Source: an uncultured Planctomycetales bacterium (GTDB lineage: Bacteria > Omnitrophota > Gorgyraeia > Zapsychrales > JANLHA01). From it: DNA of 64,000 nucleotides. The DNA is taken from assembly GCA_964474085.1 (NCBI GenBank), contig CAYYRJ010000007.1:8001-72000 (forward strand), written 5' to 3'. Positions 1 to 64,000 of the stretch are shown here, in pieces. Both the position numbers and the translations under genes were made by a program. The stretch's first letter is position 1. Each line of letters opens with the position of its first letter. The notes beneath the pieces were generated by a model. The model did no database searches. It saw only the letters and a program-made list of their open reading frames with translations, and was not told where the DNA came from.

Positions 1-1357
1 CGCCCTGCTTTCGATATTGTTCAAAAACCCGCGCAATATTGTCTTCTGAACAGATCGCAACACCGAAATGCACCTTTTGGCCCGTTGTTCTCGACGTGAT
101 TTGCATCAGTCCCGGACACGTTCCCGGTACAAGCTCTGAACTTTCAACATGAAAAACGTTGGCAACCGATGTCCAAAACCACGAGGTGGGGATAAATTCG
201 GTCAACGGAATCAAATGGCGCTTATGATAAATCTCTGTTACCCGCCCATCGGCACTCAAAAAAACCGCACTATTATGCACGCCATTGTCATCCTCAACCG
301 CCGCACCGATTAAAAACGGCACGCCCGACTCTTTAACGAGGGCGAGAATCTTAGATTTTAGGTGCGGCTGATCTAAAAAATCCGTCGGGATCGCTGTTTC
401 TGGCCAAACGACCAAATCCGGCGAAGATTGTTTAAGCCCTTGCCGGCTTAATGCAATCAATTGATCAGCAATTTTTTCGATCTGCTCATCGGAGAGCTTA
501 ATCTGATAATTAATATTCGGTTGGACAACTGCGATTTTAAAAACGTCTGTTTGCGATACTGGATTTGGGTTTTTGAGTACAAACCATCCGTACCCGTAAA
601 CCCCTGATACTAAAAATACCACTAAAATGATTGCAGTGATCCGACGGGAATTCTCTTTGAAACGAAATGCGGCCAGATACAATCCATAATTAACACAAAT
701 CAGAAAAAAAGAAATTCCGCCCGAGCCAAAGACGCCGGCTAATTGCAATAAAGGAATATCAAAACTTTGGCTGTGGCCCAAATCCCAGGACTGGCCGAAC
801 ATCAAAAGTTTTCTTAAATACTCACAAGCTACCCATAAGCAGGGGACATAAAAGATTTGTCTAACCCTTTGGACTTTTCCCGACGGATACAGGGCCGCAA
901 AAATAATTGCCTGACTAGCCAAAGCTATCCCTAACAAAAAATACCCGGGCAAACTGTAGGGGATCATCCAATTGACTGCGGCAAGATTCGCTGCCAGGCC
1001 CCATAAGAATCCTGCCTGAAGTCGACGAATCAAGTTTTTATGTTCAAGGTTTGCAAAAAGCGGGATGGCAAAAACCCATGCCAAAAAAGAAACGCCCTTT
1101 AAGAAGAATATATTGGGAAAGGAAAGATAGAAAAGAAACGCCGAAACAAAAATCCCAAATTTTGCATTACAACACAGTGCGCGACGATCCGTCGCGCACA
1201 AAAAGGTGAATGCAAAATTTGCCTTCGGTTGCGGTTTACCGCAAGGATTAACCCCGCACGTCTCGACAAGGTCGAGACATGCGGCCCTTTGGGCGGATTT
1301 TGCTTGGCCTCGCAGGAGCGAGGCTAATGCAAAATCCGGGATAATCGGCCAAGCCAT
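1..1357 (-). CDS. lnt: Apolipoprotein N-acyltransferase (Lnt). The 3' end lies beyond the window edge. It has an N-terminal polytopic membrane region followed by a CN-hydrolase (nitrilase) domain.
   Basis: Manual minus-strand translation from the ATG at 1355-1357 stays open to position 1. The ATG has an AAGGA Shine-Dalgarno 6 nt upstream. Motifs LSFPNIFF, VVWPETAIP and AICSE match the Lnt transmembrane and nitrilase catalytic regions. It is absent from the ORF track because no stop codon falls inside the window. The first ~60 codons overlap GC-rich palindromes, so the real start may instead be the TTG near 1201. Confidence 0.65.
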   Translation of the reverse strand, partial: MAWPIIPDFALASLLRGQAKSAQRAACLDLVETCGVNPCGKPQPKANFAFTFLCATDRRALCCNAKFGIFVSAFLFYLSFPNIFFLKGVSFLAWVFAIPLFANLEHKNLIRRLQAGFLWGLAANLAAVNWMIPYSLPGYFLLGIALASQAIIFAALYPSGKVQRVRQIFYVPCLWVACEYLRKLLMFGQSWDLGHSQSFDIPLLQLAGVFGSGGISFFLICVNYGLYLAAFRFKENSRRITAIILVVFLVSGVYGYGWFVLKNPNPVSQTDVFKIAVVQPNINYQIKLSDEQIEKIADQLIALSRQGLKQSSPDLVVWPETAIPTDFLDQPHLKSKILALVKESGVPFLIGAAVEDDNGVHNSAVFLSADGRVTEIYHKRHLIPLTEFIPTSWFWTSVANVFHVESSELVPGTCPGLMQITSRTTGQKVHFGVAICSEDNIARVFEQYRKQG

Positions 1358-1370
1358 GCGGGTCCTTTAA

Positions 1371-1402
1371 GAAAAACCGACCCTTTGGGAAACTCCAAAG
1401 GG
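1371..1402 (-). terminator. Rho-independent terminator after the TPR lipoprotein gene
   Basis: On the minus RNA, CCCUUUGG-AGUUUC-CCAAAGGG (8-bp GC stem) is followed 3 nt later by UUUUUCUU. It lies 20 nt downstream of the stop at 1424. Confidence 0.5.
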
Positions 1403-1423
1403 CCGGCTCAAAGTATGAAAAGA

Positions 1424-1927
1424 TTATTTCGCAACAACTGCGTCTTGCGGCAAACCCTGCAAAAGAGCGACAGCGCGCTTAAAATTATTTCCGTCTCTAT
1501 TTTTGCGGAATATCTCGACGGACTTTTCGGCTTGCGCACGCGCCAACGTATAGTTGCCGGCCAAACCCAGATTGGTTGCCAATAAATAATGCGCCTGTCC
1601 GTTTTCCGGATCGACCCGTGTTGCGACAATAAACGTATCGACCGCACGATTATAATCTTTCAGGTGCATATAGGTCTGCCCAAGAATGATATAACCTTGC
1701 ACATCTTTAGGATTTTCGCGAATTGCATCATCAAAACTTTTGATTGCAGCTTTCACATCGCCTTTTTGAAGATTCGCTAACCCTGAAGCAATAAGCGGAT
1801 TAGCCCCGACCGAAGAGGTGCTTATTTTTTCTTCGACTGAAACTGCCTTGGCCCCATCCATTTTTTTAGCCTCGCCGCATCCGGCAAAAATAGCCATCAC
1901 AACAAGAACCAATAAAGCGTTTTTCAT
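1424..1927 (-). CDS. TPR-repeat lipoprotein
   Basis: Signal peptide with lipobox (LVVMAIFAG|C), then tetratricopeptide-like repeats (AIKSFDDAIRENPKD, QGYIILGQTYMHLKDYNRAVDTF). Confidence 0.6.
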   Translation of the reverse strand: MKNALLVLVVMAIFAGCGEAKKMDGAKAVSVEEKISTSSVGANPLIASGLANLQKGDVKAAIKSFDDAIRENPKDVQGYIILGQTYMHLKDYNRAVDTFIVATRVDPENGQAHYLLATNLGLAGNYTLARAQAEKSVEIFRKNRDGNNFKRAVALLQGLPQDAVVAK

Positions 1928-1975
1928 GACCTTCTCCTGTTTTAAGTTTATCTATTGATAATAAAAATACGCGCC

Positions 1976-3415
1976 TTACGCCTTGACGCGATGGGCCAAA
2001 TATCGATCCACGCTCTGTGCCGCGGCTCGACCTTCATGGATCGCCCAGACGACCAACGATTGTCCGCGGCGCATGTCTCCAGCGGCAAAAACACCTTCAA
2101 CGCTCGTCATGCGATTGCCGTCGGTCTTGACATTGCCGCGTTCATCTAAAGCCACACCCAACTCTTCGATCATGCCGCTTTTGACCGGTCCTAAAAATCC
2201 AAGCGCCAACAAAACCAAATCCGCTTCAACGCTAAATTCTGTGCCCGGGATTTCTTTCATCGCGCTGCGTCCGCTGAGTGGATCTTTAGGCCCAAACTCG
2301 ACGCGCACACCGTGAAGTTTTTTGACAACACCATTTTCGCCGGTAAATTTCTTTGTCAAAATTCCAAAATCCCGTTCAACGCCCTCTTCGTGCGACGAGG
2401 AAGTGCGATCAACAAAAGCCCAATTCGGCCAAGGATTGTCGCTGGCGCGTTCTTTCGGCGGCTTAGCAAGAAGCTCAAAATTTTTGACACTGACAGCGCC
2501 CTGACGGATAGATGTTCCAATACAATCCGAACCTGTATCTCCACCGCCTAAGACAACGACTTTTTTGCCTTTAGCGCTAATACGCTTATCGTCGGGAATT
2601 GTCTGCCCCTGGTTGAGGCGATTTTGCTGGGTCAAAAAATCCATCGCAAAATGGACACCCTTTAACGGCCGACCTTCAACAGGGATGTCACGTGGATTTT
2701 CCGCACCGCCAGAGAGCAAAACCGCGTCATATTGGGCTACTAAATCTTTAGCTGCAATATCTTTTCCGACACAAACGCCAGTTTTAAACTTAACGCCTTC
2801 TTCGCGCATGCGTTTAACACGCCGCTCGATGATCCATTTCTCCAATTTAAAATCCGGGATCCCCAATGCTAAAAGTCCACCGACAACTTCATTTTTTTCA
2901 TACACCGTGACATGATGCCCGGCTTTGTTTAGCTCGTCAGCTGCCGACAACCCCGCAGGACCTGAACCGACAATCGCAATCTTTTTACCACTGCGATGCG
3001 CCAGGACTTTGGGTTTAAGCCAATTTTCGGCATAAGCTTTTTCGATGATAGAAACTTCGATATTTTTAATTGTCACCGCCGGCTTGTTGATCGCCAAAAC
3101 ACAAGCGTTTTCGCACGGCGCCGGGCACACACGCCCCGTAAATTCTGGAAAATTATTTGTTTTATGCAAACGTTCTATCGCTTCTTGCCAGCGATTTTTG
3201 TAAACCAAATCGTTCCAATCAGGAATGATATTATTAATCGGACAGCCCGACTGGCAAAACGGCACGCCGCAGTCCATGCAACGGCTGCCTTGCTCGCGCA
3301 ATTTTTCCTCGGGCATGTGCAAATGAAATTCCTTAAAATGCTTAACGCGTTCCTGCGCAGGCTCGTTAGAAAAGTCTTCGCGATTAACTTTCATGAAACC
3401 TTTAATGTCGCCCAT
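1976..3415 (-). CDS. gltD: Glutamate synthase (NADPH) small chain, GltD
   Basis: 4Fe-4S Cys motifs (CMDCGVPFCQSGCP, CPAPCENAC) and FAD/NAD(P) Rossmann motifs (IAIVGSGPAGL, VVVLGGGDTGSD). The likely start is the MGDIKGF ATG at 3413-3415, and the upstream 20 codons of the track ORF are unlikely to be translated. Confidence 0.9.
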   Translation of the reverse strand: MGDIKGFMKVNREDFSNEPAQERVKHFKEFHLHMPEEKLREQGSRCMDCGVPFCQSGCPINNIIPDWNDLVYKNRWQEAIERLHKTNNFPEFTGRVCPAPCENACVLAINKPAVTIKNIEVSIIEKAYAENWLKPKVLAHRSGKKIAIVGSGPAGLSAADELNKAGHHVTVYEKNEVVGGLLALGIPDFKLEKWIIERRVKRMREEGVKFKTGVCVGKDIAAKDLVAQYDAVLLSGGAENPRDIPVEGRPLKGVHFAMDFLTQQNRLNQGQTIPDDKRISAKGKKVVVLGGGDTGSDCIGTSIRQGAVSVKNFELLAKPPKERASDNPWPNWAFVDRTSSSHEEGVERDFGILTKKFTGENGVVKKLHGVRVEFGPKDPLSGRSAMKEIPGTEFSVEADLVLLALGFLGPVKSGMIEELGVALDERGNVKTDGNRMTSVEGVFAAGDMRRGQSLVVWAIHEGRAAAQSVDRYLAHRVKA

Positions 3416-3477
3416 AATAAAAACCTTTATATAATTTAAAACTCGCAGGGAACAGGCATGCCTGTTCCCTACCAAAA

Positions 3478-6400
3478 TTAACCGCCCTTACCCGCGCTAA
3501 CGGCACCTAAACCGGCCGTTTCTTCGACGATCTTGCGATAATCCGTCGGATAAACTTTTACAAATTTGGCCAAGGCATTTTTCCAATCGGCTAAAATCTT
3601 TTGCGCAACGGGACTATCGGTATATTTCGCATGGCTTTCAATAAGATCTTTTAACTCTTTTTCATCAGCTGAATTGGTCACAGAAAATAATTCAACCATC
3701 CCTAAATTGCAGCGATTTTTAAAATCCCCGTCTTTGTCCCAAACATAGGCAATCCCGCCGCTCATCCCGGCCGCGAAATTGCGTCCCGTGGGCCCAAGAA
3801 CAACAACACGCCCGCCGGTCATATATTCGCACCCGTGATCCCCAACGCCTTCGACAACGCTGTGGCTTCCACTATTGCGCACACAGAAACGTTCGCCGGC
3901 AATTCCACGGAAAAATGCTTCGCCCAAAATCGCCCCATACAAAACGACGTTTCCGACGATAATATTGTTTTCGGCGACAAATTTGGCTTTTTTGGACGGA
4001 TACACAATAATGCGCCCGCCGGACAACCCTTTGCCGACATAATCGTTAGCATCCCCTTCCAAGGTCAATGTAACGCCATGGGCCAAAAACGCCCCAAAAC
4101 TTTGTCCCGCCGAACCTTCAAATTTAATCTGAACCGTATTTTCTGGCAAACCCGCCAAGCCATGTTTTCTGGCAATTTCGGCACTCAACATTGTTCCGAC
4201 GGTGCGATTGATATTATGAATCGGCAGCGTCAAAGAAACACTTTTTTTGTTAGCAATCGCCTCTTGACACTGGGCGATCAGCTGATTATCCAAAGCCTTT
4301 TCTAACCCATGGTCCTGACGAGAGACATGATAAATCGCCACATCCAAGGGCACATCCGGCTTGTGCAAAATATTTGTCAAGTCAAGACCTTTGGCTTTCC
4401 AATGACTGATAAGATCCGCCGTTTCCAAACAATCGACGCGACCGATCAGTTCATCAAATTTTTTAAAACCCAACTCTGCCATGAGCTCCCGAACTTCCTG
4501 GGCCACAAACATAAAATAATTGATCACATGCTCTGGCTGACCGACAAAAAGTTTGCGAAGCTCGGGATCTTGCGTTGCCACACCAACCGAACAGGTGTTC
4601 AAATGACACTTGCGAAGCATCACACATCCCATCGAAATAAGGGCAATCGTCGAAAAACCAAATTCATCCGCACCCAACATTCCGGCGATCACAACGTCTC
4701 GGCCTGTCTTAAGCTGTCCGTCGGTTTGTACACGAATACGCCCGCGCAAATCATTCATCACTAAAACCTGCTGCGTTTCAGCAATCCCCAATTCCATCGG
4801 CAAACCCGCATGCTTAATCGACGTTTGCGGAGAAGCACCGGTGCCGCCTTCATAGCCGCTAATAAGCACATGGTCTGCCTTGCCTTTGGAAACACCCGCG
4901 GCAATCGTCCCGACGCCAATTTCGGAAACCAGTTTGACCGAAACATCCGCCTTATCATTCGCGTTTTTCAAATCATGAATCAGTTGCGCCAAGTCCTCAA
5001 TCGAATAAATATCATGATGCGGCGGCGGAGAAATAAGCTGCACGCCCGGGGTCGTATAACGTGTTTTTGCAATATCCTTGCTGACTTTATGTCCCGGAAG
5101 CTGTCCGCCTTCGCCGGGCTTAGCGCCCTGCGCCATTTTAATCTGCAATTGATCAGCGTTGACCAAGTATTCGATCGTTACCCCAAAACGGCCCTGGGCA
5201 ACCTGTTTGATGCGACTGCGTTTTGAGTCTCCATTGGGCAATCTCTTGAAACGTTCTGGGTCTTCGCCGCCCTCGCCGGTGTTTGAAAATCCGCCCATAC
5301 GATTCATCGCGACAGCCAGCGTTTCATGCGCTTCTTTTGAAATCGAGCCGTAACTCATAGCTCCCGTCGCAAAACGTTTAACGATTTCGGTAGCCGGCTC
5401 AACTTGCGAAATATCAACGCTTGACCGCTTTTTAAATGTCAACAGCCCGCGTATCGTCGACAAATTGGTCGCCTGACTATTGATCAGCTGTGAAAATTTC
5501 TTGAAGATTTTAAAGTCATTGGAACGTACCGAATGCTGCAAAAGAGCAATCGTTTGCGGATTGTATTGATGATGCTCTCCTTGTGCGCGCCAGCCATAAT
5601 CGCCACCGATATCAAGAATCTGGTCGTAAGAATTTTCATCCCCGTAAGCGGCCTTGTGACGGCGCAAACTCTCTTGGGCCACCGTATCGATGCCAATGCC
5701 GCCAATCCGAGAAGGAGTTGCGGTAAAATATTTTTCGATAAAGCTCTCGCCTAACCCGATCGCTTCAAAAATCTGCGCACCACAATACGACTGTATCGTG
5801 GAAATCCCCATCTTGGAAATAATCTTAAACAACCCCTTGCGGGTCGCTTTAAGATAATTCTTTTGCGCATCCTTAAACGTCAACGTCGACGGATAACGGC
5901 CGTCTTTAATTTGCATTTCAATGGTTTCAAAAATCAGATATGGATTAATGCAGTTGGCCCCGTAACCGATGAGTGTCGCAAAATGATGCAGCTCGCGCGC
6001 TTCCCCGCTTTCTAAAACCAAGCTGACCCTTGTGCGCGTTCCTTGACGGATCAAATGCTGGTGCAACCCCGAACAAGCCAACAAAGAGGGCATCGGCACG
6101 CGATGTTTATCAACGCCGCGATCCGAAAGGATCAAAATCGAAAATCCTTTTTCAATGGCCGCATCCGCCGCCTGAAAAACTCCCTCAAGTGCTGCTTCCA
6201 ATCCTTGCGGGCCATCCTCTTTGTTAAAAACAATCGGCACCACCATCGATCGCAAATTGCCTTGATTGATTTCACGAATTTTTTCAAGCTCTTCATTGGT
6301 AATAATCGGGCGCGCAACACGCAGACGGTGACAATGCTCCGGCGTTTCGTCTAAAAGATTGCCTTCAGCGCCCAACATCACGTTTTCGGCCATGACAATT

Positions 6401-8013
6401 TCTTCACGAATCGCATCGACGGGCGGATTGGTCACCTGCGCAAAAAGCTGTTTGAAATAATTATACAAAGGCTGCGGCCGGGAACTTAAAACCGCCAAAG
6501 GCGTATCCGCGCCCATCGAGCCGGTCGCCTCTTCGCCATTGACCGTCATGGGTCCTAAGATAATATTCAAATCTTCAAGCGTATACCCAAACGCGCGCTG
6601 GCGTTCCACTAAAGTTTTTTCATCAAGCCCATGCACCCGCCGAGGATTAGGCAAGACACTCAAATCAACGACATTTTCACGCAGCCACGTCGCGTAAGGC
6701 TGGCGGGTCGCAAAATCATTTTTGATTTCGGCATCGTCGATAATCCGGCCTTCCTGCGTATCGATCAAAAACATTTTGCCCGGTTCCAGTCGGCCTTTTT
6801 TGACGACATTTTCCGGCAAAACCGGCAAAACACCGGTTTCGGAAGCCATGATAACCGTGTCCTCATTGGTCACCCAAAAACGCGACGGACGAAGCCCGTT
6901 GCGATCTAAAAGCGCACCCATGTAGCGGCCGTCACTAAAAGCGATTGACGCCGGTCCATCCCACGGCTCCATCAAACAAGAATGGTATTCATAAAAAGCT
7001 CTTTTTTCCGGCGACATCGATTCATGGCCGCTCCACGCCTCGGGCACCATCATCATCATTGCATGCGGCAAAGAACGTCCGCTTAAAACAAGCATTTCCA
7101 AAACATTGTCAAACGTCGCCGAATCACTGCCATGCGGAACAACAATTGAAAGCACTTTTTCCAAATCGCTACCAAATGCTTTAGAAATAAATTGCATTTC
7201 GCGCGCGTGCATATAATTGATGTTGCCACGCAAAGTATTGATTTCGCCGTTGTGCGCGATCATCCGATACGGATGCGCCAAAGCCCACGTCGGAAACGTA
7301 TTGGTGCTATAACGCGAGTGAATCATCGCCAAAGCGGAGGTCATCAGCGGATTGGCCAAGTCCGGGAAAAAGCGATCGACTTGCTCGGCCATCAGCTGGC
7401 CTTTGTAAACGAGCGTTTTGGAAGCGAGGCTGCAAAAATAATAAAAATTGCGCTGGCCAAGTGTCGATTCCTGAACTTTGTTATAAAGTCTCTTGCGGAT
7501 CACATAAAGCTTGCGGTCAAAATCTTCGGGTTTGGTGTTGGCTCCGCGGCCGATAAAAAGCTGTTTAAACGCCGGCATAACCGAACGGGCCACATGCCCG
7601 ACCTGCGAAGGTTCGTGCGGAACTTGCCGCCAACCTAAAAATTTTTGCCCTTCCTCGTGGATGATGTGTTCGGTCCACTGCTCAATAATATTGCGGTCAG
7701 CCAAATTCGGCGGTAAAAAAACAATCCCTGCCCCATAATCGCCAAAGGCGGGCAAAGTAATGTTGCTTTTAGCACATTCCTGACGGAAAAATTCGTCTGG
7801 CATTTGAATCAAAATTCCCGCACCATCCCCAGTCTTAGGATCACATCCACACGCACCGCGATGCGTCAAATTTTCGAGGATTTTGACCCCGTCGCGAACA
7901 ATGCTATGCGTTTTGTTTCCTTTGATATTGACAATAAACCCAACCCCGCAGCTGTCGTGTTCAAAGCGAGGATCATAAAGGCCTTGTTTTTTGGGGAAAA
8001 AGGAATTATTCAT
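3478..8013 (-). CDS. gltB: Glutamate synthase large chain, GltB (amidotransferase, FMN and GXGXG domains)
   Basis: About 1510 aa. The Ntn nucleophile Cys sits right after the start (…EHDSCGVGF). The FMN/Fe-S central domain and the C-terminal GXGXG region are present. The likely start is MNNSFFP at 8011-8013. Confidence 0.92.
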
Positions 8014-8094
8014 CAGATAAAATCTCCGCAACCTTCTACAAATTAAAAACTTTCACGCCATCCAAAATAATTTAAACATCCAAAACAAGGGCGT

Positions 8095-8123
8095 ATTTTA
8101 ATAGTTTTTATCGTAAGATGCAA
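8095..8123 (-). promoter_or_regulatory. Sigma-70-type promoter for gltBD (-35 TTGCAT, 17-nt spacer, -10 TAAAAT)
   Basis: On the minus strand: TTGCAT at 8118-8123, a 17-nt spacer, and TAAAAT at 8095-8100. It is about 80 nt upstream of the gltB ATG. Confidence 0.45.
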
Positions 8124-8249
8124 TATATTATTTTGATTTACTTGCCCGACGGTGAAGAATCAACAAGAACACAAATTAACCAGGAGTCAGCGATGTACTT
8201 ATTTTTATAAAATACACCAGAATCTCAAAAATTCACTAAATTTTCTCGA

Positions 8250-9428
8250 TTAAGGCGCCACTTTATTGCGCAAAGCAAGCCCCCACTTTTCAATTGTCTG
8301 GGTCGTGAAAGCCCCAAAAAGAATTGCAGACAAAAAATACAATGTCATCGTCGGTAAAATAGTCAATTTCCCAACCAACTTCACCGCAGGATAGATTAAA
8401 ATATAATGCCAAAGGTAAATTCCGTATGAATTGCGTCCAATCCAAGACAAGATCTTAAACGGCACAATCCCCTGTGGAAGCAACTGATACGCCGCAAAAA
8501 TAAGAAAGGCCGGCGCCAAATATGCCAATGTAAAACTGTACCATTGGCTTGAATAAAAGCAGGAAACCGTCAGAGAAATAAACCCCACATAAATCGCAAT
8601 GCCAACAACACCACAGAGAGCTGCAAAAACTTTAAGCTTGATCGAACAATGTTCATAATAAGGCTCCAAGAGACGCAATAAGCACCCTACCATCAAAGCA
8701 TCCATTCGAAATGACGTTGTTTGAATGATCGCATTTGCGCTAAACCCCCAAAGCAAAGATCCGCCAGTCGTGTAATAATAAATCCTTGCGGTATGCGAAA
8801 AACAAACAAAAAATAAGCACATCACAATTAATAATTTTCGCCGCCCTAGAGGACTTTTTGCACTGCGGCAACAATATAAAAAGAAAATTGGATAAAGAAT
8901 ATAAAACTGCTCTTCAATCGCCAAGGACCAGGTATGCTCCAGTAGCGGGTTCTGAGAAAAATAATTTTGCATAAAAATAAAATATCTGGCATAAAAAATA
9001 TTTTCATCAACCATGATATTTAAGAAATTAGCAGGAATAAGTGGCTTGCTAAAAAAAACCAGGCAGATAAAGACGACAATAAGCGCAAAATAATATTGAG
9101 GGATGATCTTAAAAAAACGTCTTTTATAAAAACGCTTTATATCAACATCACCGTTAAGCCCCTCCAAAAGAAGGCCTGTGATTAAAAACCCGCTGATAAC
9201 AAAAAACATGTCAACCCCCAAATACCCGACGCGCGAAACATCCTGAAATACAAACCCAAACCAGTTGATAAACCCTTTAAGGTTAATTCCAAATCGTAAA
9301 AACATGTAATATATAGAATAAAAGAGGTCATTATAACTAAAGAAAACAAACATATGCCGCATCAAAACCCAAAGAATGGCAATTGCACGCAATTGATCAA
9401 GGAAAGGATAAAATTTCTTATTTTGCAT
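8250..9428 (-). CDS. Acyltransferase family 3 (OafA/YrhL-like) integral membrane O-acyltransferase
   Basis: About 10 predicted TM helices. The N-terminal motif (LDQLRAIAILWVLMRH) is typical of acyltransferase_3. Confidence 0.7.
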   Translation of the reverse strand: MQNKKFYPFLDQLRAIAILWVLMRHMFVFFSYNDLFYSIYYMFLRFGINLKGFINWFGFVFQDVSRVGYLGVDMFFVISGFLITGLLLEGLNGDVDIKRFYKRRFFKIIPQYYFALIVVFICLVFFSKPLIPANFLNIMVDENIFYARYFIFMQNYFSQNPLLEHTWSLAIEEQFYILYPIFFLYCCRSAKSPLGRRKLLIVMCLFFVCFSHTARIYYYTTGGSLLWGFSANAIIQTTSFRMDALMVGCLLRLLEPYYEHCSIKLKVFAALCGVVGIAIYVGFISLTVSCFYSSQWYSFTLAYLAPAFLIFAAYQLLPQGIVPFKILSWIGRNSYGIYLWHYILIYPAVKLVGKLTILPTMTLYFLSAILFGAFTTQTIEKWGLALRNKVAP

Positions 9429-9435
9429 GATTCTC

Positions 9436-11124
9436 TTAACAATCTTCCCGGTATTTATTCGTCATCGGCAGGCGCCAGTCCTTACCAAAAGCACGCGGCG
9501 TGATTTTGATTCCCGGCGGGGCTTGACGGCGTTTGTATTCGCTATGATCGACCATCCGTATGACGGCCTTCACAATTTGCGGGTTACCGAACTTTTTGAC
9601 AATGGCCGCAAAAGATCGGTGATCTTCAACATACGCTTTTAAAATCTTGTCCAAAAGATCATACTCTGGCAAGGTGTCCTGATCTTTTTGATTCGGCCGC
9701 AGCTCAGCCGTAGGAGGACGGTCAAAAACACTTTGCGGAATCATGGGACCCAAAATTTCATTGGCCAAACGGCTAATCTCATAAACTTTTCCCTTAGGCA
9801 AATCTTTGATGACCGCAAAGCCGCCGGACATGTCCCCATAAAGCGTACAGTACCCGACGGCAATTTCGCTTTTATTGCCCGTCGTTAAAACCAGCCAGCC
9901 AAATTTATTGGAAAACGCCATCAAAAGATTTCCCCGCACACGCGCCTGTAAATTTTCTTCGGCAACACTCAAAGGCAAACCGGTAAAACTTTTTGAAAGC
10001 GAATTTAAATACACCTGATAAATATCTTTAATCGCAATTTCCTTAAACTCAATCCCTAAATTCTCGGCTAAAATTTGCGCATCCTGCCGCGTTTGCGCAG
10101 AAGAAAACTCCGAAGGCATCGTAATCCCAACGACATTTTCGCGCCCGACGGCTTCACGGGCAATGACCGCGACTAAAGATGAATCAATGCCGCCGCTTAA
10201 GCCTAAGACAACTTTTTTAAAACCGTTCTTAACCACATAATCGCGTGTACCTAAAACAAGCGCTTTAAAAATCCTCTCATCCGTCGTCATTCTCGGCATC
10301 AGATTGGCGTGTGCGGTGATCCGGCCAATCAATTCTCCGTCGGAAGGCAATTCAAGAATATGTTTATAGCTGCGGCGCTTTTTTCTTTCTTCGTCAACAG
10401 GAAGATCAACAACCAAAAGATCCTCGGTAAATTGTTCGGCCCTCGCGAGAATTTTCCCAGAAGGGCTGACAACAAAACTTCCCCCGTCAAAAACCAATTC
10501 GTCCTGACCGCCGACCAAATTCGCATAACAGATATACGCCCGGCATTCTTTCGCACGCTTAATCAACAGCCGCTCGCGGCGCTCTAATTTTTCAAAGTCA
10601 TAAGGCGAAGAAGAAAGATTTAAAAGCACCATCGCTCCTGATTGCGCCTGGCTTAAATAAATCCCCTCGTCCTGCCAAATATCTTCACAGATATTTGCTG
10701 CAAAACATATATCATTAAGCAAAAACAAAGGATGTTGATTGCCTTGCGTAAAATATCTTTTCTCGTCGAAAACGCCATAATTGGGCAAATCGTGCTTATG
10801 ATAAATGCCGCGAACTTTGCCTTTTGCAATCACCGCAGCCGCATTATACAAATTTTTGTGTTGGTCGATATCCACAAAACCAACAACCATGACCAAATCC
10901 GAGACCTGGCGGGCAATTTCTTGCAAAGCTTTGTGGTTGTCGCGAACAAAATGCTGTTTATAAAGCAAATCCTCCGGCGGATAGCCACTGATTGCCAGCT
11001 CGGGAAAAACAACAATATCGGCTTTAGCGGCTGTGGCCTTTTGCAAATACTCAAGAATTTTTTGTTGATTTCCGGGCAAATCCCCGACGGTGACATTGAT
11101 TTGGGCTAGGGCGATACGAAACAT
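9436..11124 (-). CDS. nadE: Glutamine-dependent NAD+ synthetase (N-terminal CN-hydrolase domain plus C-terminal NAD synthase domain)
   Basis: The nitrilase-like domain (IALAQINVTVGD…, catalytic region ICEDIW) is followed by a PP-loop SGGIDSS NAD-synthetase domain. The ATG is at 11122-11124, and the track ORF begins at an upstream TTG. Confidence 0.88.
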   Translation of the reverse strand: MFRIALAQINVTVGDLPGNQQKILEYLQKATAAKADIVVFPELAISGYPPEDLLYKQHFVRDNHKALQEIARQVSDLVMVVGFVDIDQHKNLYNAAAVIAKGKVRGIYHKHDLPNYGVFDEKRYFTQGNQHPLFLLNDICFAANICEDIWQDEGIYLSQAQSGAMVLLNLSSSPYDFEKLERRERLLIKRAKECRAYICYANLVGGQDELVFDGGSFVVSPSGKILARAEQFTEDLLVVDLPVDEERKKRRSYKHILELPSDGELIGRITAHANLMPRMTTDERIFKALVLGTRDYVVKNGFKKVVLGLSGGIDSSLVAVIAREAVGRENVVGITMPSEFSSAQTRQDAQILAENLGIEFKEIAIKDIYQVYLNSLSKSFTGLPLSVAEENLQARVRGNLLMAFSNKFGWLVLTTGNKSEIAVGYCTLYGDMSGGFAVIKDLPKGKVYEISRLANEILGPMIPQSVFDRPPTAELRPNQKDQDTLPEYDLLDKILKAYVEDHRSFAAIVKKFGNPQIVKAVIRMVDHSEYKRRQAPPGIKITPRAFGKDWRLPMTNKYREDC

Positions 11125-11149
11125 ATAAAAGTGACTCAAAGGTTGGTGG

Positions 11150-11854
11150 TTAGCAAGAACGCATTAACTTTGAAAAATTTGAATAAATCACTTCTGCCTC
11201 TTTTTCGAAAAGCGCTTTATTCTTAGCGTAACTTTTAAGCATCATATCTTTTTTTTCTAATAATAGCGAAGGAGAATTTTTAAAATATTCATCCGACCAT
11301 TCACGGATACTTTTATCGGTGATCTCAATATGAAACTGAAAGCCGTACGCACAGGGTCCGATTTTGAGCGCCTGGTGCGGGCAGTCCGCGCCTTTGACCA
11401 ACCATTTTCCATTTTGGGGAATTGCAAAAGTGTCACCGTGCCACTGATAAACAAAAAGTTCGCGCCCCAAACCCTTAAAAATTGGATCGCTCAATCCATC
11501 GTCGGTGAGTTTGACGGTTCGCCAGCCGATTTCCTCGACAAGAGAACGCGAAACCACAGCGCCCGTCGCTTTGGCTAAAAGCTGTGCGCCTAAACAAATT
11601 CCCAAAAAAGGAATCTGCGCATCAAGCAAACTTTGAATAAAAACATTTTCATCCTTAAGAAACGGGTATTTGTCTTCCTCATAAACATTCATCGGCCCGC
11701 CCAAACAAATGACCGCATCAATTCCGTCGAGCGTTTTGGGAAATGCCGCACCATTGTACAATTCCAAGACCTGGCTTTGATATCCGTACTTTTCAAAAAA
11801 CGGCGCTATCGTTTCCGGCCCTTCAATATCGACGTGTTTAAGATAAAGAATCAT
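11150..11854 (-). CDS. Class I glutamine amidotransferase (GATase1, GMP-synthase-like stand-alone)
   Basis: GATase-1 fold motifs (GICLGAQLL with catalytic Cys, HGD/HxE C-terminal region). A GGAGG Shine-Dalgarno lies 8 nt upstream of the ATG at 11852-11854. Confidence 0.75.
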   Translation of the reverse strand: MILYLKHVDIEGPETIAPFFEKYGYQSQVLELYNGAAFPKTLDGIDAVICLGGPMNVYEEDKYPFLKDENVFIQSLLDAQIPFLGICLGAQLLAKATGAVVSRSLVEEIGWRTVKLTDDGLSDPIFKGLGRELFVYQWHGDTFAIPQNGKWLVKGADCPHQALKIGPCAYGFQFHIEITDKSIREWSDEYFKNSPSLLLEKKDMMLKSYAKNKALFEKEAEVIYSNFSKLMRSC

Positions 11855-11894
11855 AAAAAAAATAAACCTCCGGTCGTCGTTTGCTAAACTTAAC

Positions 11895-11973
11895 GATTTA
11901 GGAGTTCCTTTTTTCGGCTCAATTGTTTGGCGCCTCTATGGCGCTATTCGCCTTAAAAAGGAACCCCTAAATC
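11895..11973 (-). repeat. Copy 1 of the conserved-core / variable-stem hairpin repeat (core TTTTTCGGCTCAATTGTTTGGCGCCTCTATGGCGCTATTCGCCTTAAAAAG)
   Basis: The 45-nt core is almost identical at 19941-19988 and 32660-32709. The flanking arms gatttaggagttcc / ggaacccctaaatc are complementary apart from one A:C, which is G:U on the minus RNA. It lies in the intergenic region between glnN and the GATase gene. Confidence 0.8.
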
Positions 11974-12001
11974 ATTAAAATTACAATGTCACGTAATAAG
12001 C

Positions 12002-12070
12002 AGGGGCACGACGCATCGTGCCCCTACAACTGCTTCATTCTGTAGGAAACGGTTTCAAACCGTTCCCTAC
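12002..12070 (-). terminator. Two tandem GC-rich hairpins directly downstream of the glnN stop (putative terminator or mRNA 3' stabiliser)
   Basis: The hairpins are GGGGCACGA-cgca-TCGTGCCCC (12003-12024) and GTAGGAAACGGTTT-c-AAACCGTTCCCTAC (12042-12070). The single mismatch is a G:U on the minus RNA. There is no strong U-tract. Confidence 0.35.
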
Positions 12071-12079
12071 AAAAGTTTA

Positions 12080-14224
12080 TTATGCATTCATTAACAACAT
12101 TTCCGCATAACTTGGTAACGGCCAAATATTAGCTGGCACCAAACCTTCCAACTCATCGATCACTTCGCGCAACTTGAGCATACCCGAAAGCGTCTTGGCC
12201 GAATCATGCTTTTCTAAAGCAGCTTCCAGGGCATCCGCCGCTTTTAAAGCTCCATCGATAAGACCAGAAACTTTCTTGACCAGCTTCTTTTGCGTGACGG
12301 ATTTTGCCGACGAGAGAAGCTCTTGATATTCCAACCCGGCCGGAATAAGCTGCGTGCGCGCAATCGTTGCCGCACAACTGCCTTCCAAAGCAATCACCGT
12401 ATCATACGCGTGCTTGTTGATTTCATAACGGGAAGCAACTTCGACTGTCGTTAAAACGCCATGCTTGGCCAAAACATCGATGTTCTTCTTGAGCTTCAAT
12501 GTTTCTAGGGCTTCGGGTGTTGTTTTAAGATTCGGTAAACCACGTTTCTTGGCTTCTGCGTGCCACTCTGCAGTGTAATTGTCGCCGTTAAAAAGAACGC
12601 GTTTATGTTTTTTAATAATCCCCTGCAAAACAGCCTGCAAAGATTTATTAAAATCCAAACCGGCCTTTTTATCCGCTTCCAACTGATCACAGATTTCAGA
12701 AAGCGCCTGAGCGACAATCGTATTTAAAACCATATTGGCCGCCGACGGATTCTGGTTAGAACCGACTGCGCGAAATTCAAACTTAGCTCCCGTAAAAGCA
12801 AACGGCGAGGTCCGATTGCGGTCAGTTGTATCTTTCGCCAAACTCGGCAAAGAGTCTACCCCAACATTAATATCGCCGCCCTGCTTGGACGTTTTAGCTC
12901 CGCCTTTTTCGATTTGCTCGACGATATCAAAAAGCTGTTCGCCTAAAAAGATCGAAACAATCGCCGGTGGCGCTTCGTTGGCCCCCAAGCGATGATCATT
13001 TCCGGCGGTGGCGACTGTCACGCGCAAAAGATCCGCGTACGTATCAACCGCTTTGATAATCGCACAAAGAGTCGTTAAAAACTTTGCATTTTCGTGCGGG
13101 GTTTTTCCCGGATACAACCAATTCTTTCCGTCAGGCCCGACCACAGACCAGTTATTGTGTTTCCCCGAACCATTGATTCCAGCAAAAGGCTTTTCGTGCA
13201 ACAAGCAAACCAAGCCATGCTTATCCGCCAATTGGCGCATCACTTCCATGCACATCATATTGTGATCGACGGCAATGTTAAGATCTTCGTAAATCGGAGC
13301 AATTTCATATTGTGCGGGAGCCACTTCATTATGGCGGGTTTTAGACGGCATCCCTAATTCCCAGAGCGTGCGGTCCAAATCTTCCATAAACGCCATGATC
13401 CGCGGCTTGATAGCGCCAAAATAATGATCTTCTTGCTGTTGATGCTTCGCTGGCTTGCGACCAAAAAGCGTACGGCCGGTCTGAACCAAGTCAAGGCGCA
13501 TTTCATAATGCGCTTTATCGATCAAAAAATATTCCTGTTCCGGTCCGAGCGTGCAATACGCGCGCTTGCCCTTGGTATCAATGCCAAAAAGATTGGCTAA
13601 GCGGCAAATTTGCTTGGAAAGCGCCGTCATCGAACGCAAAAGCGGCGTCTTTTTGTCCAAAGCTTCGCCGTGATAACCGATATAAAATGTCGGAATGCAT
13701 AACGTTGTAGCTTCCGGACCTTCCTTAATAAAAGCAGGAGAGGTCGGATCCCAACCGGTGTAACCGCGCGCTTCAAAGGTTGCGCGAAGTCCGCCCGACG
13801 GAAAAGACGAAGCATCCGGTTCGCCCTGAATTAATTCCTTGCCTCCAAAATTTAAAATAACCCCACCCTCGCCGTCCCACGTAATAAAAGAATCATGCTT
13901 TTCGGCGGTTGTGCCCGTCAACGGCTGAAACCAATGCGTAAAATGTGTCGCGCCCTTGGAAACCGCCCATGTCTTCATGGCCTCGGCAACTTCATCGGCA
14001 ATTTCCGGATCCAGCCGGCCGCCTTCTTTGATCGTCGTGCTTAAGCTCTTATACGCTTTTTCGGAAAGATACTTTCGCATCACCTTAAGCGTAAAAACAT
14101 TTTTTCCAAAATACTCAGGGATTGACTGGCCTTCAACTTTCGTTTCGAGTTCGTTCATCGTGCGTTCTCCTATAAAATTACGAATCGTGGTTTGTGCTTC
14201 CTGGGTTCTGTTGACATTGCTCAT
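12080..14224 (-). CDS. glnN: Glutamine synthetase type III (GlnN, about 700-aa class)
   Basis: The length of about 700 aa and the motifs are characteristic of GSIII (N-terminal EYFGKNVF…KVMRKYL, catalytic region NGSGKHNNWS). An alternative start is the MNELETK ATG at 14156-14158. Confidence 0.85.
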   Translation of the reverse strand: MSNVNRTQEAQTTIRNFIGERTMNELETKVEGQSIPEYFGKNVFTLKVMRKYLSEKAYKSLSTTIKEGGRLDPEIADEVAEAMKTWAVSKGATHFTHWFQPLTGTTAEKHDSFITWDGEGGVILNFGGKELIQGEPDASSFPSGGLRATFEARGYTGWDPTSPAFIKEGPEATTLCIPTFYIGYHGEALDKKTPLLRSMTALSKQICRLANLFGIDTKGKRAYCTLGPEQEYFLIDKAHYEMRLDLVQTGRTLFGRKPAKHQQQEDHYFGAIKPRIMAFMEDLDRTLWELGMPSKTRHNEVAPAQYEIAPIYEDLNIAVDHNMMCMEVMRQLADKHGLVCLLHEKPFAGINGSGKHNNWSVVGPDGKNWLYPGKTPHENAKFLTTLCAIIKAVDTYADLLRVTVATAGNDHRLGANEAPPAIVSIFLGEQLFDIVEQIEKGGAKTSKQGGDINVGVDSLPSLAKDTTDRNRTSPFAFTGAKFEFRAVGSNQNPSAANMVLNTIVAQALSEICDQLEADKKAGLDFNKSLQAVLQGIIKKHKRVLFNGDNYTAEWHAEAKKRGLPNLKTTPEALETLKLKKNIDVLAKHGVLTTVEVASRYEINKHAYDTVIALEGSCAATIARTQLIPAGLEYQELLSSAKSVTQKKLVKKVSGLIDGALKAADALEAALEKHDSAKTLSGMLKLREVIDELEGLVPANIWPLPSYAEMLLMNA

Positions 14225-14263
14225 AAAATTTTCTCCTTTGTCCCGCGCCTGGAATAAGGCGGC

Positions 14264-14292
14264 ATTTTAACAAGCTGCCCGCATAATGTCAA
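14264..14292 (-). promoter_or_regulatory. Sigma-70 consensus promoter for glnN (-35 TTGACA, 17-nt spacer, -10 TAAAAT)
   Basis: On the minus strand: TTGACA at 14287-14292, an exact 17-nt spacer, and TAAAAT at 14264-14269. It is about 40 nt upstream of the glnN ATG, which has an AAAGGAGAAAA Shine-Dalgarno. Confidence 0.5.
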
Positions 14293-14310
14293 TCAAGCTC
14301 TCGACCGCTT

Positions 14311-14353
14311 AAAATGCGACGGGCGGGCGGACTTTAAATCTTATCCACCCGCC
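14311..14353 (-). terminator. Possible weak intrinsic terminator after glnB
   Basis: On the minus RNA, a 10-bp GC-rich stem GGCGGGUGGA / UCCGCCCGCC (one G:U) with a 12-nt loop is followed 5 nt later by AUUUUAA, a short U-tract. Confidence 0.3.
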
Positions 14354-14383
14354 TTTGCCGCCTAAAAACATCGCCAAACAATT

Positions 14384-14725
14384 TTACCCGATTGCGTCCG
14401 GGCCTTCATCGCCAGTACGGATACGGATACAGCGCGGCAATTCAACGACAAAAATCTTTCCGTCGCCGATTTTTCCCGTGCGCGCCCCGCGGATAATCGC
14501 TTTGATCGTTTTGTCAACAAAGTTCTCGTTGACCGCGATTTCAAGCTTAACCTTGCGCAAAAGGTTCCCGGTTTCTTTAACGCCGCGATAGAACTCGTCA
14601 ACACCTTTTTGACGACCGTGTCCCAAAACTTCGCTGACGGTAATCAGATTGACATCTTCTTTATACAATTCTTTTTTGACATCTTCCAACCGATGCGGCT
14701 GGATAATTGCTATGATCAGTTTCAT
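14384..14725 (-). CDS. glnB: Nitrogen regulatory protein P-II (GlnB/GlnK)
   Basis: 112-aa P-II fold with a T-loop region (RYRGVKE…-like, GHGRQKG) and a C-terminal GDGKIFV motif. It lies immediately downstream of amtB, the classic amtB-glnK arrangement. Confidence 0.9.
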
Positions 14726-14771
14726 TTAAGACGCCCTCCTTAAAGATTCACTTAAAAAAGTAAATAACGGT

Positions 14772-16013
14772 TTATTCAAAAATCGTGTACGCGCGTTCAT
14801 GGTGCTGAGAAAGATCCAAGCCCATGACTTCATCTTCGGCAGAAGCCCTGACTCCAACGATAGCGTCCACAATTTTAAAAATAATAAATGTTCCAACGGC
14901 TGACCAAACAACCGTTACCCCAACAGCAGCAAGCTGAATTAAGAATTGCTTAGGGTTTCCATAAAATAACCCGTTAGCGCCCGCTGAATTAACTGTTGTC
15001 GTCGCAAAAACACCCGTTAATAAAGCGCCCCAAATCCCGCCGATCCCATGGACGCCGAAAGCGTCGAGAGAATCGTCATAGCCGAGTTTAGGTTTCAAAT
15101 ATCCGACGGCAAAGAAACACACAACGCTGACCGTCAAACCGATAATAAGCGCACCGGTGGTATCCACAAACCCTGCCGCAGGCGTAACCGCAACCAAGCC
15201 TGCAACCACACCTGTGGCCACACCGAACATCGTCGGCTTGCCGCTAACTAACCATTCTATAATTGCCCAGCTTAAACCCGCTGCAGCAGCAGCCGTATTG
15301 GTTGTAATAAAAGCATTCGCAGCTAAACCATTTGCTGCCAAGGCACTTCCCGCATTAAACCCAAACCAGCCAAACCACAACAGCCCGGCGCCCAAAACAA
15401 CAAAAGGCATATTGTGAATGGCCATCGGCTTATTTTCATAACCTAAACGTTTACCCAACATCAAAGCACACACAAGCGCGGCAACACCGGCGTTGATATG
15501 AACAACCGTTCCGCCGGCAAAATCCAAAGCGCCCCAGGCGCGGACCCAACCGCCGAGCGCCCAAACCATATGACAGATCGGATCATAAACCAACGTTGCC
15601 CACAAAATCATAAATAAGAGAAAAGCCGCAAACTTCATGCGTTCCGCAAAAGCGCCGATAATAAGCGCTGGCGTGATAATCGCAAACATCGCCTGAAAAA
15701 TCATAAACGCCTGATGCGGAATTGTCGCCGCATAATCAGCATTTGCAGCTTGACCCACACCGTTTAACCCAAGCCAACTTAAACCCCCAACAAACGGATT
15801 TCCCGGGCCAAAAGCTAAACTATAACCAAACAAAACCCATTGAATACTGATAACACACATCAACATAAAACATTGCATCAAAATACCTAAAACGTTTTTA
15901 CGACGAACCATACCTCCGTAAAAGAAGGCCAAGCCTGGGGTCATCAAAAGCACAAGCGCACTGCTCGCCAAAACCCAAGCTGTATCTCCCGCGTTAATTG
16001 GAACTGGCTCCAT
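14772..16013 (-). CDS. amtB: Ammonium transporter AmtB/Amt family
   Basis: 11-TM Amt signature (…LLMTPGLAFFYGGMVR…, GAVAERMKF-like, HGIGGIWG). Confidence 0.92.
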   Translation of the reverse strand: MEPVPINAGDTAWVLASSALVLLMTPGLAFFYGGMVRRKNVLGILMQCFMLMCVISIQWVLFGYSLAFGPGNPFVGGLSWLGLNGVGQAANADYAATIPHQAFMIFQAMFAIITPALIIGAFAERMKFAAFLLFMILWATLVYDPICHMVWALGGWVRAWGALDFAGGTVVHINAGVAALVCALMLGKRLGYENKPMAIHNMPFVVLGAGLLWFGWFGFNAGSALAANGLAANAFITTNTAAAAAGLSWAIIEWLVSGKPTMFGVATGVVAGLVAVTPAAGFVDTTGALIIGLTVSVVCFFAVGYLKPKLGYDDSLDAFGVHGIGGIWGALLTGVFATTTVNSAGANGLFYGNPKQFLIQLAAVGVTVVWSAVGTFIIFKIVDAIVGVRASAEDEVMGLDLSQHHERAYTIFE

Positions 16014-16124
16014 GGTACATTCTCCTTTGCTGTGAAACGGTTTACTCTGTGTTTAATCCCTAAATTTGAATTTCCCTGAAGCTATAGGCTGACTCTTAGC
16101 ATTTGATCATTTACGCTTTGGGTC

Positions 16125-16183
16125 AATAAAAAATCCCCTAACCGCCATTTTCATTAATGGTTCGCTAGAGGACATCTTTGCCC
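16125..16183 (-). promoter_or_regulatory. amtB-glnB leader: intrinsic terminator whose apical hairpin, with an upstream hairpin, carries AxxGxx hexaloops (candidate ANTAR dual-hairpin antitermination target)
   Basis: Minus RNA hairpins: P1 is GGGC-AAAGAU-GUCC (16170-16183) and P2 is CCAUU-AAUGAA-AAUGG (16145-16160). Both hexaloops have A at position 1 and G at position 4. The outer stem CCUCUAGC / GGUUAGGGG (16164-16171 and 16135-16143) is followed by AUUUUUUAUU (16125-16134). The P1 3' arm overlaps the terminator 5' arm. A GAF-ANTAR gene lies immediately upstream. Confidence 0.45.
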
Positions 16184-16233
16184 GCACTTCATTTTTTCTG
16201 CCTAAAGACTTCAACGCCTTTAGAGACTTTCAA

Positions 16234-16262
16234 AGTATAGAAGTACACTTTAGTTTTGTCAA
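16234..16262 (-). promoter_or_regulatory. Sigma-70 consensus promoter for amtB-glnB (-35 TTGACA, 17-nt spacer, -10 TATACT)
   Basis: On the minus strand: TTGACA at 16257-16262, a 17-nt spacer, and TATACT at 16234-16239. It lies just downstream of the ANTAR gene stop and about 220 nt upstream of the amtB ATG. Confidence 0.5.
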
Positions 16263-16288
16263 CTATTTTTTAAAAATCGGTTGTTTTT

Positions 16289-17551
16289 TTACTTGCTAAA
16301 CTCGTCCATCAAAATAATCGACTCAGCGATGTCTTTCATCGATTTGCAGGTGTCCATGCTTTTTTTATGGATAAGCCGATGGGCGGCTTCTTCGGTAAGA
16401 TGGTTCATGCGCATCAAAATCCCCTTGGCGCGTTCGACAAGTTTGCGGGTTTCCAAAGCTTCACGGGTTTTGGAAGCTTCTTCGACGAGTTTCGTGTTCT
16501 CAACAGCGACAGCAGCCTGATTAGCCACCATTTGCAGGACGCTGACTTCCTCGCCGGAAAACTGGTGGAATTCCTTGGTATAAACGTTGATGACACCAAT
16601 GGCTTTATCTTTGACAATCATCGGGACAGCGACCATCGAAGAAAGATTTTCTTTGATCGCAAGCTCCCGATAAGCATAACGTTCATCCTGCCGGACATCT
16701 TCGACGACCAGAGGATTTTTGGTTTTGACCACATCACCGACCAAACTATTTTTAACTTTAAGATTGGGCTTTTTAATATATTCTTCACTTAAGCTCTGCG
16801 TGGCCTTGATGCTAAGCTCCTCGCCCTTTTCATCCAAAAGCATGATTGAACAGATCTTCGAATTAAGCATCTCCGCAGTAATAACAACGATAAGATTTAA
16901 AATCTCGTCGAGATAGCGCTGGGAGGTAATCGAATGGCTGACTTTGACCAAACTGTCAAATTGGCTGGCCTTCTGCTTGGTGTCCTCAAAAAGACGCGCA
17001 TGCTCAATGACCCCGCCGACCTGTTTGGCAATCGTATCGATTAAATTCACAGAACTTGTCGAATATTCATGCGGGTTTTTGTGCTGGACATTGATAACGC
17101 CGCTGACTTTTCCCTTATAAATGATCGGAACAGAAAGAAAAGCTTCATAGCGGTCTTCGGGTAAAACATCAAAACCTTTAAAGCGCGGGTCCTGATACGC
17201 ATTTTTTTTGATAGCGACCGGTTTATTGTGTTCGGCGACCCAGCCGGTAATCCCTTCGCCGACGCGCAAATTGATTTTGCCGAGCACTTTTTTGTGCGGC
17301 GTTTTGGAAGCCATCAGGACAAGATTCTTTTTGCCGCGGTCAAAAAGATAAACAAAAATCGAATCGGCTTTCGTCATTTCATTGACGATGCCGACGACTT
17401 CATGCAAAATGCCCGCCAAATCCAAGTCGGAACACGTGATATCTACAATCCGCCGCAAAATCTTGAGCTCTTGCGCACTGGAAATATTAAGCGTAACGCT
17501 TGTCAAAGCTGTTGTATTTTTAACTTTTTTTGTCTGTGCCATGAAAGCCAT
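16289..17551 (-). CDS. GAF-GAF-ANTAR RNA-binding antitermination regulator
   Basis: Two GAF-like domains precede a C-terminal ANTAR domain (ALETRKLVERAKGILMRMNHLTEEAAHRLIHKKSMD…). It sits directly upstream of the promoter and terminator-containing leader of amtB. Confidence 0.75.
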   Translation of the reverse strand: MAFMAQTKKVKNTTALTSVTLNISSAQELKILRRIVDITCSDLDLAGILHEVVGIVNEMTKADSIFVYLFDRGKKNLVLMASKTPHKKVLGKINLRVGEGITGWVAEHNKPVAIKKNAYQDPRFKGFDVLPEDRYEAFLSVPIIYKGKVSGVINVQHKNPHEYSTSSVNLIDTIAKQVGGVIEHARLFEDTKQKASQFDSLVKVSHSITSQRYLDEILNLIVVITAEMLNSKICSIMLLDEKGEELSIKATQSLSEEYIKKPNLKVKNSLVGDVVKTKNPLVVEDVRQDERYAYRELAIKENLSSMVAVPMIVKDKAIGVINVYTKEFHQFSGEEVSVLQMVANQAAVAVENTKLVEEASKTREALETRKLVERAKGILMRMNHLTEEAAHRLIHKKSMDTCKSMKDIAESIILMDEFSK

Positions 17552-17585
17552 TTTAACAGAAAGCGCCTTGTTGCAATGATTATCT

Positions 17586-18776
17586 TCAACTTATAACAAA
17601 CTTATCATTTTCAAGCACGATCGCCATCGCCCCGCCGCCGCCATAACAGATTGCCCCAAGGCCGTATCTTTTATTTTCCGCTTTTAAAGCGTGCGCCAGC
17701 GTAACTAAAATTCGCAACCCGGCTGCGCCTAAAGGATGCCCTAAAGCAATGTCCCCGCCGTAAATATTCATTTTTTGCGTCGCAATATCGAGCTTATCGC
17801 GTGTGTAAATCGCTTGCGCCGAAAATGCCTCACTGACTTCAAAAAGATCAATGTCTTTGCATTTTAAACCGCACGCCCGTAAACATGCCTCTGCGGCAGG
17901 GACCGCCGCCGTAAAGACTTCTTTGGGATTTAAAGCAATCGATGCAAAGCCGACAATACGCGAGAGCGGATGGACTTTTTGGCGTTTCACAAAATCTTTA
18001 CCAGCAACCAAAACAGCAGCTGCCCCGTCGCACGGCAAAGATACATTTCCCGCAGAAAGCGTCCCGTTTTTGCCAAAGGCCGGCGGTAAAATTTTAAAAC
18101 TCTCGAGATTCACGTGCCGACGGATATGTTCATCCGCAAAAAAATTCTTTCCGTCAGACAAAGCGACACCGACGATTTCATTGCTAAAATTTGCACCCGC
18201 AGCTTTGCGATGACTTTCAAAAGCATAGGCATCTTGAGCCGGCCGCGAAATTTTTTCGCGTTTCGCCAAACTTTCGCAAAGCTGTCCCATCAATTGACCG
18301 CTTAAATTGCACCAGAGCCCATCATACATCAAGCTGTCAATCGGCGTACGCTCACTGTATGGCGTTTCCACGTCTTTCGAAAAAAGCAGAGGTGTACGGG
18401 TCGCACTTTCTGCCCCGACAGCGATGATACAGTCTTTGGAACCAAAACAAATCGCTTGCCCTGCAAGAATAAGTGCCTGCAACCCAGAAGCGCAAACCGC
18501 ATTGACCGTATAAGCGGTCGTCTTAAAGTTTAGTCCGCCGCAAAAACTTGCTTGCCGCGCCGGGTTTTGCCCGCTGCCCGCCGAAACAGTATTGCCCAAA
18601 ATTACTTCTGAAATACAATCCGGGTTAAGACGCGTACGCTTTAAGAGGCCCTGAATCACAATGCCACCTAATTGAGGGGCAGAAAAATCTTTTAAACTTT
18701 TAAAGGGACTTGCGACGGGCGTTCTAAGAGCATCAAGAATATAAAGAGGATTTTTATCAAAAGAGCTCTGCGGCAT
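17586..18776 (-). CDS. Acetyl-CoA C-acetyltransferase (thiolase II)
   Basis: Thiolase N- and C-terminal domains are present, with the active-site region NAVCASGLQA and the C-terminal motif GLGAICYGGGGAMAIVLE. Confidence 0.85.
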   Translation of the reverse strand: MPQSSFDKNPLYILDALRTPVASPFKSLKDFSAPQLGGIVIQGLLKRTRLNPDCISEVILGNTVSAGSGQNPARQASFCGGLNFKTTAYTVNAVCASGLQALILAGQAICFGSKDCIIAVGAESATRTPLLFSKDVETPYSERTPIDSLMYDGLWCNLSGQLMGQLCESLAKREKISRPAQDAYAFESHRKAAGANFSNEIVGVALSDGKNFFADEHIRRHVNLESFKILPPAFGKNGTLSAGNVSLPCDGAAAVLVAGKDFVKRQKVHPLSRIVGFASIALNPKEVFTAAVPAAEACLRACGLKCKDIDLFEVSEAFSAQAIYTRDKLDIATQKMNIYGGDIALGHPLGAAGLRILVTLAHALKAENKRYGLGAICYGGGGAMAIVLENDKFVIS

Positions 18777-18784
18777 AAGAAAAT

Positions 18785-19882
18785 TTATAAATTCTCAATA
18801 ATCGCATCCACATCAACGAACTTTTTGACCATTTGCCGCGCTTCACTGATTTTGTCTTTATCTGTTTTTTGTATTTTGCAAACCAGATTGTCGATTTCCC
18901 GGGCGACGGCATACGTTTCTTTGTCGGTCAAAAAAACCGGGATACGGCTTTTTTGTAAAAGTTCCATGATCTTGACATTGGGCATCAGTCCGCCAGTTAG
19001 AATAATTCCCGCAATCTGATCTTTGCTGTCCTGCGTCACCAAATGAGTACTCACCGCAACCAGAATATTGTCCACGCGATCGCCGGAGGTTAAAACAAGC
19101 GTCCCATTGGTCAGATAATTGACCATATTATACGGCTCCATCGCCGCGACAATCGTGTTGCGAACACGTCGGAATAAATATTCCTGGCCGCACAGAACTT
19201 TAAGATTTAAAAATTTCATGATCTGTTCGACCTTCGGATCACACAAAAGCGGATCAAAGGGAATTGCGCCGACTAAGCGCAGACCTTTACGTTTTAACCC
19301 GACAGACACAACTTTTTTGATGCGCTCCATTTTGTCCGGCAGGACTTTATTAAGAATAACCCCGACGACCTCAACTCCACAATTGTCAAAAAGCGCTTTG
19401 TTAAGCATGATTTCATCAATGCTGCGCCCAATGCCGCCTTCGCTGACGATAAGGACCTTGGAACCTAACATTTTTGCGACATCAGCATTTGAAAGATCAA
19501 TGACTGAGCCTACGCCGGCATGGCCTGTTCCTTCGATGATAATGGAATTTTTGTGCTGGGTAAGACTGTTAAACGACGACAAAATACGATTGCGCAAAAC
19601 GTCTTGTTGAGGATTAAAAATATACTGCTCGGTATACCCGTGCCCGATTGTCACCGGACTCATATATTTGAGCTTATTGCGGCAACGGTAAACTTCGCCC
19701 ATCAGATAACTGTCTTTGTCGACATCTGTTTGTCCGACGGTAACCGTCTGCTGGCCGACGGGCTTAAGAAAAGCCGGCTTAAGTCCGCGTTCCTGAAAAA
19801 TTTTGTAAAGTCCCAACGACACCGTGGTCTTACCGGCATTTTGATATATCGAGGAAATAAAAATATTTTTGATTTTTTTCAT
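18785..19882 (-). CDS. P-loop ATPase (CobQ/CobB/MinD/BioD-like) with DRTGG domain, resembling the phosphotransacetylase N-terminal region
   Basis: N-terminal Walker A (SIYQNAGKTTVSLGL) with a BioD-like fold is followed by a DRTGG-like segment (TSGDRVDNILVAV…GIILTGG). Confidence 0.55.
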   Translation of the reverse strand: MKKIKNIFISSIYQNAGKTTVSLGLYKIFQERGLKPAFLKPVGQQTVTVGQTDVDKDSYLMGEVYRCRNKLKYMSPVTIGHGYTEQYIFNPQQDVLRNRILSSFNSLTQHKNSIIIEGTGHAGVGSVIDLSNADVAKMLGSKVLIVSEGGIGRSIDEIMLNKALFDNCGVEVVGVILNKVLPDKMERIKKVVSVGLKRKGLRLVGAIPFDPLLCDPKVEQIMKFLNLKVLCGQEYLFRRVRNTIVAAMEPYNMVNYLTNGTLVLTSGDRVDNILVAVSTHLVTQDSKDQIAGIILTGGLMPNVKIMELLQKSRIPVFLTDKETYAVAREIDNLVCKIQKTDKDKISEARQMVKKFVDVDAIIENL

Positions 19883-19923
19883 CAGATGTTAAAAGATTCT
19901 AACTCTATCCGTACATAATCTTG

Positions 19924-20003
19924 GTTGATGGAAAACCTCTTTTTCGGCTCAATTGTTTGGCGCCTCTATGGCGCTATTCGCCTAAAAGAGGTTTCCCATC
20001 AAC
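19924..20003 (-). repeat. Copy 2 of the conserved-core / variable-stem hairpin repeat
   Basis: Same 45-nt core as copy 1 with a 1-nt indel. The arms gttgatggaaaacctcttt / aaagaggtttcccatcaac are complementary apart from one A:C, which is G:U on the minus RNA. The right arm overlaps the sucD stop codon at 19999-20001. Confidence 0.8.
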
Positions 20004-20865
20004 TTAAACTTTTGAAACAACCTGGAATCTCGTCGGTAAAGTCAACGACTTGCACCCCGGCATCTCTTAAAGCGTGGACTTTAGCTTCGGCCGTCGTGTC
20101 ACCACCTGAGATAATCGCGCCTGCATGGCCCATACGCTTGCCTTGCGGCGCTGTCTTGCCGGCGATAAACCCGACAATCGGTTTTTTAATATGCTCTTTA
20201 ATATAGCGGGCCGCCAATTGCTCGTCCTCTCCACCAATCTCGCCAACCATAACAATCCCTTTAGTATCAGGATCCTTTTCAAAAAGTTCCAGTACATCAA
20301 TAAAACGCGTCCCGATAATCGGGTCCCCGCCTAAACCAACACACGTCGACTGACCTATTCCCGCACGGGTCAAATTGTCCACCACTTCGTAAGTCAGCGT
20401 CCCGCTGCGCGAAACAACACCGATAGGCCCTGGCTTATGAATATGGCCTGGCATAATCCCAACCTTTGACTTGCCCGGAGAAATAAGTCCTGGACAATTA
20501 GGACCAATCAAACGAATGTTTGTACCCCGCGCCTTGTCGCTGACCTCAACCATATCCAAAACCGCAATCCCTTCGGTAATACAAATGATCAGTTCAATCC
20601 CTGCAGCAATGTCCTCGAGCATGGCATCTTTTGCAAATTTGGCCGGCACATAAATAACCGCGGTATTAGCCCCCGTCTTGGCCTTGGCCTGGGCCACCGA
20701 ATCAAAAACCGGAATTCCGGCGACATTTTGCCCGCCTTTGCCGGGGGTCACGCCGGCGACAACCGCAGTACCATACTCAAGCATTTTTTGCGCATGAAAC
20801 GACCCATCGCGGCCGGTAATGCCCTGGACCAATAACTTTGTATTTTCGTTAATCAGAATACTCAT
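19999..20865 (-). CDS. sucD: Succinyl-CoA synthetase alpha subunit
   Basis: CoA-binding and ligase-CoA domains are present, with the phosphohistidine region ([11 protein letters not shown]). The start is [18 protein letters not shown] at 20863-20865, 1 nt after the sucC stop. Confidence 0.92.
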
Positions 20866-20866
20866 C

Positions 20867-22003
20867 TTAAACTTTCTTCGATAATTGAACCGCTTCTTCA
20901 ACGGCGGATCGCATCGTCGGATAACAAATAATCCCGACACTTTTAAGAATATCCTGCGCCTGTTTTTCATTGGTCCCAATCAAACGCACCGCCATCGGGA
21001 TTTGAAAATTCAACTGTTTGCGCGCTTCAATGATTCCGTTGGCAATATCATCACAGCGGGTAATGCCTCCAAAAATATTGATCAAAATCGATTTCACATT
21101 CTTGTTTCGCAAAATAATCCGCAGCGCATTTAAAACTTTGGCCGGATTCGAGCTGCCGCCGACGTCCAAAAAATTCGCCGGCTCTCCACCTAAAAGCTTG
21201 ATCGTATCCATCGTTGCCATCGCCAAGCCCGCACCATTGACGATGCAGCCCACATCGCCGTCCATCTTGACAAAGCTCAAACTCAAATTTTTCGCTTCTG
21301 CTTCATCCGCATCTTCATAAGAAAGGTCCCGCAAATTTTCCAAATCCGCGTGGCGATAAAGCGCATTATCATCAAAATTAATTTTTGCATCCGCCGCACA
21401 CAATCGCCCTTGTGCGTCTTTGACCAAAGGATTAATTTCAGCAATCGAACAGTCCTGACTAAAAAAGACATTGACGAGCTTTTGCAAAATCTCGCCGGCC
21501 AGCTTTTGATCAGCTTCATCTGGAAAAATGGATTTGACAAACTCCGCGAAACGCAAAGGATCAAGAATGCTTTGACCGTTTAAATAAAACTTTTTGATCG
21601 CCTGCGGATTGGTCTTGGCCGTTTCTTCAATGTCAACACCGCCTTCTGCGCTGACAATCAGGACAACATCGGCCTTGATATTATCAATGGCAACCGCTGC
21701 ATAAAACTCTTGTTTAATATCAATGGCAGGAACGATAAATATTTTCTCGACGGGACAGCCTTTAATTTTTAAATCTTTAATGCGGGTAAAATGTTCTTTA
21801 AACTCATTTTCATTTTTGACAACCTTAACACCGCCAGCCTTGCCGCGTCCGCCGACTAAAACCTGGGCCTTAAGAACAACGGGAAATCCCAAACGCCGTG
21901 CAATTTCCAGGCCTTGGGCTAAAACAGAGGCCACTTCCCCGCCGGGCGTCGGGATCCCAGCCTGTCTAAAAATCTGTATCGCTTGATATTCGTGGATTTT
22001 CAT
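20867..22003 (-). CDS. sucC: Succinyl-CoA synthetase beta subunit (ATP-grasp)
   Basis: N-terminus [18 protein letters not shown], an ATP-grasp fold and a C-terminal ligase-CoA domain. Confidence 0.9.
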
Positions 22004-22028
22004 AGGAAATAATTTTTATTTATTGTCG

Positions 22029-22057
22029 AGCATACACGCTTGAGAAATCATTGTCAA
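22029..22057 (-). promoter_or_regulatory. Sigma-70 consensus promoter for sucCD (-35 TTGACA, 17-nt spacer, -10 TATGCT)
   Basis: On the minus strand: TTGACA at 22052-22057, a 17-nt spacer, and TATGCT at 22029-22034. It is about 25 nt upstream of the sucC ATG. Confidence 0.45.
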
Positions 22058-22066
22058 AAGAAAAGA

Positions 22067-22606
22067 TCACTCTAAATACTCTGCCAATTCCCGTAGAGTT
22101 TTAAGGCCGACCCGGCCATCGGCTTTAAGCCCTTTGGCTTTTTGAAAACTTTGGATCGCTTCCCATGTTTTTTTCCCGGCATAGCCATCAATTTTGCCGG
22201 GGTCAAAGCCCGCAGAGGCAAGCGCCCGCTGAAGGGTCTCGATATCAATTTTACCGTCTTTGATAAGCCCGATGTCCTCGTGAAACTTTAACCTCCCCCA
22301 CGTCGCATAATCGACAAAACGAGTCACTTTAAGGCCATTGTCCTCTTGAAATTTGCCAATCGCAACCCGCGTATTGTTGCCTAATGTTCCATCGGGGGTT
22401 CCTGCCCCGTAGCCATAAATCTTTAAAAAAATCTGCACTTTTTTGACCTGCTCATTTGGCTGCATTGGGAGCGTTTCACCTAAAATCTCTTTTTCCTCTG
22501 CCCCCTCTTTTTGGAGAATCCGATACACAAAATCACAGCCTGAAAATGCAAATAAATACAATAGCGTGACGGTAAAGCAAAAGGAATATTTCTTAAAAAA
22601 CGTCAT
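22067..22606 (-). CDS. Lipoprotein with two peptidoglycan-binding (PG_binding_1) domains
   Basis: Signal peptide with lipobox FSGC. Two repeats match the PGRP-like binding motif (VAIGKFQEDNGLKVTRFVDYATWGRL; WEAIQSFQKAKGLKADGRVGLKTLREL). Confidence 0.65.
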   Translation of the reverse strand: MTFFKKYSFCFTVTLLYLFAFSGCDFVYRILQKEGAEEKEILGETLPMQPNEQVKKVQIFLKIYGYGAGTPDGTLGNNTRVAIGKFQEDNGLKVTRFVDYATWGRLKFHEDIGLIKDGKIDIETLQRALASAGFDPGKIDGYAGKKTWEAIQSFQKAKGLKADGRVGLKTLRELAEYLE

Positions 22607-23121
22607 GGCTTAAGAAGTAACGGTTCAATTTTAGAATAAAATGACCACGACGAATATAAGCCGATATAAATAATATCTCCGGCTTCCTTGCATTTAAACA
22701 AAACTTCGTCGAAATCCGTAATCACAACGCCTGAAGGATTAAAATCCGGCTGTTGCGTTTCACTTTTATACATAATGACTTTGGCCTTAGCCCAGAGCCG
22801 CGACGTAGGGCTGTTTAAGGCGGCATTAATTTTGCGGGCATAATTTCTTGTCCACAAAAAAACGACTTTAACAATTTGCTCGACCGGGCTTCTGGTTATG
22901 CCGTTGATTTCTAAAAAAATAAGGTCTGGATCAAACTCTGACAATGTCGATAACAAAAACTTCTCATCAACAACCCCGCGTGAAACAATCTTTTTTCTCG
23001 TCAGCTGATCAGCCATTTGCTTAACTTGCTTTGGATCGCAACCAAAGACAACCGCACGCAAAGGCTCGGTCCGTTTTTCTAGACCTGGGATTTGAGTCAT
23101 CTCTTGAGAATCGTCATTCAT
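22603..23121 (-). CDS. Degenerate receiver-like (CheY-fold) protein, paralogue A
   Basis: A beta1-alpha1 pattern (LRAVVFGCDPKQVKQMADQL…DPDLIFLEINGITRS) resembles the REC beta3 motif 'PDLIlLDinMP', but the acidic pocket is not conserved. It is paralogous to the upstream ORF, with a 4-nt overlap with the next gene. Confidence 0.5.
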   Translation of the reverse strand: MNDDSQEMTQIPGLEKRTEPLRAVVFGCDPKQVKQMADQLTRKKIVSRGVVDEKFLLSTLSEFDPDLIFLEINGITRSPVEQIVKVVFLWTRNYARKINAALNSPTSRLWAKAKVIMYKSETQQPDFNPSGVVITDFDEVLFKCKEAGDIIYIGLYSSWSFYSKIEPLLLKP

Positions 23122-23638
23122 AAAAGTTTTCCAAAAAAGTCCGAATTTTAGGAATAAATGAAAACGGCGAATATAATCCGATATATTTTACATCCCCTAA
23201 TAGGGAGCAGAGCCGAACAAGTTCGTCGGTATCCGCCATTTCTGCGGCGAGCGAGCCTGTCGCGCTTATTTCGCTGTCACCTTTAAACAAAACAACCTTA
23301 CAATGCTGCCAAAGATATTGGCTGGGCGTATGCAATAGTTTATTGATCGCCCGTGCGCGCGTTCGCATCCACACAAAAATCTCAGACACAATCACCTCAA
23401 GCGATCGGCTCGTCGGGGCGTTAATGTCTATTAAGATCAGTTCCGGATCGACTTGATCAAGCTGCGTAAAAAGTTTTTTTTCATCGTTGACTAACCAGAC
23501 AAGAATATCCTTTTTTTCAAGCTGCTGGATAATCTGCTTTGCAAGCGAATGCTCCATACAAAAAACCAAAACTTTTTTGCGCGCGCCTTGATCTGCGCTT
23601 GGAGCCAGAAAATCTTTGTTTTTATTGATCTTCGGCAT
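23114..23638 (-). CDS. Degenerate receiver-like (CheY-fold) protein, paralogue B
   Basis: KVLVFCMEHSLAKQIIQQLEKKDILVWLV…DPELILIDINAPTSRSLEVIV aligns with the CheY beta1-beta3 region. Its C-terminus YIGLYSPFSFIPKI matches paralogue A (YIGLYSSWSFYSKI). This is a tandem duplication with an 8-nt overlap. Confidence 0.5.
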   Translation of the reverse strand: MPKINKNKDFLAPSADQGARKKVLVFCMEHSLAKQIIQQLEKKDILVWLVNDEKKLFTQLDQVDPELILIDINAPTSRSLEVIVSEIFVWMRTRARAINKLLHTPSQYLWQHCKVVLFKGDSEISATGSLAAEMADTDELVRLCSLLGDVKYIGLYSPFSFIPKIRTFLENFYE

Positions 23639-23664
23639 GCGGCTATCCTAACGCAACTCTTTGT

Positions 23665-24732
23665 TTAGAACCACTTCTTTTTTTTAAAATAAACCACCAT
23701 CCCGACGGAAAGTGCGATCATAAACCCCCAAAGGGCAAAATACGCCCAACTCCATTGCAGCTCCGGCATGACTTTAAAATTCATTCCATAAACTCCAACA
23801 AGGAATGTCAATGGAATAAAAATTGTCGAAAAAATCGTCAATATTTTCATGACTTCATTTAAACGCGTGCTGACAAAAGAAAGATAAATATCCTGCAACC
23901 CGCTTAAAATATCACGAAACGACTCAACGGTGTCAATGACCTGCACGGCATGGTCGTAAAGATCGCGAAAAAAAGGCTCGCTGGTCTTTTCAATGAGGAC
24001 CGATTCACAATGCGCCAATTCAAAAAGAAGCTCGCGAAGCGGCCAAACTTGTTTTCGCAAATAAATCATGTCGCGCTTTAAGTGGTGAATCTGACGAGGA
24101 ACGCTGGTTTTTGGATCCACTAAAAGGATCTCTTCAACCTCTTCGATCTTGTCACCCAATTTTTCTAAAACCAAAAAGTAATGGTCGACAACCGCATCCA
24201 TAAGCGAATAAACCAGATAATCTCCCTTAGCTTTGCGAATGCGCCCTTTACCGTCGCGAATACGCTGGCGGACAACCTCAAACACATCGCGCCCGGCTTC
24301 TTCTTGAAATGAAATGATATAATTGGCTCCTAAAATCAAACTCACCTGTTCGGAGACGACTTCTTCTTTTTCGACGCACGGATAAATCATTTTGAAAACA
24401 ATAAAAATATAGTCCTCAAAATCTTCCATTTTAGGACGTTGATTCGTATTGACGATATCTTCCAGCACCAAGGCATCGATGCCAAAGATAGCACCGATCT
24501 GGGAAATCGTTTCCACATCGTGCAAACCGTCAACATTTATCCAAGTCATCCTCTGGCTATCTTTAGGATGGCTAAGATTTTCTAATTGTGTAATCACGCT
24601 TTCCTGATAATGCAGAGCGTCATATTCAAAAGATGTGATCTTGATATCCGACGAAACTTTTTTCCCAATATGGACCAAAGTCCCGGGCGCAAGCCCTAAC
24701 TTTTTGGAAACTTTCTTGATATAGCGCGACAT
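23665..24732 (-). CDS. corA: Magnesium/cobalt transporter CorA
   Basis: C-terminal two-TM region with the YGMNF signature (GMN motif) and a cytoplasmic N-terminal domain. Confidence 0.88.
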   Translation of the reverse strand: MSRYIKKVSKKLGLAPGTLVHIGKKVSSDIKITSFEYDALHYQESVITQLENLSHPKDSQRMTWINVDGLHDVETISQIGAIFGIDALVLEDIVNTNQRPKMEDFEDYIFIVFKMIYPCVEKEEVVSEQVSLILGANYIISFQEEAGRDVFEVVRQRIRDGKGRIRKAKGDYLVYSLMDAVVDHYFLVLEKLGDKIEEVEEILLVDPKTSVPRQIHHLKRDMIYLRKQVWPLRELLFELAHCESVLIEKTSEPFFRDLYDHAVQVIDTVESFRDILSGLQDIYLSFVSTRLNEVMKILTIFSTIFIPLTFLVGVYGMNFKVMPELQWSWAYFALWGFMIALSVGMVVYFKKKKWF

Positions 24733-24755
24733 CCCTTACCGTCCCTTCCCTAAAA

Positions 24756-26054
24756 TCAAAACTGTGTTTTATATTTCAACATGATCTTTTCTTCAGGTTT
24801 AAACGAATCCGGCAATTGTTGCTGATTATGAAACTGATAAAGTTCTTTATCTACCTCGACGGAAATTCTGGAATTGAGTTTCAACTCTGCCCCCAGAGTA
24901 TGCTTCAAATCCGAAGTTTGCGGATGATCAAAACCTTTTTGCTCGACTTGATAGCCGACGTCCAAAAAGTCGGTGACCTCTTTTTTGACCCCAAAGCCAG
25001 CAACATCTTTATCATAAATAATCGAAACATCCTTGATCCCCAACTTTTGAGCAAGCCGTCCGCCCTCGCCGCCTAACAAAAAATAATCGATAAGGTCTTT
25101 GGCCAAATCCGGCGTAAGGCGCTTTTCTTCGACGGATGTCTGAATAACTTCCAAATTTTTTCCAGTCAAAAACATAAGCATCAAAACCTCTTGGGCTAAA
25201 GGCGGGCTGGAACTAAATTGCCATTGCGGTGACTGCGGCGTGCCCGTCAAGATAACATCAATGAAGACTTTGCTAATAGCGGCATTTGCCTTGATATCAA
25301 AAATTGGTTTTATAAAACTTCCCGAAAAAAAGAGTTTGCTTTTTTCTAACTTAAGAAGCGCGTTCTTTGTTTTGACCTTGCCCTGATCGACCCGCAATTC
25401 CCCCGATGGACCATACCCGCCGGGCGCAGTGCGAAAAACGAGATCCAAATCCCCAGGCGCCTGCAAAATCACAAACTTAGGCATCGCCAATTCTTCAATC
25501 ACAAAAGCCCCTTTAACATTGAGTGCCGAAATCGGCCCTTGCAAATCCAAATCGATGTTCCTGATCACTCCTTTTGGATTGCTCTCAATTTTGCGCGGCA
25601 GAAGGCTTAAGACCTCTTCAATGGAAATATTGCTCGAATAAACATTCGCCGAAACCTCACCCTTTTGATAATGGCCTGAAAAAACAATCGGATCACTATA
25701 CGGCATAAACAGCCGTATGTTTTCAAAATCGATTTGCGCATCATACGGATTAAGCGATGTCATCTTGATCGTCAGCCGCTGAACACGAATAACCGTTCCG
25801 ACGGGAAACCATTTTAAATCTTTAAATTCAACCTGATTAAAAGTCAACTGGTCTGACAAGCCCGCATCGACCCCTCCAACCTCGATGTTGTCAGCGGCAA
25901 TAAAATCCGGCAAAAACTGCTTACTGATCAAACGCAAACCTGTTCGTGTTGACGTCAAAAACAGGATGATGCCGATAAAAATAAAAACAAAAACAGCAAA
26001 CCCCAGAAAAAACTTCTGGTATTTTTTTGTTTTCTTTGATTTTTTATTGCGCAT
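24756..26054 (-). CDS. Hypothetical membrane-anchored protein (N-terminal TM helix, beta-rich extracytoplasmic body)
   Basis: A Lys-rich N-terminus and a single TM (FFLGFAVFVFIFIGIILFL) are present, with no recognisable catalytic motif. It overlaps the YkgJ gene by 11 nt. Confidence 0.4.
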   Translation of the reverse strand: MRNKKSKKTKKYQKFFLGFAVFVFIFIGIILFLTSTRTGLRLISKQFLPDFIAADNIEVGGVDAGLSDQLTFNQVEFKDLKWFPVGTVIRVQRLTIKMTSLNPYDAQIDFENIRLFMPYSDPIVFSGHYQKGEVSANVYSSNISIEEVLSLLPRKIESNPKGVIRNIDLDLQGPISALNVKGAFVIEELAMPKFVILQAPGDLDLVFRTAPGGYGPSGELRVDQGKVKTKNALLKLEKSKLFFSGSFIKPIFDIKANAAISKVFIDVILTGTPQSPQWQFSSSPPLAQEVLMLMFLTGKNLEVIQTSVEEKRLTPDLAKDLIDYFLLGGEGGRLAQKLGIKDVSIIYDKDVAGFGVKKEVTDFLDVGYQVEQKGFDHPQTSDLKHTLGAELKLNSRISVEVDKELYQFHNQQQLPDSFKPEEKIMLKYKTQF

Positions 26055-26625
26055 TTAATAATCCGATTTTTTCTATCGCAATTCTGACGGCGGTATTAAT
26101 AGAAAATTGTTCTATACCTAAATGAGGCTCAATAGTCAAAAGCTGCATTGTGTACTCGCGCATAAGAGGGCTGATGATTTTTCCTTGATCTAAATTCTCA
26201 ACAACCTGTTGGTATTCTTTAGCGCAATACGATTTCATCGTCGGGCAAGTCACCAATTGAGGCTTAAGATATTTGTCCTGTTTAGCCGCATAGCCAAAAA
26301 GCCGGCAAATTAAAGGACGCCACGGATAAACACTGCAGCGACCATTGCCGCTTTTTAAAGGATTAGGCTCATAAAAAACACACACACCGCAACCAGACTC
26401 CCCTATCTTTGAAAGGATCCTTGTCGCGCTCTCATTTTGCCACAGTTGACCGGCCAAAGGAAGGACTTCTAAAACACTACAAAAAATATTGGGATTCTCA
26501 CAGCAGCGGCCGCAACCGCTTGGACATCGCAGATTACTTACGGCTTTAAATTCCTCGATTTTTTGATCGAGCTTTTCATAAAGCCTTAAAACGTCGTCGC
26601 TTGTCTGAGTTAAGTAGGCCGTCAT
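26044..26625 (-). CDS. YkgJ/UPF0153 family zinc- or iron-chelating CxxCxxCC protein
   Basis: The CPSGCGRCCE motif (CxxCxxCC) is the family signature, and additional Cys residues are present (CGVC, C…C). Confidence 0.65.
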   Translation of the reverse strand: MTAYLTQTSDDVLRLYEKLDQKIEEFKAVSNLRCPSGCGRCCENPNIFCSVLEVLPLAGQLWQNESATRILSKIGESGCGVCVFYEPNPLKSGNGRCSVYPWRPLICRLFGYAAKQDKYLKPQLVTCPTMKSYCAKEYQQVVENLDQGKIISPLMREYTMQLLTIEPHLGIEQFSINTAVRIAIEKIGLLNAQ

Positions 26626-26649
26626 GACTATCTTTTAAAAAATATTTTT

Positions 26650-26979
26650 CTACCATTTTTTAAAAACAAAGAATACCGCCACAACCATAAAGAAAAATCC
26701 GACCAGATAATTCCACTTAAGATCTTCTTTTAAATATAAAACCGAAAACACACAAAAAACGACGAGCGTAATGACTTCCTGCATCGTTTTAAGCTGCGCG
26801 GCGCTAAACTGCCCGTGGCCAAAACGATTGGCCGGTACCTGAAAACAATACTCGGCAAAAGCAATCAGCCAACTAATTAAAATCACCTTTAATAAAGGCG
26901 AGCTTTTATATTTTAAATGGCCGTACCAAGCTATCGTCATAAAAACATTGGAAACAATGAGCAAAAGAATTGTCGCCAT
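26650..26979 (-). CDS. Small DMT-superfamily-like membrane protein (DUF486-like, 4 TM)
   Basis: 109 aa with four hydrophobic helices and a size and pattern typical of DUF486/DMT_6. Confidence 0.45.
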   Translation of the reverse strand: MATILLLIVSNVFMTIAWYGHLKYKSSPLLKVILISWLIAFAEYCFQVPANRFGHGQFSAAQLKTMQEVITLVVFCVFSVLYLKEDLKWNYLVGFFFMVVAVFFVFKKW

Positions 26980-26988
26980 ATCAATACT

Positions 26989-27639
26989 TTAGGCTTTATC
27001 GCCAAAGTCCATTTCGTTTTCCGCAATGCCGCTTCGGCCAATTACCTGCGGCCCAATAATTCCGCCGGAGATGACCGCCTTCATCGCCTCGTCGATCGTC
27101 CAGTTCGGGTCGATAGTGTCTTCTTCCTTGACATGCAGCAAAAACCCCGACGTCGGATTCGGAACTGTCGGCAAAAAAAGCTTGATCCATTTCCCATTTC
27201 TGGCGGGGTCCTCGACCTCACCGGTCACAAAACCGATTAGCCACTGGCCTTCTCGGAACCCTTCGACCAGCAAAGCCTTGCGAAAAACCTGTTTCTCCGG
27301 CAAAGAAAACGCCATCGAAACCTGTTTGCCAACCTGATAGGTCGTTTTTAAGATTGGAATCCGCGAGGTGATCCCCTCGATAATCCGAAAAAACCTGCGA
27401 CCAATAACATTGCTGGCCAAAAGGCCCAAAAAATACAAAATGACAAGCACCAGCACAATCCCCAATCCCGGCCCAACAATATGATACCCGGTCCACGACT
27501 CAATGCTGTCTCTGACCCGTCGGTCAACCATCACATAAATAAACTTGATTGCTAAATACGACAAAAACAACGGGATCGAAGCCAGAAGGCCGCGAAACAC
27601 AAAACTCATAAAATGTTCAAGCAATGTTGGTTTTTTCAT
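26989..27639 (-). CDS. DUF502 family membrane protein
   Basis: Two N-terminal TM helices plus the conserved PNPTSGF motif (…LPTVPNPTSGFLLHV…) diagnostic of DUF502. Confidence 0.65.
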   Translation of the reverse strand: MKKPTLLEHFMSFVFRGLLASIPLFLSYLAIKFIYVMVDRRVRDSIESWTGYHIVGPGLGIVLVLVILYFLGLLASNVIGRRFFRIIEGITSRIPILKTTYQVGKQVSMAFSLPEKQVFRKALLVEGFREGQWLIGFVTGEVEDPARNGKWIKLFLPTVPNPTSGFLLHVKEEDTIDPNWTIDEAMKAVISGGIIGPQVIGRSGIAENEMDFGDKA

Positions 27640-27758
27640 AAGCTCCCTTTGGCTAAAAAATTATTTATGTTTCCCGCACAAAACCTTGTTAAAACAAAAC
27701 ACGGTTAAAGCAATCAAAAAACCCCACGAGACAATCAAAAATATCCACCCGCCCGTTG

Positions 27759-29345
27759 TCATAGGATCGCACTCTCTTTTTGTCGATGACGCCAGGCCAC
27801 GCGAATCAGCCCAAGCATCAACAATAGCAACACTATAATCCCGATACGCGCAGAAAGAACATAAATTTTATCTGCCTGCGCAACATTCTTTAACATAAAA
27901 ATCGGACGCCAATCTTGCCAAAACCACACGGCTAAAATAATGAGCAGATACGTCGGCGTCACGTACTTGATAATAAATTTATAAATCCGCGGGACCTTAA
28001 TCATTGACCCCTGATGAAGCAAATCCCAAGACTGATCGATTCCCAGAACCCAGGCAAAAAGAATCGTTTCAATGATCGCAAAGACAATCAAACAAAACGA
28101 CCCGCCCCAAAAATCCATTTCATCAACGATGCCATGCTTTAAAAAGAAAATCGCCGGCTGACAAAGCACAAAAGCAATGCCCGCCAAAAGACCGACTGCT
28201 TTTTTGCGCGTAAACTTAAACTCATCTTCCAAAAAAGCGACAAACGGCTGAGCTAAAGAAACCGAAGAAGTTGCCCCAGCAAGAAACAAAAGAAAAAACC
28301 AACAAAAACTAAAAATTTCGGGCCAAGGCAGATGATTGATCACAAGCGGCATTGTAACAAACCCCAAATTAAAAATCCCCGACTGCGCAATCTGCTGCAT
28401 ATCTGCCGGGCCATAAAAAATAAATGCGACAGGAATAATGATACTTGCCCCTAAAATGACTTCTGCAATTTCATTGGTTGCCGCCGATGTCAATCCAGAC
28501 AAAGCCACGTCATCTTTTTTATTAAGATAACTGGCATAAGTCAAAATAACGCCAATCCCCACACTTAAGGTAAAAAAAATCTGGCCAGCCGCTTCAATCC
28601 AGACTTTCGCTTTTAACAATTGAGAAAAATCCGGGTTCCATAAAAACCCAAAACCCGACGAGACATTCCACTCTGGATGTGCCATGTTCGCTGACCCTAA
28701 GCTCACAACCCGAATAAAAAGCAAAATCCCGCAAATAAACAAAATCGGCAAAGCAATCTTGTTGAGGTTTTCAATTCCTTTGCTAATCCCAAAATAAATA
28801 ACACAAATGTTAACAAGGAAAGTAATTAAGAAAAAAACGTACGCCGTCGTAATCCCCGAAAAATATTGATTGTGCTCAATGCCTTGATAACCGCTTAAGA
28901 AACTCTTCAAAGTCGATTGATCATTGAGAGCACTTAATTTTCCTATCAACGAAAAAAAACTATACCCCAGCGTCCACGACTCGATATACGTGTAATAAAT
29001 AAAAATAAGAAGGGGTCCCAAAATCCCTAAAACGCCTAAATATTTCATGGCGCGGTTATTCGGACGAATACTATGAAAAATCCCCGGCGCTGTTCCATTG
29101 CCCCAGCCGCCACCGTGACGGCCCAAGGTCCACTCAATCCACATTAGCGGGATCCCGATAACCAAAAAGGAAATAAAATATGGAATCATAAACGCCCCGC
29201 CGCCGTTGGCCACAGCCTTGGCAGGAAAGCGTAAAAAATTTCCCAAGCCAATCGCAGAACCAGCGACGGCTAAAATAATACCCAAACGCGAAGACCAGCG
29301 GTCACGCACTCTAGTATGGGAGGCTTTGGATTTAACCTCAGACAT
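27759..29345 (-). CDS. Sodium-dependent transporter, NSS (SNF) family
   Basis: SNF signature at TM1 (RDRWSSRLGIILAVAGSAIGLGNFLRFP), 11-12 TM helices and a conserved GGGAFMIPY motif. Confidence 0.88.
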   Translation of the reverse strand: MSEVKSKASHTRVRDRWSSRLGIILAVAGSAIGLGNFLRFPAKAVANGGGAFMIPYFISFLVIGIPLMWIEWTLGRHGGGWGNGTAPGIFHSIRPNNRAMKYLGVLGILGPLLIFIYYTYIESWTLGYSFFSLIGKLSALNDQSTLKSFLSGYQGIEHNQYFSGITTAYVFFLITFLVNICVIYFGISKGIENLNKIALPILFICGILLFIRVVSLGSANMAHPEWNVSSGFGFLWNPDFSQLLKAKVWIEAAGQIFFTLSVGIGVILTYASYLNKKDDVALSGLTSAATNEIAEVILGASIIIPVAFIFYGPADMQQIAQSGIFNLGFVTMPLVINHLPWPEIFSFCWFFLLFLAGATSSVSLAQPFVAFLEDEFKFTRKKAVGLLAGIAFVLCQPAIFFLKHGIVDEMDFWGGSFCLIVFAIIETILFAWVLGIDQSWDLLHQGSMIKVPRIYKFIIKYVTPTYLLIILAVWFWQDWRPIFMLKNVAQADKIYVLSARIGIIVLLLLMLGLIRVAWRHRQKESAIL

Positions 29346-29365
29346 TGTCGTTTATTTTAAGTAAT

Positions 29366-29415
29366 TGTTAAAAAGGCTGTCGCCCCTTAAAAACAAAAAT
29401 TTACAGAAGCGACAG
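29366..29415 (-). terminator. Hairpin plus U-tract between the small Lys-rich ORF and the NSS transporter gene (terminator or attenuator)
   Basis: On the minus RNA, GGCUGUCGC-(26-nt loop)-GCGACAGCC is followed immediately by UUUUUAAC. It lies 25 nt upstream of the NSS ATG. Confidence 0.4.
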
Positions 29416-29469
29416 CCAAACCAACAGAATTAAGGCAGGAGAATTTTTAAGAACAAAATCCGCGTCAAC

Positions 29470-29565
29470 TTAATGACATCCGCAGGATGAAGACCCACAA
29501 GATGATTTTGCCGCAACTTTTTTCACTGCTTTTTTAACTGGTTTTTTTGCTTTTTTAGTCGCCAT
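29470..29565 (-). CDS. Unlisted 31-aa small ORF encoding the peptide MATKKAKKPVKKAVKKVAAKSSCGSSSCGCH
   Basis: The ATG at 29563-29565 is preceded by AAAAGGAGAAAAAAC (strong Shine-Dalgarno). It is below the 60-aa cut-off of the ORF track. The peptide has 9 Lys in the first 20 residues and a C-terminal CGSSSCGCH. Confidence 0.45.
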   Translation of the reverse strand: MATKKAKKPVKKAVKKVAAKSSCGSSSCGCH

Positions 29566-29620
29566 GTTTTTTCTCCTTTTAAAAAATACAAATCTTGGTA
29601 ACGAAAATTAACAGTGTTGC

Positions 29621-30091
29621 CTAATTTGAAATCGGCGCAGAATCAAGCACTTCAGTCACAGCACTTTGAAGATGCGAAGAAAGCTTTTTCCAGGTGCGTG
29701 CACCAACTTTTCCATCAGCAGTTAAACCGTTTTGTGTCTGAAACTCACGGATAGCTTTTTTGCTCTTAGGCCCGATATTGCCGTCGATCGGACCATTGTA
29801 AAGACCGGCGTTTTTAAGCGCTTGCTGAATATTTTTGTTGGTCGGCTTGTCGCTTGATTCTGCAGGTGTCAGTTCAAGGCCTGAGGTTGGCTCTACAACT
29901 TGTGCAGGGATTGCATTAACAGGCAACGCAACATTGTGCGCTTCAAGCGTGACTGACTGCGGAGCTAAAATTGCATTACCCGCTAAAACCTGCTCGGGCG
30001 GCAAGGACATCGCTTCTTCTTTTTTGGACCCACAACCGACGACGAAAACAAATGACGCAAGAACAAGAACGGATACTTTGAGGCTGTTCAT
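29621..30091 (-). CDS. Lipoprotein with C-terminal peptidoglycan-binding (PG_binding_1) domain
   Basis: Signal peptide with lipobox (VVGC). The C-terminal motif is KNAGLYNGPIDGNIGPKSKKAIREFQTQNGLTADGKVGARTWKKL. Confidence 0.65.
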   Translation of the reverse strand: MNSLKVSVLVLASFVFVVGCGSKKEEAMSLPPEQVLAGNAILAPQSVTLEAHNVALPVNAIPAQVVEPTSGLELTPAESSDKPTNKNIQQALKNAGLYNGPIDGNIGPKSKKAIREFQTQNGLTADGKVGARTWKKLSSHLQSAVTEVLDSAPISN

Positions 30092-30361
30092 CTTAAATCT
30101 CGACTTTCTTTTGCAAAAGAAAAATGCAAAGCGCTACTTACGGTTGAAATTTACTTATCCTAAGTACTAAAAATTTTTATGTCCCTAATAATGGGCTAAT
30201 TCTATCGAAAATATTTTAATTGTCAACTCCTCACAGCCCTATTTGTTAATCAATCAACGGTTTATATCTGGCAAACCTGATTTTTGCACTTTACGATAGT
30301 AAAAAAACTTTCCAATGCTATCATATTGAAAATTAATTTCAAAAGAACGAACAAAAATCCC

Positions 30362-31012
30362 ATGGAAATATTTTTACAATTCATCAGTTTCTTTTTGCAC
30401 TTGGACAAACACATGTTCGAATTTGTCGCCAATTACGGGACATGGACGTATCTGGTTCTTTTTATTATTATCTTTTGCGAAACAGGTTTGGTCGTGACCC
30501 CCTTCTTGCCGGGCGATTCACTGCTTTTTGTAACAGGGACACTCACCGCAAACGGATCGCTAAAACTCGAATTCGCACTCGGACTTTTGTCTATCGCGGC
30601 TATTTTAGGTGACAGCGTCAACTATTGGATTGGCCACTTTATGGCACCCAAAATTTTTCATCCAAAATACCAGCGCATTTTAAAACCCGAATATTTAGAC
30701 CGCACTCAAAAATTCTTTGAAAAATACGGCGGAAAGACAATTATCCTTGCCCGCTTTTTCCCAATCATTCGTACCTTTGCGCCATTTTTGGCAGGCGTAG
30801 GAAAAATGAGCTACCGCAGATTCTTTCTCTATAATGTGATCGGTGGCTTACTTTGGGTTTGCTTGTTTATTTTAGGAGGTTATTTCTTTGGAAATCTTGC
30901 GTTTGTCAAAAAGAATTTTACAGCTGTCATTTTTGCCATTATCTTCATTTCACTTCTGCCAGGTGTCTGGGAATTTTATCAACACAAAAAATTTCCACTG
31001 CGTCAAAAATAA
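30362..31012 (+). CDS. DedA family (VTT/SNARE-associated domain) membrane protein
   Basis: The conserved DedA motif (…VTPFLPGDSLLFVTG…) is present. The likely start is MEIFLQFISFF at 30362, and the track ORF has a 26-codon upstream extension. Confidence 0.8.
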   Translation: MEIFLQFISFFLHLDKHMFEFVANYGTWTYLVLFIIIFCETGLVVTPFLPGDSLLFVTGTLTANGSLKLEFALGLLSIAAILGDSVNYWIGHFMAPKIFHPKYQRILKPEYLDRTQKFFEKYGGKTIILARFFPIIRTFAPFLAGVGKMSYRRFFLYNVIGGLLWVCLFILGGYFFGNLAFVKKNFTAVIFAIIFISLLPGVWEFYQHKKFPLRQK

Positions 31013-31026
31013 ATTTTCAAATAATA

Positions 31027-31458
31027 TTATCTTAAATTTGCAGTGAGTGTTTCAATGTCGAGCTTAGCGATCGCCAGCTCATTGAGCGCGTCTAAAACCT
31101 CAACAACATCCTTAAACCGCGCCGCTTTATCCGCACGCAAAACAACGCCAATCTCAGGGTTTTTCTTTTTGATAACGCTAAGCTTTTCTTTAAGTTCTTT
31201 GCGGGTGATAATTTTGTCGTCTAAAAAAAGAAGCCCTTCATTGTTAATCGTTACATACGCCCTGGTTTGATTTCCACTCTCTAAAGGCTTGGCGCTTTTG
31301 GCTTCCGGCAGCTTGACCTTGAGGGTCGATTGAGACAAAAGCGGCGTTGTCACCATAAAAATGACGAGCAAAACCAAAATGACGTCCGTAAAAGGCGTAA
31401 TATTGATTTCCGAAACCAGACGCGGCTTACGGGATTTTCTAATCGTTTTTATAGACAT
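31027..31458 (-). CDS. exbD: Biopolymer transport protein ExbD/TolR
   Basis: N-terminal motif (EINITPFTDVILVLLVIFMV) with a single TM helix and a periplasmic domain. Confidence 0.85.
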   Translation of the reverse strand: MSIKTIRKSRKPRLVSEINITPFTDVILVLLVIFMVTTPLLSQSTLKVKLPEAKSAKPLESGNQTRAYVTINNEGLLFLDDKIITRKELKEKLSVIKKKNPEIGVVLRADKAARFKDVVEVLDALNELAIAKLDIETLTANLR

Positions 31459-32059
31459 TTAACAAATCCAAAGTCTGCGATGCACAAAGTTCCATGTCGG
31501 TAATAAAATTGTCGATCGTCCGTGAAAAATAGTTATACGCAATGACGGCCGGAACAGCGACGGCTAAACCTGCCGCCGTACAAATAAGCGCCTCGGCAAT
31601 GCCGTTTATGACCACATTGATACCGCCAAAACCGCTGGACGCAATATCTTGAAAAGCGCGCATAATCCCCAAGACCGTTCCAAACAGCCCGATATAAACC
31701 GCGGTGCTGCCGATTGTTCCGACCACACCCGTATAACGCTCAAGCTTGCCGGTTTGAATAATAACTTCCCGCTCCATGGCGTTTGAAATCACAACTTCAT
31801 TATGCCCGTGCAGATTAAGGCCCGTTAAAACAACGCTGGCAAACGCAGCCTGTGTTTTTTGACAAAGTTCAATAGCACTTTTGATATTATTCTTTTCAAT
31901 AGCCTGTGCAATTTGCGTCATAAATTCCAAACGGTCCGTCTTAAGCCTTAAACGATAATACCAAATCCGCTCGACAATAATCGCCAATGAAACGATCGAG
32001 CAAAGAATCAAAAAATACATCGTAAACCCGCCAGCGCGCAACATTTGCCAAAATGTCAT
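31439..32059 (-). CDS. exbB: MotA/TolQ/ExbB proton-channel protein
   Basis: Three TM helices with the conserved C-terminal channel region (…GLFGTVLGIMRAFQDIASSG…). It overlaps exbD by 20 nt. Confidence 0.85.
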   Translation of the reverse strand: MTFWQMLRAGGFTMYFLILCSIVSLAIIVERIWYYRLRLKTDRLEFMTQIAQAIEKNNIKSAIELCQKTQAAFASVVLTGLNLHGHNEVVISNAMEREVIIQTGKLERYTGVVGTIGSTAVYIGLFGTVLGIMRAFQDIASSGFGGINVVINGIAEALICTAAGLAVAVPAVIAYNYFSRTIDNFITDMELCASQTLDLLNVYKND

Positions 32060-32141
32060 CTTGCCTCTCCTGTTTTATATAAACCTTATATTTTGAATAT
32101 GTGTCGTTTTAACACTTTTTGTCTGCAATAGAAACAAAACT

Positions 32142-32516
32142 TTAAAAAAATTCCGCCAAGATCGCGCCAAAACGAAAGACGATAAACCCTGCACAAATCG
32201 TCACGGCAATATTGCCCAAGGCATAAATATAATGCTCTTGTTTGAGAAGATCCGACGTTTCGAGCATCACGCTCGAAAGAGTCGTAAAAGCCCCACAAAA
32301 TCCGGTCATCAAAAGAATGCGATAATTATGGATAACCAGAAGTTTTTTCTCAAAAATAACGTCGAGAAACCCGATGATAAAACATCCTGCCAAATTAACG
32401 GCAAGCGTCCCCCACGGAAAATCAGTCCCTGTTTTATGATAAACAGCGCCCGATAAAATATAGCGGCATACCGTCCCCAAAATCCCGCCGACAACTAAAT
32501 AAATCCACTTTTCCAT
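32142..32516 (-). CDS. crcB: Fluoride ion channel CrcB/FluC
   Basis: 124 aa and four TM helices with characteristic motifs (GGILGTVCRY…, GFCGAFTTLSS). Confidence 0.88.
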   Translation of the reverse strand: MEKWIYLVVGGILGTVCRYILSGAVYHKTGTDFPWGTLAVNLAGCFIIGFLDVIFEKKLLVIHNYRILLMTGFCGAFTTLSSVMLETSDLLKQEHYIYALGNIAVTICAGFIVFRFGAILAEFF

Positions 32517-32638
32517 TTAATTTTTTTAAACGCTTTGTTGAACAATTTTCATGATTATACTCAGGCTTTGAAAAGACACAAAAGATATCTTTAACTTAAT
32601 AGAAACATTCAAATTTCTATTGATTATCATTATTGTTG

Positions 32639-32728
32639 TAAGCTCAGCAAGGCAATCCTTTTTCGGCTCAATTGTTTGGCGCCTCTATGGCGCAATTCGC
32701 CTTAAAAGAATTACCTTGCTGAGCTTAA
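32639..32728 (-). repeat. Copy 3 of the conserved-core / variable-stem hairpin repeat
   Basis: The core has a single T>A substitution. The arms taagctcagcaaggcaatcctttt / aaaagaattaccttgctgagcttaa are complementary apart from two C:A pairs, both G:U on the minus RNA. It lies 10 nt after the macB stop and about 120 nt upstream of crcB. Confidence 0.8.
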
Positions 32729-32737
32729 TAAATAATC

Positions 32738-34708
32738 TTATTCATATCTTAATGCTTCGATAGGATTTAACTGCGCGGCTTTTTGCGCGGGCCACAAACC
32801 AAACACAATACCAACCGTTACCGAAAATGTCGTCGCTAAAATAATCGACCCCAGCGAAACCTGGATCGTCCACCCGGCCAACAGGGTCAAAAGATATGAA
32901 GCGCCAGCCCCCAAAAGAATACCGGCACTGCCGCCGATACACGCCATCAAGGCGGACTCGACTAAAAACTGCACTAATATATCAGACCCGGTGGCACCGA
33001 GTGCTTTTCGCAACCCGATTTCTTTTGTCCGTTCGGTCACCGAAACAAGCATGATATTCATAATTCCAATTCCACCGACGACAAGTGAAATTGCGGCAAT
33101 GACACCCAAAAGGATTGTCATTGTTTTTGTCGTCGCGGCGATAGCATTTTTCAAATCTGCCATATTGCGAATCTGAAAAGCCTCATCCGACGAATACTTT
33201 TTAATAATCCGATGCCGCTGTTTCAAAAGATCCCCGATCTTTCCAGCCAGATCATCTAGAATCTCCGGCGAATCACCTTCGGCGTAAATGGTATCCAGAT
33301 AGTCTTTCCCCAAAACCCGTGCCATTGCCGTCGTAATTGGGACAATAATCGTATCGTCCTGATCACGAAACCCTCCTGCCCCTTTAGGCGGCAAAATACC
33401 CACGACCACAAAGTTCATTGCATTGATCTTGATCGTTTCCCCAATCGGATTGTTGTCACCGAATAATGCTCTCACAACAGTTGTCCCCAACAGCGCGACT
33501 TTGGCCCGGGTACGCGTTTCTTCTTCTGTAAAAAATCTTCCCACCGCAGGTTGTGCAGAGCGCATCGCAGCATAACTGACCGACGTTCCTTCTAATTGCG
33601 TGTTAGTATTTTTGCCGGCATAAACGGCCTGGACGCGACCAGTGACCGATGGGCTCACGCGCCGCACCGACGGCATTTCACCAATAGCGTTTAAATCGCC
33701 AAACGTCAAACGGGTAGCCTCCCCCGCCTGCATCGCAACCGCCTGCATATTGATCTGTCCGGGTCGAATCATCAAAAGATTAGACCCCAACGAAGCTAAT
33801 TGCGTTTCAATCGACGCCCGGGCACCGCTTCCTAAAGCCAGCATCGCAATCACCGCGGCTACCCCAATCAAAATTCCTAAAATTGACAAAAATGACCTTA
33901 GTTTATTAGCGATCATCGCATAAACGGCCTGATTGACTGAATCAAAGAATTTAGCCAAGTCATATCTTTTTTTAGTTGACCGCAAAACTTCATCAAGAAT
34001 CGTTTTAAACGAATCGCCCACGACAGCACCCTGATTTTGACCGCGTTTCTCATCGGAAATAATATTTCCATCGCGCATCACAATCACACGGCTGGCATGG
34101 CTAGCCATTTCTGCCTCATGGGTCACCATAATAATCGTTTTGCCCTTTTTATGAAGCTCTTTTAAAATCGTGACAATTTCATCCTTGCTTTTGCTGTCTA
34201 AATTTCCTGTCGGTTCATCGGCCATAATAATAAACGGATCATTAACAAGCGCGCGGGCAATCGCGACACGCTGCTGCTGCCCGCCGGAAAGTTGATTAGG
34301 CCGATGTGTCGCACGATCCGTTAAACCAACAGCGGATAATTCCTGGCGGACTTTTTCCAAAGAATGTCTTTGGTTGGCATACACCAAAGGAAGACCGGCG
34401 TTTTCAATCGCTGTCCGACGAGCCAAAAGATGGAATTGTTGAAAAACAAACCCGATCAAACGATTACGCAAAGCGGCTTGCTGGTCATCGCTTAAAGCAG
34501 TGATATCTTCTCCCGCCAAAATATACTGGCCCGACTGGGGCCGATCCAACAAACCCATGATATGCATGAGGGTCGATTTTCCCGAACCAGACGCGCCCAT
34601 GATGGCGACAAATTCTCCGGATGCAATCCTCAACGAAACGCCATTAACGGCCTGGACAATCTGATCGCCCATCGTATAGGTTTTAACAATGTTATTAAGC
34701 TGAATCAT
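32738..34708 (-). CDS. macB: MacB-type ABC transporter (fused ATPase plus FtsX-like permease)
   Basis: The N-terminal ABC has Walker [10 protein letters not shown], the LSGGQQQR signature and Walker B IIMADEPT. The C-terminal 4-TM FtsX/MacB permease has a periplasmic domain. The ATG is at 34706-34708. Confidence 0.88.
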
Positions 34709-34715
34709 GCTGCCC

Positions 34716-35669
34716 TTATCTGCGACGGGTTGGCATAAAAGGATTTGTCGCGCCACCAGTTTTTGGAAGAGAATATTTTGCTGCTGTCAAAACAACTTCG
34801 TCAGATTCTGTTAATCCTTCAAGAATTTCGACATTTTTTTCATCGCTTAGCCCCAGAACAACATTACGCTCAAGGAATTTTTGCCCATTGCCGTTTTGGA
34901 CCATAACAAACGACCCTTTTTCTTTTTTTTCAACAGCCTTTAAAGGCAATAAAAGAACATCTCTCTTGCTTTCCACGATAAAATCGATGTTCGCGCTCAT
35001 CCCCGAACGAAAAAATGCAGGAATATTTTCAGAGATCAGGTCCACCTCATAAATCGTCACATTGTTGACCGTTTTGGATTCATAATAAATATGGTCAACG
35101 ATAGCTTTGATCTTGGTGTCCGGATACGCATCGAGGCTCACATTGGCAACTTGGCCGTTTTGAATCTTTCCAATATCGGTTTCATCAACTTGCGCACGCA
35201 AAATCAATCGGTCAGAAATAACAACCACATCATCCGAGGTTGTCACAGTTTGCCCCGGCTGTATGGTTCCTACGATCACTTCCCCGTCGATCGGTGACAT
35301 CAAGGGAATCGGTTTATAAACATCCTGCCACTCTTTAAGCGTCTCTCGACCTCTTCCGCGGGCGGCATCCAAAAGTGCCGCACGGTCCGTTGAGCTCATC
35401 CAGACAAGCGTATCGCCTGCTTTGATTTTTTGCCCTTCGACCACCAAAACTTGTTCGATGCGTCCGTTGACTGGAGGCTTGACCTGTAGCCGATTTTTAG
35501 GCAGCACTGTTGCTGTCGCAGAAACCGTAATTTGAATATCCCCGCGATACGGCGAAATCATTTTAACAGTTTGCTCTTGGCTTGACTTTGTTTTTGTTTT
35601 TTTCCAAATCGCCCACGAGGCGCCGATAAGAATCACCACAGTAATAATCTGCCACTTTTTAATTTTCAT
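34716..35669 (-). CDS. macA: Efflux periplasmic adaptor subunit (HlyD/MacA-like MFP)
   Basis: Signal-anchor, then biotinyl-lipoyl, beta-barrel and membrane-proximal domains typical of RND/MacA adaptors. Confidence 0.75.
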   Translation of the reverse strand: MKIKKWQIITVVILIGASWAIWKKTKTKSSQEQTVKMISPYRGDIQITVSATATVLPKNRLQVKPPVNGRIEQVLVVEGQKIKAGDTLVWMSSTDRAALLDAARGRGRETLKEWQDVYKPIPLMSPIDGEVIVGTIQPGQTVTTSDDVVVISDRLILRAQVDETDIGKIQNGQVANVSLDAYPDTKIKAIVDHIYYESKTVNNVTIYEVDLISENIPAFFRSGMSANIDFIVESKRDVLLLPLKAVEKKEKGSFVMVQNGNGQKFLERNVVLGLSDEKNVEILEGLTESDEVVLTAAKYSLPKTGGATNPFMPTRRR

Positions 35670-36918
35670 ACTCTAGCGTCTCTCCTTTGGCTTGAACCCA
35701 CTTCGCCTGCGCTAAAAGCGCGGCCGCTTGAATATCTAGAAATGTTTTTTTGGCGCCCACCAAATCATCTTCAATGATCGTCCAATTGTCAAAAGTCACA
35801 AGCCCGACGGTATATTGGGCCTGCGCAATTTTGGCCCGTTCTTCTGAAGCCAGCAAAAAATCTTTTTGAACATTGACCTTTTCAAAAGCATCCATAAAAT
35901 CATTCCAGCTTTTTTCCAGCTGATACATAATCGCATCTTTTTTGCTGCGCTGCTCTTGCTGTAATTGCAAATAAACACTGTGGGCTTTGGACAAACGGGC
36001 AACATTCGCCCCGCCGCTAAACAGAGGCACTGAAACTTTAACCGAAGCCGATGTCGCACTTTCTTGTGGTGTCCACTGATCGTCAGATTTCTGCGCACCA
36101 GCGCTTAAAACAACCGAAGGTAAAAAATCACCTCGGCTTTCTGAAACGGCAAAGCGGGCTGCATTTTTTTGCGCGGCAATCTGTAACAGCGACGGGTTGT
36201 TCTCTACAATCTTTTCAAAATCAGGATTTGCACTCAAATCATCACCAATCTCAAGTGTGCCCTGCACGCTCAATATCGAAAATTGCTCACGCCCTAATTG
36301 CGTGCTTAATTTTTTTTGTGCATTGATAAGCCCACGCTTCGCGGCATTGATCTCAAAAACAGCTTGGGATAAATTGGCTTTTGCCGTCAACAAAGCGCCC
36401 TTGTGTTCTGTTCCCGACTCATAACGCAAAGTAATCAATTCCAAATTACTTTTACGTAATTTATAAATCTCCTGTGTTAAATCCATTAATTGTTGCGCTT
36501 TGAGTAAATTGACAAATGCTTCCCTCAAGTTCAGGCGAACAGAAGCGGAAACATAACGGAAGTTTTGTTGAGAGGCTTTAATATTTTCAGAGGAAGCTCC
36601 CATCGCGTTAAAAGTCTTAAAACCATCAAATAAAAGCAGATCGCCAGACAAACCATAACTAAATGCACGGCCCGATCCGCTGGCGCTTAAATTGCTCGTC
36701 GAAGCAGAGACATCCGCCGAAAATTGCGGCAAAACAGCGCTTAACGTTATTTTTTTATCTAATTGGGCTTGGGAAACGCCTTCTTTGGCAGCGATCAAAT
36801 CCGGATGGTTTCGACTAGCTTCTTTTAAGCAATCCTCCCACGTCAGCGAATCTGCGGCTGCTGCCAAAGAAGAACATCCGAAAAAAATGACAAGAATCAG
36901 GAACCATTTTCCTTTCAT
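35659..36918 (-). CDS. tolC: TolC-family outer-membrane efflux protein
   Basis: Signal peptide and two OEP repeats with a coiled-coil/beta-barrel pattern. It is adjacent to the MacAB genes. Confidence 0.8.
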   Translation of the reverse strand: MKGKWFLILVIFFGCSSLAAAADSLTWEDCLKEASRNHPDLIAAKEGVSQAQLDKKITLSAVLPQFSADVSASTSNLSASGSGRAFSYGLSGDLLLFDGFKTFNAMGASSENIKASQQNFRYVSASVRLNLREAFVNLLKAQQLMDLTQEIYKLRKSNLELITLRYESGTEHKGALLTAKANLSQAVFEINAAKRGLINAQKKLSTQLGREQFSILSVQGTLEIGDDLSANPDFEKIVENNPSLLQIAAQKNAARFAVSESRGDFLPSVVLSAGAQKSDDQWTPQESATSASVKVSVPLFSGGANVARLSKAHSVYLQLQQEQRSKKDAIMYQLEKSWNDFMDAFEKVNVQKDFLLASEERAKIAQAQYTVGLVTFDNWTIIEDDLVGAKKTFLDIQAAALLAQAKWVQAKGETLEYEN

Positions 36919-37376
36919 TCTTTATCTTCTTTCCCTCTGCGCTCTTGGCGTGATTTTTCCATTTGCGCGATAAAACCGGCAAATTGTTGGGCCGACAAAA
37001 TTTTACGTACAGCCAAAACAGACTCCAAACGCTCGTCGACGATTTGCGATTGCAAGGCCTTGATATTATTCTGAATTTCGGTAATCTTAGCCATATCCAA
37101 ATCCGTCTTCATGAGCTCTTGATTTAAAGCTTCTTTCTGGGCGCGCATTTTTTCAAACAGCGCTTTTCTTTTTTCGCGATTTGCCAGCTTATTGTTCTCT
37201 ATTTCTTTCTTCTGCTCTGGCGTTAAATTCAATTGGCTATAAATCTCTTCGATCTTTTTTTCCATTCTCTCGTGCTTTTTAGAAAATCGATCTGCTTTCT
37301 GATCCGCATGCGCAGACGGAATCGCACAAACCCCCAAAATCAATACGGCTACCCATAAATTCTTTCTAAAATCCAT
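36915..37376 (-). CDS. Periplasmic LTXXQ-motif protein (CpxP/Spy/ZraP-like stress chaperone)
   Basis: Signal peptide, an LTPEQKKEI (LTXXQ) motif and a helical Lys/Glu-rich body. Confidence 0.6.
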   Translation of the reverse strand: MDFRKNLWVAVLILGVCAIPSAHADQKADRFSKKHERMEKKIEEIYSQLNLTPEQKKEIENNKLANREKRKALFEKMRAQKEALNQELMKTDLDMAKITEIQNNIKALQSQIVDERLESVLAVRKILSAQQFAGFIAQMEKSRQERRGKEDKE

Positions 37377-37391
37377 TCTATCCTCCTGTTT

Positions 37392-37877
37392 TTATAAAAA
37401 ATATTTCTCTATCGATGTTTGATCTGCATTACTCTGAATATCGGCGATAACATCCGACGATCGCCAAAGGGAAACCAAATACTCCCCCTGCTCTTTATCT
37501 TGACGTTTTTCGGCCAGTTGATAATAAAAACCAACGCTGCCAAGCAAAATGACTATGATCAAACCTGCCAGCGCTGGCGCTAAATATGGGAAAGAAAAAA
37601 CATCAAAAAATGCCTGAATAAACCTCTTGAGTTTTGAACGGGAGTTCGGGTCGTTTTGAATTTTATCCTTAATAATTGTCCATAAATGCTCCGGGGCCTG
37701 TTGTTGAATTGTCGACTCAAACGGCAAGGCTAATTGCTCTTTAACATCTTGGGCAAATAAACGACAATCCGCGCAAGAAAGCAAATGCTCATTGACCTGC
37801 CCGACGACTGACTGATCAGCTTCCTTGTCGAGATAATCCGTCAAAATTAAATCTTTTATTTTTTTACAGGTATTCAT
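37392..37877 (-). CDS. Anti-sigma factor with N-terminal zinc-finger (HxxxCxxC) and one TM helix
   Basis: EHLLSCADCR zinc-binding anti-sigma motif and a TM helix (LAPALAGLIIVILLGSVGFY). It is translationally coupled to the ECF sigma gene by a 14-nt overlap. Confidence 0.65.
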   Translation of the reverse strand: MNTCKKIKDLILTDYLDKEADQSVVGQVNEHLLSCADCRLFAQDVKEQLALPFESTIQQQAPEHLWTIIKDKIQNDPNSRSKLKRFIQAFFDVFSFPYLAPALAGLIIVILLGSVGFYYQLAEKRQDKEQGEYLVSLWRSSDVIADIQSNADQTSIEKYFL

Positions 37878-38421
37878 AATCCGCCTGCTTTCGTGTCGTC
37901 AAAATCTTTTCTCTCGCTCTTTTTAACCGGGAGCGAACGGTGTTGATATTAATTTGCAGCGTTTCAGCAATCTGCTGATAACTTAAGCCCTCAATATTCC
38001 GCAGGATAACGCAAGTGCGATGCTCTTCATTTAGAGAGCTTAAAATTTTGTCAACCGCTGTATGATGATGTTCTTTTTCAATCTGTTTATGAACATCCGC
38101 CTCGACGCGAGGAGCTAAATGGTCCTCATATTCTACAGAACTATTTTTCTGGCCTTTTGTTTTTCTGGCAAAGTTGATCGCACAATTTACAGCAATCCGG
38201 TACACCCAGGTTTTGAGTGATGACTCCCCGCGAAATTGTTTTAGCTTGGAATGCATAATCAGAAAAACCTCCTGGGTCACTTCCTGCGCATCTTCTTTAT
38301 TATAAGTAATCCTCAAGGCGACATTGTAAACAAAGCTTGATGTGGCCTTATATATCATTTCGAATGCCGCAATATTGCCCTCTGCCGCCTGTATAATAAT
38401 GTCGTCGGAAATTTCCTGCAT
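37864..38421 (-). CDS. ECF (sigma-70 family, group IV) RNA polymerase sigma factor
   Basis: Region 2 (EVTQEVFLIMHSKLKQFRGESSLKTWVYRIAVNCAINFAR) and region 4 (LSYQQIAETLQININTVRSRLKRAREKI). An extended -10 (TGgTATAAT) lies at 38454-38462 upstream. Confidence 0.85.
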   Translation of the reverse strand: MQEISDDIIIQAAEGNIAAFEMIYKATSSFVYNVALRITYNKEDAQEVTQEVFLIMHSKLKQFRGESSLKTWVYRIAVNCAINFARKTKGQKNSSVEYEDHLAPRVEADVHKQIEKEHHHTAVDKILSSLNEEHRTCVILRNIEGLSYQQIAETLQININTVRSRLKRAREKILTTRKQADYEYL

Positions 38422-38477
38422 GAATACTTTCTCTATTGTTTTGAAAAAACGTTTTCATTATACCACCTCAAAGACCA

Positions 38478-39116
38478 TCAACGGCCATACATTGCCTTTA
38501 ATTGCGAGACTTTGGGAAACTGCGAATAAAGTTCCCCTTGTGGACCGACAAACCCTTGCTCTGTTCTTTTAAGTAAAACAGCCGTATAACCGCCCTGGGC
38601 ATTGGGAATATTCACTGTAAACGACTCCTGTAAATTTGAATCGTCCGCTACAGCATTAATTTGTATCGGCGTTGTTTTTCCTGTTGAAGAACTTACAACA
38701 GTCGGTTGAACAAATTCCACCGGCGGCGAAACAACTTCAAAACCTTTTCGTGTATAAACATAATACGTCCCATTATCTTCATAATACGTCACCCCGCGAA
38801 TCACAACAGGCCGATAATCTCGAGGGATACTGTGAACAACCGCTCCTACGGGAGGTGCTACGACAACATATTCGCCATCAAAACGACTATAAAATAACCC
38901 ATCATAATAATAGTACCGCGCACCCGATAACCGGATCGTCGAAAACTGACTCGGCAGCCAAGATATCCGCAGTCCCCAGCGGGGATGATCCTGATATCGA
39001 TAATAATGATGATTTTCGCGATGACCGCCGCGATCCGCATATGCTCCCTGCGGGGCAACTAATAAGAAGATACCTGCCAGAAGACCCGCCCAAAGACTTA
39101 TCCTGTTTTTCATCAT
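38478..39116 (-). CDS. Secreted Tyr/Arg-rich hypothetical protein
   Basis: Signal peptide (AGIFLLVAPQGAYA), then a His/Tyr/Arg-rich region and a repetitive YY-containing beta-rich body. No known domain was recognised. Confidence 0.4.
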   Translation of the reverse strand: MMKNRISLWAGLLAGIFLLVAPQGAYADRGGHRENHHYYRYQDHPRWGLRISWLPSQFSTIRLSGARYYYYDGLFYSRFDGEYVVVAPPVGAVVHSIPRDYRPVVIRGVTYYEDNGTYYVYTRKGFEVVSPPVEFVQPTVVSSSTGKTTPIQINAVADDSNLQESFTVNIPNAQGGYTAVLLKRTEQGFVGPQGELYSQFPKVSQLKAMYGR

Positions 39117-39229
39117 TTTTCTCCTCTATTAAAAATTAATTTTCGAGCCTATTCGTCAGATTAGACACAAAAAAACCGAGAAAAGTTCCATTTATTCTTA
39201 AATCGGAAACAAACTAAGGCTAAAAGAAA

Positions 39230-39385
39230 TTATTTCTTTTTTGAGGAAGGAAATTTCTTAGTCTCGCTGCCGCAGTCGCAACCGCCGCAACCGGACTTTT
39301 TTTTGATGAAGGAAAAATAAAGCACAATGCCTGTCGTAAGCAAAACGATGGCCATCGCCAAAACAGATTGTGCGTCTGTCGTCAT
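39230..39385 (-). CDS. FeoB-associated Cys-rich membrane mini-protein (unlisted 51-aa ORF: MTTDAQSVLAMAIVLLTTGIVLYFSFIKKKSGCGGCDCGSETKKFPSSKKK)
   Basis: The ATG is at 39383-39385, 9 nt downstream of the feoB stop. It has one TM helix and a C-terminal GCGGCDCG cluster, and it is adjacent to feoB. It is below the 60-aa cut-off of the ORF track. Confidence 0.6.
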   Translation of the reverse strand: MTTDAQSVLAMAIVLLTTGIVLYFSFIKKKSGCGGCDCGSETKKFPSSKKK

Positions 39386-39393
39386 AATTTACT

Positions 39394-41493
39394 TTAATGA
39401 AACCCTAATAAAAGCCCACCCTGATAAATCAGCAAAGCCGCTACATAGGCTAAGCCGGTCATATAAACAATCTGAAAAATCGCCCAAAACCAACTATTTG
39501 TTTCGCGGCGCACAACCGCCACCGTGCTTATGCACTGCATCGCAAAGACATAAAAAATCATTAGGCTTATGCAAGACAATGGCGTAAACAGCAACCGCCC
39601 GTCAGGCCAAGTGGCTTTTTTGAAAGCTTCGCGCAAATGTTCATCCGCGTCGCCTTCAATGTTAAAAACAATATTCATCGTACTGACAAAAACTTCGCGA
39701 GCCGCAAAAGAACCGATCAGGCCAATCCCGATACGCCAATCGTAACCTAAAGGCTTAAGCGCCGGTTCGATCAAAATTCCCGCCTGACCGGCAAAACTGT
39801 GTTTAAGCGCTTCTGACCCGACAAGCTGATCGTGTTTGGGATAACTCATCAGCCCCCAGAGAATGATCGACAGACCAAAAATTACCGTACCTGCACGTTT
39901 GAGAAAAATAAGCGCCCGCTCCCACATGTGCATCATCACATCTTTAAAAAGCGGCAAACGATACGGCGGCAATTCCATAATAAAAACCGGCGTTTCGCTG
40001 CGAAGCAATGTCTTTTTAAAAAGCCACGCCATGGCAAAAGCGCCGACGATGCCCAGCAAATACAATCCGAGCATAAGCCCCGCTTTTTGCCAAGCCAAAG
40101 CGCCTGGAATAAGAACCGCGATAATAATTGTATACACTGGCAAACGCGCCGAGCAGCTCATCAGCGGAGCAACCAAAATCGTCGTCAAGCGATCCTTAGG
40201 ACTTTCGATCGCACGTGCGGCCATAACTCCGGGAATCGCGCACGCAAATGAAGAGAGCATCGGAATAAAAGATTTTCCGTGCAAACCAGCTTTGCTCATC
40301 AGCCGATCCATGATAAACGCGGCGCGTGCCATATAGCCGGTGTCCTGCAAAAGACCGATAAAGAAAAACAGAATCAAAATTTGCGGCAAAAAAATTACGA
40401 CCGCACCAACGCCCGCGATGATGCCATCCGTCAATAAATCCCGCAAATCGCCAGGCGGCAAAATATTTTTTACTCCCTGCGAAAAATTGCCAAAAACACC
40501 GTCAATCCAATCCATCGGATACGTCGAAATCGTAAAAATCGAATAAAACATCGCTCCCATCAACCCCAAAAAAATAAACCAACCCCAAACCTTGTGCGTT
40601 ACAATCGCGTCAATCCGGTCGGTCAGCGTCATTTCCTTTTGGCCGGGTTTTTCCTGAAAAACACCTTTCAAGCTTTTTGAAAGCCAGTGATACCGTGACT
40701 CGATGGCGACCGAACGCCAATTGATTCCCCATTCGGTCAAATCGTCCTGAATCCGACGGACACAATCGATTGTTTTTGTTCGACCCTTTAAAATTTCCTT
40801 GAGCGTTTTTTCATCTTTTGACAATAAAATAATCGCCTCGGAAAAAGCGTCGGACTTGGCGACATTTTCCTCGCGCCAAAGCAAAATCATCAGTTCCTCA
40901 ATGCGCGACTCCACCTGCTCTGGCATACGCCACAGACGCCGATCAACCGGAGAAACCCCGACACTAATAAGTTCTTTTAATTCTTCAATGCCCTTGCCCT
41001 GATTCGCAATCCCGGCGATAACCGGCGTATGCAAAACTTCCGACAATCGCTTAACATCAATTTTTTTGCCTTGCTGCTCAACCTCATCCATCATATTTAA
41101 AAAAATAATGACCGGCAGGCCCAAATCCTGAATTTGGCTAAACAAATAAAGATTGCGCTCAAGGTTGGTTGCATCGACAACGCAAACCACAATGTCCGGG
41201 CGCGTTGTGTCCTTCATGTTTCCCAAAAGAACATCGCGGGCAACTTTTTCGTCGGGAGAACGCACATCCAAACTATACGTCCCGGGAAGGTCCAAAACAT
41301 CAATCTCGCGTTTGTCCTCAAAAATGATGCGGCCCAACTTCTTTTCGACGGTCACGCCCGAATAATTTCCCACCTTTTGCCGTAATTTTGTTAACGCATT
41401 AAAAACCGTTGTCTTGCCAGAATTGGGATTTCCGGCTAACGCGACGGTTATGGCTTTTTTTTCAATCGGGGGGTTAACTAACGCTTGCGGCAT
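39394..41493 (-). CDS. feoB: Ferrous iron transporter FeoB (G-protein domain plus permease)
   Basis: N-terminal GTPase (GNPNSGKTTVFNALT, DLPGTYSL) and a C-terminal polytopic gate/permease region. Confidence 0.92.
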   Translation of the reverse strand: MPQALVNPPIEKKAITVALAGNPNSGKTTVFNALTKLRQKVGNYSGVTVEKKLGRIIFEDKREIDVLDLPGTYSLDVRSPDEKVARDVLLGNMKDTTRPDIVVCVVDATNLERNLYLFSQIQDLGLPVIIFLNMMDEVEQQGKKIDVKRLSEVLHTPVIAGIANQGKGIEELKELISVGVSPVDRRLWRMPEQVESRIEELMILLWREENVAKSDAFSEAIILLSKDEKTLKEILKGRTKTIDCVRRIQDDLTEWGINWRSVAIESRYHWLSKSLKGVFQEKPGQKEMTLTDRIDAIVTHKVWGWFIFLGLMGAMFYSIFTISTYPMDWIDGVFGNFSQGVKNILPPGDLRDLLTDGIIAGVGAVVIFLPQILILFFFIGLLQDTGYMARAAFIMDRLMSKAGLHGKSFIPMLSSFACAIPGVMAARAIESPKDRLTTILVAPLMSCSARLPVYTIIIAVLIPGALAWQKAGLMLGLYLLGIVGAFAMAWLFKKTLLRSETPVFIMELPPYRLPLFKDVMMHMWERALIFLKRAGTVIFGLSIILWGLMSYPKHDQLVGSEALKHSFAGQAGILIEPALKPLGYDWRIGIGLIGSFAAREVFVSTMNIVFNIEGDADEHLREAFKKATWPDGRLLFTPLSCISLMIFYVFAMQCISTVAVVRRETNSWFWAIFQIVYMTGLAYVAALLIYQGGLLLGFH

Positions 41494-41495
41494 TT

Positions 41496-41741
41496 TTAAA
41501 CATTCCTCTCGTCGATAACAACAAGGATCCCTTGCGCCTCTTCGCTTCGCAGGGACAGATGATATCCGCGGATCTTGATATCAATCGGATCGCCCATTGG
41601 AGCAAAACGAATCACCTCAATGGCCGTTCCGCGAATAATCCCCATTTCTAAAAGCCGCTGCGACAAAAAGCCCTGATTGAGAACCTCTTCAACAATTGCA
41701 ACTTGTCCGACTTTTAACTGATTTAATGGTATCTTTTTCAT
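41496..41741 (-). CDS. feoA: FeoA
   Basis: 81-aa SH3-like FeoA (LKVGQVAIVEEV…GIIRGTAIEVIRFAPMGDPIDIKIRGYHLSLR). Confidence 0.88.
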   Translation of the reverse strand: MKKIPLNQLKVGQVAIVEEVLNQGFLSQRLLEMGIIRGTAIEVIRFAPMGDPIDIKIRGYHLSLRSEEAQGILVVIDERNV

Positions 41742-41815
41742 ATCATTTTAGGTGTACGTATTTCTTTCAAGTTAAGGCCACTGGCGTATTTGTCAAGATT
41801 TTAACGCACTCTTTT

Positions 41816-43378
41816 TTAAAAATGATGTTCATATTCGATGATCCACTTTAATTTCCCATAGGCTGCCGGATCTGTCAAACCAAACAAATACCCGACGTCA
41901 TATTTGATATGCTCGCCTAATTTTCCATAAAAAACAGGGCCAAGCTGATGACTTTGCTTGCTGTAACCTAACCCTTCACGCAACTCTCCAAAATCGCTGT
42001 GAAGCTCCATCCCCGGCTCAAAAAACTTTTGCCAACGATAACGACTGCTCCACGCAAACCCGCCCGTTGTTTGTTCGCTTGACCCGCCGCCGACTTCTTT
42101 TTCAAAAATGATATTCGCCGTATGAAGAAAAGGCCCTAAAGATTTTTCTAATAAAATTTTGCCTTCTATTTTGTCCGCCGTTTTTTCCTTAACCGTCGTC
42201 TCATACGCAAAATACAAACCTGCATCCAGCCAATACTTTCCCTGCTCGAAAAGCTGCAAACGGTTTTCCCACTCTACGGCGGTAAACTCACAACTGTGTT
42301 CGCCCGCTTCTTTTTCTGTTTCACCGTAAATTTCCGTAAACCATCGATCGGTAATCCCGTAGCCTAAAGCGTATTTATAAACTTGTTTATTATTTTTGGA
42401 ATCGCGCTGATCAAAATCAATGCCGCCGCGGGTCTCCACCTCAAATTCGTAACCTTCGACAATCGGCGAATAAACCTTCTTTGTCGCAGCAGCTGGCGTT
42501 GAGTTAAGAAATACCATGCTTGTCCCGACGACAATGACGATAACGCCCTTGCGGGCTAAAGAATACACTTTCTTCATCGGAAAATTATCATAAACTTTTA
42601 ACAGCACTCCCATACCAATCAGCGTCAAAACAAAACTCAAGAACTCAATCCCCGAAGGACGGTCCGTATAGCCTATCAAAACATGCATCGTTTTTCCTAT
42701 AAAACTATCAGCGGAAATAACTCTGGATGTGTCCCAAACCATTGGAATAATCTCTGTTATTTTTCCGGCTGCGGCAAGATAACCAAACGCCTGTGAGACC
42801 ATTCCCGCAACCAAAAGAATGAGTAGCCAGCTGGTCACCTGAAAAATCTTTTTCGTCGGGACTTTCATCAGGCCATAATAAAGAGTAATCCCAAGGATAA
42901 TTCCTCCGCAAAGCCCCAGAATCCCGCCAAAAACAAGCCCCGAAATTTTCTCGCCCGTCACAAAAGCGCTGTACGTAAACATGACGATTTCCGCGCCCTC
43001 GCGCAAAACAGACAGAGCAACGACTGCGGCCAATGTATAGATCGGCTTGTTTCCTTTAATGACTTCTTGGCCGATATGCTTAAAGCTCTCGGACAATTGC
43101 CGGCCATGACGGTTCATCCACACGGTTGTCCACCCGATGAGCATAGCTGCAATAAAAAGAATTGAAGCATTAAGCATTTCCTGGCCCATCCCTTCTGCTG
43201 CTTGCGAGATCGCATCCGCAAAAAAAGCGATTAACACCGACCCGGCAATACCCAACAAAATACCAATAACAACCCATTGCGTACGTTTCGCCAAACTTTT
43301 GGTTGCGGCCAGCAAAATACTCACAATAAGCGCGATTTCAAAAACCTCGCGAAAAATAACTAATGCGATAGAAAACAT
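41816..43378 (-). CDS. FTR1-family iron permease (REVFE motif) fused in-frame to a C-terminal signal-peptide-bearing beta-rich domain
   Basis: The N-terminal ~265 aa is a 7-TM FTR1/EfeU-like permease with REVFE and a second REGAE motif. There is no stop codon before an internal MKKVYSLARKGVIVIVVGTSMVFLNSTPAAA signal-peptide-like segment, and a 240-aa beta-rich domain ending …IEYEHHF follows. Confidence 0.6.
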   Translation of the reverse strand: MFSIALVIFREVFEIALIVSILLAATKSLAKRTQWVVIGILLGIAGSVLIAFFADAISQAAEGMGQEMLNASILFIAAMLIGWTTVWMNRHGRQLSESFKHIGQEVIKGNKPIYTLAAVVALSVLREGAEIVMFTYSAFVTGEKISGLVFGGILGLCGGIILGITLYYGLMKVPTKKIFQVTSWLLILLVAGMVSQAFGYLAAAGKITEIIPMVWDTSRVISADSFIGKTMHVLIGYTDRPSGIEFLSFVLTLIGMGVLLKVYDNFPMKKVYSLARKGVIVIVVGTSMVFLNSTPAAATKKVYSPIVEGYEFEVETRGGIDFDQRDSKNNKQVYKYALGYGITDRWFTEIYGETEKEAGEHSCEFTAVEWENRLQLFEQGKYWLDAGLYFAYETTVKEKTADKIEGKILLEKSLGPFLHTANIIFEKEVGGGSSEQTTGGFAWSSRYRWQKFFEPGMELHSDFGELREGLGYSKQSHQLGPVFYGKLGEHIKYDVGYLFGLTDPAAYGKLKWIIEYEHHF

Positions 43379-43407
43379 ACATCCTCTCTTTCGATTTAAA
43401 AATTTGT

Positions 43408-43755
43408 TTACTGGACGATGATCTTGCCCTGAGCGCTGGCCGGATGAAATTCTCCAAAAAACTTATACGTCCCAGCTTTCAGCGGGCCGATATAGAGAGT
43501 GATTTTCCCGTTCCCAGAGACGACCTTCTCGCGGCGCAAGTCATAACTCTCAAATTCCTCAGCCGTTGCGTCATGATTTTCAATGACAATTTTGATTTTC
43601 TGATTCGCCGCAACCACAAGCTCTGCAGGAAAAAACTGATGTCCGCGGATTACAATAAGATGCTCTTGTTGCTCTGCTGTGGCTAAACCATCCGCTCCCA
43701 GCAAAAAGCCCATTATTGCAATCCATATAAAAAATTCTTTCTTCGCGTATTGCAT
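43408..43755 (-). CDS. Cupredoxin-like periplasmic protein (FtrB/EfeO-N-like partner of FTR1)
   Basis: Signal peptide, then a cupredoxin fold pattern (HLIVIRGHQFFPAELVVAANQKIKIVIENHD…GTYKFFGEFHPASAQGKIIV). The likely start is MQYAKKE at 43753-43755 with an AAAAGGGG Shine-Dalgarno. Confidence 0.6.
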   Translation of the reverse strand: MQYAKKEFFIWIAIMGFLLGADGLATAEQQEHLIVIRGHQFFPAELVVAANQKIKIVIENHDATAEEFESYDLRREKVVSGNGKITLYIGPLKAGTYKFFGEFHPASAQGKIIVQ

Positions 43756-43873
43756 AGAAACCCCTTTTAAATAAGTCATCAAACGGCGCATATTGTTTTT
43801 CTACAATACCAAACCGAATCTTTCTGTCAAGAAATAATTTACAGAGCATCCTCTTTCAAGAATATGCAGGACG

Positions 43874-43913
43874 AAAAAAAATGGACTCCACGGTTAATAT
43901 TCCATGGAGTCCA
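43874..43913 (-). terminator. Rho-independent terminator downstream of cysK
   Basis: On the minus RNA, a 13-bp stem AUGGACUCCAUGG / CCGUGGAGUCCAU (one G:U) with an AAUAUUAA loop is followed directly by UUUUUUUU. Confidence 0.7.
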
Positions 43914-43977
43914 TTCTTCCATTGTGTTCTTATGCGCCTTGCAATAACTTATTTCGCCAATCCAGAACCTTTTACGA

Positions 43978-44913
43978 TCAGCTGCGAAATTCCGCAAATA
44001 GATCCGTCGATAAATATCTTTCCCCTGTACTGGGGATAATAACGACGATCATCTTGCCCTTGCTTTCCGGACGCTTGGCAACTTCCAAGGCCGCATAAAC
44101 AGCGGCACCGGATGAAATCCCGCAAAGAATCCCCTCTTCACGAATCAAACGCCGTGCATACGCAAACGCCTGATCATTGTCGACCTGAATGATTTCATCA
44201 ATCAATTTCGTATTTAAAATACTGGGAACAAATCCCGCGCCTATTCCCTGAATCTTGTGCGGCCCGGGCACCCCGCCGGAGAGAACCGGCGAACCCTTTG
44301 GCTCAATGGCAATCGCTTTAAAAGACGGTTTTCGCTCTTTGATCATACTGGCAACTCCGGTCAAAGTCCCGCCGGTGCCGATGCCGGAAATCAAAATATC
44401 TGCTTTCCCGTCGGTGTCACGCCAAATTTCTTCGGCTGTGGTCTTGCGGTGAATTTCGGGATTGGCAAGGTTGTCAAATTGCTGGGGTTGAAAGTAATTA
44501 GGGTCTGATGCGGCCAATTCTTTGGCTTTAGCAATAGCGCCTCTCATGCCTTCCGGTCCGGGAGTTAAAATCAATGTCGCGCCCAAAGCGCGCAACAGCG
44601 CTCGGCGCTCTAAACTCATGGTTTCGGGCATCGTTAAAATCAACTTATACCCCTTAACCGCCGCAACAAACGCAAGCGCAATCCCTGTATTTCCGGATGT
44701 CGGCTCGACAAGCGTTGTTTTCCCTTTTATGATTTTACCGGCTTTTTCTCCAGCTTCAATCATCGCTAAACCGATACGATCTTTCACAGAACTCAACGGA
44801 TTAAAAAACTCCAGTTTTAAAACAATTTCCGCATGGCCGCCTTCGTTGAGCTTGTTTAAACGAACCAGCGGCGTGTTGCCGATTAACTCTGTAATGTCGT
44901 TTGCGATTTTCAT
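43978..44913 (-). CDS. cysK: Cysteine synthase A (O-acetylserine sulfhydrylase)
   Basis: The PLP-lysine motif ([10 protein letters not shown]), the GNTG loop and the GIGTGGT motif are present. The start is [17 protein letters not shown] at 44911-44913 with an AAGGAGAAAAAG Shine-Dalgarno. Confidence 0.9.
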
Positions 44914-44938
44914 CTTTTTCTCCTTTTTAGTGATGATA

Positions 44939-45955
44939 TTAAATATCATATTCGCTGTACGTGATATTTTTGGGGGTCAAACAGATCTCCTCATTCTTTA
45001 TTAATTTTAAATTCTTATAATCTTCCTGCGAAATTTCCGCCTGCACAGCTTGCCCGTCACTCGTTAGAGCATCGATCTTAACTACGGCGCCGGCAGGATT
45101 AATAAACGTGATTCGCGCCTTAATCGAATTGGCAGAAACAAGATTGCGCGTAACAGACAATTCATGGGGCCGGACATACATTTTTTTTGCCTTGGCCGCC
45201 AGATTACCTTCCTCAATGCGGGCATGAAACAAATTCACATTGCCCAAAAAATTTAAAACAAACACATTGGCCGGATTATGATAGACGTCTTCCGGCGTCC
45301 CGACTTGCTCAATCTTTCCCTTATTCATAACGACAACCCGGTCCGCCACCTCAAGGGCTTCTTCCTGATCATGCGTTACAAAAAGTGTAGTGATGTGCAA
45401 ATCATCGTGAAACCGTCTAAGCCACTGGCGTAATTCTTTTCGCACCTTAGCATCCAGCGAACCAAAAGGCTCGTCGAGCAAAAGCACTTTTGGCTCAATG
45501 GCCAACGCGCGGGCCAAGGCAATGCGCTGGCGCTGACCGCCGGACAATTGCGCGGGATAGCGATTGGCAACCCAATCTAACTGGACAAGTTTGAGCAGTT
45601 CGTGGACCTTGGCTTTTATCTGTTCCTGGCTGGGACGAATCGCCTTGGGTTTAACCTGCAGTCCAAAAGCGATATTTTCGAAAACGCTCATATGGCGAAA
45701 AAGCGCATAATGCTGGAACACAAACCCAACACTGCGATCTTTAGTCTTTTCTTCTTTAACATCCCGGCCATGAAAAAAAATCTCGCCCGCATCCGCATTT
45801 TCCAGGCCCGCAATAATCCGAAGAAGCGTCGTCTTGCCAGAGCCCGACGGGCCTAATAAAGCAATCAGCTCACCCGTCTGAATCTTTAAATCAACATTTT
45901 CAAGTGCGTGAAAAGACCCAAATGCTTTTGTGACCGCTTTGACTTCAATGCTCAT
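44939..45955 (-). CDS. cysA: Sulfate/thiosulfate ABC transporter ATP-binding protein (with C-terminal TOBE domain)
   Basis: Walker [10 protein letters not shown], the LSGGQRQR signature and Walker [12 protein letters not shown] are followed by a TOBE-like C-terminal domain. Confidence 0.88.
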
Positions 45956-46830
45956 GATAAGTTTTCCGTCTTTAATGCTGTTTTTCCACCAAAAGGGGAT
46001 CCGCCTCGGGCGGATAATTGCGCCCGATATTTAAACTCGACAAGTGTTTTAAAAAATAATGTGACAAGCGCCAGCATCGCCAGCAAAGATGCCGCGGCAA
46101 AAGCGCCGGTAAAATTGTATTCATTATACAAAATTTCAATATGCAAAGGCAACGTGTTAGTCTGCCCGCGAATATGCCCTGACACGACGGAAACTGCGCC
46201 AAACTCTCCCATGGCGCGCGCATTACAAAGAATAATGCCATAAAGAAGACCCCATTTGATATTGGGCAATGTCACCCGCAAGAATGTTTGAAACCCGCTT
46301 GCCCCTAACGTGATGGCCGCCTCTTCTTCTTCGTTGCCCTGCGCTTTCATGACCGGAATAAGTTCACGCGCAACCATCGGGAACGTGACAAAAATCGTCG
46401 CGAGAATAATCGCCGGCGGGGCAAAAATAATTTTGATTCCCCTTTCCATTAACCACGGCCCGAAAGCGCCCTGAGCGCCAAACATCAGCACATAGACCAA
46501 CCCCGAAATAACCGGCGACACGGACAATGGCAAATCGATGAGTGTCGTCAAAAAACCTTTTCCCCAAAAATCAAATTTGGCAATTGCCCACGACGCGGCA
46601 ATCCCAAAAACCACGTTAAGCACAACCGCAACAAGCGCCGTTACAACTGTCAAACGGATTGCGGATAAAGCATCCGGATTATTGATGGACTTAAAATAAA
46701 TTTCTATTCCTTTGCCAAACCCCGTCGTAAAAACCATTGTTAACGGTAAAAAAATAAAAAACCCTAAGAAAACTAAAGCTATCCCAATTAAAATCCAACG
46801 CACCCAAGTCGGTTCACTGCGGCTGGCCAT
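45952..46830 (-). CDS. cysW: Sulfate ABC transporter permease CysW
   Basis: Six-TM MetI-like permease with an EAA-like loop ([18 protein letters not shown]). Confidence 0.8.
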
Positions 46831-46831
46831 T

Positions 46832-47665
46832 TTAATTCATTCCTATTTTTCTTGAAGAGAAAGCCTGCAAACTATTAATAACCGCAAGCATCACAAAAGA
46901 AACCAAAAGCATCACAACCGCAATCGCAGTCGCTCCCGGATAATCGTATTGCTCTAATTTTGTCATAATCAACAATGGCGCAATTTCTGTTTTGCCAGGC
47001 ATATTTCCGGCGATAAAAATAACCGAACCGTACTCGCCAATGCCGCGCGCGAACGCTAAAACAAAACCAGTAATCAAAGGCGGAACAAGTGTTGGGAAAA
47101 TGACTTTTACAAAAACCTGCCAGCGATTGGCGCCCAAACTCGCCGCAGCATCTTCCAGCTCGCCGTCAAATTCCTGCAAAACCGGTTCAAGGGTACGCAC
47201 CACAAAAGGCAAACCAATAAAAATCAGCGCCAGCGTGATCCCCAAAGGACTGTAAGCCGATTGTATGCCTAACGCATAGAGATGTTTTCCGATGAAGCCA
47301 TTTTGCGCATACAGCGACGTTAACGCAATCCCGGCAACCGCCGTCGGAAGTGCTAAGGGAAAATCAACGAGAGAATCAATAATTTTTTTCCCCGGAAATT
47401 GATAGCGCGCCAAAACCCACGCGATCAAAAATCCAAAAACAACATTGATCAAGCCGGCCACAAAACTTGCGCCAAAACTTAGCCGATACGCAGAAAGGGT
47501 CCGTGGGCTTAGAATTACTTCAGTAAAATGCCCCCAACCCATCGTCGATGTTTTCAAAAAAAGCATCGACAATGGAATTAAAACAATCAAGCTTAGGTAA
47601 AAAATCGTGTACCCTAAAGCAAGCTTAAACCCAGGAAGCGTAGATTTTTGTTTTAAGAGAGACAT
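46832..47665 (-). CDS. cysT: Sulfate ABC transporter permease CysT (CysU)
   Basis: Six-TM MetI-like permease with an EAA loop ([17 protein letters not shown]). Confidence 0.8.
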
Positions 47666-47838
47666 ATTATTTTTTAGAAAGGATACCTTAAAGTCTTATG
47701 CTCAAACAATGTCTCGCGTTGTCCCGATGATTGGGCGGGACCATGCTCGCCAAACTCGCCTAAGACGAAAAAGCAACCTTCTTATATTTAATTTCCGCAC
47801 TAATGACTTCTGTTCACTTCGTTATGCAAATCATGTGC

Positions 47839-48843
47839 TCATTGATAAATCTGGTCAAACGTTCCTTTATCCGCAAAATGCGTTTTTTGCGCTTTTTGCC
47901 AGCCGCCGAAAACCTCATCAATTGTAAACAAATTGACCGGCTTAAAATTTTCGGTATATCGTTTAGCAATTTCTTCAGAACGCGGACGATAATAATTCTT
48001 TGCCGCAATTTCCTGCCCTTCTTCTGAATAAAGATACTTTAAATATTCTTCTGCGGCTTTAAGCGTTCCGTGACGGCTGGCATTGCGCTCGACAACAGCA
48101 ACCGGCGGCTCGGCCAAAATACTGACCGATGGAATCACAATTTCAAACTTGTCTTTACCTAATTGATTAACTGCCAAATACGCCTCATTTTCCCACGAAA
48201 TAAAAACATCGCCAATCCCCCGCTCGACAAACGTCGTCGTAGAGCCGCGCGCGCCGGAGTCAAGAACAGACACATTTTTAAAAATCGCTTTTAAAAAATC
48301 CTGCGCCTTGACTTGGTCATTATCCCATTTCTTAAGCGCATAACCCCACGCAGCCAAATAATTCCAGCGCGCCCCGCCGGAAGTTTTGGGATTTGGCGTG
48401 ACCACATTAATCCCGGGCTTGGCTAAATCGTCCCAGTCTTTGATATTTTTAGGATTGCCTTTGCGCACCAAAAGAACAATCGTTGACGTATACGGCGAGC
48501 TATTGTTTGGCAGACGCTCTTGCCATTTTGTTGAAAGAAACCCCGACTTTTCGGCAATCGAATCGATATCATACGCAAGAGCCAGCGTTACAACATCCGC
48601 TTCCAAGCCATCGATAACGCCACGCGCCTGTTTGCCTGAGCCGCCGTGAGACTGATTGATTTCAAGCATTTCTCCGGTTAACTCTTGCCAATGTTTGATA
48701 AAAGCCTTGTTGTACTCTTCGTAAAGTTCACGCGTCGGGTCATAAGAAACATTTAAAAGCGCCTTTGGTTTGGCAGCAAAAACCTGCGGAACATTTGCGC
48801 CAAAAACAGCCAGCGCTAAAATCATCAAGAATATTTTACGCAC
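47839..48843 (-). CDS. sbp: Sulfate/thiosulfate-binding periplasmic protein (Sbp/CysP)
   Basis: Signal peptide, then the sulfate-binding protein fold ([13 protein letters not shown]…, [17 protein letters not shown]). Confidence 0.85.
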
Positions 48844-48893
48844 TTTTTTTCTCCTTTAAAATCCCATAAACCGGGAATTTTTTATTAATCTGT

Positions 48894-50303
48894 TTAGTAA
48901 GAAACCTGAAAGCGGGTCAAAACAACATCTTCGGTTCTGCGATCGCCGACGGTAGCGCCACGATCAAATCGAGTTTGTTCAAAGCCTAAAGAAATCCGAT
49001 AATTTTTGCTCAAATACCAATTGGCTCCGACGCCCCAGGCATCCGCGCCCGAAACTGAACTGCTAAGGCTGGCAAAGCCGCTGTCAAAAATACTGTTGTC
49101 AATCGACAAATGACCATAGCGGGCCACAACATCAAATGCTCCCCAAGTGTCTTTGGCCAAATCAAAATTATTTCGCGGCGTCACACCTTTAAACGTCGCC
49201 AATTCCCCGGTCAACACATAGTTTCCGGAAATTTGCCATGCCGTATTTTCAAACGTCCCGCGAATAATGCTCGCACCGCTGGTGCGAACAACTTTTTGAT
49301 TTGACTGAATATATTCTCCCAAGAGTCCCAGAGAGCCATTATAAAAAGAAACTTGCGGAGTCAAACGCGCATGAAGTCCGTCGGCGGTAATCCCTGAAGA
49401 ATAACTAAAAATACTCGCCTGACCTGTAGACTTATACGTCGGAATCGTCGATCCTTCATTGTGTCCAAAAGAACCGGCAAGCCCGATGCCTAGACCTTTA
49501 AAAAACTCGGGCCCCTTATTTTTAAACGGCGAAACGAACACGCGACCCAAAACATCTTTGTCATTATTGTTGTCCGTATCCTGGCCGGTTGAGCTGGCCA
49601 AATCCGCAGAACCGTTAAAAATACCGACGTTGTAATTTACGGTTTCCTTAAAAAGATCGCCTGACAACTGAAAACCAACTTCGCGATTCGGCGCTAAATT
49701 GCTTGGCAAACCGACTTCGCTAAAATTATTTGCACTATCCGATTGAAAACGCTCGAGAGCAAAAGGCACTTTGAATTTACCGCCTTTTAACTTAAGCGCC
49801 GGCGAAAACTTGATTTCACTATACGCATCAACAAGCGTTGAAGCACCGCTTCCAAAATCCGGCATGATGTAAAAATCAAAAATCTTGCCGACAGTGCCTT
49901 CAAAAATCAAGCGCGCCCGACGAACGCTAAAGGTATCATTGACGCCAAGATTCTTTTTGTCATAAAAGAAAAAACGGCCGTCCGTCTGAGCATAGCCGCG
50001 AAGTTTTAATTTAAAACTTTCATCCGCGTTTTTAATACTAAAGCCGTCTTTGACATTTGCGGTAACAATCGGCGTTTCTGCTGTCTTTTTTCCTTCTTCT
50101 TCCTTTTTAACTTCCAATTGCCGCTTGAGAACCGCGATTTCCTGCTCTAAGCCTTCAAGCCGCTTCTCGATTGCAGACGTTGATGAAGAATCCGCTGCAG
50201 GAGTCGATTGCACTGACTCTGGCCCATCGGATGCCCAAGCTATTAATGGAGAAGCTCCTCCTAAAATCAACAATGCCATTAAAAAACCTTTAAACTTTTG
50301 CAT
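48894..50303 (-). CDS. Outer-membrane porin, OprO/OprP (phosphate-selective porin O/P)-like, with N-terminal coiled-coil
   Basis: Signal peptide, an N-terminal coiled coil (IEKRLEGLEQEIAVLKRQLEVKKEEE), a beta-strand-rich body and a C-terminal aromatic residue (…TRFQVSY). Confidence 0.5.
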   Translation of the reverse strand: MQKFKGFLMALLILGGASPLIAWASDGPESVQSTPAADSSSTSAIEKRLEGLEQEIAVLKRQLEVKKEEEGKKTAETPIVTANVKDGFSIKNADESFKLKLRGYAQTDGRFFFYDKKNLGVNDTFSVRRARLIFEGTVGKIFDFYIMPDFGSGASTLVDAYSEIKFSPALKLKGGKFKVPFALERFQSDSANNFSEVGLPSNLAPNREVGFQLSGDLFKETVNYNVGIFNGSADLASSTGQDTDNNNDKDVLGRVFVSPFKNKGPEFFKGLGIGLAGSFGHNEGSTIPTYKSTGQASIFSYSSGITADGLHARLTPQVSFYNGSLGLLGEYIQSNQKVVRTSGASIIRGTFENTAWQISGNYVLTGELATFKGVTPRNNFDLAKDTWGAFDVVARYGHLSIDNSIFDSGFASLSSSVSGADAWGVGANWYLSKNYRISLGFEQTRFDRGATVGDRRTEDVVLTRFQVSY

Positions 50304-50333
50304 TCCATTCTCCTTTATATATCTGTTCTTGTA

Positions 50334-50789
50334 TTAGATTTGATAATTCGAACTCATGCCTGAATTTTTGCTGTCTGTTTTTTCAATAACGTCTTCCAAA
50401 CTTGTTTTGTCGAGAATATTTGCGATCGCATCACGGACTTCCTTCATTACTATGCGTATGCCACAACAACTTTCCTCGCGACACTCATCGCATTTCCGAT
50501 AAGCGATTTGGCTAACACACGCCACAGGAGCCAAAGGGCCATCAAGAATTCTAATCACTTGTCCCATTTTTATGTCTTTTGGGTGCCTCGAAAGGGCGTA
50601 TCCTCCACCCTTGCCTTTTTTGCTTTCTAAGATTCCCTGTTTCTTGAGTTCCAACAAAATGGCTTCAAGAAATTTTTTAGGAATACGCTCTTCTTTGGCA
50701 AGATCAGCAATCAGCGCAGGGCCGCTGCGATAATGCTTAGCCAAGTAAATTAAAGCGTTTAAACCGTATTTTGTTTTCTTAGAAATCAT
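50334..50789 (-). CDS. Rrf2-family transcriptional regulator (IscR/CymR-like, with Cys cluster)
   Basis: The HTH (KYGLNALIYLAKHYRSGPALIADLAKEERIPKKFLEAILLELKKQGILESKKGKGGGYALS) and a C-terminal Cys cluster (CVSQIAYRKCDECREESCCG) are present. The ATG is at 50787-50789. Confidence 0.8.
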   Translation of the reverse strand: MISKKTKYGLNALIYLAKHYRSGPALIADLAKEERIPKKFLEAILLELKKQGILESKKGKGGGYALSRHPKDIKMGQVIRILDGPLAPVACVSQIAYRKCDECREESCCGIRIVMKEVRDAIANILDKTSLEDVIEKTDSKNSGMSSNYQI

Positions 50790-50899
50790 CTTTCCTATTT
50801 CCCTATGGATTTTATAGAGAATACATTTGAAAAAATTTTTTGTCAAGAATTATTTTTAAAAATTTTTCAAGAGGAATATAAACCCTTAAAAAGAAAGAG

Positions 50900-51895
50900 T
50901 TAATGCAGAAAGATATTTTTTCCCAACAAATACGCCAGAGCCGAAATCGAGGCGGCGCAGGGAATCGTGATGATCCACGCCCAAATAATTCGACCCGCAA
51001 CACCCCAGCGCACAGCGCTTAATCGACGCAAAGATCCGACGCCCATAATTGCACCGGTAATCGTATGCGTCGTGCTGACCGGAATTCCAAACGAAGACGA
51101 AGTAAACAGCGTGACCGCCGCGCCAAGCTCCGCGCAAAACCCGTCTACGGGACGCAATTTCGCGACTTTTTGTCCCATGGTTTTGACAATTCGCCAACCG
51201 CCAAACATCGTCCCAAGCGAAATCGCTGTATAACACGCAATAACGACCCAGCCGGGGACATGAAATTCTTTTCCCAATAAGCCGGCGCTAAACAATAAGC
51301 TTGCAATAATCCCCATCGTTTTTTGTGCGTCATTGCCGCCGTGGCCCATGCTATAAAACGCGGCTGAAACCAACTGCCCTTTACGAAAAAAATGATCCAC
51401 TTTGCCAGGAACACTTTTGTGAAAAATCCAATGAACAGCAATTCCAAACAAAAGGCCCAACAACAACCCAACAATTGGCGAAACGAAAATAAACGTCACT
51501 GTTTTTAAAATTCCCTTGGAGACAAGTGCACTAGGCCCAGCCTTGACCAAAGCGGCACCGATCATCCCGCCAATAAGCGCATGCGACGAGCTGGTCGGCA
51601 AACCAAAATACCATGTAATAATATTCCATCCGCAAGCACCAATCAAAATCCCAAAAACAACCGCCTGATCAATAATGGCAATGTCGATAATGCCTTTGCC
51701 GATTGTGTTAGCCACATGATGTCCAAAAAAGAAATACGCGACGAGATTAAAAAAGGCCGCCCAAATGACCGCCAGCCGCGGCGATAAAACGCGCGTAGAA
51801 ACAATCGTGGCAATCGAATTGGCTGAATCATGAAATCCGTTTAAGAAATCAAATAGAAGCGCCAGAATAATTAAAAAAATGATCGTTTCCGTCAT
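50900..51895 (-). CDS. pit: Inorganic phosphate transporter, PiT (PHO4) family
   Basis: The conserved PiT motifs GFHDSANSIAT and GANDAQKTMGII are present, each in one half of the protein. Confidence 0.88.
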   Translation of the reverse strand: MTETIIFLIILALLFDFLNGFHDSANSIATIVSTRVLSPRLAVIWAAFFNLVAYFFFGHHVANTIGKGIIDIAIIDQAVVFGILIGACGWNIITWYFGLPTSSSHALIGGMIGAALVKAGPSALVSKGILKTVTFIFVSPIVGLLLGLLFGIAVHWIFHKSVPGKVDHFFRKGQLVSAAFYSMGHGGNDAQKTMGIIASLLFSAGLLGKEFHVPGWVVIACYTAISLGTMFGGWRIVKTMGQKVAKLRPVDGFCAELGAAVTLFTSSSFGIPVSTTHTITGAIMGVGSLRRLSAVRWGVAGRIIWAWIITIPCAASISALAYLLGKNIFLH

Positions 51896-51897
51896 AC

Positions 51898-52527
51898 TTA
51901 TGCCTGCTTAACAAGAATAGATTCAACAACGTGCGCAACATCTTCGCAAATATCCAAAATCGTTTCGGCATCCTCATAAATCTCTTTCCACTTAATAATG
52001 GCAATCGCATCTTTTCCCGTCTCAAAAAGATCCATAATAACCGCATCGCGCATCGCGTCCCCGACATTTTCCAATCGATTAACCTCAACACAGGACTCTA
52101 AAATAGATTTGGAATTTTTCATCGAGCTAAGTCCCTTGACCGCTGCCGCAACCGCCCAAATCGACTCTTCAATGATTTTTGCAAAATCGATAAGATTTTT
52201 GTTGCCGCCTTCAATCTTATAAATCTTAATCCGCACGACCAAAGCGTCAACCATATCAATAATGTCGTCGAGCTCTTTAGTCAAAGCATGAATATCTTCG
52301 CGATCAAAAGGCGTAATGAACGTCTTGTTAAGCCGCTCCATAATTTCATGGCAAGCTTCATCGCCCTGATGTTCCAAAATCTGAATACGTTTAAAATGCG
52401 CTTCTGAGATAACCCCAGGCGTTACCGCAATTTCTCTTAAGGTCTTGGCCGCCTCAACCGCATGGTCGACCTGCTTATTAAATAATTCAAAAAAATTAAA
52501 ATCTTTTGGCAAAAACCTAAAAAACAT
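51898..52527 (-). CDS. DUF47 / PhoU-like Pit accessory protein
   Basis: 209 aa, helical with PhoU-like repeats (…HEIMERLNKTFITPFDREDIHAL…). It is adjacent to the pit gene, with a 3-nt gap. Confidence 0.75.
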   Translation of the reverse strand: MFFRFLPKDFNFFELFNKQVDHAVEAAKTLREIAVTPGVISEAHFKRIQILEHQGDEACHEIMERLNKTFITPFDREDIHALTKELDDIIDMVDALVVRIKIYKIEGGNKNLIDFAKIIEESIWAVAAAVKGLSSMKNSKSILESCVEVNRLENVGDAMRDAVIMDLFETGKDAIAIIKWKEIYEDAETILDICEDVAHVVESILVKQA

Positions 52528-52565
52528 TTTTTCCTCCTCGATTAAGAAATTTATTAATCAATACG

Positions 52566-53354
52566 CTACCGAACGCTTTTAAGGCTATGGTGTTTGCTGA
52601 TAAAAAACTTCTCTTGTCCAATCGGTACAAAATTAAGCGAAACATTATAAAACAAATCAAAATTATCAGCCAGCCCATCGATCGCTTGCCCAGACCCTGA
52701 TTTTGTACTACCCTGAGCATTCTTGATCCGCTTATTACTAAGAGCTATCAATTTATAACTATTGTCAACGACCTTACGAAAAATGAGAACGCTCAAAGCT
52801 CTGTACTTCTCTGCCAACTCCTTGGGCCACAACTGAATATAATCCAATTGCATGCTCTCCTGAAGATCTTTTTGTGTCAATCGCGCAGATTTTGCAAAAT
52901 GCTCACTTGCCATAGTGTATTGACCCCGCTTAAAATAAACAAGTCCCAAATTATAATTTAACCAAAACTCTTTGGGCTCAAGCTCAATGGCTTTTTTAAA
53001 ATACACAAGCGCCTCCTCGGTGTTATTAAGATAATAATCACACGTGGCCATCATCGCATAGACGCGGCTTAAGGCCGTCGGCTTAAAAACCATGTCACTT
53101 TTTTCATAATAAGAGATCGCGTAAGAAATAGCTTGATAATATTTTTTGGCACGCCGAAACTCTTTTTGGTCAAAAACAGCGCGGCGGGTCAAATACATAA
53201 CCGGATACTCTGCGGAATCTTGCAAAAAATTTACACGCGCCAATTTGACCTTTTCGACATCAACGCATAAAACAAGCAACAGTCCAATCAGGCAATAATA
53301 CGCGCCCACACGGGAAAAACATTGACGAAAAAAGAAAACACCGGCCCGCAACAT
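52566..53354 (-). CDS. Membrane-anchored TPR-repeat protein
   Basis: N-terminal TM segment and TPR-like repeats (AISYAISYYEKS…, ALVYFKKAIELEPKEFWLNYNLGLVYFKRGQY). Confidence 0.55.
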   Translation of the reverse strand: MLRAGVFFFRQCFSRVGAYYCLIGLLLVLCVDVEKVKLARVNFLQDSAEYPVMYLTRRAVFDQKEFRRAKKYYQAISYAISYYEKSDMVFKPTALSRVYAMMATCDYYLNNTEEALVYFKKAIELEPKEFWLNYNLGLVYFKRGQYTMASEHFAKSARLTQKDLQESMQLDYIQLWPKELAEKYRALSVLIFRKVVDNSYKLIALSNKRIKNAQGSTKSGSGQAIDGLADNFDLFYNVSLNFVPIGQEKFFISKHHSLKSVR

Positions 53355-53358
53355 GAAT

Positions 53359-55551
53359 TTATTTTTCCTTTATTCTTAGCCACAAAAGATAAATCAAAAG
53401 AAACACCAAAACAATCGCAAGCCAAACAGAACTAAACAACACATCAGCCGGCCTATACTGCAAATCAATTTCATTAACCCCCGGCGGCAAATATATTCCC
53501 TTAAAGGCCATATTCGCTCGATAAATAACAGCCGGCTTTCCATTGATTAATGCCTTCCAATCTTTATGATAACTGTCTGTATAAACCAAAAACTTCTCGT
53601 CGGGAAAATGCGTCTGGATCTTAATTGAATTGACATCAAAGGAAAGCACCTTAAATAAGTCAGAAGGGCCGCGGACAATCGAAACTGGTTTTAAAAGCGC
53701 CGCAGGGATTTTTGTCATCAAGCCGGACAATTGCTCCACACTCTCTCCAGGAGCAACAAAAGCCACATTGCGTTCTGTTCTAAAACTGTTTGCAAGGTCT
53801 TGAAAATTCCCAATATTTCTTAAAATATCGACGGCATCATAAATATAAAATTTATTGGCTGTATATTTCTGCAAATCATCAAAGGGAACTTTCACCGTCA
53901 ATTCATAAGACCAAAATGTCGGAAAACCGTTTTCATAAAACCGAGTCGCATCTGTCATCTTAATGCGCGATATCTCAGCATTGTCGCTACTGGTGGCCTG
54001 CGCTAAATTCATCCGCGTATAAACAAAAACCGGCTTAACAGAAGAAACGGCAAGACAATCCACAGTCGATTCTTTGCTCATATAGCTTGTATAGGAAGAA
54101 GCCCGTCGCCCACTTTGATTATGCCGCCAAATCACTTCAAACGGCTGGACAACAATGCTTAAAAACAGTAGGGCCACTAACAAAGCTTCGTTTTTGCGTT
54201 TTTTGTCAAAAACAAATACGGACCAGAACAAAAAACTTAACCCTAAAGCTAAAAACGAAGAAACAATAATATTTTTTTGACTACCTAAAAAACCCGCAAG
54301 ACCAAGATGGACCAAGACAAGAAAAACAAAAAACGAAATGCGATATTTCTCAATAATAACCTTGCGCTTTTCAAAAAGAATACGGATTTGCTCAGAAACA
54401 AATAATGTTAAAACCCCCAGAAAAAAAGGAAGAAAAAAATGCATATTGCGTATTAACTTAAAATAAACAACATGATCAAATGCCAACCGATGCAATCCTG
54501 CGCCCGACGACATCATCAAAAGAAATAGTATCAGAGCCGCCCCCAGGCAAACCGCGAGAACTTTGGTCATGCTAAGCACTGCTCCCAAAATTAAAACTAT
54601 ATAAACAAAAAGAGAGACATAAAAAAAGCAATCGTCCCCGTATTGGATGCTGTCCAAATTCGCATAAAGATCTTCGATATCCATCCGGCTCGCAAAACCA
54701 ATCTTGGAAACTTTCTCGTAATCCATAAAATCAACCCCTACGTTTTTTTGACCGGCCCCATTTCGAAAAGGCGCAACCACTTGATTGCTAACGGTACTTT
54801 GGTACGCTTGGTAGCCGGGAATAACCGCAAGGACAAGAACTCCAAAGAAGAAAACAACTAACGTCACGCGTCGATAAATAAATTCAGCTATCGGCGTAAA
54901 GACTGTTTTTATTGCAGGGAAATTAAAAAACAGTGTCCCCGCCGCGCTGATAATAAAAACCGTGAGAAAATAAAACGGCAAATAAGACGTCAAAATCAAT
55001 GACGCCGCAAAAATAAGCCCTGCCAACATCAAGCAAGAAGGTTTTTTAAAAAAAGAAATCAGGAAATAAAAGAACCATATCGCAGGGATATAAATCAGCG
55101 GGGTGTGAAACTGACCAAACATCGAGAGACTTATTGTCGAAAACAAAAACAATAGAAAAGCTATGTATGCGGCGCGTCCATCCTTCAAAATAATTTTTGC
55201 TAATAGATAAAACCCTAACTGTCCGATCCAAAAATACACACTGATCGTATACAAAAAAGACGGATAAAAACTTAAGCCCAATGTATTGAAAATAATCGTC
55301 AAAAGCCAAAGAGGATTAAAGATCCCAACATAATTTAGAAGGATTTGCGTCGGAGCGCCCCACATAACAAACGGATCCCACAGAGGAAAAACGCCAAGCT
55401 TCACATTGTCGACATAGAACTTAACAACCGCATAAATATGCAGTGTTTCAAAACCAATAAAAGCCTCCCTCAAGAAAATAGGCTTAAAAAGAAAGCACCA
55501 GATTCCAAACGGGATGAAAAACTTGAAGAATGTTTTTATTTTATTTTTCAA
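53359..55551 (-). CDS. Large polytopic membrane protein (putative glycosyltransferase / YfhO-like, uncharacterised)
   Basis: 730 aa and more than 12 TM helices in the first 450 aa, then an extracytoplasmic C-terminal domain. No catalytic motif can be assigned from sequence alone. Confidence 0.35.
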   Translation of the reverse strand: MKNKIKTFFKFFIPFGIWCFLFKPIFLREAFIGFETLHIYAVVKFYVDNVKLGVFPLWDPFVMWGAPTQILLNYVGIFNPLWLLTIIFNTLGLSFYPSFLYTISVYFWIGQLGFYLLAKIILKDGRAAYIAFLLFLFSTISLSMFGQFHTPLIYIPAIWFFYFLISFFKKPSCLMLAGLIFAASLILTSYLPFYFLTVFIISAAGTLFFNFPAIKTVFTPIAEFIYRRVTLVVFFFGVLVLAVIPGYQAYQSTVSNQVVAPFRNGAGQKNVGVDFMDYEKVSKIGFASRMDIEDLYANLDSIQYGDDCFFYVSLFVYIVLILGAVLSMTKVLAVCLGAALILFLLMMSSGAGLHRLAFDHVVYFKLIRNMHFFLPFFLGVLTLFVSEQIRILFEKRKVIIEKYRISFFVFLVLVHLGLAGFLGSQKNIIVSSFLALGLSFLFWSVFVFDKKRKNEALLVALLFLSIVVQPFEVIWRHNQSGRRASSYTSYMSKESTVDCLAVSSVKPVFVYTRMNLAQATSSDNAEISRIKMTDATRFYENGFPTFWSYELTVKVPFDDLQKYTANKFYIYDAVDILRNIGNFQDLANSFRTERNVAFVAPGESVEQLSGLMTKIPAALLKPVSIVRGPSDLFKVLSFDVNSIKIQTHFPDEKFLVYTDSYHKDWKALINGKPAVIYRANMAFKGIYLPPGVNEIDLQYRPADVLFSSVWLAIVLVFLLIYLLWLRIKEK

Positions 55552-55767
55552 CGTGACAAAAACCTATGGCTTGAAAAAACTTCGCTAAAAATCATGAAGA
55601 ATATTTGCTATTATCCACCCACAAGACGACAAGTCAAGGGACAAGAAATCATATACGTAGAACTACGTATAAGTTTAAAAAATAAATTGTACAATTTAAA
55701 ATGTTTTTTGATATACTGCATTTCGCTGTTGCGTTGCATTTTAAAAAATTAAATATTTTTTATCTAA

Positions 55768-57315
55768 ATGATCAGTCAAAAAGAAAAGCCAGCGGTTCTT
55801 CTTCTGTATCCTAAAACAGGAATGGACTTTGGGTCCACCATCGCCCCGCCACACGCTTTACTGACAATTGCCGCCCCTGTTCTTGCAGCCGGCTACAGTG
55901 TTAAAATCCTCGACCAGCGCGTCGAATCGATTACCCAAGAAATTCTCGAAAATTATTTATCAACGGATACTATTTGTGTCGGCATCTCTTCGATGACTGG
56001 GACACAAATTCTTTATGCACTTAAACTCGCACAAATGGTGCGCGACATCGTTGGCAACAAAGTCCCGTTGGTTTGGGGTGGTTGCCATCCTTCCGTGGCG
56101 GCAGAGCAAACTCTCAAGCACAAAAATGTCGATATTGTTGCCATCGGGGAGGGTGACGAAACTTTTATCGAGCTCGTCGAAGCCTTGGCGCACAAACGCA
56201 GCCTTAGAAGCGTTAAAGGAATTATGTACAAGGACGGCCCGACATTTGTCAAAACCGATTGCCGACCACTTTTGGATGTCGAATCGCTTCTTCCCACGCC
56301 GTGGGAACTGATTCCCGTCGAAAAATATATTCACCGCGATATGTACGTCAATTCCAAAACACGGGTTTTGGATATCGGACAAACCAGCCGCGGCTGTCCT
56401 TTTAACTGCGGATTTTGTTCGAGCGCTTCGCTGCGCGAGAGAAAATGGCGTGCTGTCTCGGTCAACAAAACGTTGGCGCGCATTGAGGATGAAATCAAGC
56501 GTTTTAAGCTCGACGGGATATGGCTGCGCGATGACGAATTCTACATCAACCGCAAACGCGCCACGGATATTTGCCAGGGATTTATCGACAAAGAATTTAA
56601 CTTGAGTTTTTATACCTCCGGAACGCGGGCGGATGTTTTTATGAAAGCGTCCGACCAGGACATTGATATTCTCAAACGTTCAGGCGCGCATACCTTAAAG
56701 TTTGGCGCTGAGTCCGGATCGCAGCGTATTCTGGATTTGATGACCAAAGGCATTGTTGTCCAACAGACGCTTGATTCAAATGAACGCTGCAAAAAGTTTG
56801 GAATTACACCGGTCTTTGGGCTTATGGTCGGCTATCCGACGGAAACATTTGCAGAAATCAACCAGACGATTGACCTTGGCTTTCGCATCAAAAAAGAAAA
56901 TCCCGGAGCCCAGCTTGAGACGATGGCTATTTTTACACCGCTTCCGGGGACCCCGGATTTTAACTTGTCCTTAAAGCATGGACTTATTCCCCCGCAATCA
57001 TTAGAAGAGTGGGGCGACTGGATTTTTGACGATTACGATTTGGCCGGACGAAGAAATCCCTGGTTTGACTTAAAAGGCCGTATGAAATTAGGGAACATTT
57101 CTTACATGAGCATTTTGGCTCATGCACTCGAAAATGTTATGGGAAGCTTACACAACAAAAGCCTGCGGTATATTGCAACACGTCTTTCTAAACCTGTCAG
57201 CTATTACTACACCCAAAAATTGAATAATAAAATGTATAATTTCGCGCCGGACTTAGGGTTAGTCCGTCATTTGCGCCATGAGCTTTTTTATAAAAGCGAC
57301 TTTACCATCAATTAA
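55768..57315 (+). CDS. B12-binding domain radical SAM protein (class B rSAM)
   Basis: N-terminal cobalamin-binding Rossmann (VLLLYPK…, [13 protein letters not shown]…[11 protein letters not shown]) followed by a radical SAM core with CPFNCGFC (CxxxCxxC). Confidence 0.85.
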
Positions 57316-57317
57316 CT

Positions 57318-57596
57318 ATGGAAAATACTCTACTTAGCAATGTTCCAATTGTTGAAAAGCAAGAAAACAAAATTTCTAGTCGGCCTCGCGTCGAAATTAT
57401 TGGGCCTCGAGAAGTTAAGACAACGATTCTTACCAAAGTTTTGATCCTTTTGGCGTCCGTGATCCTGATGTTCGCCACGTGCCTGCTCATTGCTTATCTG
57501 CACGCCTACAAAATTTTTAGAAAATTTAAACTCGCCGATCCGTTCCACGATTCACGCAAGCATCCGCTCAATGACCCGCATGCCCCGCGCGGATAA
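57318..57596 (+). CDS. Small single-TM membrane protein, translationally coupled to the rSAM gene
   Basis: Starts 3 nt after the rSAM stop. One TM helix (LILLASVILMFATCLLIAYL) and a His/Pro-rich tail. Confidence 0.4.
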   Translation: MENTLLSNVPIVEKQENKISSRPRVEIIGPREVKTTILTKVLILLASVILMFATCLLIAYLHAYKIFRKFKLADPFHDSRKHPLNDPHAPRG

Positions 57597-57631
57597 TAAA
57601 CAAAGCCTTCCACATCCAAAATGTATTTTTA

Positions 57632-59329
57632 TCAACGAGATAATGTCGCAGAAGTCTTTTTGAGAACAGGGTGTTGCGGTAAAACATTTTGTAAAATCGC
57701 ATCAGCAATATTTTGTGCCATCAGCCTGCTTCCTCTTGGCGTGAAATGACCGAAATCGCCAAAAATCCGATCCCGAAAATAATCATAATAGGTCGCCTGC
57801 TTTAACGCTGCCTTAAACGACGTCTGGGTATCAACATAAATAACATTGGACGAGGAACCCAGCATGAGCTTTAGCTGATTAATATTAAGATTTGGATATT
57901 GTACGGCAACCAAAGGAATCCGGTTAGCAGAAGAAACATCCAAGATTTTTTGATAATATTTTTTTGTTTCCTGATTATAAGTATTTTCATAACTGTTTAA
58001 CCGCGCCTTTAACTTTTGTGCTTTTTCCAGCTGATTTTGAGCGGTATAAACAGTAATTAAACCAGAAAGGCTCTCCACGTCTGTGCCGACATAAAAATCA
58101 TCTTCCAGACTTTTTTCATCGGGAATTTTTAATGCCGTAAGAAAAACCTCTTGTGCCAAAGCATATTTTTTATCTTCAATAAAATAAGCCCCCAATTGCG
58201 TATAAAATATCTTTTTGTGAGGATTACTCTGAATGGCTCTCGACAATATCTTCTGCGCAGATGCAACGTTTCCTAAGGCGCGATAACAATAGGCAAGCTG
58301 CAGCCAAGATTCGGCTTCGTCCGATTTTATACTCAGCGATTTCTGATAATTAGCAATTGCTAATTCATATTGCCCTCTTCGAACATAACATCCGGCCAAT
58401 CCATTGTAAAAAATATAATTTCCCGGATAAAAAGATAGCGCCTCTTGATAATTAGCAATTGCTAATTCATATTGCCCTGTATCATGATAGCAATTCCCTA
58501 AGTGGCTATAAAACAAGGTTTTGTCCGACGCCATCGAGTTTGGACAAAAACGCAAAGCCTTAGCAAAAGCGTCAATCGCGCGCGAATAATCAACGAGTTG
58601 AAGATAATGTTTCGCAATAAAATACCACGCCTTATAATTATGCGGGTCCAGAGCAACCGCCTTTTCAAAATATCCCAAAGCTTTTTCACTCTGATTAATT
58701 GCGCGATAATATTGTCCAACTTCCGTGTAAGCGCGCGCGCTGGGATTTATTTTTAAAGCTCGCTCAAATTGTTCACCCATCTTTTCTTGATTCTTGGATA
58801 GCCCTATTGTCTGCGGGTGGCTTTGGGGCATCGCTCTGGCGCGAAGCGTTTGCTGCCATAAATCTGCAATCATTTGAGCGACATGAAAATGTTTAGTCAA
58901 AATATTGTTCGGCTTCGGAAGAAACATCGTCGAAGAAGTTGGCGTATAAGTATCAATAGCGCCCAACAATGTTGTAATAACATCTGGGCGATATTTCTTA
59001 ATAAGCTCCTCGATTTGTCCGGCAACCATCGAAGTATTAGCGTTGGGAATGCCATGATTAATCACGGCGACTTTCCTGTCCAAAAAACTAGCACTTAAAA
59101 TTTCTTGCAATTGACTAGGATACGTATTGCGCCCGCCGACGGCTGTTTCTGACGCACCTAAGCAAAGAATCCGAAACTCATTATTAGTTTTAATATTTCG
59201 CCAATTGTAAAATTCTTGCATGGAAATAAATAGAACCCCTCCCAAGCGAAGAATTCCTTCTAAAAAAATAAAAAATAGAGAGATTTTCAAAAAAGCTCTC
59301 CAAAATATAGGCAACTTTGACAGTTTCAT
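57632..59329 (-). CDS. Membrane-anchored SGNH/GDSL-like hydrolase or acyltransferase with a TPR array inserted between catalytic blocks
   Basis: N-terminal TM. Block I is a GDS(L)-like motif (RILCLGASETAVGG). At least 7 TPR/Sel1-like repeats follow (residues ~190-400). The C-terminal block V is DxxH-like (GDFGHFTPRG). The gene is adjacent to the MBOAT gene. Confidence 0.55.
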   Translation of the reverse strand: MKLSKLPIFWRAFLKISLFFIFLEGILRLGGVLFISMQEFYNWRNIKTNNEFRILCLGASETAVGGRNTYPSQLQEILSASFLDRKVAVINHGIPNANTSMVAGQIEELIKKYRPDVITTLLGAIDTYTPTSSTMFLPKPNNILTKHFHVAQMIADLWQQTLRARAMPQSHPQTIGLSKNQEKMGEQFERALKINPSARAYTEVGQYYRAINQSEKALGYFEKAVALDPHNYKAWYFIAKHYLQLVDYSRAIDAFAKALRFCPNSMASDKTLFYSHLGNCYHDTGQYELAIANYQEALSFYPGNYIFYNGLAGCYVRRGQYELAIANYQKSLSIKSDEAESWLQLAYCYRALGNVASAQKILSRAIQSNPHKKIFYTQLGAYFIEDKKYALAQEVFLTALKIPDEKSLEDDFYVGTDVESLSGLITVYTAQNQLEKAQKLKARLNSYENTYNQETKKYYQKILDVSSANRIPLVAVQYPNLNINQLKLMLGSSSNVIYVDTQTSFKAALKQATYYDYFRDRIFGDFGHFTPRGSRLMAQNIADAILQNVLPQHPVLKKTSATLSR

Positions 59330-59330
59330 A

Positions 59331-60764
59331 TTAAAATTGATAATAAATAAATTGTTCCGCCGTCATAACCCCGAACCCCAACATCAAGTACGTCATCAAA
59401 GCATAAGAAAATATCTTTAATATCCAATGCTGTCTATACAAGAAAAGCTCGTCGTTAGTCCGCCACTCGCCAAGCTGAACAAGCAACAAAGGAATCGAAA
59501 AAACAACCAACTTTTGCAACAGGCCAAGCGCGTTTTCATTAAGATCAAAATTAAAAAAAAGATTTTGTGTCAGCAAACCAATATGAATAAATCCAGCCGA
59601 ACGAAAGATCAAAAAACCCAGCATGGTGACATGAAACATAATCACAATGCGAATAAATAAAAAAGCCTTGCTTATCCAAGGCGACGAAAAAAGGACCGGA
59701 GAACGGAATTTGCCGCGGAAACCCATGTAAATTAACAAAACAGAACCATTATAAATTCCCCAATAAATATATTTCCACGCGGCGCCATGCCAAAAACCCA
59801 TAATCGTCATCGTAATTAAAATCGTTATATAAACACGAACATTACCTGAAATATTCTTCAGGGCGATAAAAACAGGAAAATAAACGTAATCCCGGATCCA
59901 ATGGCTCAAACTCATATGCCATTGATTCCAAAAATCTTGCGGGTTTGTAACAAAAAATGGTTGCCGAAAATTAATAATCGTTTCAAAACCCATCAGCTTG
60001 CCTAACCCGCGAGCAATATGGCTGTACCCTCCAAAATCGCAAAAAACTTGCAAGCAAAAAGCATAGGAAGCGAAAAGCACTTCTGCACCGCTGGGTAAAG
60101 CCGAAGGATTAAAAATGGGCTCAACGATTTTGGCCAGATTGTCAGCAATAAAAATCTTTAAAAACATCCCATAAAAAATCAGATGAGCTCCCTCGAGAAA
60201 AAGGGCTAAAGTAACTCGCCGAGATTTTGCAATCTGTGGGAGCAGATGCTTGGCCCGCTCAATGGGGCCCGCCAAAAGCTGAGGGAAAAAAGCGACAAAA
60301 AGCGCGTAATCAAAGAATTTTCGAGTTGGAATTATTTCCCGACGATAAATATCAATCGTATAGCTCATCGTCTTAAAAGTATAAAAGGATATCCCAATCG
60401 GAAGAAAAATCTTTAAGCTAATCGACGGAACAGAAATATGCAGCAATTCGAGCACAGCCATGCAGTTGTCTAGGAAAAAATTGAAATATTTAAAAAATCC
60501 GAGGATGCAAAGATTTCCCGCGAGACTCAAAAACAGAAAAAGCTTCCTTTCTCTTTGTTGTTGGGCTTCGGATATTTTAATGCCACAGAAGAAATCCAAA
60601 ATCGTCGACGCCATAATAAGCAAAAGAAAGCGCCAATCCAAAAAACCATAAAAAAAATAACTGGCAACAAACAAAAGGCTGTTTTGCCATTTATGATTAA
60701 AAATCAAATAAAGGCTGTAAACTAAAACAAAAAAAACAAGAAACTCAAAAGAATTAAACAACAT
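59331..60764 (-). CDS. MBOAT-family membrane O-acyltransferase (DltB/AlgI/PatA-like)
   Basis: About 10 TM helices and the conserved MBOAT His region (…FWNQWHMSLSHWIRDYVYFP…). Confidence 0.85.
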   Translation of the reverse strand: MLFNSFEFLVFFVLVYSLYLIFNHKWQNSLLFVASYFFYGFLDWRFLLLIMASTILDFFCGIKISEAQQQRERKLFLFLSLAGNLCILGFFKYFNFFLDNCMAVLELLHISVPSISLKIFLPIGISFYTFKTMSYTIDIYRREIIPTRKFFDYALFVAFFPQLLAGPIERAKHLLPQIAKSRRVTLALFLEGAHLIFYGMFLKIFIADNLAKIVEPIFNPSALPSGAEVLFASYAFCLQVFCDFGGYSHIARGLGKLMGFETIINFRQPFFVTNPQDFWNQWHMSLSHWIRDYVYFPVFIALKNISGNVRVYITILITMTIMGFWHGAAWKYIYWGIYNGSVLLIYMGFRGKFRSPVLFSSPWISKAFLFIRIVIMFHVTMLGFLIFRSAGFIHIGLLTQNLFFNFDLNENALGLLQKLVVFSIPLLLVQLGEWRTNDELFLYRQHWILKIFSYALMTYLMLGFGVMTAEQFIYYQF

Positions 60765-60792
60765 AAAAAACTTACTCCAGATTAACCGGCGG

Positions 60793-61548
60793 CTATAATT
60801 TGACCATCAGGCATTGAGAGCCCAGCATCTCAATAACGGGCTCAGGTTTATCAAAAAAGAACTCATCAACCGCTTTCTTGACCCCTGGCGCATAGTTATA
60901 ATCATCACAAAAAATAATGCCCCCAGCATTCATCCGCTGATAAAAGAAATTAAAACAAGCTTTTGTGCTTTCATAAGTATCCACGTCGAGATTGACAAAA
61001 GCAAAACGCCTGTCCTTAATAGGCTCTGCGGTTTGAGGAAAAATGCCGGGATAAAAAGAAACCTGCGAATATCCTTTAAGATACTCTTTAACACCAGAGA
61101 GCGACGCGCTGTATTGCCCCTTTTGAAAATGCGTTTGATCAATCGGATCAACCTGCGGAAGACCAGAAAAAGTATCAAACAGATGCAAAAACTTTTCGCC
61201 TTTCGCCTCACAAATAAGTTTAGCGGACCCGCCATGATAAACCCCAACTTCGGCAATATCCCCTTGAATCTTTAAAACCTGCTTAATGCTCATATATAAC
61301 TGATAAGCCTCATTGACCGTCAAAAGAAATGGAACTTCCTCTTTGACCTTGTTGACCAGCTCGACAACAGCCGCCCGCTCTGGGTCTGAGTAAACACAAA
61401 CCAATCCTTTGCTTTTTTCCAAACTTTGCGCGGGAATCATAAGCAATCCGCCGCGACGAATCGACGAAAAAATCACCTCTTTAAAAACCTTGTGCGGGAA
61501 AAATTGTGTTTGGCCAAAAATAACCCACCTAAAAAACTTTTCTAACAT
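60793..61548 (-). CDS. Class I SAM-dependent O-methyltransferase, TylF/MycF (macrocin-O-MT) family
   Basis: The family motifs are present: GDIAEVGVYHGGSA (SAM-binding) and AFVNLDVDTYESTKACFNFF (the LDxDxYExT metal site). Confidence 0.75.
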   Translation of the reverse strand: MLEKFFRWVIFGQTQFFPHKVFKEVIFSSIRRGGLLMIPAQSLEKSKGLVCVYSDPERAAVVELVNKVKEEVPFLLTVNEAYQLYMSIKQVLKIQGDIAEVGVYHGGSAKLICEAKGEKFLHLFDTFSGLPQVDPIDQTHFQKGQYSASLSGVKEYLKGYSQVSFYPGIFPQTAEPIKDRRFAFVNLDVDTYESTKACFNFFYQRMNAGGIIFCDDYNYAPGVKKAVDEFFFDKPEPVIEMLGSQCLMVKL

Positions 61549-61561
61549 TATGCACCCCGAC

Positions 61562-63238
61562 TCACTTTCGAGTAAAACTAACTTCTTCTGGGTAAGAATA
61601 CGAATTTTTCATATCCCAAGAAAATAAATTTTCCTGACACTTAAAATTCAAAGAATTAAAAAATTCCAAACACGGCTTGTTGCGATCGGTTGGAATATAT
61701 TGCGCCAGAAGTTCTTTAATCCCCGCTTTTTGAGCTTGCTCAATAACAATTCCAAGCATGAGCTCTTCAATTTTTCGCCCAATGACGCGGCAACTTAATA
61801 CAAAATCACAAACATTCCCGACGGTATCACTCACAGCCAAACTGACTATCCCTGTCAATCCATAATCTCCAAATTTGTCAGCCACCCGCAAAGTCCAAAC
61901 AAAATGTCCTTCTTGGCTAGCCCAGCCGTAAAAGTCCTTTTCTAACATCCGTCGCGTCGTTAAATTCATTTGATTAGTCTTGTTTAACAATTGCGTGGCC
62001 CGGGGAAGATCCGCTTCATTTAACCGCTGTGCAATAACTTTAATGTCCAAAGTTTTAATCCACTGGGCAACCGACCCTAAGCTCTCTTTAAGATCACGGC
62101 GCTCTTTTTGATGAGCATAAAGTTCACTGCGCCCCAGATCTTCATTGGTTATCGCCAAAGTATCAAAGCAGGAAAGCTCCATCAATGTTTTTTTGTAGAG
62201 CAACTTATCCTCTGGCCACTGAGGAACAAAAACTTCAGGCAAAGCCTCTTTTATTCGCAAACGCTCCGCGGGACTATCATCGATAAAAACGCAAGAAGCC
62301 AATCCTAAATTAAGCTCTTGCGTAAGATCCATCAAATTCTCGGCCTTGTCTTTCCAGTTAATGCGCAGCGCAGAAAAATCTTCAATTTTTAATATCATTT
62401 CAGGGCGACGCATAAAGGCTTCTCGCACAAGAGCCTCGTCATTTTTGCTGATAACAGCCAATAAAATGCCACGATCCCGAAATGATTTTAGCGCCTGCTG
62501 AAAATCACAGAAAGCTTCTCCCAGAGGATCATGTCCGCCAAGACGAATATTTTGCCACCCAACCTCTCCAAGAATTCCGCCCCATAATGTTTCGTCGAGA
62601 TCGACAATAATAATTTTCTTTGCATCACCATAAGCATTGCTTAAAATTGCCAAAATATCCGCCGAAGCCTTTTTAAAAACCTCCTGACTAAAAGGAATTT
62701 TGCTAAGATACCACAAGGACAGATTAAAGGCATGTTCTCCCGCCGAGGAAAGCCAAGAGCGTGAATCTAAAAAATATGCGTTCTTTATTTGACTCAATCG
62801 TTGAGCCATCACCATGTTCATTTGAGCAAGAATATAGCGAACCCCTAAAGGATCCCTCATGTCCAAAACACCATACCCCCTAAAATTCGAAGGAATTTCC
62901 CAAGAAGGAATTAAAAAAAGCTGCGCCTTCTCTTGGGCGGCGGCAATTAAATCCGCGAAATGGTGAACCTCGCCAAGTATTATTGAAAGAGGCACACGCT
63001 TAAAACGCAAAACGTCAGCAAAAGCCGGAATGATTTTTTCGGGTTGGGTCCAGATCATAACGCAATGAAGCTCTGGCGTCCAACAAGGATGGTTCTGATC
63101 AATCAAGATGGGCACAACCTGCCCAAAAGGCGCAGTCAAAACATCACCTAAAGCCATCGGGCTATTTTGTAAATAGGCGCGCAGGACATCAATATTAAAA
63201 TCTGACATCAACAAAATGCGAATGATCTCTTTAGGCAT
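61562..63238 (-). CDS. FkbH-like HAD-IIIC phosphatase-fold protein with C-terminal GNAT-like region (putative carrier-protein loading enzyme)
   Basis: HAD motif I (IIIVDLDETLWGG), the motif SKN (AVISKNDEA) and DD… are present. The N-terminal extension and C-terminal acyltransferase-like tail match FkbH-like domain proteins. It is adjacent to an ACP gene. Confidence 0.7.
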   Translation of the reverse strand: MPKEIIRILLMSDFNIDVLRAYLQNSPMALGDVLTAPFGQVVPILIDQNHPCWTPELHCVMIWTQPEKIIPAFADVLRFKRVPLSIILGEVHHFADLIAAAQEKAQLFLIPSWEIPSNFRGYGVLDMRDPLGVRYILAQMNMVMAQRLSQIKNAYFLDSRSWLSSAGEHAFNLSLWYLSKIPFSQEVFKKASADILAILSNAYGDAKKIIIVDLDETLWGGILGEVGWQNIRLGGHDPLGEAFCDFQQALKSFRDRGILLAVISKNDEALVREAFMRRPEMILKIEDFSALRINWKDKAENLMDLTQELNLGLASCVFIDDSPAERLRIKEALPEVFVPQWPEDKLLYKKTLMELSCFDTLAITNEDLGRSELYAHQKERRDLKESLGSVAQWIKTLDIKVIAQRLNEADLPRATQLLNKTNQMNLTTRRMLEKDFYGWASQEGHFVWTLRVADKFGDYGLTGIVSLAVSDTVGNVCDFVLSCRVIGRKIEELMLGIVIEQAQKAGIKELLAQYIPTDRNKPCLEFFNSLNFKCQENLFSWDMKNSYSYPEEVSFTRK

Positions 63239-63247
63239 TAAAATTTT

Positions 63248-63577
63248 TTAAGTTGTAAATTTAAGAATATGATCTTGCAAAGTCGCAAGCGTCTTGAGGG
63301 GATTATGTTCAACCGACATCATCAACTGATCACTCAAAGAAATTCTTTTCCCAAACGCGTCACTATATTTTCTTTCGATGGCAACAATCAAAAGAATTAA
63401 TCCTAAGGAATCAAGCGCGCTTCCCGGGCCGACCAAGGACGTTTCTAGTGATTTTGAAATTTTCTTTCCCGCCGGCAAAGACTCATTTATTTCATCAATA
63501 GAAGCAAAGATCACAGCCGTTATTTTATCGATTTCGTTCATTGTGTTTATCACAAACCCCGCCTTGAAATTACCCAA
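63248..63577 (-). CDS. Acyl/peptidyl carrier protein (phosphopantetheine-binding)
   Basis: The LDSLG motif (GSALDSLGLILLIVAIERKY) marks the Ser attachment site. An alternative start is MNEIDKI at 63541. Confidence 0.7.
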   Translation of the reverse strand: MGNFKAGFVINTMNEIDKITAVIFASIDEINESLPAGKKISKSLETSLVGPGSALDSLGLILLIVAIERKYSDAFGKRISLSDQLMMSVEHNPLKTLATLQDHILKFTT

Positions 63578-63693
63578 TTTTCGACTGACATTTTATCTTA
63601 AGTTTCGACCAATAAAAGTCAAGAATTATAAAGTTAAAAGCTTGGGCAAACGCCGGACAATCGCGCAGTTTTCGAGAAATAAATCATGAGAAA

Positions 63694-64000
63694 CTAATTT
63701 AACAAAGCCCTGGTCATAAAACTATATTTTGGATTTTGGGTGCGGAAATATTTGGGATACAAAATCTCGACTAAAGAATACACATCCTGCGAATCCTCGG
63801 CATTTCGACGGACATTCAAGCATTTAAAATTCCCCGGAAAATCCGGCGCCACATAAAAAGAAAAATCCGGTTCATCTTTTTTGCTGGCAATGAGCAAATT
63901 AAGCGTCCTAAAAAGCACCTGGGTTTGATTGCTCAAAAGCGCTTGCTTTTGATTGCTCTGATACAGAAGCACGCCGTTGTGCAATATTAAAAAACAAAAA
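63694..64000 (-). CDS. Hypothetical protein, C-terminal fragment only (the N-terminus lies beyond the window edge)
   Basis: Open minus-strand frame running to the window end, stop at 63694. No recognisable motif in the 96 visible residues. Confidence 0.3.
   Translation of the reverse strand, partial: FCFLILHNGVLLYQSNQKQALLSNQTQVLFRTLNLLIASKKDEPDFSFYVAPDFPGNFKCLNVRRNAEDSQDVYSLVEILYPKYFRTQNPKYSFMTRALLN

Follow-up and report, generated by a model that had tools for sequence, protein, structure and literature searches.

A mobile hairpin family with a conserved core and variable but complementary arms in Candidatus Omnitrophota

We report a previously undescribed family of hairpin elements in a clade of uncultured Candidatus Omnitrophota. 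Each element is ~90 nt long, and the mobile unit is the whole hairpin, which is gained and lost entire. Once resident, copies preserve their core about tenfold better than neutral DNA, whereas the stem evolves at about the rate of the flanks and nevertheless retains its pairing (98%). The mismatches that are tolerated in the stem are G:T/G:U wobbles on one particular strand of the element (core-minus, the polarity lying on the minus strand in the three copies listed below), regardless of the direction of the neighbouring genes.

RESULTS

Three copies and their common core

The stretch of DNA that was analysed (the window) comprises 64,000 nt, positions 8001-72000 of CAYYRJ010000007.1 (GCA_964474085.1). 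It contains three copies, all found where the original prediction had placed them, and one empty site:

11890-11978, minus strand: copy 1, whole hairpin element (left arm 11890-11914, junction C 11915, core 11916-11952, right arm 11953-11978)
11916-11952, minus strand: 37-nt conserved core, given here for copy 1 and supported across the family by the consensus fold, pair counts and orthologous divergence
19924-20003, minus strand: copy 2, whole hairpin element (left arm 19924-19944, core 19946-19982, right arm 19983-20003)
32639-32727, minus strand: copy 3, whole hairpin element (left arm 32639-32663, core 32665-32701 with A at position 30, right arm 32702-32727)
48878-48892, no strand: empty site, orthologous to the filled site L053:885-967 of a related MAG, with neither element nor hairpin

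All three copies are intergenic, as had been claimed. Copy 1 is flanked by genes for a type III glutamine synthetase (ending with a stop at 12080) and for a glutamine amidotransferase (starting at 11854), copy 3 by a macB-like gene (ending with a stop at 32738) and by crcB (starting at 32516). Copy 2 does include the sucD stop codon (19999-20001) within its stem, and the next gene starts at 19882. A covariance model scored copy 1 with 98.5 bits on the minus strand, copy 2 with 87.2 bits and copy 3 with 90.8 bits, and detected no further copies in the window. Orthologs were found at L031 for copy 1, at L020 for copy 2 and at both L017 and L056 for copy 3. We rejected an assignment as intrinsic terminators: the loop measures 37-45 nt, a U/T tract is absent, copies occur inside operons and none of the three sites was called terminator-like, in agreement with the earlier view that these are not simple terminators.

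The strictly common core is a 37-nt sequence, GGCTCAATTGTTTGGCGCCTCTATGGCGCWATTCGCC, enclosed by a stem of 20-26 bp; together with a T-run and an A-run it amounts to ~45-50 nt. The 32-mer TTCGGCTCAATTGTTTGGCGCCTCTATGGCGC is present three times in the window, always on the plus strand, with no occurrence expected by chance. The copies differ by the one substitution (core position 30, T/A) and the one indel (in the A-run) described before; in addition, copy 1 has an extra base in its T-run. The core is asymmetric and reads GGC-GAAUA-GCGCC-AUAGA-GGCGC-CAAACAAUUGA-GCC on the minus strand, where it contains two helices: P2, formed by GGC/GCC (3 bp), and P3, a 5-bp GC hairpin (GCGCC/GGCGC) with a 5-nt loop. 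Each copy forms a long hairpin on either strand (z = -7.6 to -9.5 in comparison to shuffled sequences), the minus-strand RNA fold being more stable by 0.4 to 6.7 kcal/mol in the three copies, and no other hairpin in the window is as long. P2 and P3 are nearly invariant in the family, with one variant that covaries in P3 (L044:7890-7982, GTCCCT/AGGGAC). A switch between two alternative core folds had been suggested but finds no support: this sole variant with a changed P3 keeps the helix and abolishes the alternative pairing. The minus strand also displays purine-rich internal loops and tandem G-A beside P2, features that would suit an RNA as well.

Compensatory evolution of the stem

The mismatches in the main stems of the three copies are without exception A:C on the plus strand, as originally noted, but they number five (2+1+2) and not four. 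Likewise, the flanks, described as unrelated between copies, are not entirely so: the inner 6-8 bp (CCTTTTT/AAAAAGG) are common to the whole family. A loose outer consensus, GCYGATTTRGAAATCC, is recognizable in about one third of the members. Beyond the inner 8 bp the stem arms carry 0.1-0.5 bits per position, in contrast to the nearly invariant loop.

The covariance model covers only the inner 12 bp of the stem. Outer-stem statistics were obtained from an anchored alignment built in Python, as a MAFFT alignment had lost the pairing register. Paired cells amount to 98.3%, compared with 82.4% in shuffles, and 170 cells are changed on both sides, in contrast to 35 in shuffles and 22-61 when the partners were slid against each other. 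Every one of the 12 pairs modelled for P1 has changes on both sides, and 97.6% of cells are paired, a result reached by none of 500 shuffles and by no slid control. Base pairs are maintained via compensatory change beyond relatedness, which identifies the element as a structured single-stranded nucleic acid.

Distribution of the family

A 19-mer scan of public genomes yielded 55 loci, of which 53 belong to five related Omnitrophota MAGs. With the covariance model we counted 62 copies in these MAGs and 4 more in one metagenome; scanning public genomes added ~60 copies from the MAGs and these 4 to those in the window. The 4 metagenome copies come from a scan allowing a variable P3, which gave 57 matches, the rest being due to chance. 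Elements reside in short intergenic gaps, often inside operons (pyrR-pyrB-pyrC, for example), and a stop codon usually lies 0-40 nt upstream. Adjoining genes are housekeeping genes, judged by Pfam on nine ORFs beside or between elements. Decayed or truncated copies are found as well (L014:5392-5477, L013:5981-6002), and in one organism 4/4 copies share a private core variant. Many Omnitrophota MAG contigs end inside an element, indicating that assemblies are broken there.

Rfam has no match anywhere in the window at gathering thresholds, and permissive E-values bring up generic long-hairpin matches only (miRNA precursors with 25 and 21 bits, at gathering thresholds of 100 and 77). No related sequence was found among viral contigs, plasmids and phages, and neither literature on the core sequence nor literature on Omnitrophota repeats gave a match. 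The impression that this is not a named repeat family has thus been borne out.

The entire hairpin is gained and lost

At empty orthologous sites the element is absent together with its entire hairpin, and a bare hairpin is not seen either, as observed for L018 in comparison to L013, for 48878-48892 of the window in comparison to L053, and for the sucD junction, which is empty in eight relatives. Copies at unrelated loci agree at 14-16 of 16 stem positions; such near-identical stems imply that the stem travels with the core. A single close filled/empty pair defines the ends of the element, and it exhibits neither a target duplication nor a clean junction.

These results bear on the first of two explanations offered originally, in which a 45-nt element inserts into the loops of pre-existing host hairpins. 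The stems of the three window copies do look unrelated, and stems resembling those of L002 carry another loop, of 75 nt, at one of the orthologous sites (L032:1431-1565). However, not one of the ten examined empty orthologous sites has a bare hairpin, and a family stem consensus exists and recurs at unrelated loci; together these observations refute loop insertion, to which we assign hardly any probability. The core and the 75-nt loop of this second hairpin family are not significantly similar (p = 0.16).

Core conservation, strand bias and inversion

Between orthologous copies the core diverges by 1.2-1.6%, compared with ~13% for stems and flanks. In the unascertained half of the core we counted 5 mismatches in 306 positions, in contrast to 13.7% for stems and 12.7% for near flanks (p ~1e-11), and species whose flanks are 13-25% apart show 0-3 core changes in their common copies. 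Gene conversion among copies could contribute to core conservation.

Stem mismatches on the core-plus strand comprise 63 A:C and 9 G:T in ~50 copies (p = 4e-11). The bias is present whether the genes lie on one strand (28:4) or on the other (20:2), and also among mismatches that arose after speciation (29:4). The second original explanation, a family of structured RNAs with compensatory P1 stems, is therefore upheld in part: pairing with covariation and the G:U-type bias of the core-minus strand are confirmed, but the argument that this is the strand of the neighbouring genes fails, because ~40% of copies are oriented the opposite way and show the same bias. Orientation with respect to genes is not significantly skewed (24 vs 16, p = 0.27), and no association with local GC skew, taken as an indicator of the replication strand, was detected (25 vs 29).

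Inversion of the core in place has happened repeatedly between related species: among 18 independent orthologous pairs, 10 differ in core orientation, with orientation calls derived from metagenome assemblies. For example, L011 and L038 have collinear flanks around a reverse-complemented core. Flipped pairs show double changes from one Watson–Crick pair to another, and so does a single, very divergent unflipped pair, whereas none are seen in seven closer unflipped pairs; the one-arm/both-arm changes were 7/0 vs 11/10 (Fisher p ~0.03, estimated by hand), and this link of flipping to compensation is confounded with divergence time.

DISCUSSION

A mobile hairpin, probably read as a single strand

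We tentatively favour the interpretation that the family is a REPIN/MITE-like non-autonomous element whose core-minus single strand, more likely as ssDNA, is recognised by a putative trans-acting factor. The form under selection would be the folded single strand of core-minus polarity, and ssDNA appears likelier than mRNA because the mismatch bias ignores the direction of transcription. Sequence alone cannot separate ssDNA from RNA. The core would act as recognition module for the putative protein, which would mobilise the element; the most plausible candidate is an HUH/Y1-type enzyme (RAYT or IS200/IS605-like) that acts strand-specifically on ssDNA. Arm-arm recombination or template switching may flip the loop and help to maintain the complementarity of the arms. 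We consider it improbable that a core-specific enzyme itself maintains the element by acting on one DNA strand and nicking or melting it at the loop; in that case one arm would serve as template for the other in fold-back or template-switch synthesis, which would also flip the loop. If true, this would be a chromosomal analogue of the rolling-hairpin flip-flop, with compensatory stem evolution in the absence of selection on each pair.

Alternative explanations

An RNA element seems rather unlikely to us, be it an intercistronic processing or stability signal with a protein- or RNase-binding loop or a set of small RNAs with variable P1. A duplex of 20-26 bp has the size of an RNase III substrate, the mismatch bias is of the G:U type, the minus-strand RNA fold is the more stable one, and the placement just after stop codons and within operons (pyrR-pyrB-pyrC) would fit as well. 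Also, REPs have often been proposed to act as RNA (PMC3733652). However, those ~40% of copies that place core-plus in the mRNA conserve their core equally and show the same wobble bias (20:2), and the orientation relative to genes is not significantly skewed. Loop inversion could in principle be an on/off switch for an active minus-strand RNA, but flips are about as rare as a handful of substitutions, which argues against a fast switch. Terminator features and an Rfam match are lacking, too. We also rejected a reading as riboswitch or ribozyme.

A purely selfish MITE with unconstrained resident copies, the core being young or gene-converted and the arms complementary by quasipalindrome template switching alone, is in our judgement a lesser prospect than an RNA element. 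Presence and absence differ between close relatives, many copies have consensus-like stems, the core variant shared by 4/4 copies of one organism is lineage-specific, and decayed and truncated copies exist, all of which would fit such an element. On the other hand, cores have changed at only 0-3 positions although the flanks of the sharing species differ by 13-25%, intermediate decayed cores are few although the covariance model can detect them, and template switching alone predicts no mismatch bias following core polarity. Slightly less probable still is a protein-binding unit of double-stranded DNA comparable to RIP/BIME-1 of E. coli or Correia of Neisseria, with the core as a site for an IHF/HU-like or a dimeric protein. 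The core holds the inverted repeat GCGCC-N5-GGCGC, and its TCAATTGTTTG would fit the IHF core consensus (TCAANNNNTTR), a consensus that stems from Proteobacteria; an orientation-independent function would also match the random orientation that we observed. But a duplex site explains neither the pairing of the arms nor the strand-specific wobble bias, nor does it account for the P3 variant whose sequence is changed with its pairing kept.

Comparison with known repeat families

Correia/NEMIS in Neisseria, ERIC, and RIP/BIME-1 in E. coli are palindromic repeats, 100-150 bp long and intergenic. Their inverted arms enclose a non-palindromic centre, to which IHF binds in Correia and RIP, and co-transcription with adjacent genes gives rise to long RNA hairpins. 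Their arms are conserved in sequence and Correia generates a TA duplication, whereas our element has freely drifting arms, shows no duplication and is under a strand-specific constraint. In integron attC sites the structure of the stem and not its sequence is conserved, a folded single DNA strand of one polarity is recognised, and each site follows a gene. However, attC sites carry conserved R/L boxes at the stem base (RYYYAAC / GTTRRRY) with a variable tip and no conserved loop, and they form cassette arrays of one orientation beside an integrase. We rejected attC as a class for our element, since orientation is mixed, the neighbours are housekeeping genes and the stem ends (TTAR...YTAA) are not the attC arrangement. 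In minute inversions of chloroplast spacers and in the flip/flop telomeres of parvoviruses, short inverted repeats enclose an asymmetric loop that occurs in either orientation at a given site; unlike the element described here, these loops do not constitute a dispersed, sequence-conserved bacterial repeat family. The arms of our element are inverted repeats, but an IS-derived MITE is defined by terminal inverted repeats that match a parent IS and by a target-site duplication. A duplication is absent from the one close filled/empty pair and a transposase from the neighbourhood of the elements, and no relative turned up in plasmids, phages or viral contigs.

The REPIN/REP sequences and RAYTs of Pseudomonas and Enterobacteria resemble our family in that they are short, non-coding, intergenic long-hairpin repeats, located mostly downstream of genes in both orientations, with tens to hundreds of copies per genome, persistence at orthologous sites and compensatory changes (PMC3116915; PMC3733652). 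Such changes extend across the REPIN hairpin, which is proposed to move as ssDNA (PMC3116915), mobilised by a strand-specific Y1 transposase (PMC3116915; PMC3733652). REPINs conserve two REPs near the base and leave the middle free, whereas our family has an invariant apical loop and a stem that is mostly free to vary. A REP is tagged by an unpaired GTAG or CGTC at one palindrome end (PMC3733652). We rejected a classification as tagged REP: near the stem base GTAG/CTAC is found in 3/52 copies and CGTC/GACG in 5/52, with a chance level of ~0.21 per copy. REP/REPIN systems also possess a cognate RAYT gene, usually flanked by repeats; ~0.5 Mb of loci yielded no partner gene here, either by tblastn with IS200 TnpA or by a scan for the Y1 HUH motif.

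Significance

In this family three constraints are cleanly split: the loop is invariant, the stem needs only to pair, and polarity is set by the element and not by its genomic context. Known bacterial repeats such as REP, REPIN, Correia and ERIC conserve their arms instead. As covariation and G:U bias are here uncoupled from the direction of transcription, such signatures alone are no proof of RNA. A partner enzyme, if one exists, would represent a new activity that recognises hairpins, in an uncultured phylum that has hardly been studied.

Three copies of a long hairpin in the window

The core element is a hairpin repeat of ~90 nt with an invariant core inside a long stem (P1). Its three copies, all intergenic, were found where the original prediction had placed them. 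In each, a T-run and an A-run flank the core, followed outwards by pairing arms of 20–26 nt. Strictly shared among them is a 37-nt core, GGCTCAATTGTTTGGCGCCTCTATGGCGC[T/A]ATTCGCC:

11916-11952, + strand, core of copy 1 (11890-11978)
19946-19982, + strand, core of copy 2 (19924-20003)
32665-32701, + strand, core of copy 3 (32639-32727)

A core 32-mer occurs exactly three times in the window, always on the + strand, with none expected by chance. The copies are the window's longest inverted repeats and all form long hairpins, scoring z = -7.6 to -9.5 relative to dinucleotide-shuffled sequence; as RNA, the minus strand folds more stably than the plus strand. As had been proposed, the sucD stop codon lies within the stem of copy 2, and none of the three copies is terminator-like. 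Upstream of copy 1, two ordinary short hairpins (12003-12027 and 12038-12074) directly follow the stop codon of a type III glutamine synthetase gene on its 3′ side.

Distribution of the family

Scanning one genome from each species with a 19-mer yielded 55 loci: two chance matches and 53 in a set of five related MAGs, three of which carry the label 'uncultured Planctomycetales' and two Candidatus Omnitrophota. Close sucD homologues carry the names Omnitrophica or Omnitrophota, and a 100% match was found on a 92.9-kb contig. A covariance model trained on 52 copies detected 62 copies in the scan loci, just the three known ones in the window and four more in a single metagenome; it found none in ~118 kb comprising eight syntenic loci of related Omnitrophota, including L123 and L124, which belong to element-carrying MAGs. 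The element had no match in viral contigs, plasmids, phages or the literature. The prediction of an unnamed family was upheld by an Rfam scan, which gave no match at gathering thresholds and, at permissive E-values, nothing beyond generic hairpins.

Many contigs, from MAGs and metagenomes alike, terminate within the element (L004, L010, L028, L033, L036, L041, L042, L057 and L058), so the repeat breaks the assemblies of these genomes. At locus L008 three copies (182-218, 1592-1628 and 3190-3226) punctuate a pyrR-pyrB-pyrC operon, and two of them share a private core variant in which TTCCGCGCC replaces TTTGGCGCC. The site at which L002, L014 and L046 hold the core element is occupied in L032 (1431-1565) by a distinct 135-nt hairpin with 22-bp stems and a 75-nt loop. 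Its stems are similar to those of the L002 copy, both stem mismatches are A:C on one strand, and its loop does not significantly resemble the core (p = 0.16); a fragment of it lies at L046:4802-4830.

Paired stems and a constrained core

In the consensus fold, the long P1 encloses a 3-bp P2 (GGC/GCC) and a 5-bp P3 (GCGCC/GGCGC) with a 5-nt loop; P2 and P3 are almost without variation. The inner 6–8 bp of the stem are kept family-wide and the outer stem carries little information per position. Stem pairing is maintained: when 58 copies are aligned with guidance from the model, 98.3% of cells are paired compared with 82.4% in shuffles, 170 cells are changed on both sides compared with 35 in shuffles and 22–61 with slid partners, and all 12 modelled P1 pairs covary. 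A switch between P3 and an alternative hairpin had been suggested; the variant at L044:7890-7982, where GTCCCT/AGGGAC replaces P3, destroys the alternative and leaves P3 paired.

Across 18 independent orthologous pairs (L056, also tabulated, duplicates the window), the core diverges by 1.2%, leaving out position 30, compared with 13.7% in the stems, 12.7% in the 40 nt past them and 13.2% in 300-nt flanks. Because the left half had been predetermined by the scan, we recounted the right half of the core alone, where 306 positions hold 5 mismatches (1.6%), a rate that differs from that of stems or flanks at p ~1e-11. The core of resident copies is thus under constraint. Position 30 (11945, 19975 and 32694) is either T or A and varies both among copies and from orthologue to orthologue; the other 36 positions hardly ever vary. 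Core decay does exist: the core at L014:5392-5477 is degenerate and has no arms. In L013 (5981-6002) and L018 (4913-4933), a cytochrome bd subunit I gene is joined at its 3′ end to a truncated copy made up of the left arm and ~21 nt from the start of the core; the stop codon of the gene falls within this core remnant.

Movement and loop inversion

The original prediction had offered insertion of the core into loops of host hairpins. At an empty site in L018 (ATATGT-CTT-ACAAAG), the whole hairpin is absent where its orthologue L013 carries an 89-nt insert (TTAGCC...GGCTAA); window site 48878-48892 is likewise empty and its L053 orthologue filled. The hairpin is also absent from the sucD junction of the relatives' loci L118-L125, and sucD overlaps the gene after it, with the overlap ATGA, in two element-carrying MAGs (CAZNNZ, L124; JAYRHV, L123). 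Non-orthologous copies agree at 14–16 of 16 stem positions (consensus TGCCGATTTGGAAATCC). These empty sites and recurring stems show that the element moves as a whole hairpin, the stems not being host hairpins, and make loop insertion highly improbable. No target duplication was visible in the single close filled/empty pair (L018 and L013).

The sucD junction looks like a hot spot for insertions: in the window (19883-19998) it contains the core element and a further 41 nt, in L118 and L122 a 111-aa ORF, and in L125 a PhdYeFM/PIN toxin-antitoxin pair.

The loop also inverts in place. In 10 of the 18 independent pairs the core is reverse-complemented between collinear flanks, a flip directly visible in the alignment of L011 with L038. 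Flips are less frequent in the closest pairs and common above ~10% non-coding divergence. Stem changes compensated from one Watson–Crick pair to another are seen in flipped pairs. Of the unflipped pairs, a single very divergent one has them, and the seven closer ones show one-arm changes only; this suggests that arm-to-arm copying goes with flips, an association confounded by divergence time. Since stems diverge at about the flank rate and yet stay paired, arm-to-arm conversion would fit better than slow pairwise selection.

Polarity of the stem mismatches

All main-stem mismatches in the window are A:C on the + strand, as predicted, but number five rather than four. Over 52 copies, the core-plus strand shows 63 A:C against 9 G:T, with 23 transversions (p = 4e-11); mismatches that arose after speciation, polarised by an orthologue, are biased 29:4 and are found in both arms. 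Selection on the minus-strand structure had been argued from the strand of neighbouring genes. The bias towards core-minus pairing is real, but it is alike whether genes are antisense (28:4) or sense (20:2) to the core-plus strand, so the gene-strand argument reflects a coincidence of this window. Neighbouring genes are antisense at 24 copies and sense at 16 (p = 0.27), and core orientation is not associated with local GC skew (25 versus 29). Wobble tolerance is therefore polarity-specific and follows the core rather than the genes; the data favour pairing within one strand, that of core-minus polarity, transcribed as mRNA or not. In the window, + strand GC skew is -0.10 to -0.17 throughout (1-64000), and long ORFs in the part inspected (9000-35000) lie nearly all on the minus strand.

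Possible mechanism and relation to known repeats

We tentatively prefer, at somewhat short of even chances, a reading in which the element acts in single-stranded, folded form, with DNA likelier than mRNA, and its asymmetric core would be recognised by a trans-acting protein. The best precedent would be an HUH/Y1 enzyme with strand specificity, of the kind found in REPIN-RAYT or IS200/IS605 systems (PMC3116915); no such gene was found within the ~0.5 Mb of loci examined. An RNA element, in line with the structured RNA family originally proposed as the other explanation, is unlikely now that the bias follows the core and not the genes. An unconstrained selfish MITE with conversion would not account for the constrained core, and we hold it to be more doubtful. 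A duplex protein-binding unit of the RIP or Correia kind would explain neither the arm pairing nor the strand bias of the mismatches; it seems slightly less probable again.

By the features tested, a terminator, an attC site, an Rfam family and an IS-derived MITE were all excluded. In how it works the core element most resembles a REPIN, but it lacks the GTAG/CGTC tag of REPs (PMC3733652), its conservation pattern is inverted, and no RAYT gene was seen in ~0.5 Mb of loci. We class the core element with the bacterial interspersed palindromic repeats. It is unusual in that its loop is invariant, its stem pairs but is otherwise free, and its strand polarity is set by the element itself, with the loop often inverting.

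Follow-up and report, generated by a model that had tools for sequence, protein, structure and literature searches.

The closest described systems are the ANTAR regulators EutV (eut, Enterococcus faecalis), NasR (nasF, Klebsiella oxytoca) and AmiR (amiE, Pseudomonas aeruginosa), which act by dual-hairpin antitermination (Ramesh et al. 2012, PMC3369931; Walshe et al. 2022, PMC8934654; Goodson et al. 2020, PMC7496416). In eut, a linker of 5-12 nt between the hairpins P1 and P2 works, but linkers of 3 nt or 14 nt, or an addition of 20 nt, abolish function. The P2 of nasF reads GGAU[AAAGGC]GUCC (PMC3369931, Fig S1/S2), and SELEX with NasR yielded a C:G closing pair, A at loop position 1 (A1) and G at loop position 4 (G4) (PMC7496416). 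A second relative is the GnfK/GnfR system of Geobacter sulfurreducens (Ueki & Lovley 2010, PMC2995071), in which GnfR, a response regulator that depends on phosphorylation and requires the kinase GnfK, binds CAGGCAANGGCGCC, overlapping the terminators of the amtB and glnK leaders. Matches to the ANTAR RNA ahead of ammonium transporter/P-II genes, including tandem arrays, have already been reported (PMC3369931). ANTAR antitermination of nitrogen genes is an established concept, with predictions for amt/P-II leaders and a demonstration in the case of GnfR. According to the ANTAR literature, no GAF-ANTAR regulator has been characterised.

The locus analysed here lies in a 64-kb window (the whole stretch of DNA under study, 64,000 nt) from an uncultured MAG lineage of Omnitrophota. 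As in the EutV, NasR and AmiR systems, the regulator has an ANTAR output and its predicted targets belong to nitrogen metabolism; there are two stem-loops with hexaloops, C:G-closed and with G4 (A1 in P2 here), and the 3' arm of P2 overlaps the 5' arm of the terminator. Unlike in those systems, where the sensor is a REC, NIT or pseudo-receiver domain, the sensor here is GAF-GAF, the loop of P1 begins with G and not with A, 17 nt separate P1 from P2 (13-45 nt in the amtB leaders of orthologues) instead of 5-12 nt, and many members of the family add an ANTAR-like hexaloop at the terminator apex. With GnfK/GnfR the locus shares the ANTAR domain and premature terminators, predicted here, in leaders of amtB, glnK or other nitrogen genes, and the GnfR site, a GGC[AANGGC]GCC hairpin over the terminator, is directly comparable with GGGC[AAAGAU]GUCC here. 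In contrast to GnfR, the regulator is without a receiver domain, would by prediction sense a metabolite as a one-component protein and occurs in a different phylum. The ANTAR regulons that Ramesh 2012 (Table S2) predicted in Desulfotomaculum, Clostridium thermocellum and others also have tandem attenuators in one transcription unit, but they are computational, cover Firmicutes and not Omnitrophota or Elusimicrobia, and have no regulator type assigned. We suggest that the leader switch described below probably turns on the ammonium-uptake genes, by a known kind of mechanism but with a type of regulator not previously studied.

Results

The regulator gene (16289..17551, minus strand) encodes a one-component GAF-GAF-ANTAR protein of 420 aa, with two GAF domains and an ANTAR domain according to Pfam, and its stop codon ends at 16289, where the first-pass annotation had placed the end of the gene. 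The ANTAR domain (residues 361-413) is full length (PF03861, E=2e-20), scoring 72.6 bits against a cut-off of 27.3 and covering profile positions 2-54 of 54. When solved structures were searched, this part gave sequence matches to EutV (6wsh), Rv1626 (1s8n) and NasR (4akk). The regulator belongs to a family of proteins of about 410-420 aa, with at least 50% identity across Omnitrophota, Elusimicrobia, Clostridia, Nitrospirota and Acidobacteriota.

The two GAF domains point to different relatives. GAF1 (residues 30-192) aligned from end to end with the GAF at the N terminus of PtsP (NCBIfam PRK11061, positions 3-164, E=4.8e-43; PtsP GAF structure, PDB 3ci6, E=4e-23) and GAF2 with the N-terminal GAF of NifA (NCBIfam TIGR01817, positions 2-199, E=1.7e-30), matches that reflect likeness at the level of domains and lie far below the whole-protein cut-offs, as is expected for a one-domain match. 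The likeness is one of domain-level homology, and the output here is ANTAR, not the phosphotransferase of EI-Ntr (PtsP) or the AAA+/HTH module of NifA. The NifA GAF of Azotobacter binds 2-oxoglutarate. The GAF of EI-Ntr binds glutamine (PMC4848567). Because GAF1 resembles the glutamine-sensing GAF of EI-Ntr and GAF2 that of NifA, the two domains most likely sense nitrogen status directly, via glutamine and/or 2-oxoglutarate; the identity of the ligand is our guess.

Downstream of the regulator gene there is a sigma-70-type promoter, TTGACA-17-TATACT (16234..16262, minus strand), which the promoter scan scored as an 11/12 match. The -35 element TTGACA occupies 16262-16257 and the -10 element TATACT 16239-16234, with a spacer of 17 nt and an inferred transcription start near 16228. 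The promoter had been described as perfect and as lying 27 nt past the regulator stop; the distance is right for the start of the -35 element, but the -10 element matches in only 5/6 positions. The leader, counted from about 16228 up to the ATG of amtB at 16013, measures about 214 nt, in agreement with the roughly 210 nt proposed before. The first regulated gene is amtB, for an ammonium transporter (14772..16013, minus strand; PF00909, E=2e-131), and the second is glnB/glnK, for a P-II protein (14384..14725, minus strand; PF00543 and NCBIfam P-II models). A type III glutamine synthetase gene is also located downstream of the leader. No P2-terminator unit was found ahead of the glnA of the window, which has its own promoter and a leader of about 35 nt.

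The leader folds better than 200/200 shuffles (z = -3.7). In this structure prediction, a check suggested in the first-pass annotation, the terminator is part of the MFE structure, and it is also present in the consensus structure of the orthologues. The hairpin (16133..16173, minus strand) consists of a 10-bp lower stem, an internal loop and an apex hairpin, P3, with computed energies of -17.3 and -17.8 kcal/mol. The lower stem has a CC/GG base, and the U-tract UUUUUAUU (16125..16132, minus strand) follows directly 3' of it. P3, CCAUU[AAUGAA]AAUGG by sequence and folding (16145..16160, minus strand), had been recognised as the apex of a longer stem ending in an intrinsic terminator, and it does lie at 16160..16145 within 16173..16133. 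A simple terminator scan missed the structure owing to the internal loop, and it was established by folding. We consider the hairpin and the U-tract a putative intrinsic terminator, and because it is downstream of the promoter and upstream of amtB it cannot serve the regulator gene alone.

Overlapping the 5' arm of this terminator is the small hairpin GGGC[AAAGAU]GUCC (16170..16183, minus strand), which is closed by C:G and has A1 and G4 in its loop. All four nucleotides of its 3' arm are the first four of the terminator, an overlap that had been noticed before, so the GUCC needed for the first 4 bp of the terminator is shared and the two folds are mutually exclusive. The energies are -17.8 kcal/mol for the full terminator, -4.8 for the small hairpin and -9.1 for the truncated terminator. 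The first-pass annotation had found this hairpin but called it P1. It fits the published P2 consensus RRGY[AAHGDV]GCYY and ends in the same GUCC as the nasF P2, and because, in all the comparable units described below, the complete 3' arm makes up the first 4 bp of a terminator, we regard it as the canonical P2, the core antiterminator hairpin, and not as P1.

A third hexaloop hairpin, absent from the first-pass annotation, takes the place of P1 (16201..16224, minus strand). It has the form CUAAAGGC[GUUGAA]GUCUUUAG (arms also given as UCUAAAGGC and GUCUUUAGG), with 9 bp, -9.9 kcal/mol and a C:G closing pair; its loop has G4, but G instead of A at position 1. P1 and P2 thus follow one another as small C:G-closed stem-loops, both with a terminal loop of six nucleotides. 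P1 is conserved in the amtB leaders of the orthologous loci L006, L004 and L010 with one compensatory pair, and the loops GACGAA, AAAGAA and AGCGAC keep G4 and have A or G at position 1. The A-rich linker between P1 and P2 (16184..16200, minus strand) varies from 2 to 27 nt across the units described below. Its 17 nt are outside the short-linker requirement of EutV, which has been established for EutV only. The claim of a non-canonical architecture, with P2 sitting inside the terminator, could not be maintained for this leader, as the nearest orthologues do not keep the AAUGAA loop. Because a canonical P1 lies upstream and the hairpin formerly taken for P1 matches and overlaps the terminator as P2, the architecture of the leader is essentially that of a canonical ANTAR target, as judged by motif and fold, with a long P1-P2 linker.

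In the 64-kb window, P2 was the only exact match to the pattern. It was also the best match (21.1 bits, E=0.018) to R1, a covariance model built from other genomes only with the window left out, and P1 was the second best (14.3 bits, E=0.56), so that both top matches of the window fall within the amtB leader. With the filters off, R1 gave no further match below E=2 in the window. A pattern search of the window with one mismatch returned 11 matches, against 10.4 expected by chance. One terminator-linked candidate, GAC[AAAGAU]GUU near 49563, lies within an ORF of 469 aa, and we put it down to chance. Rfam contained no family in 16014..16288, even at E<=10, in a search of 12000-18000; the CPEB3 and miRNA matches in that range are inside coding sequence and were discarded as spurious.

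Across genomes, we collected 43 non-redundant units from about 30 loci of Omnitrophota, Elusimicrobia and Clostridia. They have a common arrangement, RRRC[NNNGNN]GYYY with the 3' arm as the base of a terminator. All 43 are on the coding strand and precede nitrogen-assimilation genes, namely amtB, GSIII glnA, nirB-type nitrite reductase, nadE (NAD synthase) and a glutamate-synthase-like gene. Promoters equivalent to that of the window (TTGACA/TATAnT) stand ahead of units in L006, L008, L019, L021, L024, L025 and L030. Over 41 units, pairing in the core stem amounts to 98.8%, with compensatory changes, a figure inflated by the fact that units were partly chosen for pairing. The three outer pairs vary yet stay paired (GC/AU, GC/AU/GU and GU/AU/GC). 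Neither the closing C:G (41/41 units) nor the core G4 changes across these units, and the covariation score was reached by 0/500 shuffles.

R1 had no match in 15 loci in which neither amtB nor glnA comes after the ANTAR gene, and it found three intergenic units in an Elusimicrobia locus encoding the same regulator. In loci L001-L003 and in the regulator loci of Nitrospirota and Acidobacteriota, with the scan covering the loci themselves, no targets adjacent to the regulator gene were detected. The pairing of regulator and leader RNA is suggested by co-occurrence only.

Discussion

We consider it likely that the leader is an ANTAR-type transcription attenuator of amtB-glnB run by the adjacent one-component GAF-GAF-ANTAR protein. 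The first-pass annotation had proposed ANTAR antitermination of this operon by the adjacent protein with the GAF domains as sensor, and the comparative evidence strongly supports such a role. In this scheme, the near-consensus promoter would fire constitutively. By default, the nascent leader would fold into P1 and the stable intrinsic terminator, and transcription would stop about 100 nt in. When the regulator is active, its ANTAR domains would bind the hexaloop hairpins P1 (16224..16201) and, above all, P2 (16183..16170). P2 held in this way would sequester GUCC, which is otherwise in the four terminator base pairs abutting the U-tract; the leftover stem would be too distant from the U-tract, and RNA polymerase would read through into amtB-glnB. 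What the analysis shows is the anatomy of the sequence, the exclusive folds and their energies, a motif that is conserved and covaries, and the link of this motif with nitrogen-assimilation genes and the regulator family. We infer that the protein binds the RNA, that transcription terminates or reads through, what the signal is and in which sense it acts, and which hairpin would partner P2.

Two of the alternative explanations concern the partner of P2. An upstream partner hairpin was present in 20/43 units, against 5.5±2.2 in shuffles. An apex hexaloop with G4 was present in 18/43 units, compared to 31/452 (7%) control terminator-like hairpins (Fisher p=4e-9), and an apex with both A1 and G4 in 10/43 units against 8/452 controls (p=2e-7). 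By strict criteria 13/43 units had neither an upstream nor an apex partner, and therefore the dual-hairpin requirement may not apply. This agrees with an explanation that we regard as rather unlikely, in which only the terminator-overlapping P2 matters and the upstream and apex hexaloops are dispensable, for example as recruitment sites or as leftovers of tandem arrays. P2 is the sole invariant element, a minimal ANTAR target consists of one hexaloop according to the redefinition by Walshe et al. (PMC8934654), and the defined site of GnfR is one conserved hairpin sequence (PMC2995071). However, both types of partner are strongly enriched over chance, P1 with G4 is kept in 4/4 orthologous amtB leaders, and NasR and EutV bind lone hairpins more weakly than pairs.

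We think it quite improbable that the pair proposed in the first-pass annotation is the working one, that is, that GGGC[AAAGAU]GUCC and the apex hairpin CCAUU[AAUGAA]AAUGG are bridged by an ANTAR dimer, which would keep the lower terminator stem open, and that the upstream hairpin is irrelevant. The 9-nt linker of this pair, which is the 5' arm of the terminator, is within the 5-12 nt of EutV, unlike the 17-nt P1-P2 linker. The enrichment of apex G4 hexaloops, 15/18 of which are in C:G-closed hairpins, is also in its favour, as is the finding that the units that start at the TSS without room for an upstream P1 (L008 5201, L025 3601 and L030 4273) all carry apex loops. However, P3 in the window is closed by U:A, not by C:G, and the closest orthologues do not keep its hexaloop: the loop has 7 nt in L006, and 5 nt in L004. 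The apex hairpin was not among the R1 matches, in which P1 was second best in the window, and 25/43 units are without an apex hexaloop. The idea that upstream and apex partners substitute for each other was dropped, since the presence of an apex loop did not correlate with a missing upstream hairpin (Fisher p=1). The apex-hairpin idea may nevertheless hold for some units of the family.

An ordinary constitutive terminator or pause site, or control by another factor (a riboswitch, an sRNA or a different protein), with coincidental hexaloops and an ANTAR protein acting elsewhere, is very improbable, because although the one exact match to GGRCNNNGNNGTCC in 128 kb (both strands) is about the chance expectation and regulator and targets are not always adjacent, the terminator sits after a promoter and before amtB, the core with its terminator recurs in 43 units before nitrogen-assimilation genes in three phyla, Rfam has no riboswitch or other family for the leader even at E<=10, and the conserved element, which fits the ANTAR consensus, is smaller than an aptamer would have to be.

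A broader picture can be offered only tentatively, and we are inclined to doubt it more than to accept it. In this picture, the GAF(PtsP-like)-GAF(NifA-like)-ANTAR protein would be a widespread antiterminator that directly senses glutamine/2-oxoglutarate, the master regulator of nitrogen assimilation after initiation, replacing NtrBC, GlnR or NtcA in the lineages in which the family occurs. Its RNA grammar would be relaxed and modular, with an obligatory terminator-fused P2 and optional upstream or apex hexaloops, and where attenuators stand in tandem, the apex loop of one would also serve as the P1 of the one after it.

The regulator is a candidate for the first GAF-ANTAR protein to be characterised. 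Glutamine or 2-oxoglutarate would be a plausible class of ligand for it, and its presumed RNA target occurs in about 40 natural variants that could serve biochemical work. The variable spacing of P1 and P2 and the recurrent apex hexaloops bear on whether one or two hairpins are needed, and on how strict the spacing is outside EutV. If our interpretation of the leader as an ANTAR attenuator is correct, it would give a testable picture of how ammonium uptake and glutamine synthesis are controlled in Omnitrophota and their relatives (Elusimicrobia), in which one or several ANTAR attenuators would act as gates behind constitutive consensus promoters.

Regulator and promoter

On the minus strand of the window, a thiolase gene (18776..17586) is followed by the regulator ORF of 420 aa (17551..16289), an intergenic region of 275 nt, amtB (16013..14772), a P-II gene (14725..14384) and a type III glutamine synthetase gene (14224..12080). 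The first-pass annotation had ended an ANTAR protein gene at 16289, and this was confirmed: the regulator has a GAF-GAF-ANTAR architecture, with its ANTAR domain complete at residues 361-413 (PF03861, 72.6 bits). Judging from its homologues, the source organism is assigned to Candidatus Omnitrophota. GAF1 aligned end to end with the N-terminal GAF of PtsP/EI-Ntr (NCBIfam, 4.8e-43; PDB 3ci6, 4e-23), and GAF2 aligned with the N-terminal GAF of NifA (NCBIfam, 1.7e-30). The Azotobacter NifA GAF reportedly has 2-oxoglutarate as its ligand. The EI-Ntr GAF binds glutamine (PMC4848567). Because GAF1 is PtsP-like and GAF2 is NifA-like, we tentatively favor, as the most likely design, a one-component regulator that may read glutamine and/or 2-oxoglutarate. 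Just 3' of glnB, a GC-rich 10-bp hairpin (GGCGGGUGGA...UCCGCCCGCC, ~14319-14352, minus strand) with a U-run 7 nt beyond it is probably the operon terminator, though not of the textbook type.

The promoter TTGACA-17-TATACT (16262..16234, minus strand) begins 27 nt past the regulator stop codon, where it had first been placed, but it had been called perfect and matches at 11 of 12 positions. Its position puts the transcription start at ~16228 and thus gives an amtB leader of ~214 nt, in which there are three hexaloop hairpins, all on the minus strand. Two had been noticed previously, namely GGGC[AAAGAU]GUCC (P2, 16183..16170, -4.8 kcal/mol) and CCAUU[AAUGAA]AAUGG (P3, 16160..16145, -3.6 kcal/mol). 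The third, the sole omission from that observation, is UCUAAAGGC[GUUGAA]GUCUUUAGG (P1, 16224..16201, -9.9 kcal/mol). As had been described, P3 is the apex of a larger hairpin (16173..16133, -17.8 kcal/mol) with UUUUUAUU directly after it, and the initial four nucleotides of this hairpin are the GUCC of P2. Structure prediction of the leader, proposed earlier as a check, agreed: the MFE fold of 16228..16125 comprised P1 and the terminator (z = -3.7) and was more stable than each of 200 shuffles.

Between the attenuator and the amtB start codon, a spacer of 110 nt (16014-16124, minus strand) shares GUCAGCCUAWAGCUUCA, AUUUAGGGAU and the RBS region with an orthologous locus (L006) and had no Rfam match. 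A CPEB3-ribozyme match (Rfam) at 15309-15363, minus strand, was spurious, scoring 21.4 bits where the gathering score is 35 and lying within the amtB coding sequence.

A recurrent probable attenuator unit

We compared 26 genome, 15 metagenome and 4 further loci, all encoding relatives of the regulator. Downstream of the regulator gene, most Omnitrophota loci have amtB-glnB-glnA, or glnA directly. The 43 non-redundant units share a common anatomy, in which the 3' arm of an RRRC[NNNGNN]GYYY mini-hairpin (consensus GGGC[AAUGAU]GUCC) also serves as the base of an intrinsic terminator that has a U-tract. The terminators have a median of -17.7 kcal/mol, and the core hairpin by itself ~-3.4 kcal/mol. 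Units are single or tandem, with a maximum of four (L030), and the genes downstream are amtB, GSIII glnA, nirB-type nitrite reductase (L007, L011), NAD synthase (L025, L045) and a glutamate-synthase-like gene (L039). A unit precedes glnA in L013, L019, L020, L021, L024 and L026, unlike in the window, where glnA has its own near-consensus promoter (TTGACA-17-TAAAAT with a TG extension, 14264-14292, minus strand) and no ANTAR-type unit within its leader of ~35 nt. Directly downstream of units in L013 (5524-6315) and L025 (5139-5876) are secreted ~250-aa proteins that share a YVWRGF motif and have no Pfam match; within the nitrogen regulon, these could serve as a porin or in uptake.

When 41 units were aligned, with the window left out, the closing C:G pair and G4 were invariant, and the other three core pairs varied yet remained paired (GC/AU; GC/AU/GU; GU/AU/GC). 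Paired cells amounted to 98.8%, compared to 35-62% with the partner shifted by 1-3 columns, pairing having partly served as a selection criterion for the units; none of 500 shuffles reached the covariation score. A covariance model built from this alignment (R1) was searched across the 64-kb window with filters off. Its top match was P2 (21.1 bits, E=0.018) and its second was P1 (14.3 bits, E=0.56), 36 nt from the P2 match, with no further match at E<2. R1 had no match in 15 loci in which neither amtB nor glnA follows the regulator gene. In one Elusimicrobia locus with the same regulator it found three intergenic units, including one ahead of the regulator gene. Units precede the GAF-GAF-ANTAR gene in L045 (5852-5910, Elusimicrobia; promoter, AAGGC[AAAGAU]GUCUU and terminator) and L039 (2907), which suggests that this gene is autoregulated in some lineages; no such unit was found upstream of the window's regulator gene.

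The hairpins of the probable ANTAR site

The first-pass annotation regarded the layout as non-canonical, with P2 inside the terminator. This reading does not hold; it arose because P1 was overlooked and P2 mislabelled. In the published consensus, P1 is SYAC[AAHGRH]GUDB and P2 is RRGY[AAHGDV]GCYY, the latter overlapping the terminator, and nasF P2 is GGAU[AAAGGC]GUCC (PMC3369931). SELEX with NasR gave the closing C:G pair, A1 and G4 (PMC7496416). On these grounds, GGGC[AAAGAU]GUCC, formerly the first hairpin, is the canonical P2. The hairpin at 16224..16201 looks like a canonical P1 in its C:G closing pair and its G4, although position 1 is G instead of A. Orthologous amtB leaders (L006, L004 and L010) keep it, with loops GACGAA, AAAGAA and AGCGAC and one compensatory pair change in the stem. 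Across the family, 20 of the 43 units had an upstream G4 hexaloop hairpin at most 50 nt away (dinucleotide shuffles, 5.5±2.2). The P1-P2 linker is 17 nt in the window, 13-45 nt in the orthologues and 2-27 nt across units.

P3 has a U:A closing pair, its loop is not kept in the nearest orthologues (7 nt and 5 nt), and it was absent from the R1 matches in the window. Among the units, a G4 hexaloop occupied the terminator apex in 18/43, compared to 31/452 control terminator-like hairpins (Fisher p=4e-9), and an apex hexaloop with A1 and G4 in 10/43 compared to 8/452 (p=2e-7). The closing pair was C:G in 15 of those 18, and apex hexaloops were present in transcription-start units without space for P1 (L008 5201, L025 3601, L030 4273). 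ANTAR-like apex hexaloops are thus a real feature of the unit family. Tandem arrays place 2-4 units in one amtB leader (L030 4273-4450, L008 5201-5432, L017 5320-5413). Since the apex loop lies 9-14 nt upstream of the following P2, a terminator in such arrays could double as P1 of the next unit. Upstream and apex partners were not correlated among the 43 units, and 13 had neither; therefore, the invariant element is P2 joined to the terminator, in line with a redefined minimal ANTAR target of one hexaloop (PMC8934654).

Proposed mechanism and distribution

The earlier suggestion of ANTAR antitermination stands in part: the non-canonical layout falls away, but amtB-glnB is very likely under ANTAR attenuation. 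The whole mechanism is one that we infer. By default, the terminator (-17.8 kcal/mol) would beat P2 (-4.8 kcal/mol). ANTAR bound to P2 would withhold from the terminator the four pairs adjoining the U-tract, and the leftover stem (-9.1 kcal/mol), four unpaired nucleotides from the U-tract, would not be expected to terminate. P1 is possibly a recruitment hairpin, on the successive-binding model (PMC8934654). Near-consensus promoters precede most units, which suggests that regulation is mainly post-initiation.

The regulator family (~410-420 aa) is widespread at an identity of at least 50% in Omnitrophota, Elusimicrobia, Clostridia, Nitrospirota and Acidobacteriota. In the closest relatives (L001, L002, L003; 91-98% identical) amtB is not the next gene and R1 had no match in the flanking DNA; therefore, adjacency of regulator and target is not fixed, even within this lineage. 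No attenuator unit adjoins the regulator gene in Nitrospirota (L042, L043) or Acidobacteriota (L044), at 52-55% identity, so that targets, if any, lie elsewhere in those genomes.

Antitermination of nitrogen genes by ANTAR proteins is established; in Geobacter, the REC-ANTAR protein GnfR has a target, GGC[AANGGC]GCC, that overlaps the amtB and glnK leader terminators (PMC2995071). According to published ANTAR studies, no GAF-ANTAR protein has been characterized (PMC7496416), and our literature search found none tied to nitrogen control. Compared with known ANTAR systems there are two modest peculiarities, the recurrent apex hexaloops and a relaxed P1-P2 spacing, which is longer and more variable than the 5-12 nt required by EutV (PMC8934654). 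What is new in this system is the phylum and the type of regulator, and the attenuator offers a well-defined biochemical follow-up.

Follow-up and report, generated by a model that had tools for sequence, protein, structure and literature searches.

The Dlt pathway, made up of DltA, DltB, DltC, DltD and DltX, is responsible for the D-alanylation of teichoic acids. The non-Dlt systems that combine an MBOAT with an SGNH protein have no carrier protein and use an acyl-CoA donor, and the FXYXXF acyl-shuttle motif has been defined in the same work (PMC12148441). In DltB the residues M302, V305, I306, M309 and K312 belong to helix HC, on which DltC docks (PMC11035591). An FkbH enzyme together with a stand-alone ACP forms glyceryl-ACP (PMC7489565; PMC3679948), the polyketide FkbH BafAIV being 367 aa long (PMC3679948), and for suomilide it has been proposed that glycerate bound to a carrier is methylated by an O-methyltransferase working after FkbH (PMC13122637).

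The window analysed here is a stretch of 64,000 nt from an uncultured Omnitrophota bacterium (GCA_964474085.1, CAYYRJ010000007.1 positions 8,001–72,000, forward strand). [quoted passage not shown] All ORFs named in an earlier sequence-only reading of this DNA are present in the window's ORF list at the same coordinates, and the families it gave for the operon agree with profile searches, FkbH (TIGR01686), TylF (PF05711), MBOAT (PF03062) and SGNH by matches of their own and the carrier protein by family evidence only. The operon fairly probably encodes a Dlt-like, carrier-dependent MBOAT-SGNH pathway, with an O-methylglyceryl-type ester as the predicted acyl group and a periplasmic polymer as the predicted target. 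We also consider it rather likely that this extracytoplasmic acylation pathway is self-contained; teichoic-acid D-alanylation aside, it would be the sole pathway of its kind to be fed by a carrier protein.

The first gene (63248–63553, minus strand) encodes a stand-alone protein of about 97–101 aa, annotated with 101 aa in public assemblies, with a predicted phosphopantetheine site at Ser45 (numbering of the 97-aa form) within the family motif LDSLG. The window protein itself gave no direct match to Pfam or PDB; it is assigned as a carrier protein because the Ser of LDSLG is invariant across the family, all 29 matches of the family profile to PDB sequences are carrier proteins, DltC among them, and 12 of 30 family members match PF00550. 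The carrier has an ACP fold with the invariant Ser at the start of helix 2; the salt-bridge partner Glu40 of DltC is not conserved in the family, Leu or Asn being found at Ser+5. The second gene (61562–63238, minus strand) encodes the FkbH-type HAD-IIIC loader of 558 aa, which matches TIGR01681 with 63.5 bits and TIGR01686 with 301.8 bits, twice the cut-off of 146.65, over the full length of the model (profile positions 2–322/323). It consists of an FkbH_N-like N-terminal domain, a HAD core with the sequence DLDETLWGG (D213/D215) and a C-terminal domain in which Cys483 of SCRVIGR is invariant, and residues 135–363 match PDB entry 3SLR (BF1531) with an E value of 7.7e-46.

The third gene (60793–61548, minus strand) encodes a TylF/NovP-family metal-dependent O-methyltransferase of 251 aa (PF05711, 73.3 bits) which matches the PDB O-methyltransferases 5i10, NovP (2wk1) and MycF, the sequence LDVDTYEST being aligned to LDGDLYEST. 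A TylF gene is found between FkbH and MBOAT in L007 (72% identity) and L167 (63%) as well, in sister loci the same slot holds a MaoC-dehydratase/SDR fusion, and other loci lack a tailoring gene. The TylF-type enzyme is proposed to tailor the acyl group while it is attached to the carrier, and a MaoC-dehydratase/FabG-like reductase in its place would yield a different, possibly lactyl, group.

The MBOAT (59331–60764, minus strand; 477 aa; PF03062, 55.7 bits) has His326 (in WHG) as predicted catalytic residue together with His283, as the invariant residues indicate, and ends in a fused putative acyl-shuttle motif F472-I-Y474-Y-Q-F477 (FIYYQF). The AF2 model of the protein (pLDDT 92.1) has DltB (8jem/6bug) as best structural match, and with the DltB equivalog model the score is 185 bits, short of the required 375; scores with this model are 172–185 bits for the window MBOAT, only marginally above the 152–177 bits of generic relatives. 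The SGNH gene (57632–59329, minus strand), starting 1 nt past the MBOAT stop and kept directly downstream of MBOAT in L007, L167, L168 and L173, encodes a membrane-anchored acyltransferase-like protein of 565 aa with matches to Lipase_GDSL_2, NonGDSL and TPR. It has an N-terminal TM segment at residues 8–37, the GDSL/SGNH region at 56–167 and a TPR array (about residues 180–440) placed as an insert after SGNH block III and ahead of block V, and over 11 SGNH partners G58, S60, G123, D126, D520, G527 and H528 are invariant. In architecture the MBOAT does not resemble DltB, to which the earlier reading had likened it along with PatA and AlgI; it has the fused FXYXXF of PatA/AlgI, and no DltX is present.

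When searching for related loci, carrier and FkbH genes were found beside an MBOAT and an SGNH/DltD-like partner at 13 independent loci (the window, L007, L016, L033, L037, L038, L044, L167, L168, L171, L172, L173 and L174), confirming by gene neighbourhood that the cassette is kept. This arrangement occurs only within one Omnitrophota MBOAT clade; gene order varies among the 13 loci, and so does the tailoring gene (TylF, MaoC-dehydratase/SDR fusion or none). In the window MBOAT a DltB-like docking segment was identified, comprising N280 and F296, F299, I300, L302 and K303, and in the phmmer alignment it falls on the five HC residues of DltB, which also has FWNRWH and an F at the position equivalent to 384. 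All 13 linked MBOATs share a sequence signature, namely FW[N/Q]xWH, a segment that exceeds the generic one by three residues, and M or F at 384, whereas about 34–36 of the 37 unlinked relatives have YIPLGGN[RK] instead and usually W384 (Fisher p about 5e-9, kinship ignored). The generic form is here defined from these unlinked relatives only; one related MBOAT of the generic type, at L170, adjoins a lipid A-type acyltransferase gene. The correlation of signature and linkage may reflect a single phylogenetic event, and the resemblance to helix HC of DltB is the main independent support, because signature and synteny both mark one MBOAT clade.

The locus could instead hold two independent modules, an acetyl-CoA-dependent O-acetyltransferase of PatA/PatB or AlgI/AlgJ type (MBOAT-SGNH) and a carrier-FkbH-methyltransferase set whose acyl group a cytoplasmic acyltransferase encoded elsewhere would attach to a sugar destined for the glycan on which the MBOAT-SGNH pair acts. 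The fused FXYXXF, a PatA/AlgI trait that all linked MBOATs share, fits this view, and so do MBOAT-SGNH pairs 47–54% identical that have neither carrier nor loader. Such pairs had been set out in the sequence-only reading as evidence for plain O-acetylation; they do exist, but all except one are of the generic sequence type. The carrier-FkbH pair is furthermore a widespread module (5217 loader homologues at E<=1e-10) which in most phyla is found with GNAT-like proteins in place of MBOAT-SGNH and with nonulosonic-acid genes, and the FkbH proteins of linked loci resemble one another (46–52% identity) no more than they resemble the FkbH proteins of unlinked loci, which makes the loader a general module rather than a partner co-evolved with the MBOAT. 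At L169 the signature is present, yet neither a carrier nor an FkbH gene lies within 8 kb. Against two modules, no other acyltransferase that could use the acyl-carrier is encoded in the operons of the window, L007 and L173, the last being a minimal four-gene cassette between housekeeping genes, the adjacency outlasts rearrangement in 13 loci, and it is specifically the linked MBOATs that have the DltB-like segment in place of the PLGGN[RK] loop. A prediction set beforehand for the signature-positive P0138 was informative and held, since carrier, FkbH and MaoC-SDR genes lie directly upstream within a GT2/GT4/Wzm/Wzt glycan locus. The generic P0141 showed no carrier or FkbH, a look-up of little discriminating power, as both genes are missing from almost all unlinked relatives. 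The two-module explanation is regarded as rather unlikely.

For the favoured carrier-dependent pathway a route in five steps can be proposed, the first two by homology and the last three by combining what has been published on the Dlt and PatAB mechanisms with the sequence features given above. The FkbH-type enzyme would use 1,3-bisphosphoglycerate to form a glyceryl thioester on the phosphopantetheine at Ser45 of the carrier, after which the TylF-type enzyme would methylate the glyceryl group at a hydroxyl while it is bound to the carrier. The acyl-carrier would then dock at the DltB-like cytoplasmic helix of the MBOAT, His326 would catalyse acyl transfer to Tyr474 of the fused shuttle on the periplasmic side, and the membrane-anchored SGNH protein, with its TPR insert possibly as scaffold, would take the acyl group on Ser60 and esterify a periplasmic polymer, probably a glycan. 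Such a route would therefore make the system a hybrid, with the donor logic of Dlt (a carrier), an MBOAT built like PatA/AlgI, its shuttle being fused and DltX absent, and a loader from polyketide chemistry. Its core, a Dlt-like route fed by FkbH instead of DltA with an O-methyltransferase for tailoring, had been put forward before and is supported by the families, the 13-locus synteny and the DltB-like segment; for the glyceryl-derived, possibly O-methylated nature of the acyl group and for the extracytoplasmic polymer, also part of that proposal, we infer rather than observe.

A carrier-dependent pathway might also handle another acyl group, with the FkbH-like family loading a different phosphorylated or CoA-activated acid, or the TylF-like enzyme might methylate the polymer. 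The loader family is annotated as "HAD-IIIC family phosphatase" only, with no characterised member, and an extra N-terminal domain makes the loader some 200 aa longer than polyketide FkbHs such as BafAIV. To our knowledge the TylF-family enzymes characterised so far, including the closest solved relatives, methylate sugars, and the window enzyme could therefore act on a glycan and not on the acyl-carrier. This is nevertheless judged quite improbable, given the full-length match to the FkbH model, the invariance within the loader family of both HAD motif and SCR cysteine, the slot that the methyltransferase shares with the ACP-type dehydratase/reductase of sister loci, and the glyceryl-ACP made by each of the characterised FkbH/ACP pairs cited (PMC3679948; PMC7489565). 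Least probable is a membrane lipid or small molecule, e.g. a glycolipid or lipid A-like compound, as acceptor in place of an envelope polymer: the window operon has no adjoining glycan synthesis genes that would name a target, and the generic MBOAT of L170 has the neighbour mentioned above, but several linked loci lie within glycosyltransferase/Wzm-Wzt or polysaccharide deacetylase clusters, and a polymer is the substrate of every bacterial MBOAT-SGNH pair characterised (PMC12148441).

The genes flanking the operon had been suggested to be parts of a larger envelope-modification unit. A class-B enzyme with B12-binding (PF02310, 61.7 bits) and Radical_SAM (PF04055, 72.9 bits) domains is encoded at 55768–57315 on the plus strand and reached no NCBIfam equivalog in the NCBIfam search. 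Contrary to the earlier description, this gene and the small ORF behind it are convergent with the acyl operon, tail-to-tail at 35 nt, and divergent only from the YfhO-like gene. Radical SAM genes also occur near the related loci L167, L171, L003 and L175, with a mutual identity of just 22–32%; this recurrence is at superfamily level only, and a link between the window gene and the acylation cassette is possible. The small ORF (57318–57596, plus strand; 92 aa, one predicted TM segment), 2 nt past the preceding stop, showed no family match and no homologue in any related locus fetched, and may not be a real gene. The polytopic membrane protein of 730 aa (53359–55551, minus strand), with many predicted TM segments, has a weak YfhO-like C-terminus (PF09586, 29.3 bits against a cut-off of 28.5, confined to residues 635–702), and next to it lies the gene of a 262-aa protein with TPR profile matches and an N-terminal TM segment at residues 12–39 (52566–53354, minus strand). 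Both genes are absent from every related locus fetched and are neighbours outside the conserved cassette. Upstream of the operon the ORF at 63694–63984 (minus strand) forms the 3' end of a longer gene, which encodes 502 aa (L002:521–2029), extends beyond the window, has no Pfam or NCBIfam match and is unrelated to the ORF upstream of the operon in L007.

Compared with known systems, the locus resembles Dlt in that the acyl group is predicted to sit on a small phosphopantetheinyl carrier from its own operon, to cross the membrane by an MBOAT and to be delivered by a membrane-anchored SGNH-type protein, and the MBOAT shares with DltB, its best structural match, the FWNxWH Asn as well as the hydrophobic/basic segment on which DltC docks in DltB. 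It differs in having an FkbH-type HAD loader and no DltA adenylation enzyme, a predicted glycerate-derived acyl group in place of D-alanine, a shuttle that is part of the MBOAT itself, on additional C-terminal helices, and no DltX, an MBOAT under the DltB equivalog cut-off (185 vs 375 bits), an SGNH partner with a TPR insert and a diderm Omnitrophota host instead of a Gram-positive one. With PatA/PatB, AlgI/AlgJ/AlgX and WssH/WssI it shares an MBOAT of about 470 aa with catalytic His and fused C-terminal FXYXXF and a separate periplasmic SGNH transferase immediately downstream, whereas here carrier and loader are within the same operon and the DltB-like segment stands where generic relatives have the cytoplasmic loop YIPLGGN[RK]. 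The FkbH/ACP modules (methoxymalonyl-ACP, tetronates, suomilide BslA loading) likewise have FkbH beside a dedicated carrier with an O-methyltransferase downstream, but the present locus lacks PKS, NRPS, FabH-like and dehydrogenase genes, the loader has 558 instead of about 367 aa and the product is predicted to serve MBOAT-SGNH envelope modification and not a natural product. In the SGNH-ACP-MBOAT trios of Bacteroidota and Ignavibacteria (L041, L050), an MBOAT ending in FXYXX[FY], a PF00550 carrier and an SGNH-like membrane protein adjoin each other near a carrier-FkbH pair; these MBOATs belong to another clade (31–32% identity, 499 aa), and the trios have a separate 75-aa carrier distinct from the FkbH-linked one together with KASIII-like and GNAT genes.

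The sequence-only reading had named five co-directional genes encoding a carrier protein with the motif LDSLG, an FkbH-like HAD-IIIC enzyme, a TylF-family O-methyltransferase, an MBOAT membrane acyltransferase and a membrane-anchored SGNH-like protein, and all five calls were borne out. The ORFs lie head-to-tail on the minus strand (63553 to 57632) with intergenic gaps of 9, 13, 28 and 1 nt, and profile searches gave a direct family for four of the five. The 558-aa protein (61562-63238) matches the FkbH domain TIGR01686 over its whole length with 301.8 bits (cut-off 146.65) as well as HAD-IIIC (TIGR01681), and its HAD motif DLDETLWGG (D213, D215) and C483 in SCRVIGR are invariant. The 251-aa protein (60793-61548) belongs to TylF (PF05711, 73.3 bits against a cut-off of 23) and keeps the metal-binding D-x-D-x-Y-E motif seen in NovP-type enzymes, LDVDTYEST compared with LDGDLYEST of 5i10. 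The 477-aa protein (59331-60764) is an MBOAT (PF03062), and 1 nt past its stop starts the gene of a 565-aa protein (57632-59329) with an N-terminal transmembrane segment, a GDSL/SGNH N-terminal part and a long TPR array, in which Ser60, the nucleophile, and His528 are invariant. The closest genome record, a Candidatus Omnitrophota MAG (L007), keeps all five genes in identical order, with 68% identity for FkbH and 73% for the MBOAT. When scanning for regulatory sites, terminator-like sites were at background (16 compared with a shuffle mean of 15.7) and promoter-like sites above it (39 compared with 24.1, sd 5.2), one of them at 63622-63595(-) upstream of the carrier gene, although neither count defines the operon boundaries.

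The small first ORF of the operon (63248-63553) gave no direct match in Pfam, NCBIfam or PDB sequence searches, and a word-indexed homologue search retrieved two relatives only. The family was detected via a profile built from locus-derived homologues, proteins of ~100 aa encoded immediately before the FkbH gene in ~68 of 80 genome loci. When 30 of these homologues were aligned, a single serine, within LDSLG, proved invariant. Run against PDB sequences, the family profile gave 29 matches, every one a carrier protein and among them DltC from DltB-DltC complexes, where the alignment centres on the serine; 12 of the 30 members also match PF00550 individually. The AF2 model, made from a shallow alignment (pLDDT 76.7), shows four helices with helix 2 beginning at Ser45, and, like DltC, the family has hydrophobic residues at Ser+1 and Ser+4, whereas the acidic Ser+5 of DltC is not conserved. 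The recovery of carrier proteins only, together with the invariant serine, identifies the small ORF as a carrier protein.

To place the operon among its relatives, gene contexts were compared from both sides. From the FkbH side, an MBOAT and an SGNH-type gene stand beside the carrier-FkbH pair only in loci of Omnitrophota (L007, L016, L033, L037, L038 and L044). Among MBOAT homologues with looked-up contexts, P0123 (MBOAT 56% identity) shows carrier, FkbH, TylF, MBOAT and SGNH-TPR genes followed by a co-directional B12-binding radical SAM (rSAM) gene, P0124 carrier, truncated FkbH, MBOAT and SGNH-TPR, P0126 carrier, FkbH, a MaoC-SDR fusion and MBOAT, and P0134 carrier, FkbH, MBOAT and a DltD-like partner, while P0128 is a minimal four-gene cassette (carrier, FkbH, MBOAT, SGNH-TPR) flanked by thiamine, biotin, UbiA and acetolactate synthase genes. 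Carrier and loader are found beside the MBOAT in 13 loci including the window (the linked loci), which is the neighbourhood conservation that the sequence-only reading had proposed to look for. The same reading had counted against itself any MBOAT/SGNH relatives standing without carrier and loader, and this weighs in part: neither carrier nor FkbH was found in the contexts of P0127 and P0131, nor in any of 80 metagenome loci with MBOATs 35–48% identical among the matches listed. The metagenome scan, run with the MBOAT alignment, listed mostly MBOATs of a generic type (YIPLGGN[RK], relatives without adjacent carrier or FkbH) and served only as a negative set.

The MBOAT gene is followed in all linked loci by that of a membrane-anchored SGNH-type protein, of which there are two kinds. 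The first has Ser60 and His528 invariant and carries an insert that is helical or made of TPRs. The second (L016:6264-7358, L172:9445-10458, L174:9409-10473 and L171:9409-10092) is 337–364 aa long with an N-terminal transmembrane segment, an invariant G-x-S-Q and a C-terminal D-x-x-H, giving only faint Pfam matches to LB_356/DUF1574; it looks DltD-like and takes the place of the SGNH-TPR protein in some linked loci. In the linked locus L168 the FkbH gene (6800-7972) is truncated to residues 9–391, without the C-terminal domain holding the invariant SCR cysteine, and abuts or overlaps the MBOAT start, possibly through gene decay or as an artefact of assembly. A different trio was seen in Bacteroidota and Ignavibacteria (L041:16170-19475 and L050:3517-6758), consisting of an SGNH-like membrane protein (467–487 aa), a carrier of 75–77 aa (PF00550) and a 499-aa MBOAT with the C-terminus FXYXX[FY]; a carrier-FkbH pair accompanied by KASIII-like and GNAT genes lies a few kb away. 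These MBOATs also lack the generic Gly-Gly loop, and the trio is a second, independent carrier-linked MBOAT type.

The MBOAT of the window is not a DltB orthologue, scoring 185.4 bits on the TIGR04091 equivalog where the cut-off is 375. The best structural match of its AF2 model (pLDDT 92.1) is DltB (TM 0.70 on target). His326 (WHG) and F472-x-Y474-x-x-F477 are invariant, and all MBOATs of the clade end in F-[IV]-Y-x-x-F. FXYXXF is the acyl-shuttle motif, whose Tyr is auto-acetylated in PatA before the acyl group is passed to the SGNH partner, while in Dlt the motif is supplied by the separate DltX (PMC12148441).

A column comparison revealed four features of the linked MBOATs: Asn/Gln in FW[N/Q]xWH, Arg/Lys in generic relatives; a segment YVYFPVFIALKNISGN after D292, exceeding the generic YIPLG---GN[RK] by three residues; Thr, Ala or Ser at position 314, Asn in generic ones; and Met or Phe at position 384, generic Trp. 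When aligned to the window MBOAT by phmmer, DltB of Streptococcus thermophilus (6bug_C) has FWNRWH, Phe at the equivalent of 384 and FMRLVIVLMRNKVFKNR in place of the generic Gly-Gly loop. According to the cryo-EM study of DltB, its horizontal helix HC is where DltC docks, with Met36 and Val39 of DltC on Met302, Val305, Ile306 and Met309, and Glu40 of DltC forms salt bridges to Lys312 and Arg317 (PMC11035591). The DltB docking residues align to F296, F299, I300 and K303 of the window protein, and L302 aligns to DltB L308, next to M309. This putative HC-like carrier-docking segment is present in 13 of 13 linked MBOATs and missing from the generic ones. Overall similarity to the DltB model was rejected as a discriminator, the score ranges overlapping (172–185 bits for linked and 152–177 for generic MBOATs), so that the resemblance to DltB is local; an NJ tree likewise gave no clean split between linked and unlinked MBOATs and was rejected, the indel signature separating them better.

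The 120 best MBOAT homologues comprise ~30 with the signature and ~88 generic ones. Among MBOATs counted as signature because non-generic by regex, carrier-FkbH is adjacent in 13 and not adjacent in 4; among generic MBOATs the numbers are 0 and 34. The association has a Fisher p of ~5e-9 with shared ancestry ignored, and is weakened as statistics since signature and synteny both mark one clade. Two prospective look-ups were made: P0138, with the signature, has carrier, FkbH and MaoC-SDR directly upstream, in a GT2/GT4/Wzm/Wzt locus, and the generic P0141 has neither carrier nor FkbH, a result of low weight as nearly all unlinked relatives are also without both. Only one of the four regex exceptions, L169, has the true signature. 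Within 8 kb of its MBOAT (8001-9440), which is 74% identical to that of the linked L171, neither a carrier nor an FkbH gene occurs; split ACR_tran transporter fragments flank this MBOAT, an SGNH gene lies on the opposite strand, and the locus is the sole exception to the rule linking signature and synteny.

The loader belongs to a very large family (5217 matches at E<=1e-10, typically 45–52% identity) whose sole annotation is "HAD-IIIC family phosphatase" and which spans Omnitrophota, Chloroflexota, Desulfobacterota, Acidobacteriota, Planctomycetota and further groups. When neighbours were clustered over 76 loci, the carrier protein was the constant partner of FkbH, in the window as a dedicated stand-alone gene 9 nt away, while other companions vary. 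The commonest, in 23 of 76 loci, is a ~550-aa MaoC-dehydratase/FabG-like SDR fusion encoded immediately downstream, besides GNAT-like proteins (368–378 aa), glyoxalase, polysaccharide deacetylases, glycosyltransferases and epimerases; in L003 (Omnitrophota) the cassette lies in a nonulosonic-acid-type gene set beside a B12-rSAM gene. The carrier-FkbH pair is a general module, and as the FkbH genes of the linked loci are not specially related the loader is a plug-in module. The cassette of carrier and 560-aa FkbH recurs across many phyla (loci L003-L086, for instance L038:2196-3848 and L029:8568-9674) and seems to be an uncharacterised family. By analogy with characterised homologues, the loader would form glyceryl-S-carrier from 1,3-bisphosphoglycerate.

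In different loci the interval between loader and MBOAT is filled by either the methyltransferase or the MaoC/SDR fusion, and this shared slot speaks for both as tailoring enzymes of the acyl group on the carrier. Dehydration and reduction yield a lactyl group in polyketide loading modules of the bryostatin type, and the same two reactions would give a lactyl group in the MaoC/SDR loci, an analogy for which nothing citable was found in the literature; the SDR half of the fusion resembles FabG, an ACP-substrate reductase. For suomilide, an FkbH domain followed by O-methylation of carrier-bound glycerate has been proposed (PMC13122637).

On the plus strand a gene with B12-binding and radical SAM domains (55768-57315) is followed, 2 nt past its stop, by a 92-aa ORF with one transmembrane segment (57318-57596). 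This pair had been described as divergently transcribed, which holds relative to the gene of a 730-aa membrane protein only; towards the five-gene operon it is convergent, the two 3' ends lying 35 nt apart. The 92-aa ORF has no family match and no homologue in ~175 fetched loci, and may not be a real gene. Class-B rSAM genes recur near L167, L171, L003 and L175, adjoining both generic (L175:5647-7182) and carrier-type (L167:9445-11010) MBOAT loci in glycan clusters of Omnitrophota, but their mutual identity of only 22–32% speaks against orthology across loci; what recurs is only the superfamily, and a role of the rSAM protein in the cassette is possible. The larger envelope-modification unit suggested earlier from a TPR gene and the 730-aa membrane protein gene did not hold up. 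The latter protein has a weak YfhO-like match in its C-terminal part only, and the YfhO-like protein, the 262-aa TPR protein, the 92-aa ORF and an upstream 502-aa protein were all rejected as cassette parts, none being conserved with the cassette in related loci.

The remaining genes of the window (glutamate synthase, GS-III, Amt, succinyl-CoA ligase, CorA, TamB, a MacB/HlyD/TolC set, FeoB, sulfate and phosphate uptake and a porin) are of housekeeping type and indicate a diderm cell; no glycan synthesis cluster surrounds the operon in the window. A nitrogen assimilation block at 1976-17551(-) comprises the small and large subunits of glutamate synthase, NAD synthase, type III glutamine synthetase, an ammonium transporter and a GAF-ANTAR regulator. 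A solitary AT3-family acyltransferase gene at 8250-9428(-) (PF01757, 102.7 bits), flanked by the glutamate synthase and NAD synthase genes, is possibly a separate envelope acylation enzyme.

Beyond the gene content, residues, folds, synteny and signature described, we infer a probable route in which substrate, step order, donor use, topology and target would be as follows. FkbH would put a glyceryl unit on the carrier protein, the TylF-type enzyme would O-methylate the bound glyceryl, the acyl-carrier would dock at the HC-like segment of the MBOAT, His326 would move the acyl group to Tyr474 and the SGNH protein (Ser60) would finally esterify a periplasmic acceptor. The location of several linked loci within glycosyltransferase and ABC-exporter clusters suggests that the acceptor is a glycan. 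It is tentatively proposed, at somewhat less than an even chance, that Omnitrophota possess a second, unrecognised class of carrier-protein-fed MBOAT-SGNH envelope acylation, in which periplasmic glycans would receive glycerate-derived esters by way of an FkbH loader, an enzyme so far known from polyketide chemistry, with O-methylglyceryl in the window and probably lactyl or plain glyceryl in the sister loci. If so, the HC-like segment as opposed to PLGGN[RK] would be a general marker of carrier-protein or acyl-CoA donor in any bacterial MBOAT, giving donor choice a concrete, testable sequence marker. Should the cassette work as proposed, donor type and shuttle architecture would be separable. 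Surface-polymer chemistry would then include hydroxy-acid esters besides acetyl and D-alanyl groups, a role would be given to part of the very large, uncharacterised "HAD-IIIC family phosphatase" family, whose members adjoin a small carrier in glycan loci of many phyla, and the pathway could be reconstituted in vitro from five soluble and membrane proteins without culturing the host.

In the literature searched, neither FkbH together with DltB, SGNH or a bacterial envelope MBOAT nor HAD-IIIC with ACP in such an arrangement was described. Bacterial MBOAT-SGNH systems are divided into two kinds, Dlt with a carrier-protein donor and the separate shuttle DltX (PMC12148441, 2025), and all non-Dlt systems, with an acyl-CoA donor and a fused shuttle and said to be without a carrier protein (PMC12148441). 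The Dlt-like route of the sequence-only reading stands as to donor logic, with a small phosphopantetheinyl carrier protein encoded in the operon and an HC-like segment that in alignment corresponds to DltB M302, V305, I306, M309 and K312. It departs from Dlt in three features: no operon ORF contains the AMP-binding domain of the adenylation enzyme DltA, the loader being an FkbH-type HAD, the MBOAT is not a DltB orthologue, and no DltX-like ORF is present. The architecture is that of PatA/AlgI. With the latter the cassette shares an MBOAT with catalytic His and fused C-terminal FXYXXF and an adjacent membrane-anchored SGNH partner with a Ser nucleophile, but PatA/AlgI use an acyl-CoA donor without a dedicated carrier, whereas here carrier and loader are in the same operon in 13 loci. 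The FkbH-domain loader with an adjacent stand-alone carrier resembles FkbH/ACP modules of PKS/NRPS, used here without any PKS or NRPS. With a fused FXYXXF shuttle and an operon-encoded carrier, although non-Dlt pathways are said to be without one, the cassette looks like a hybrid, and as judged from its sequences it appears to contradict the current generalisation by merging both designs.
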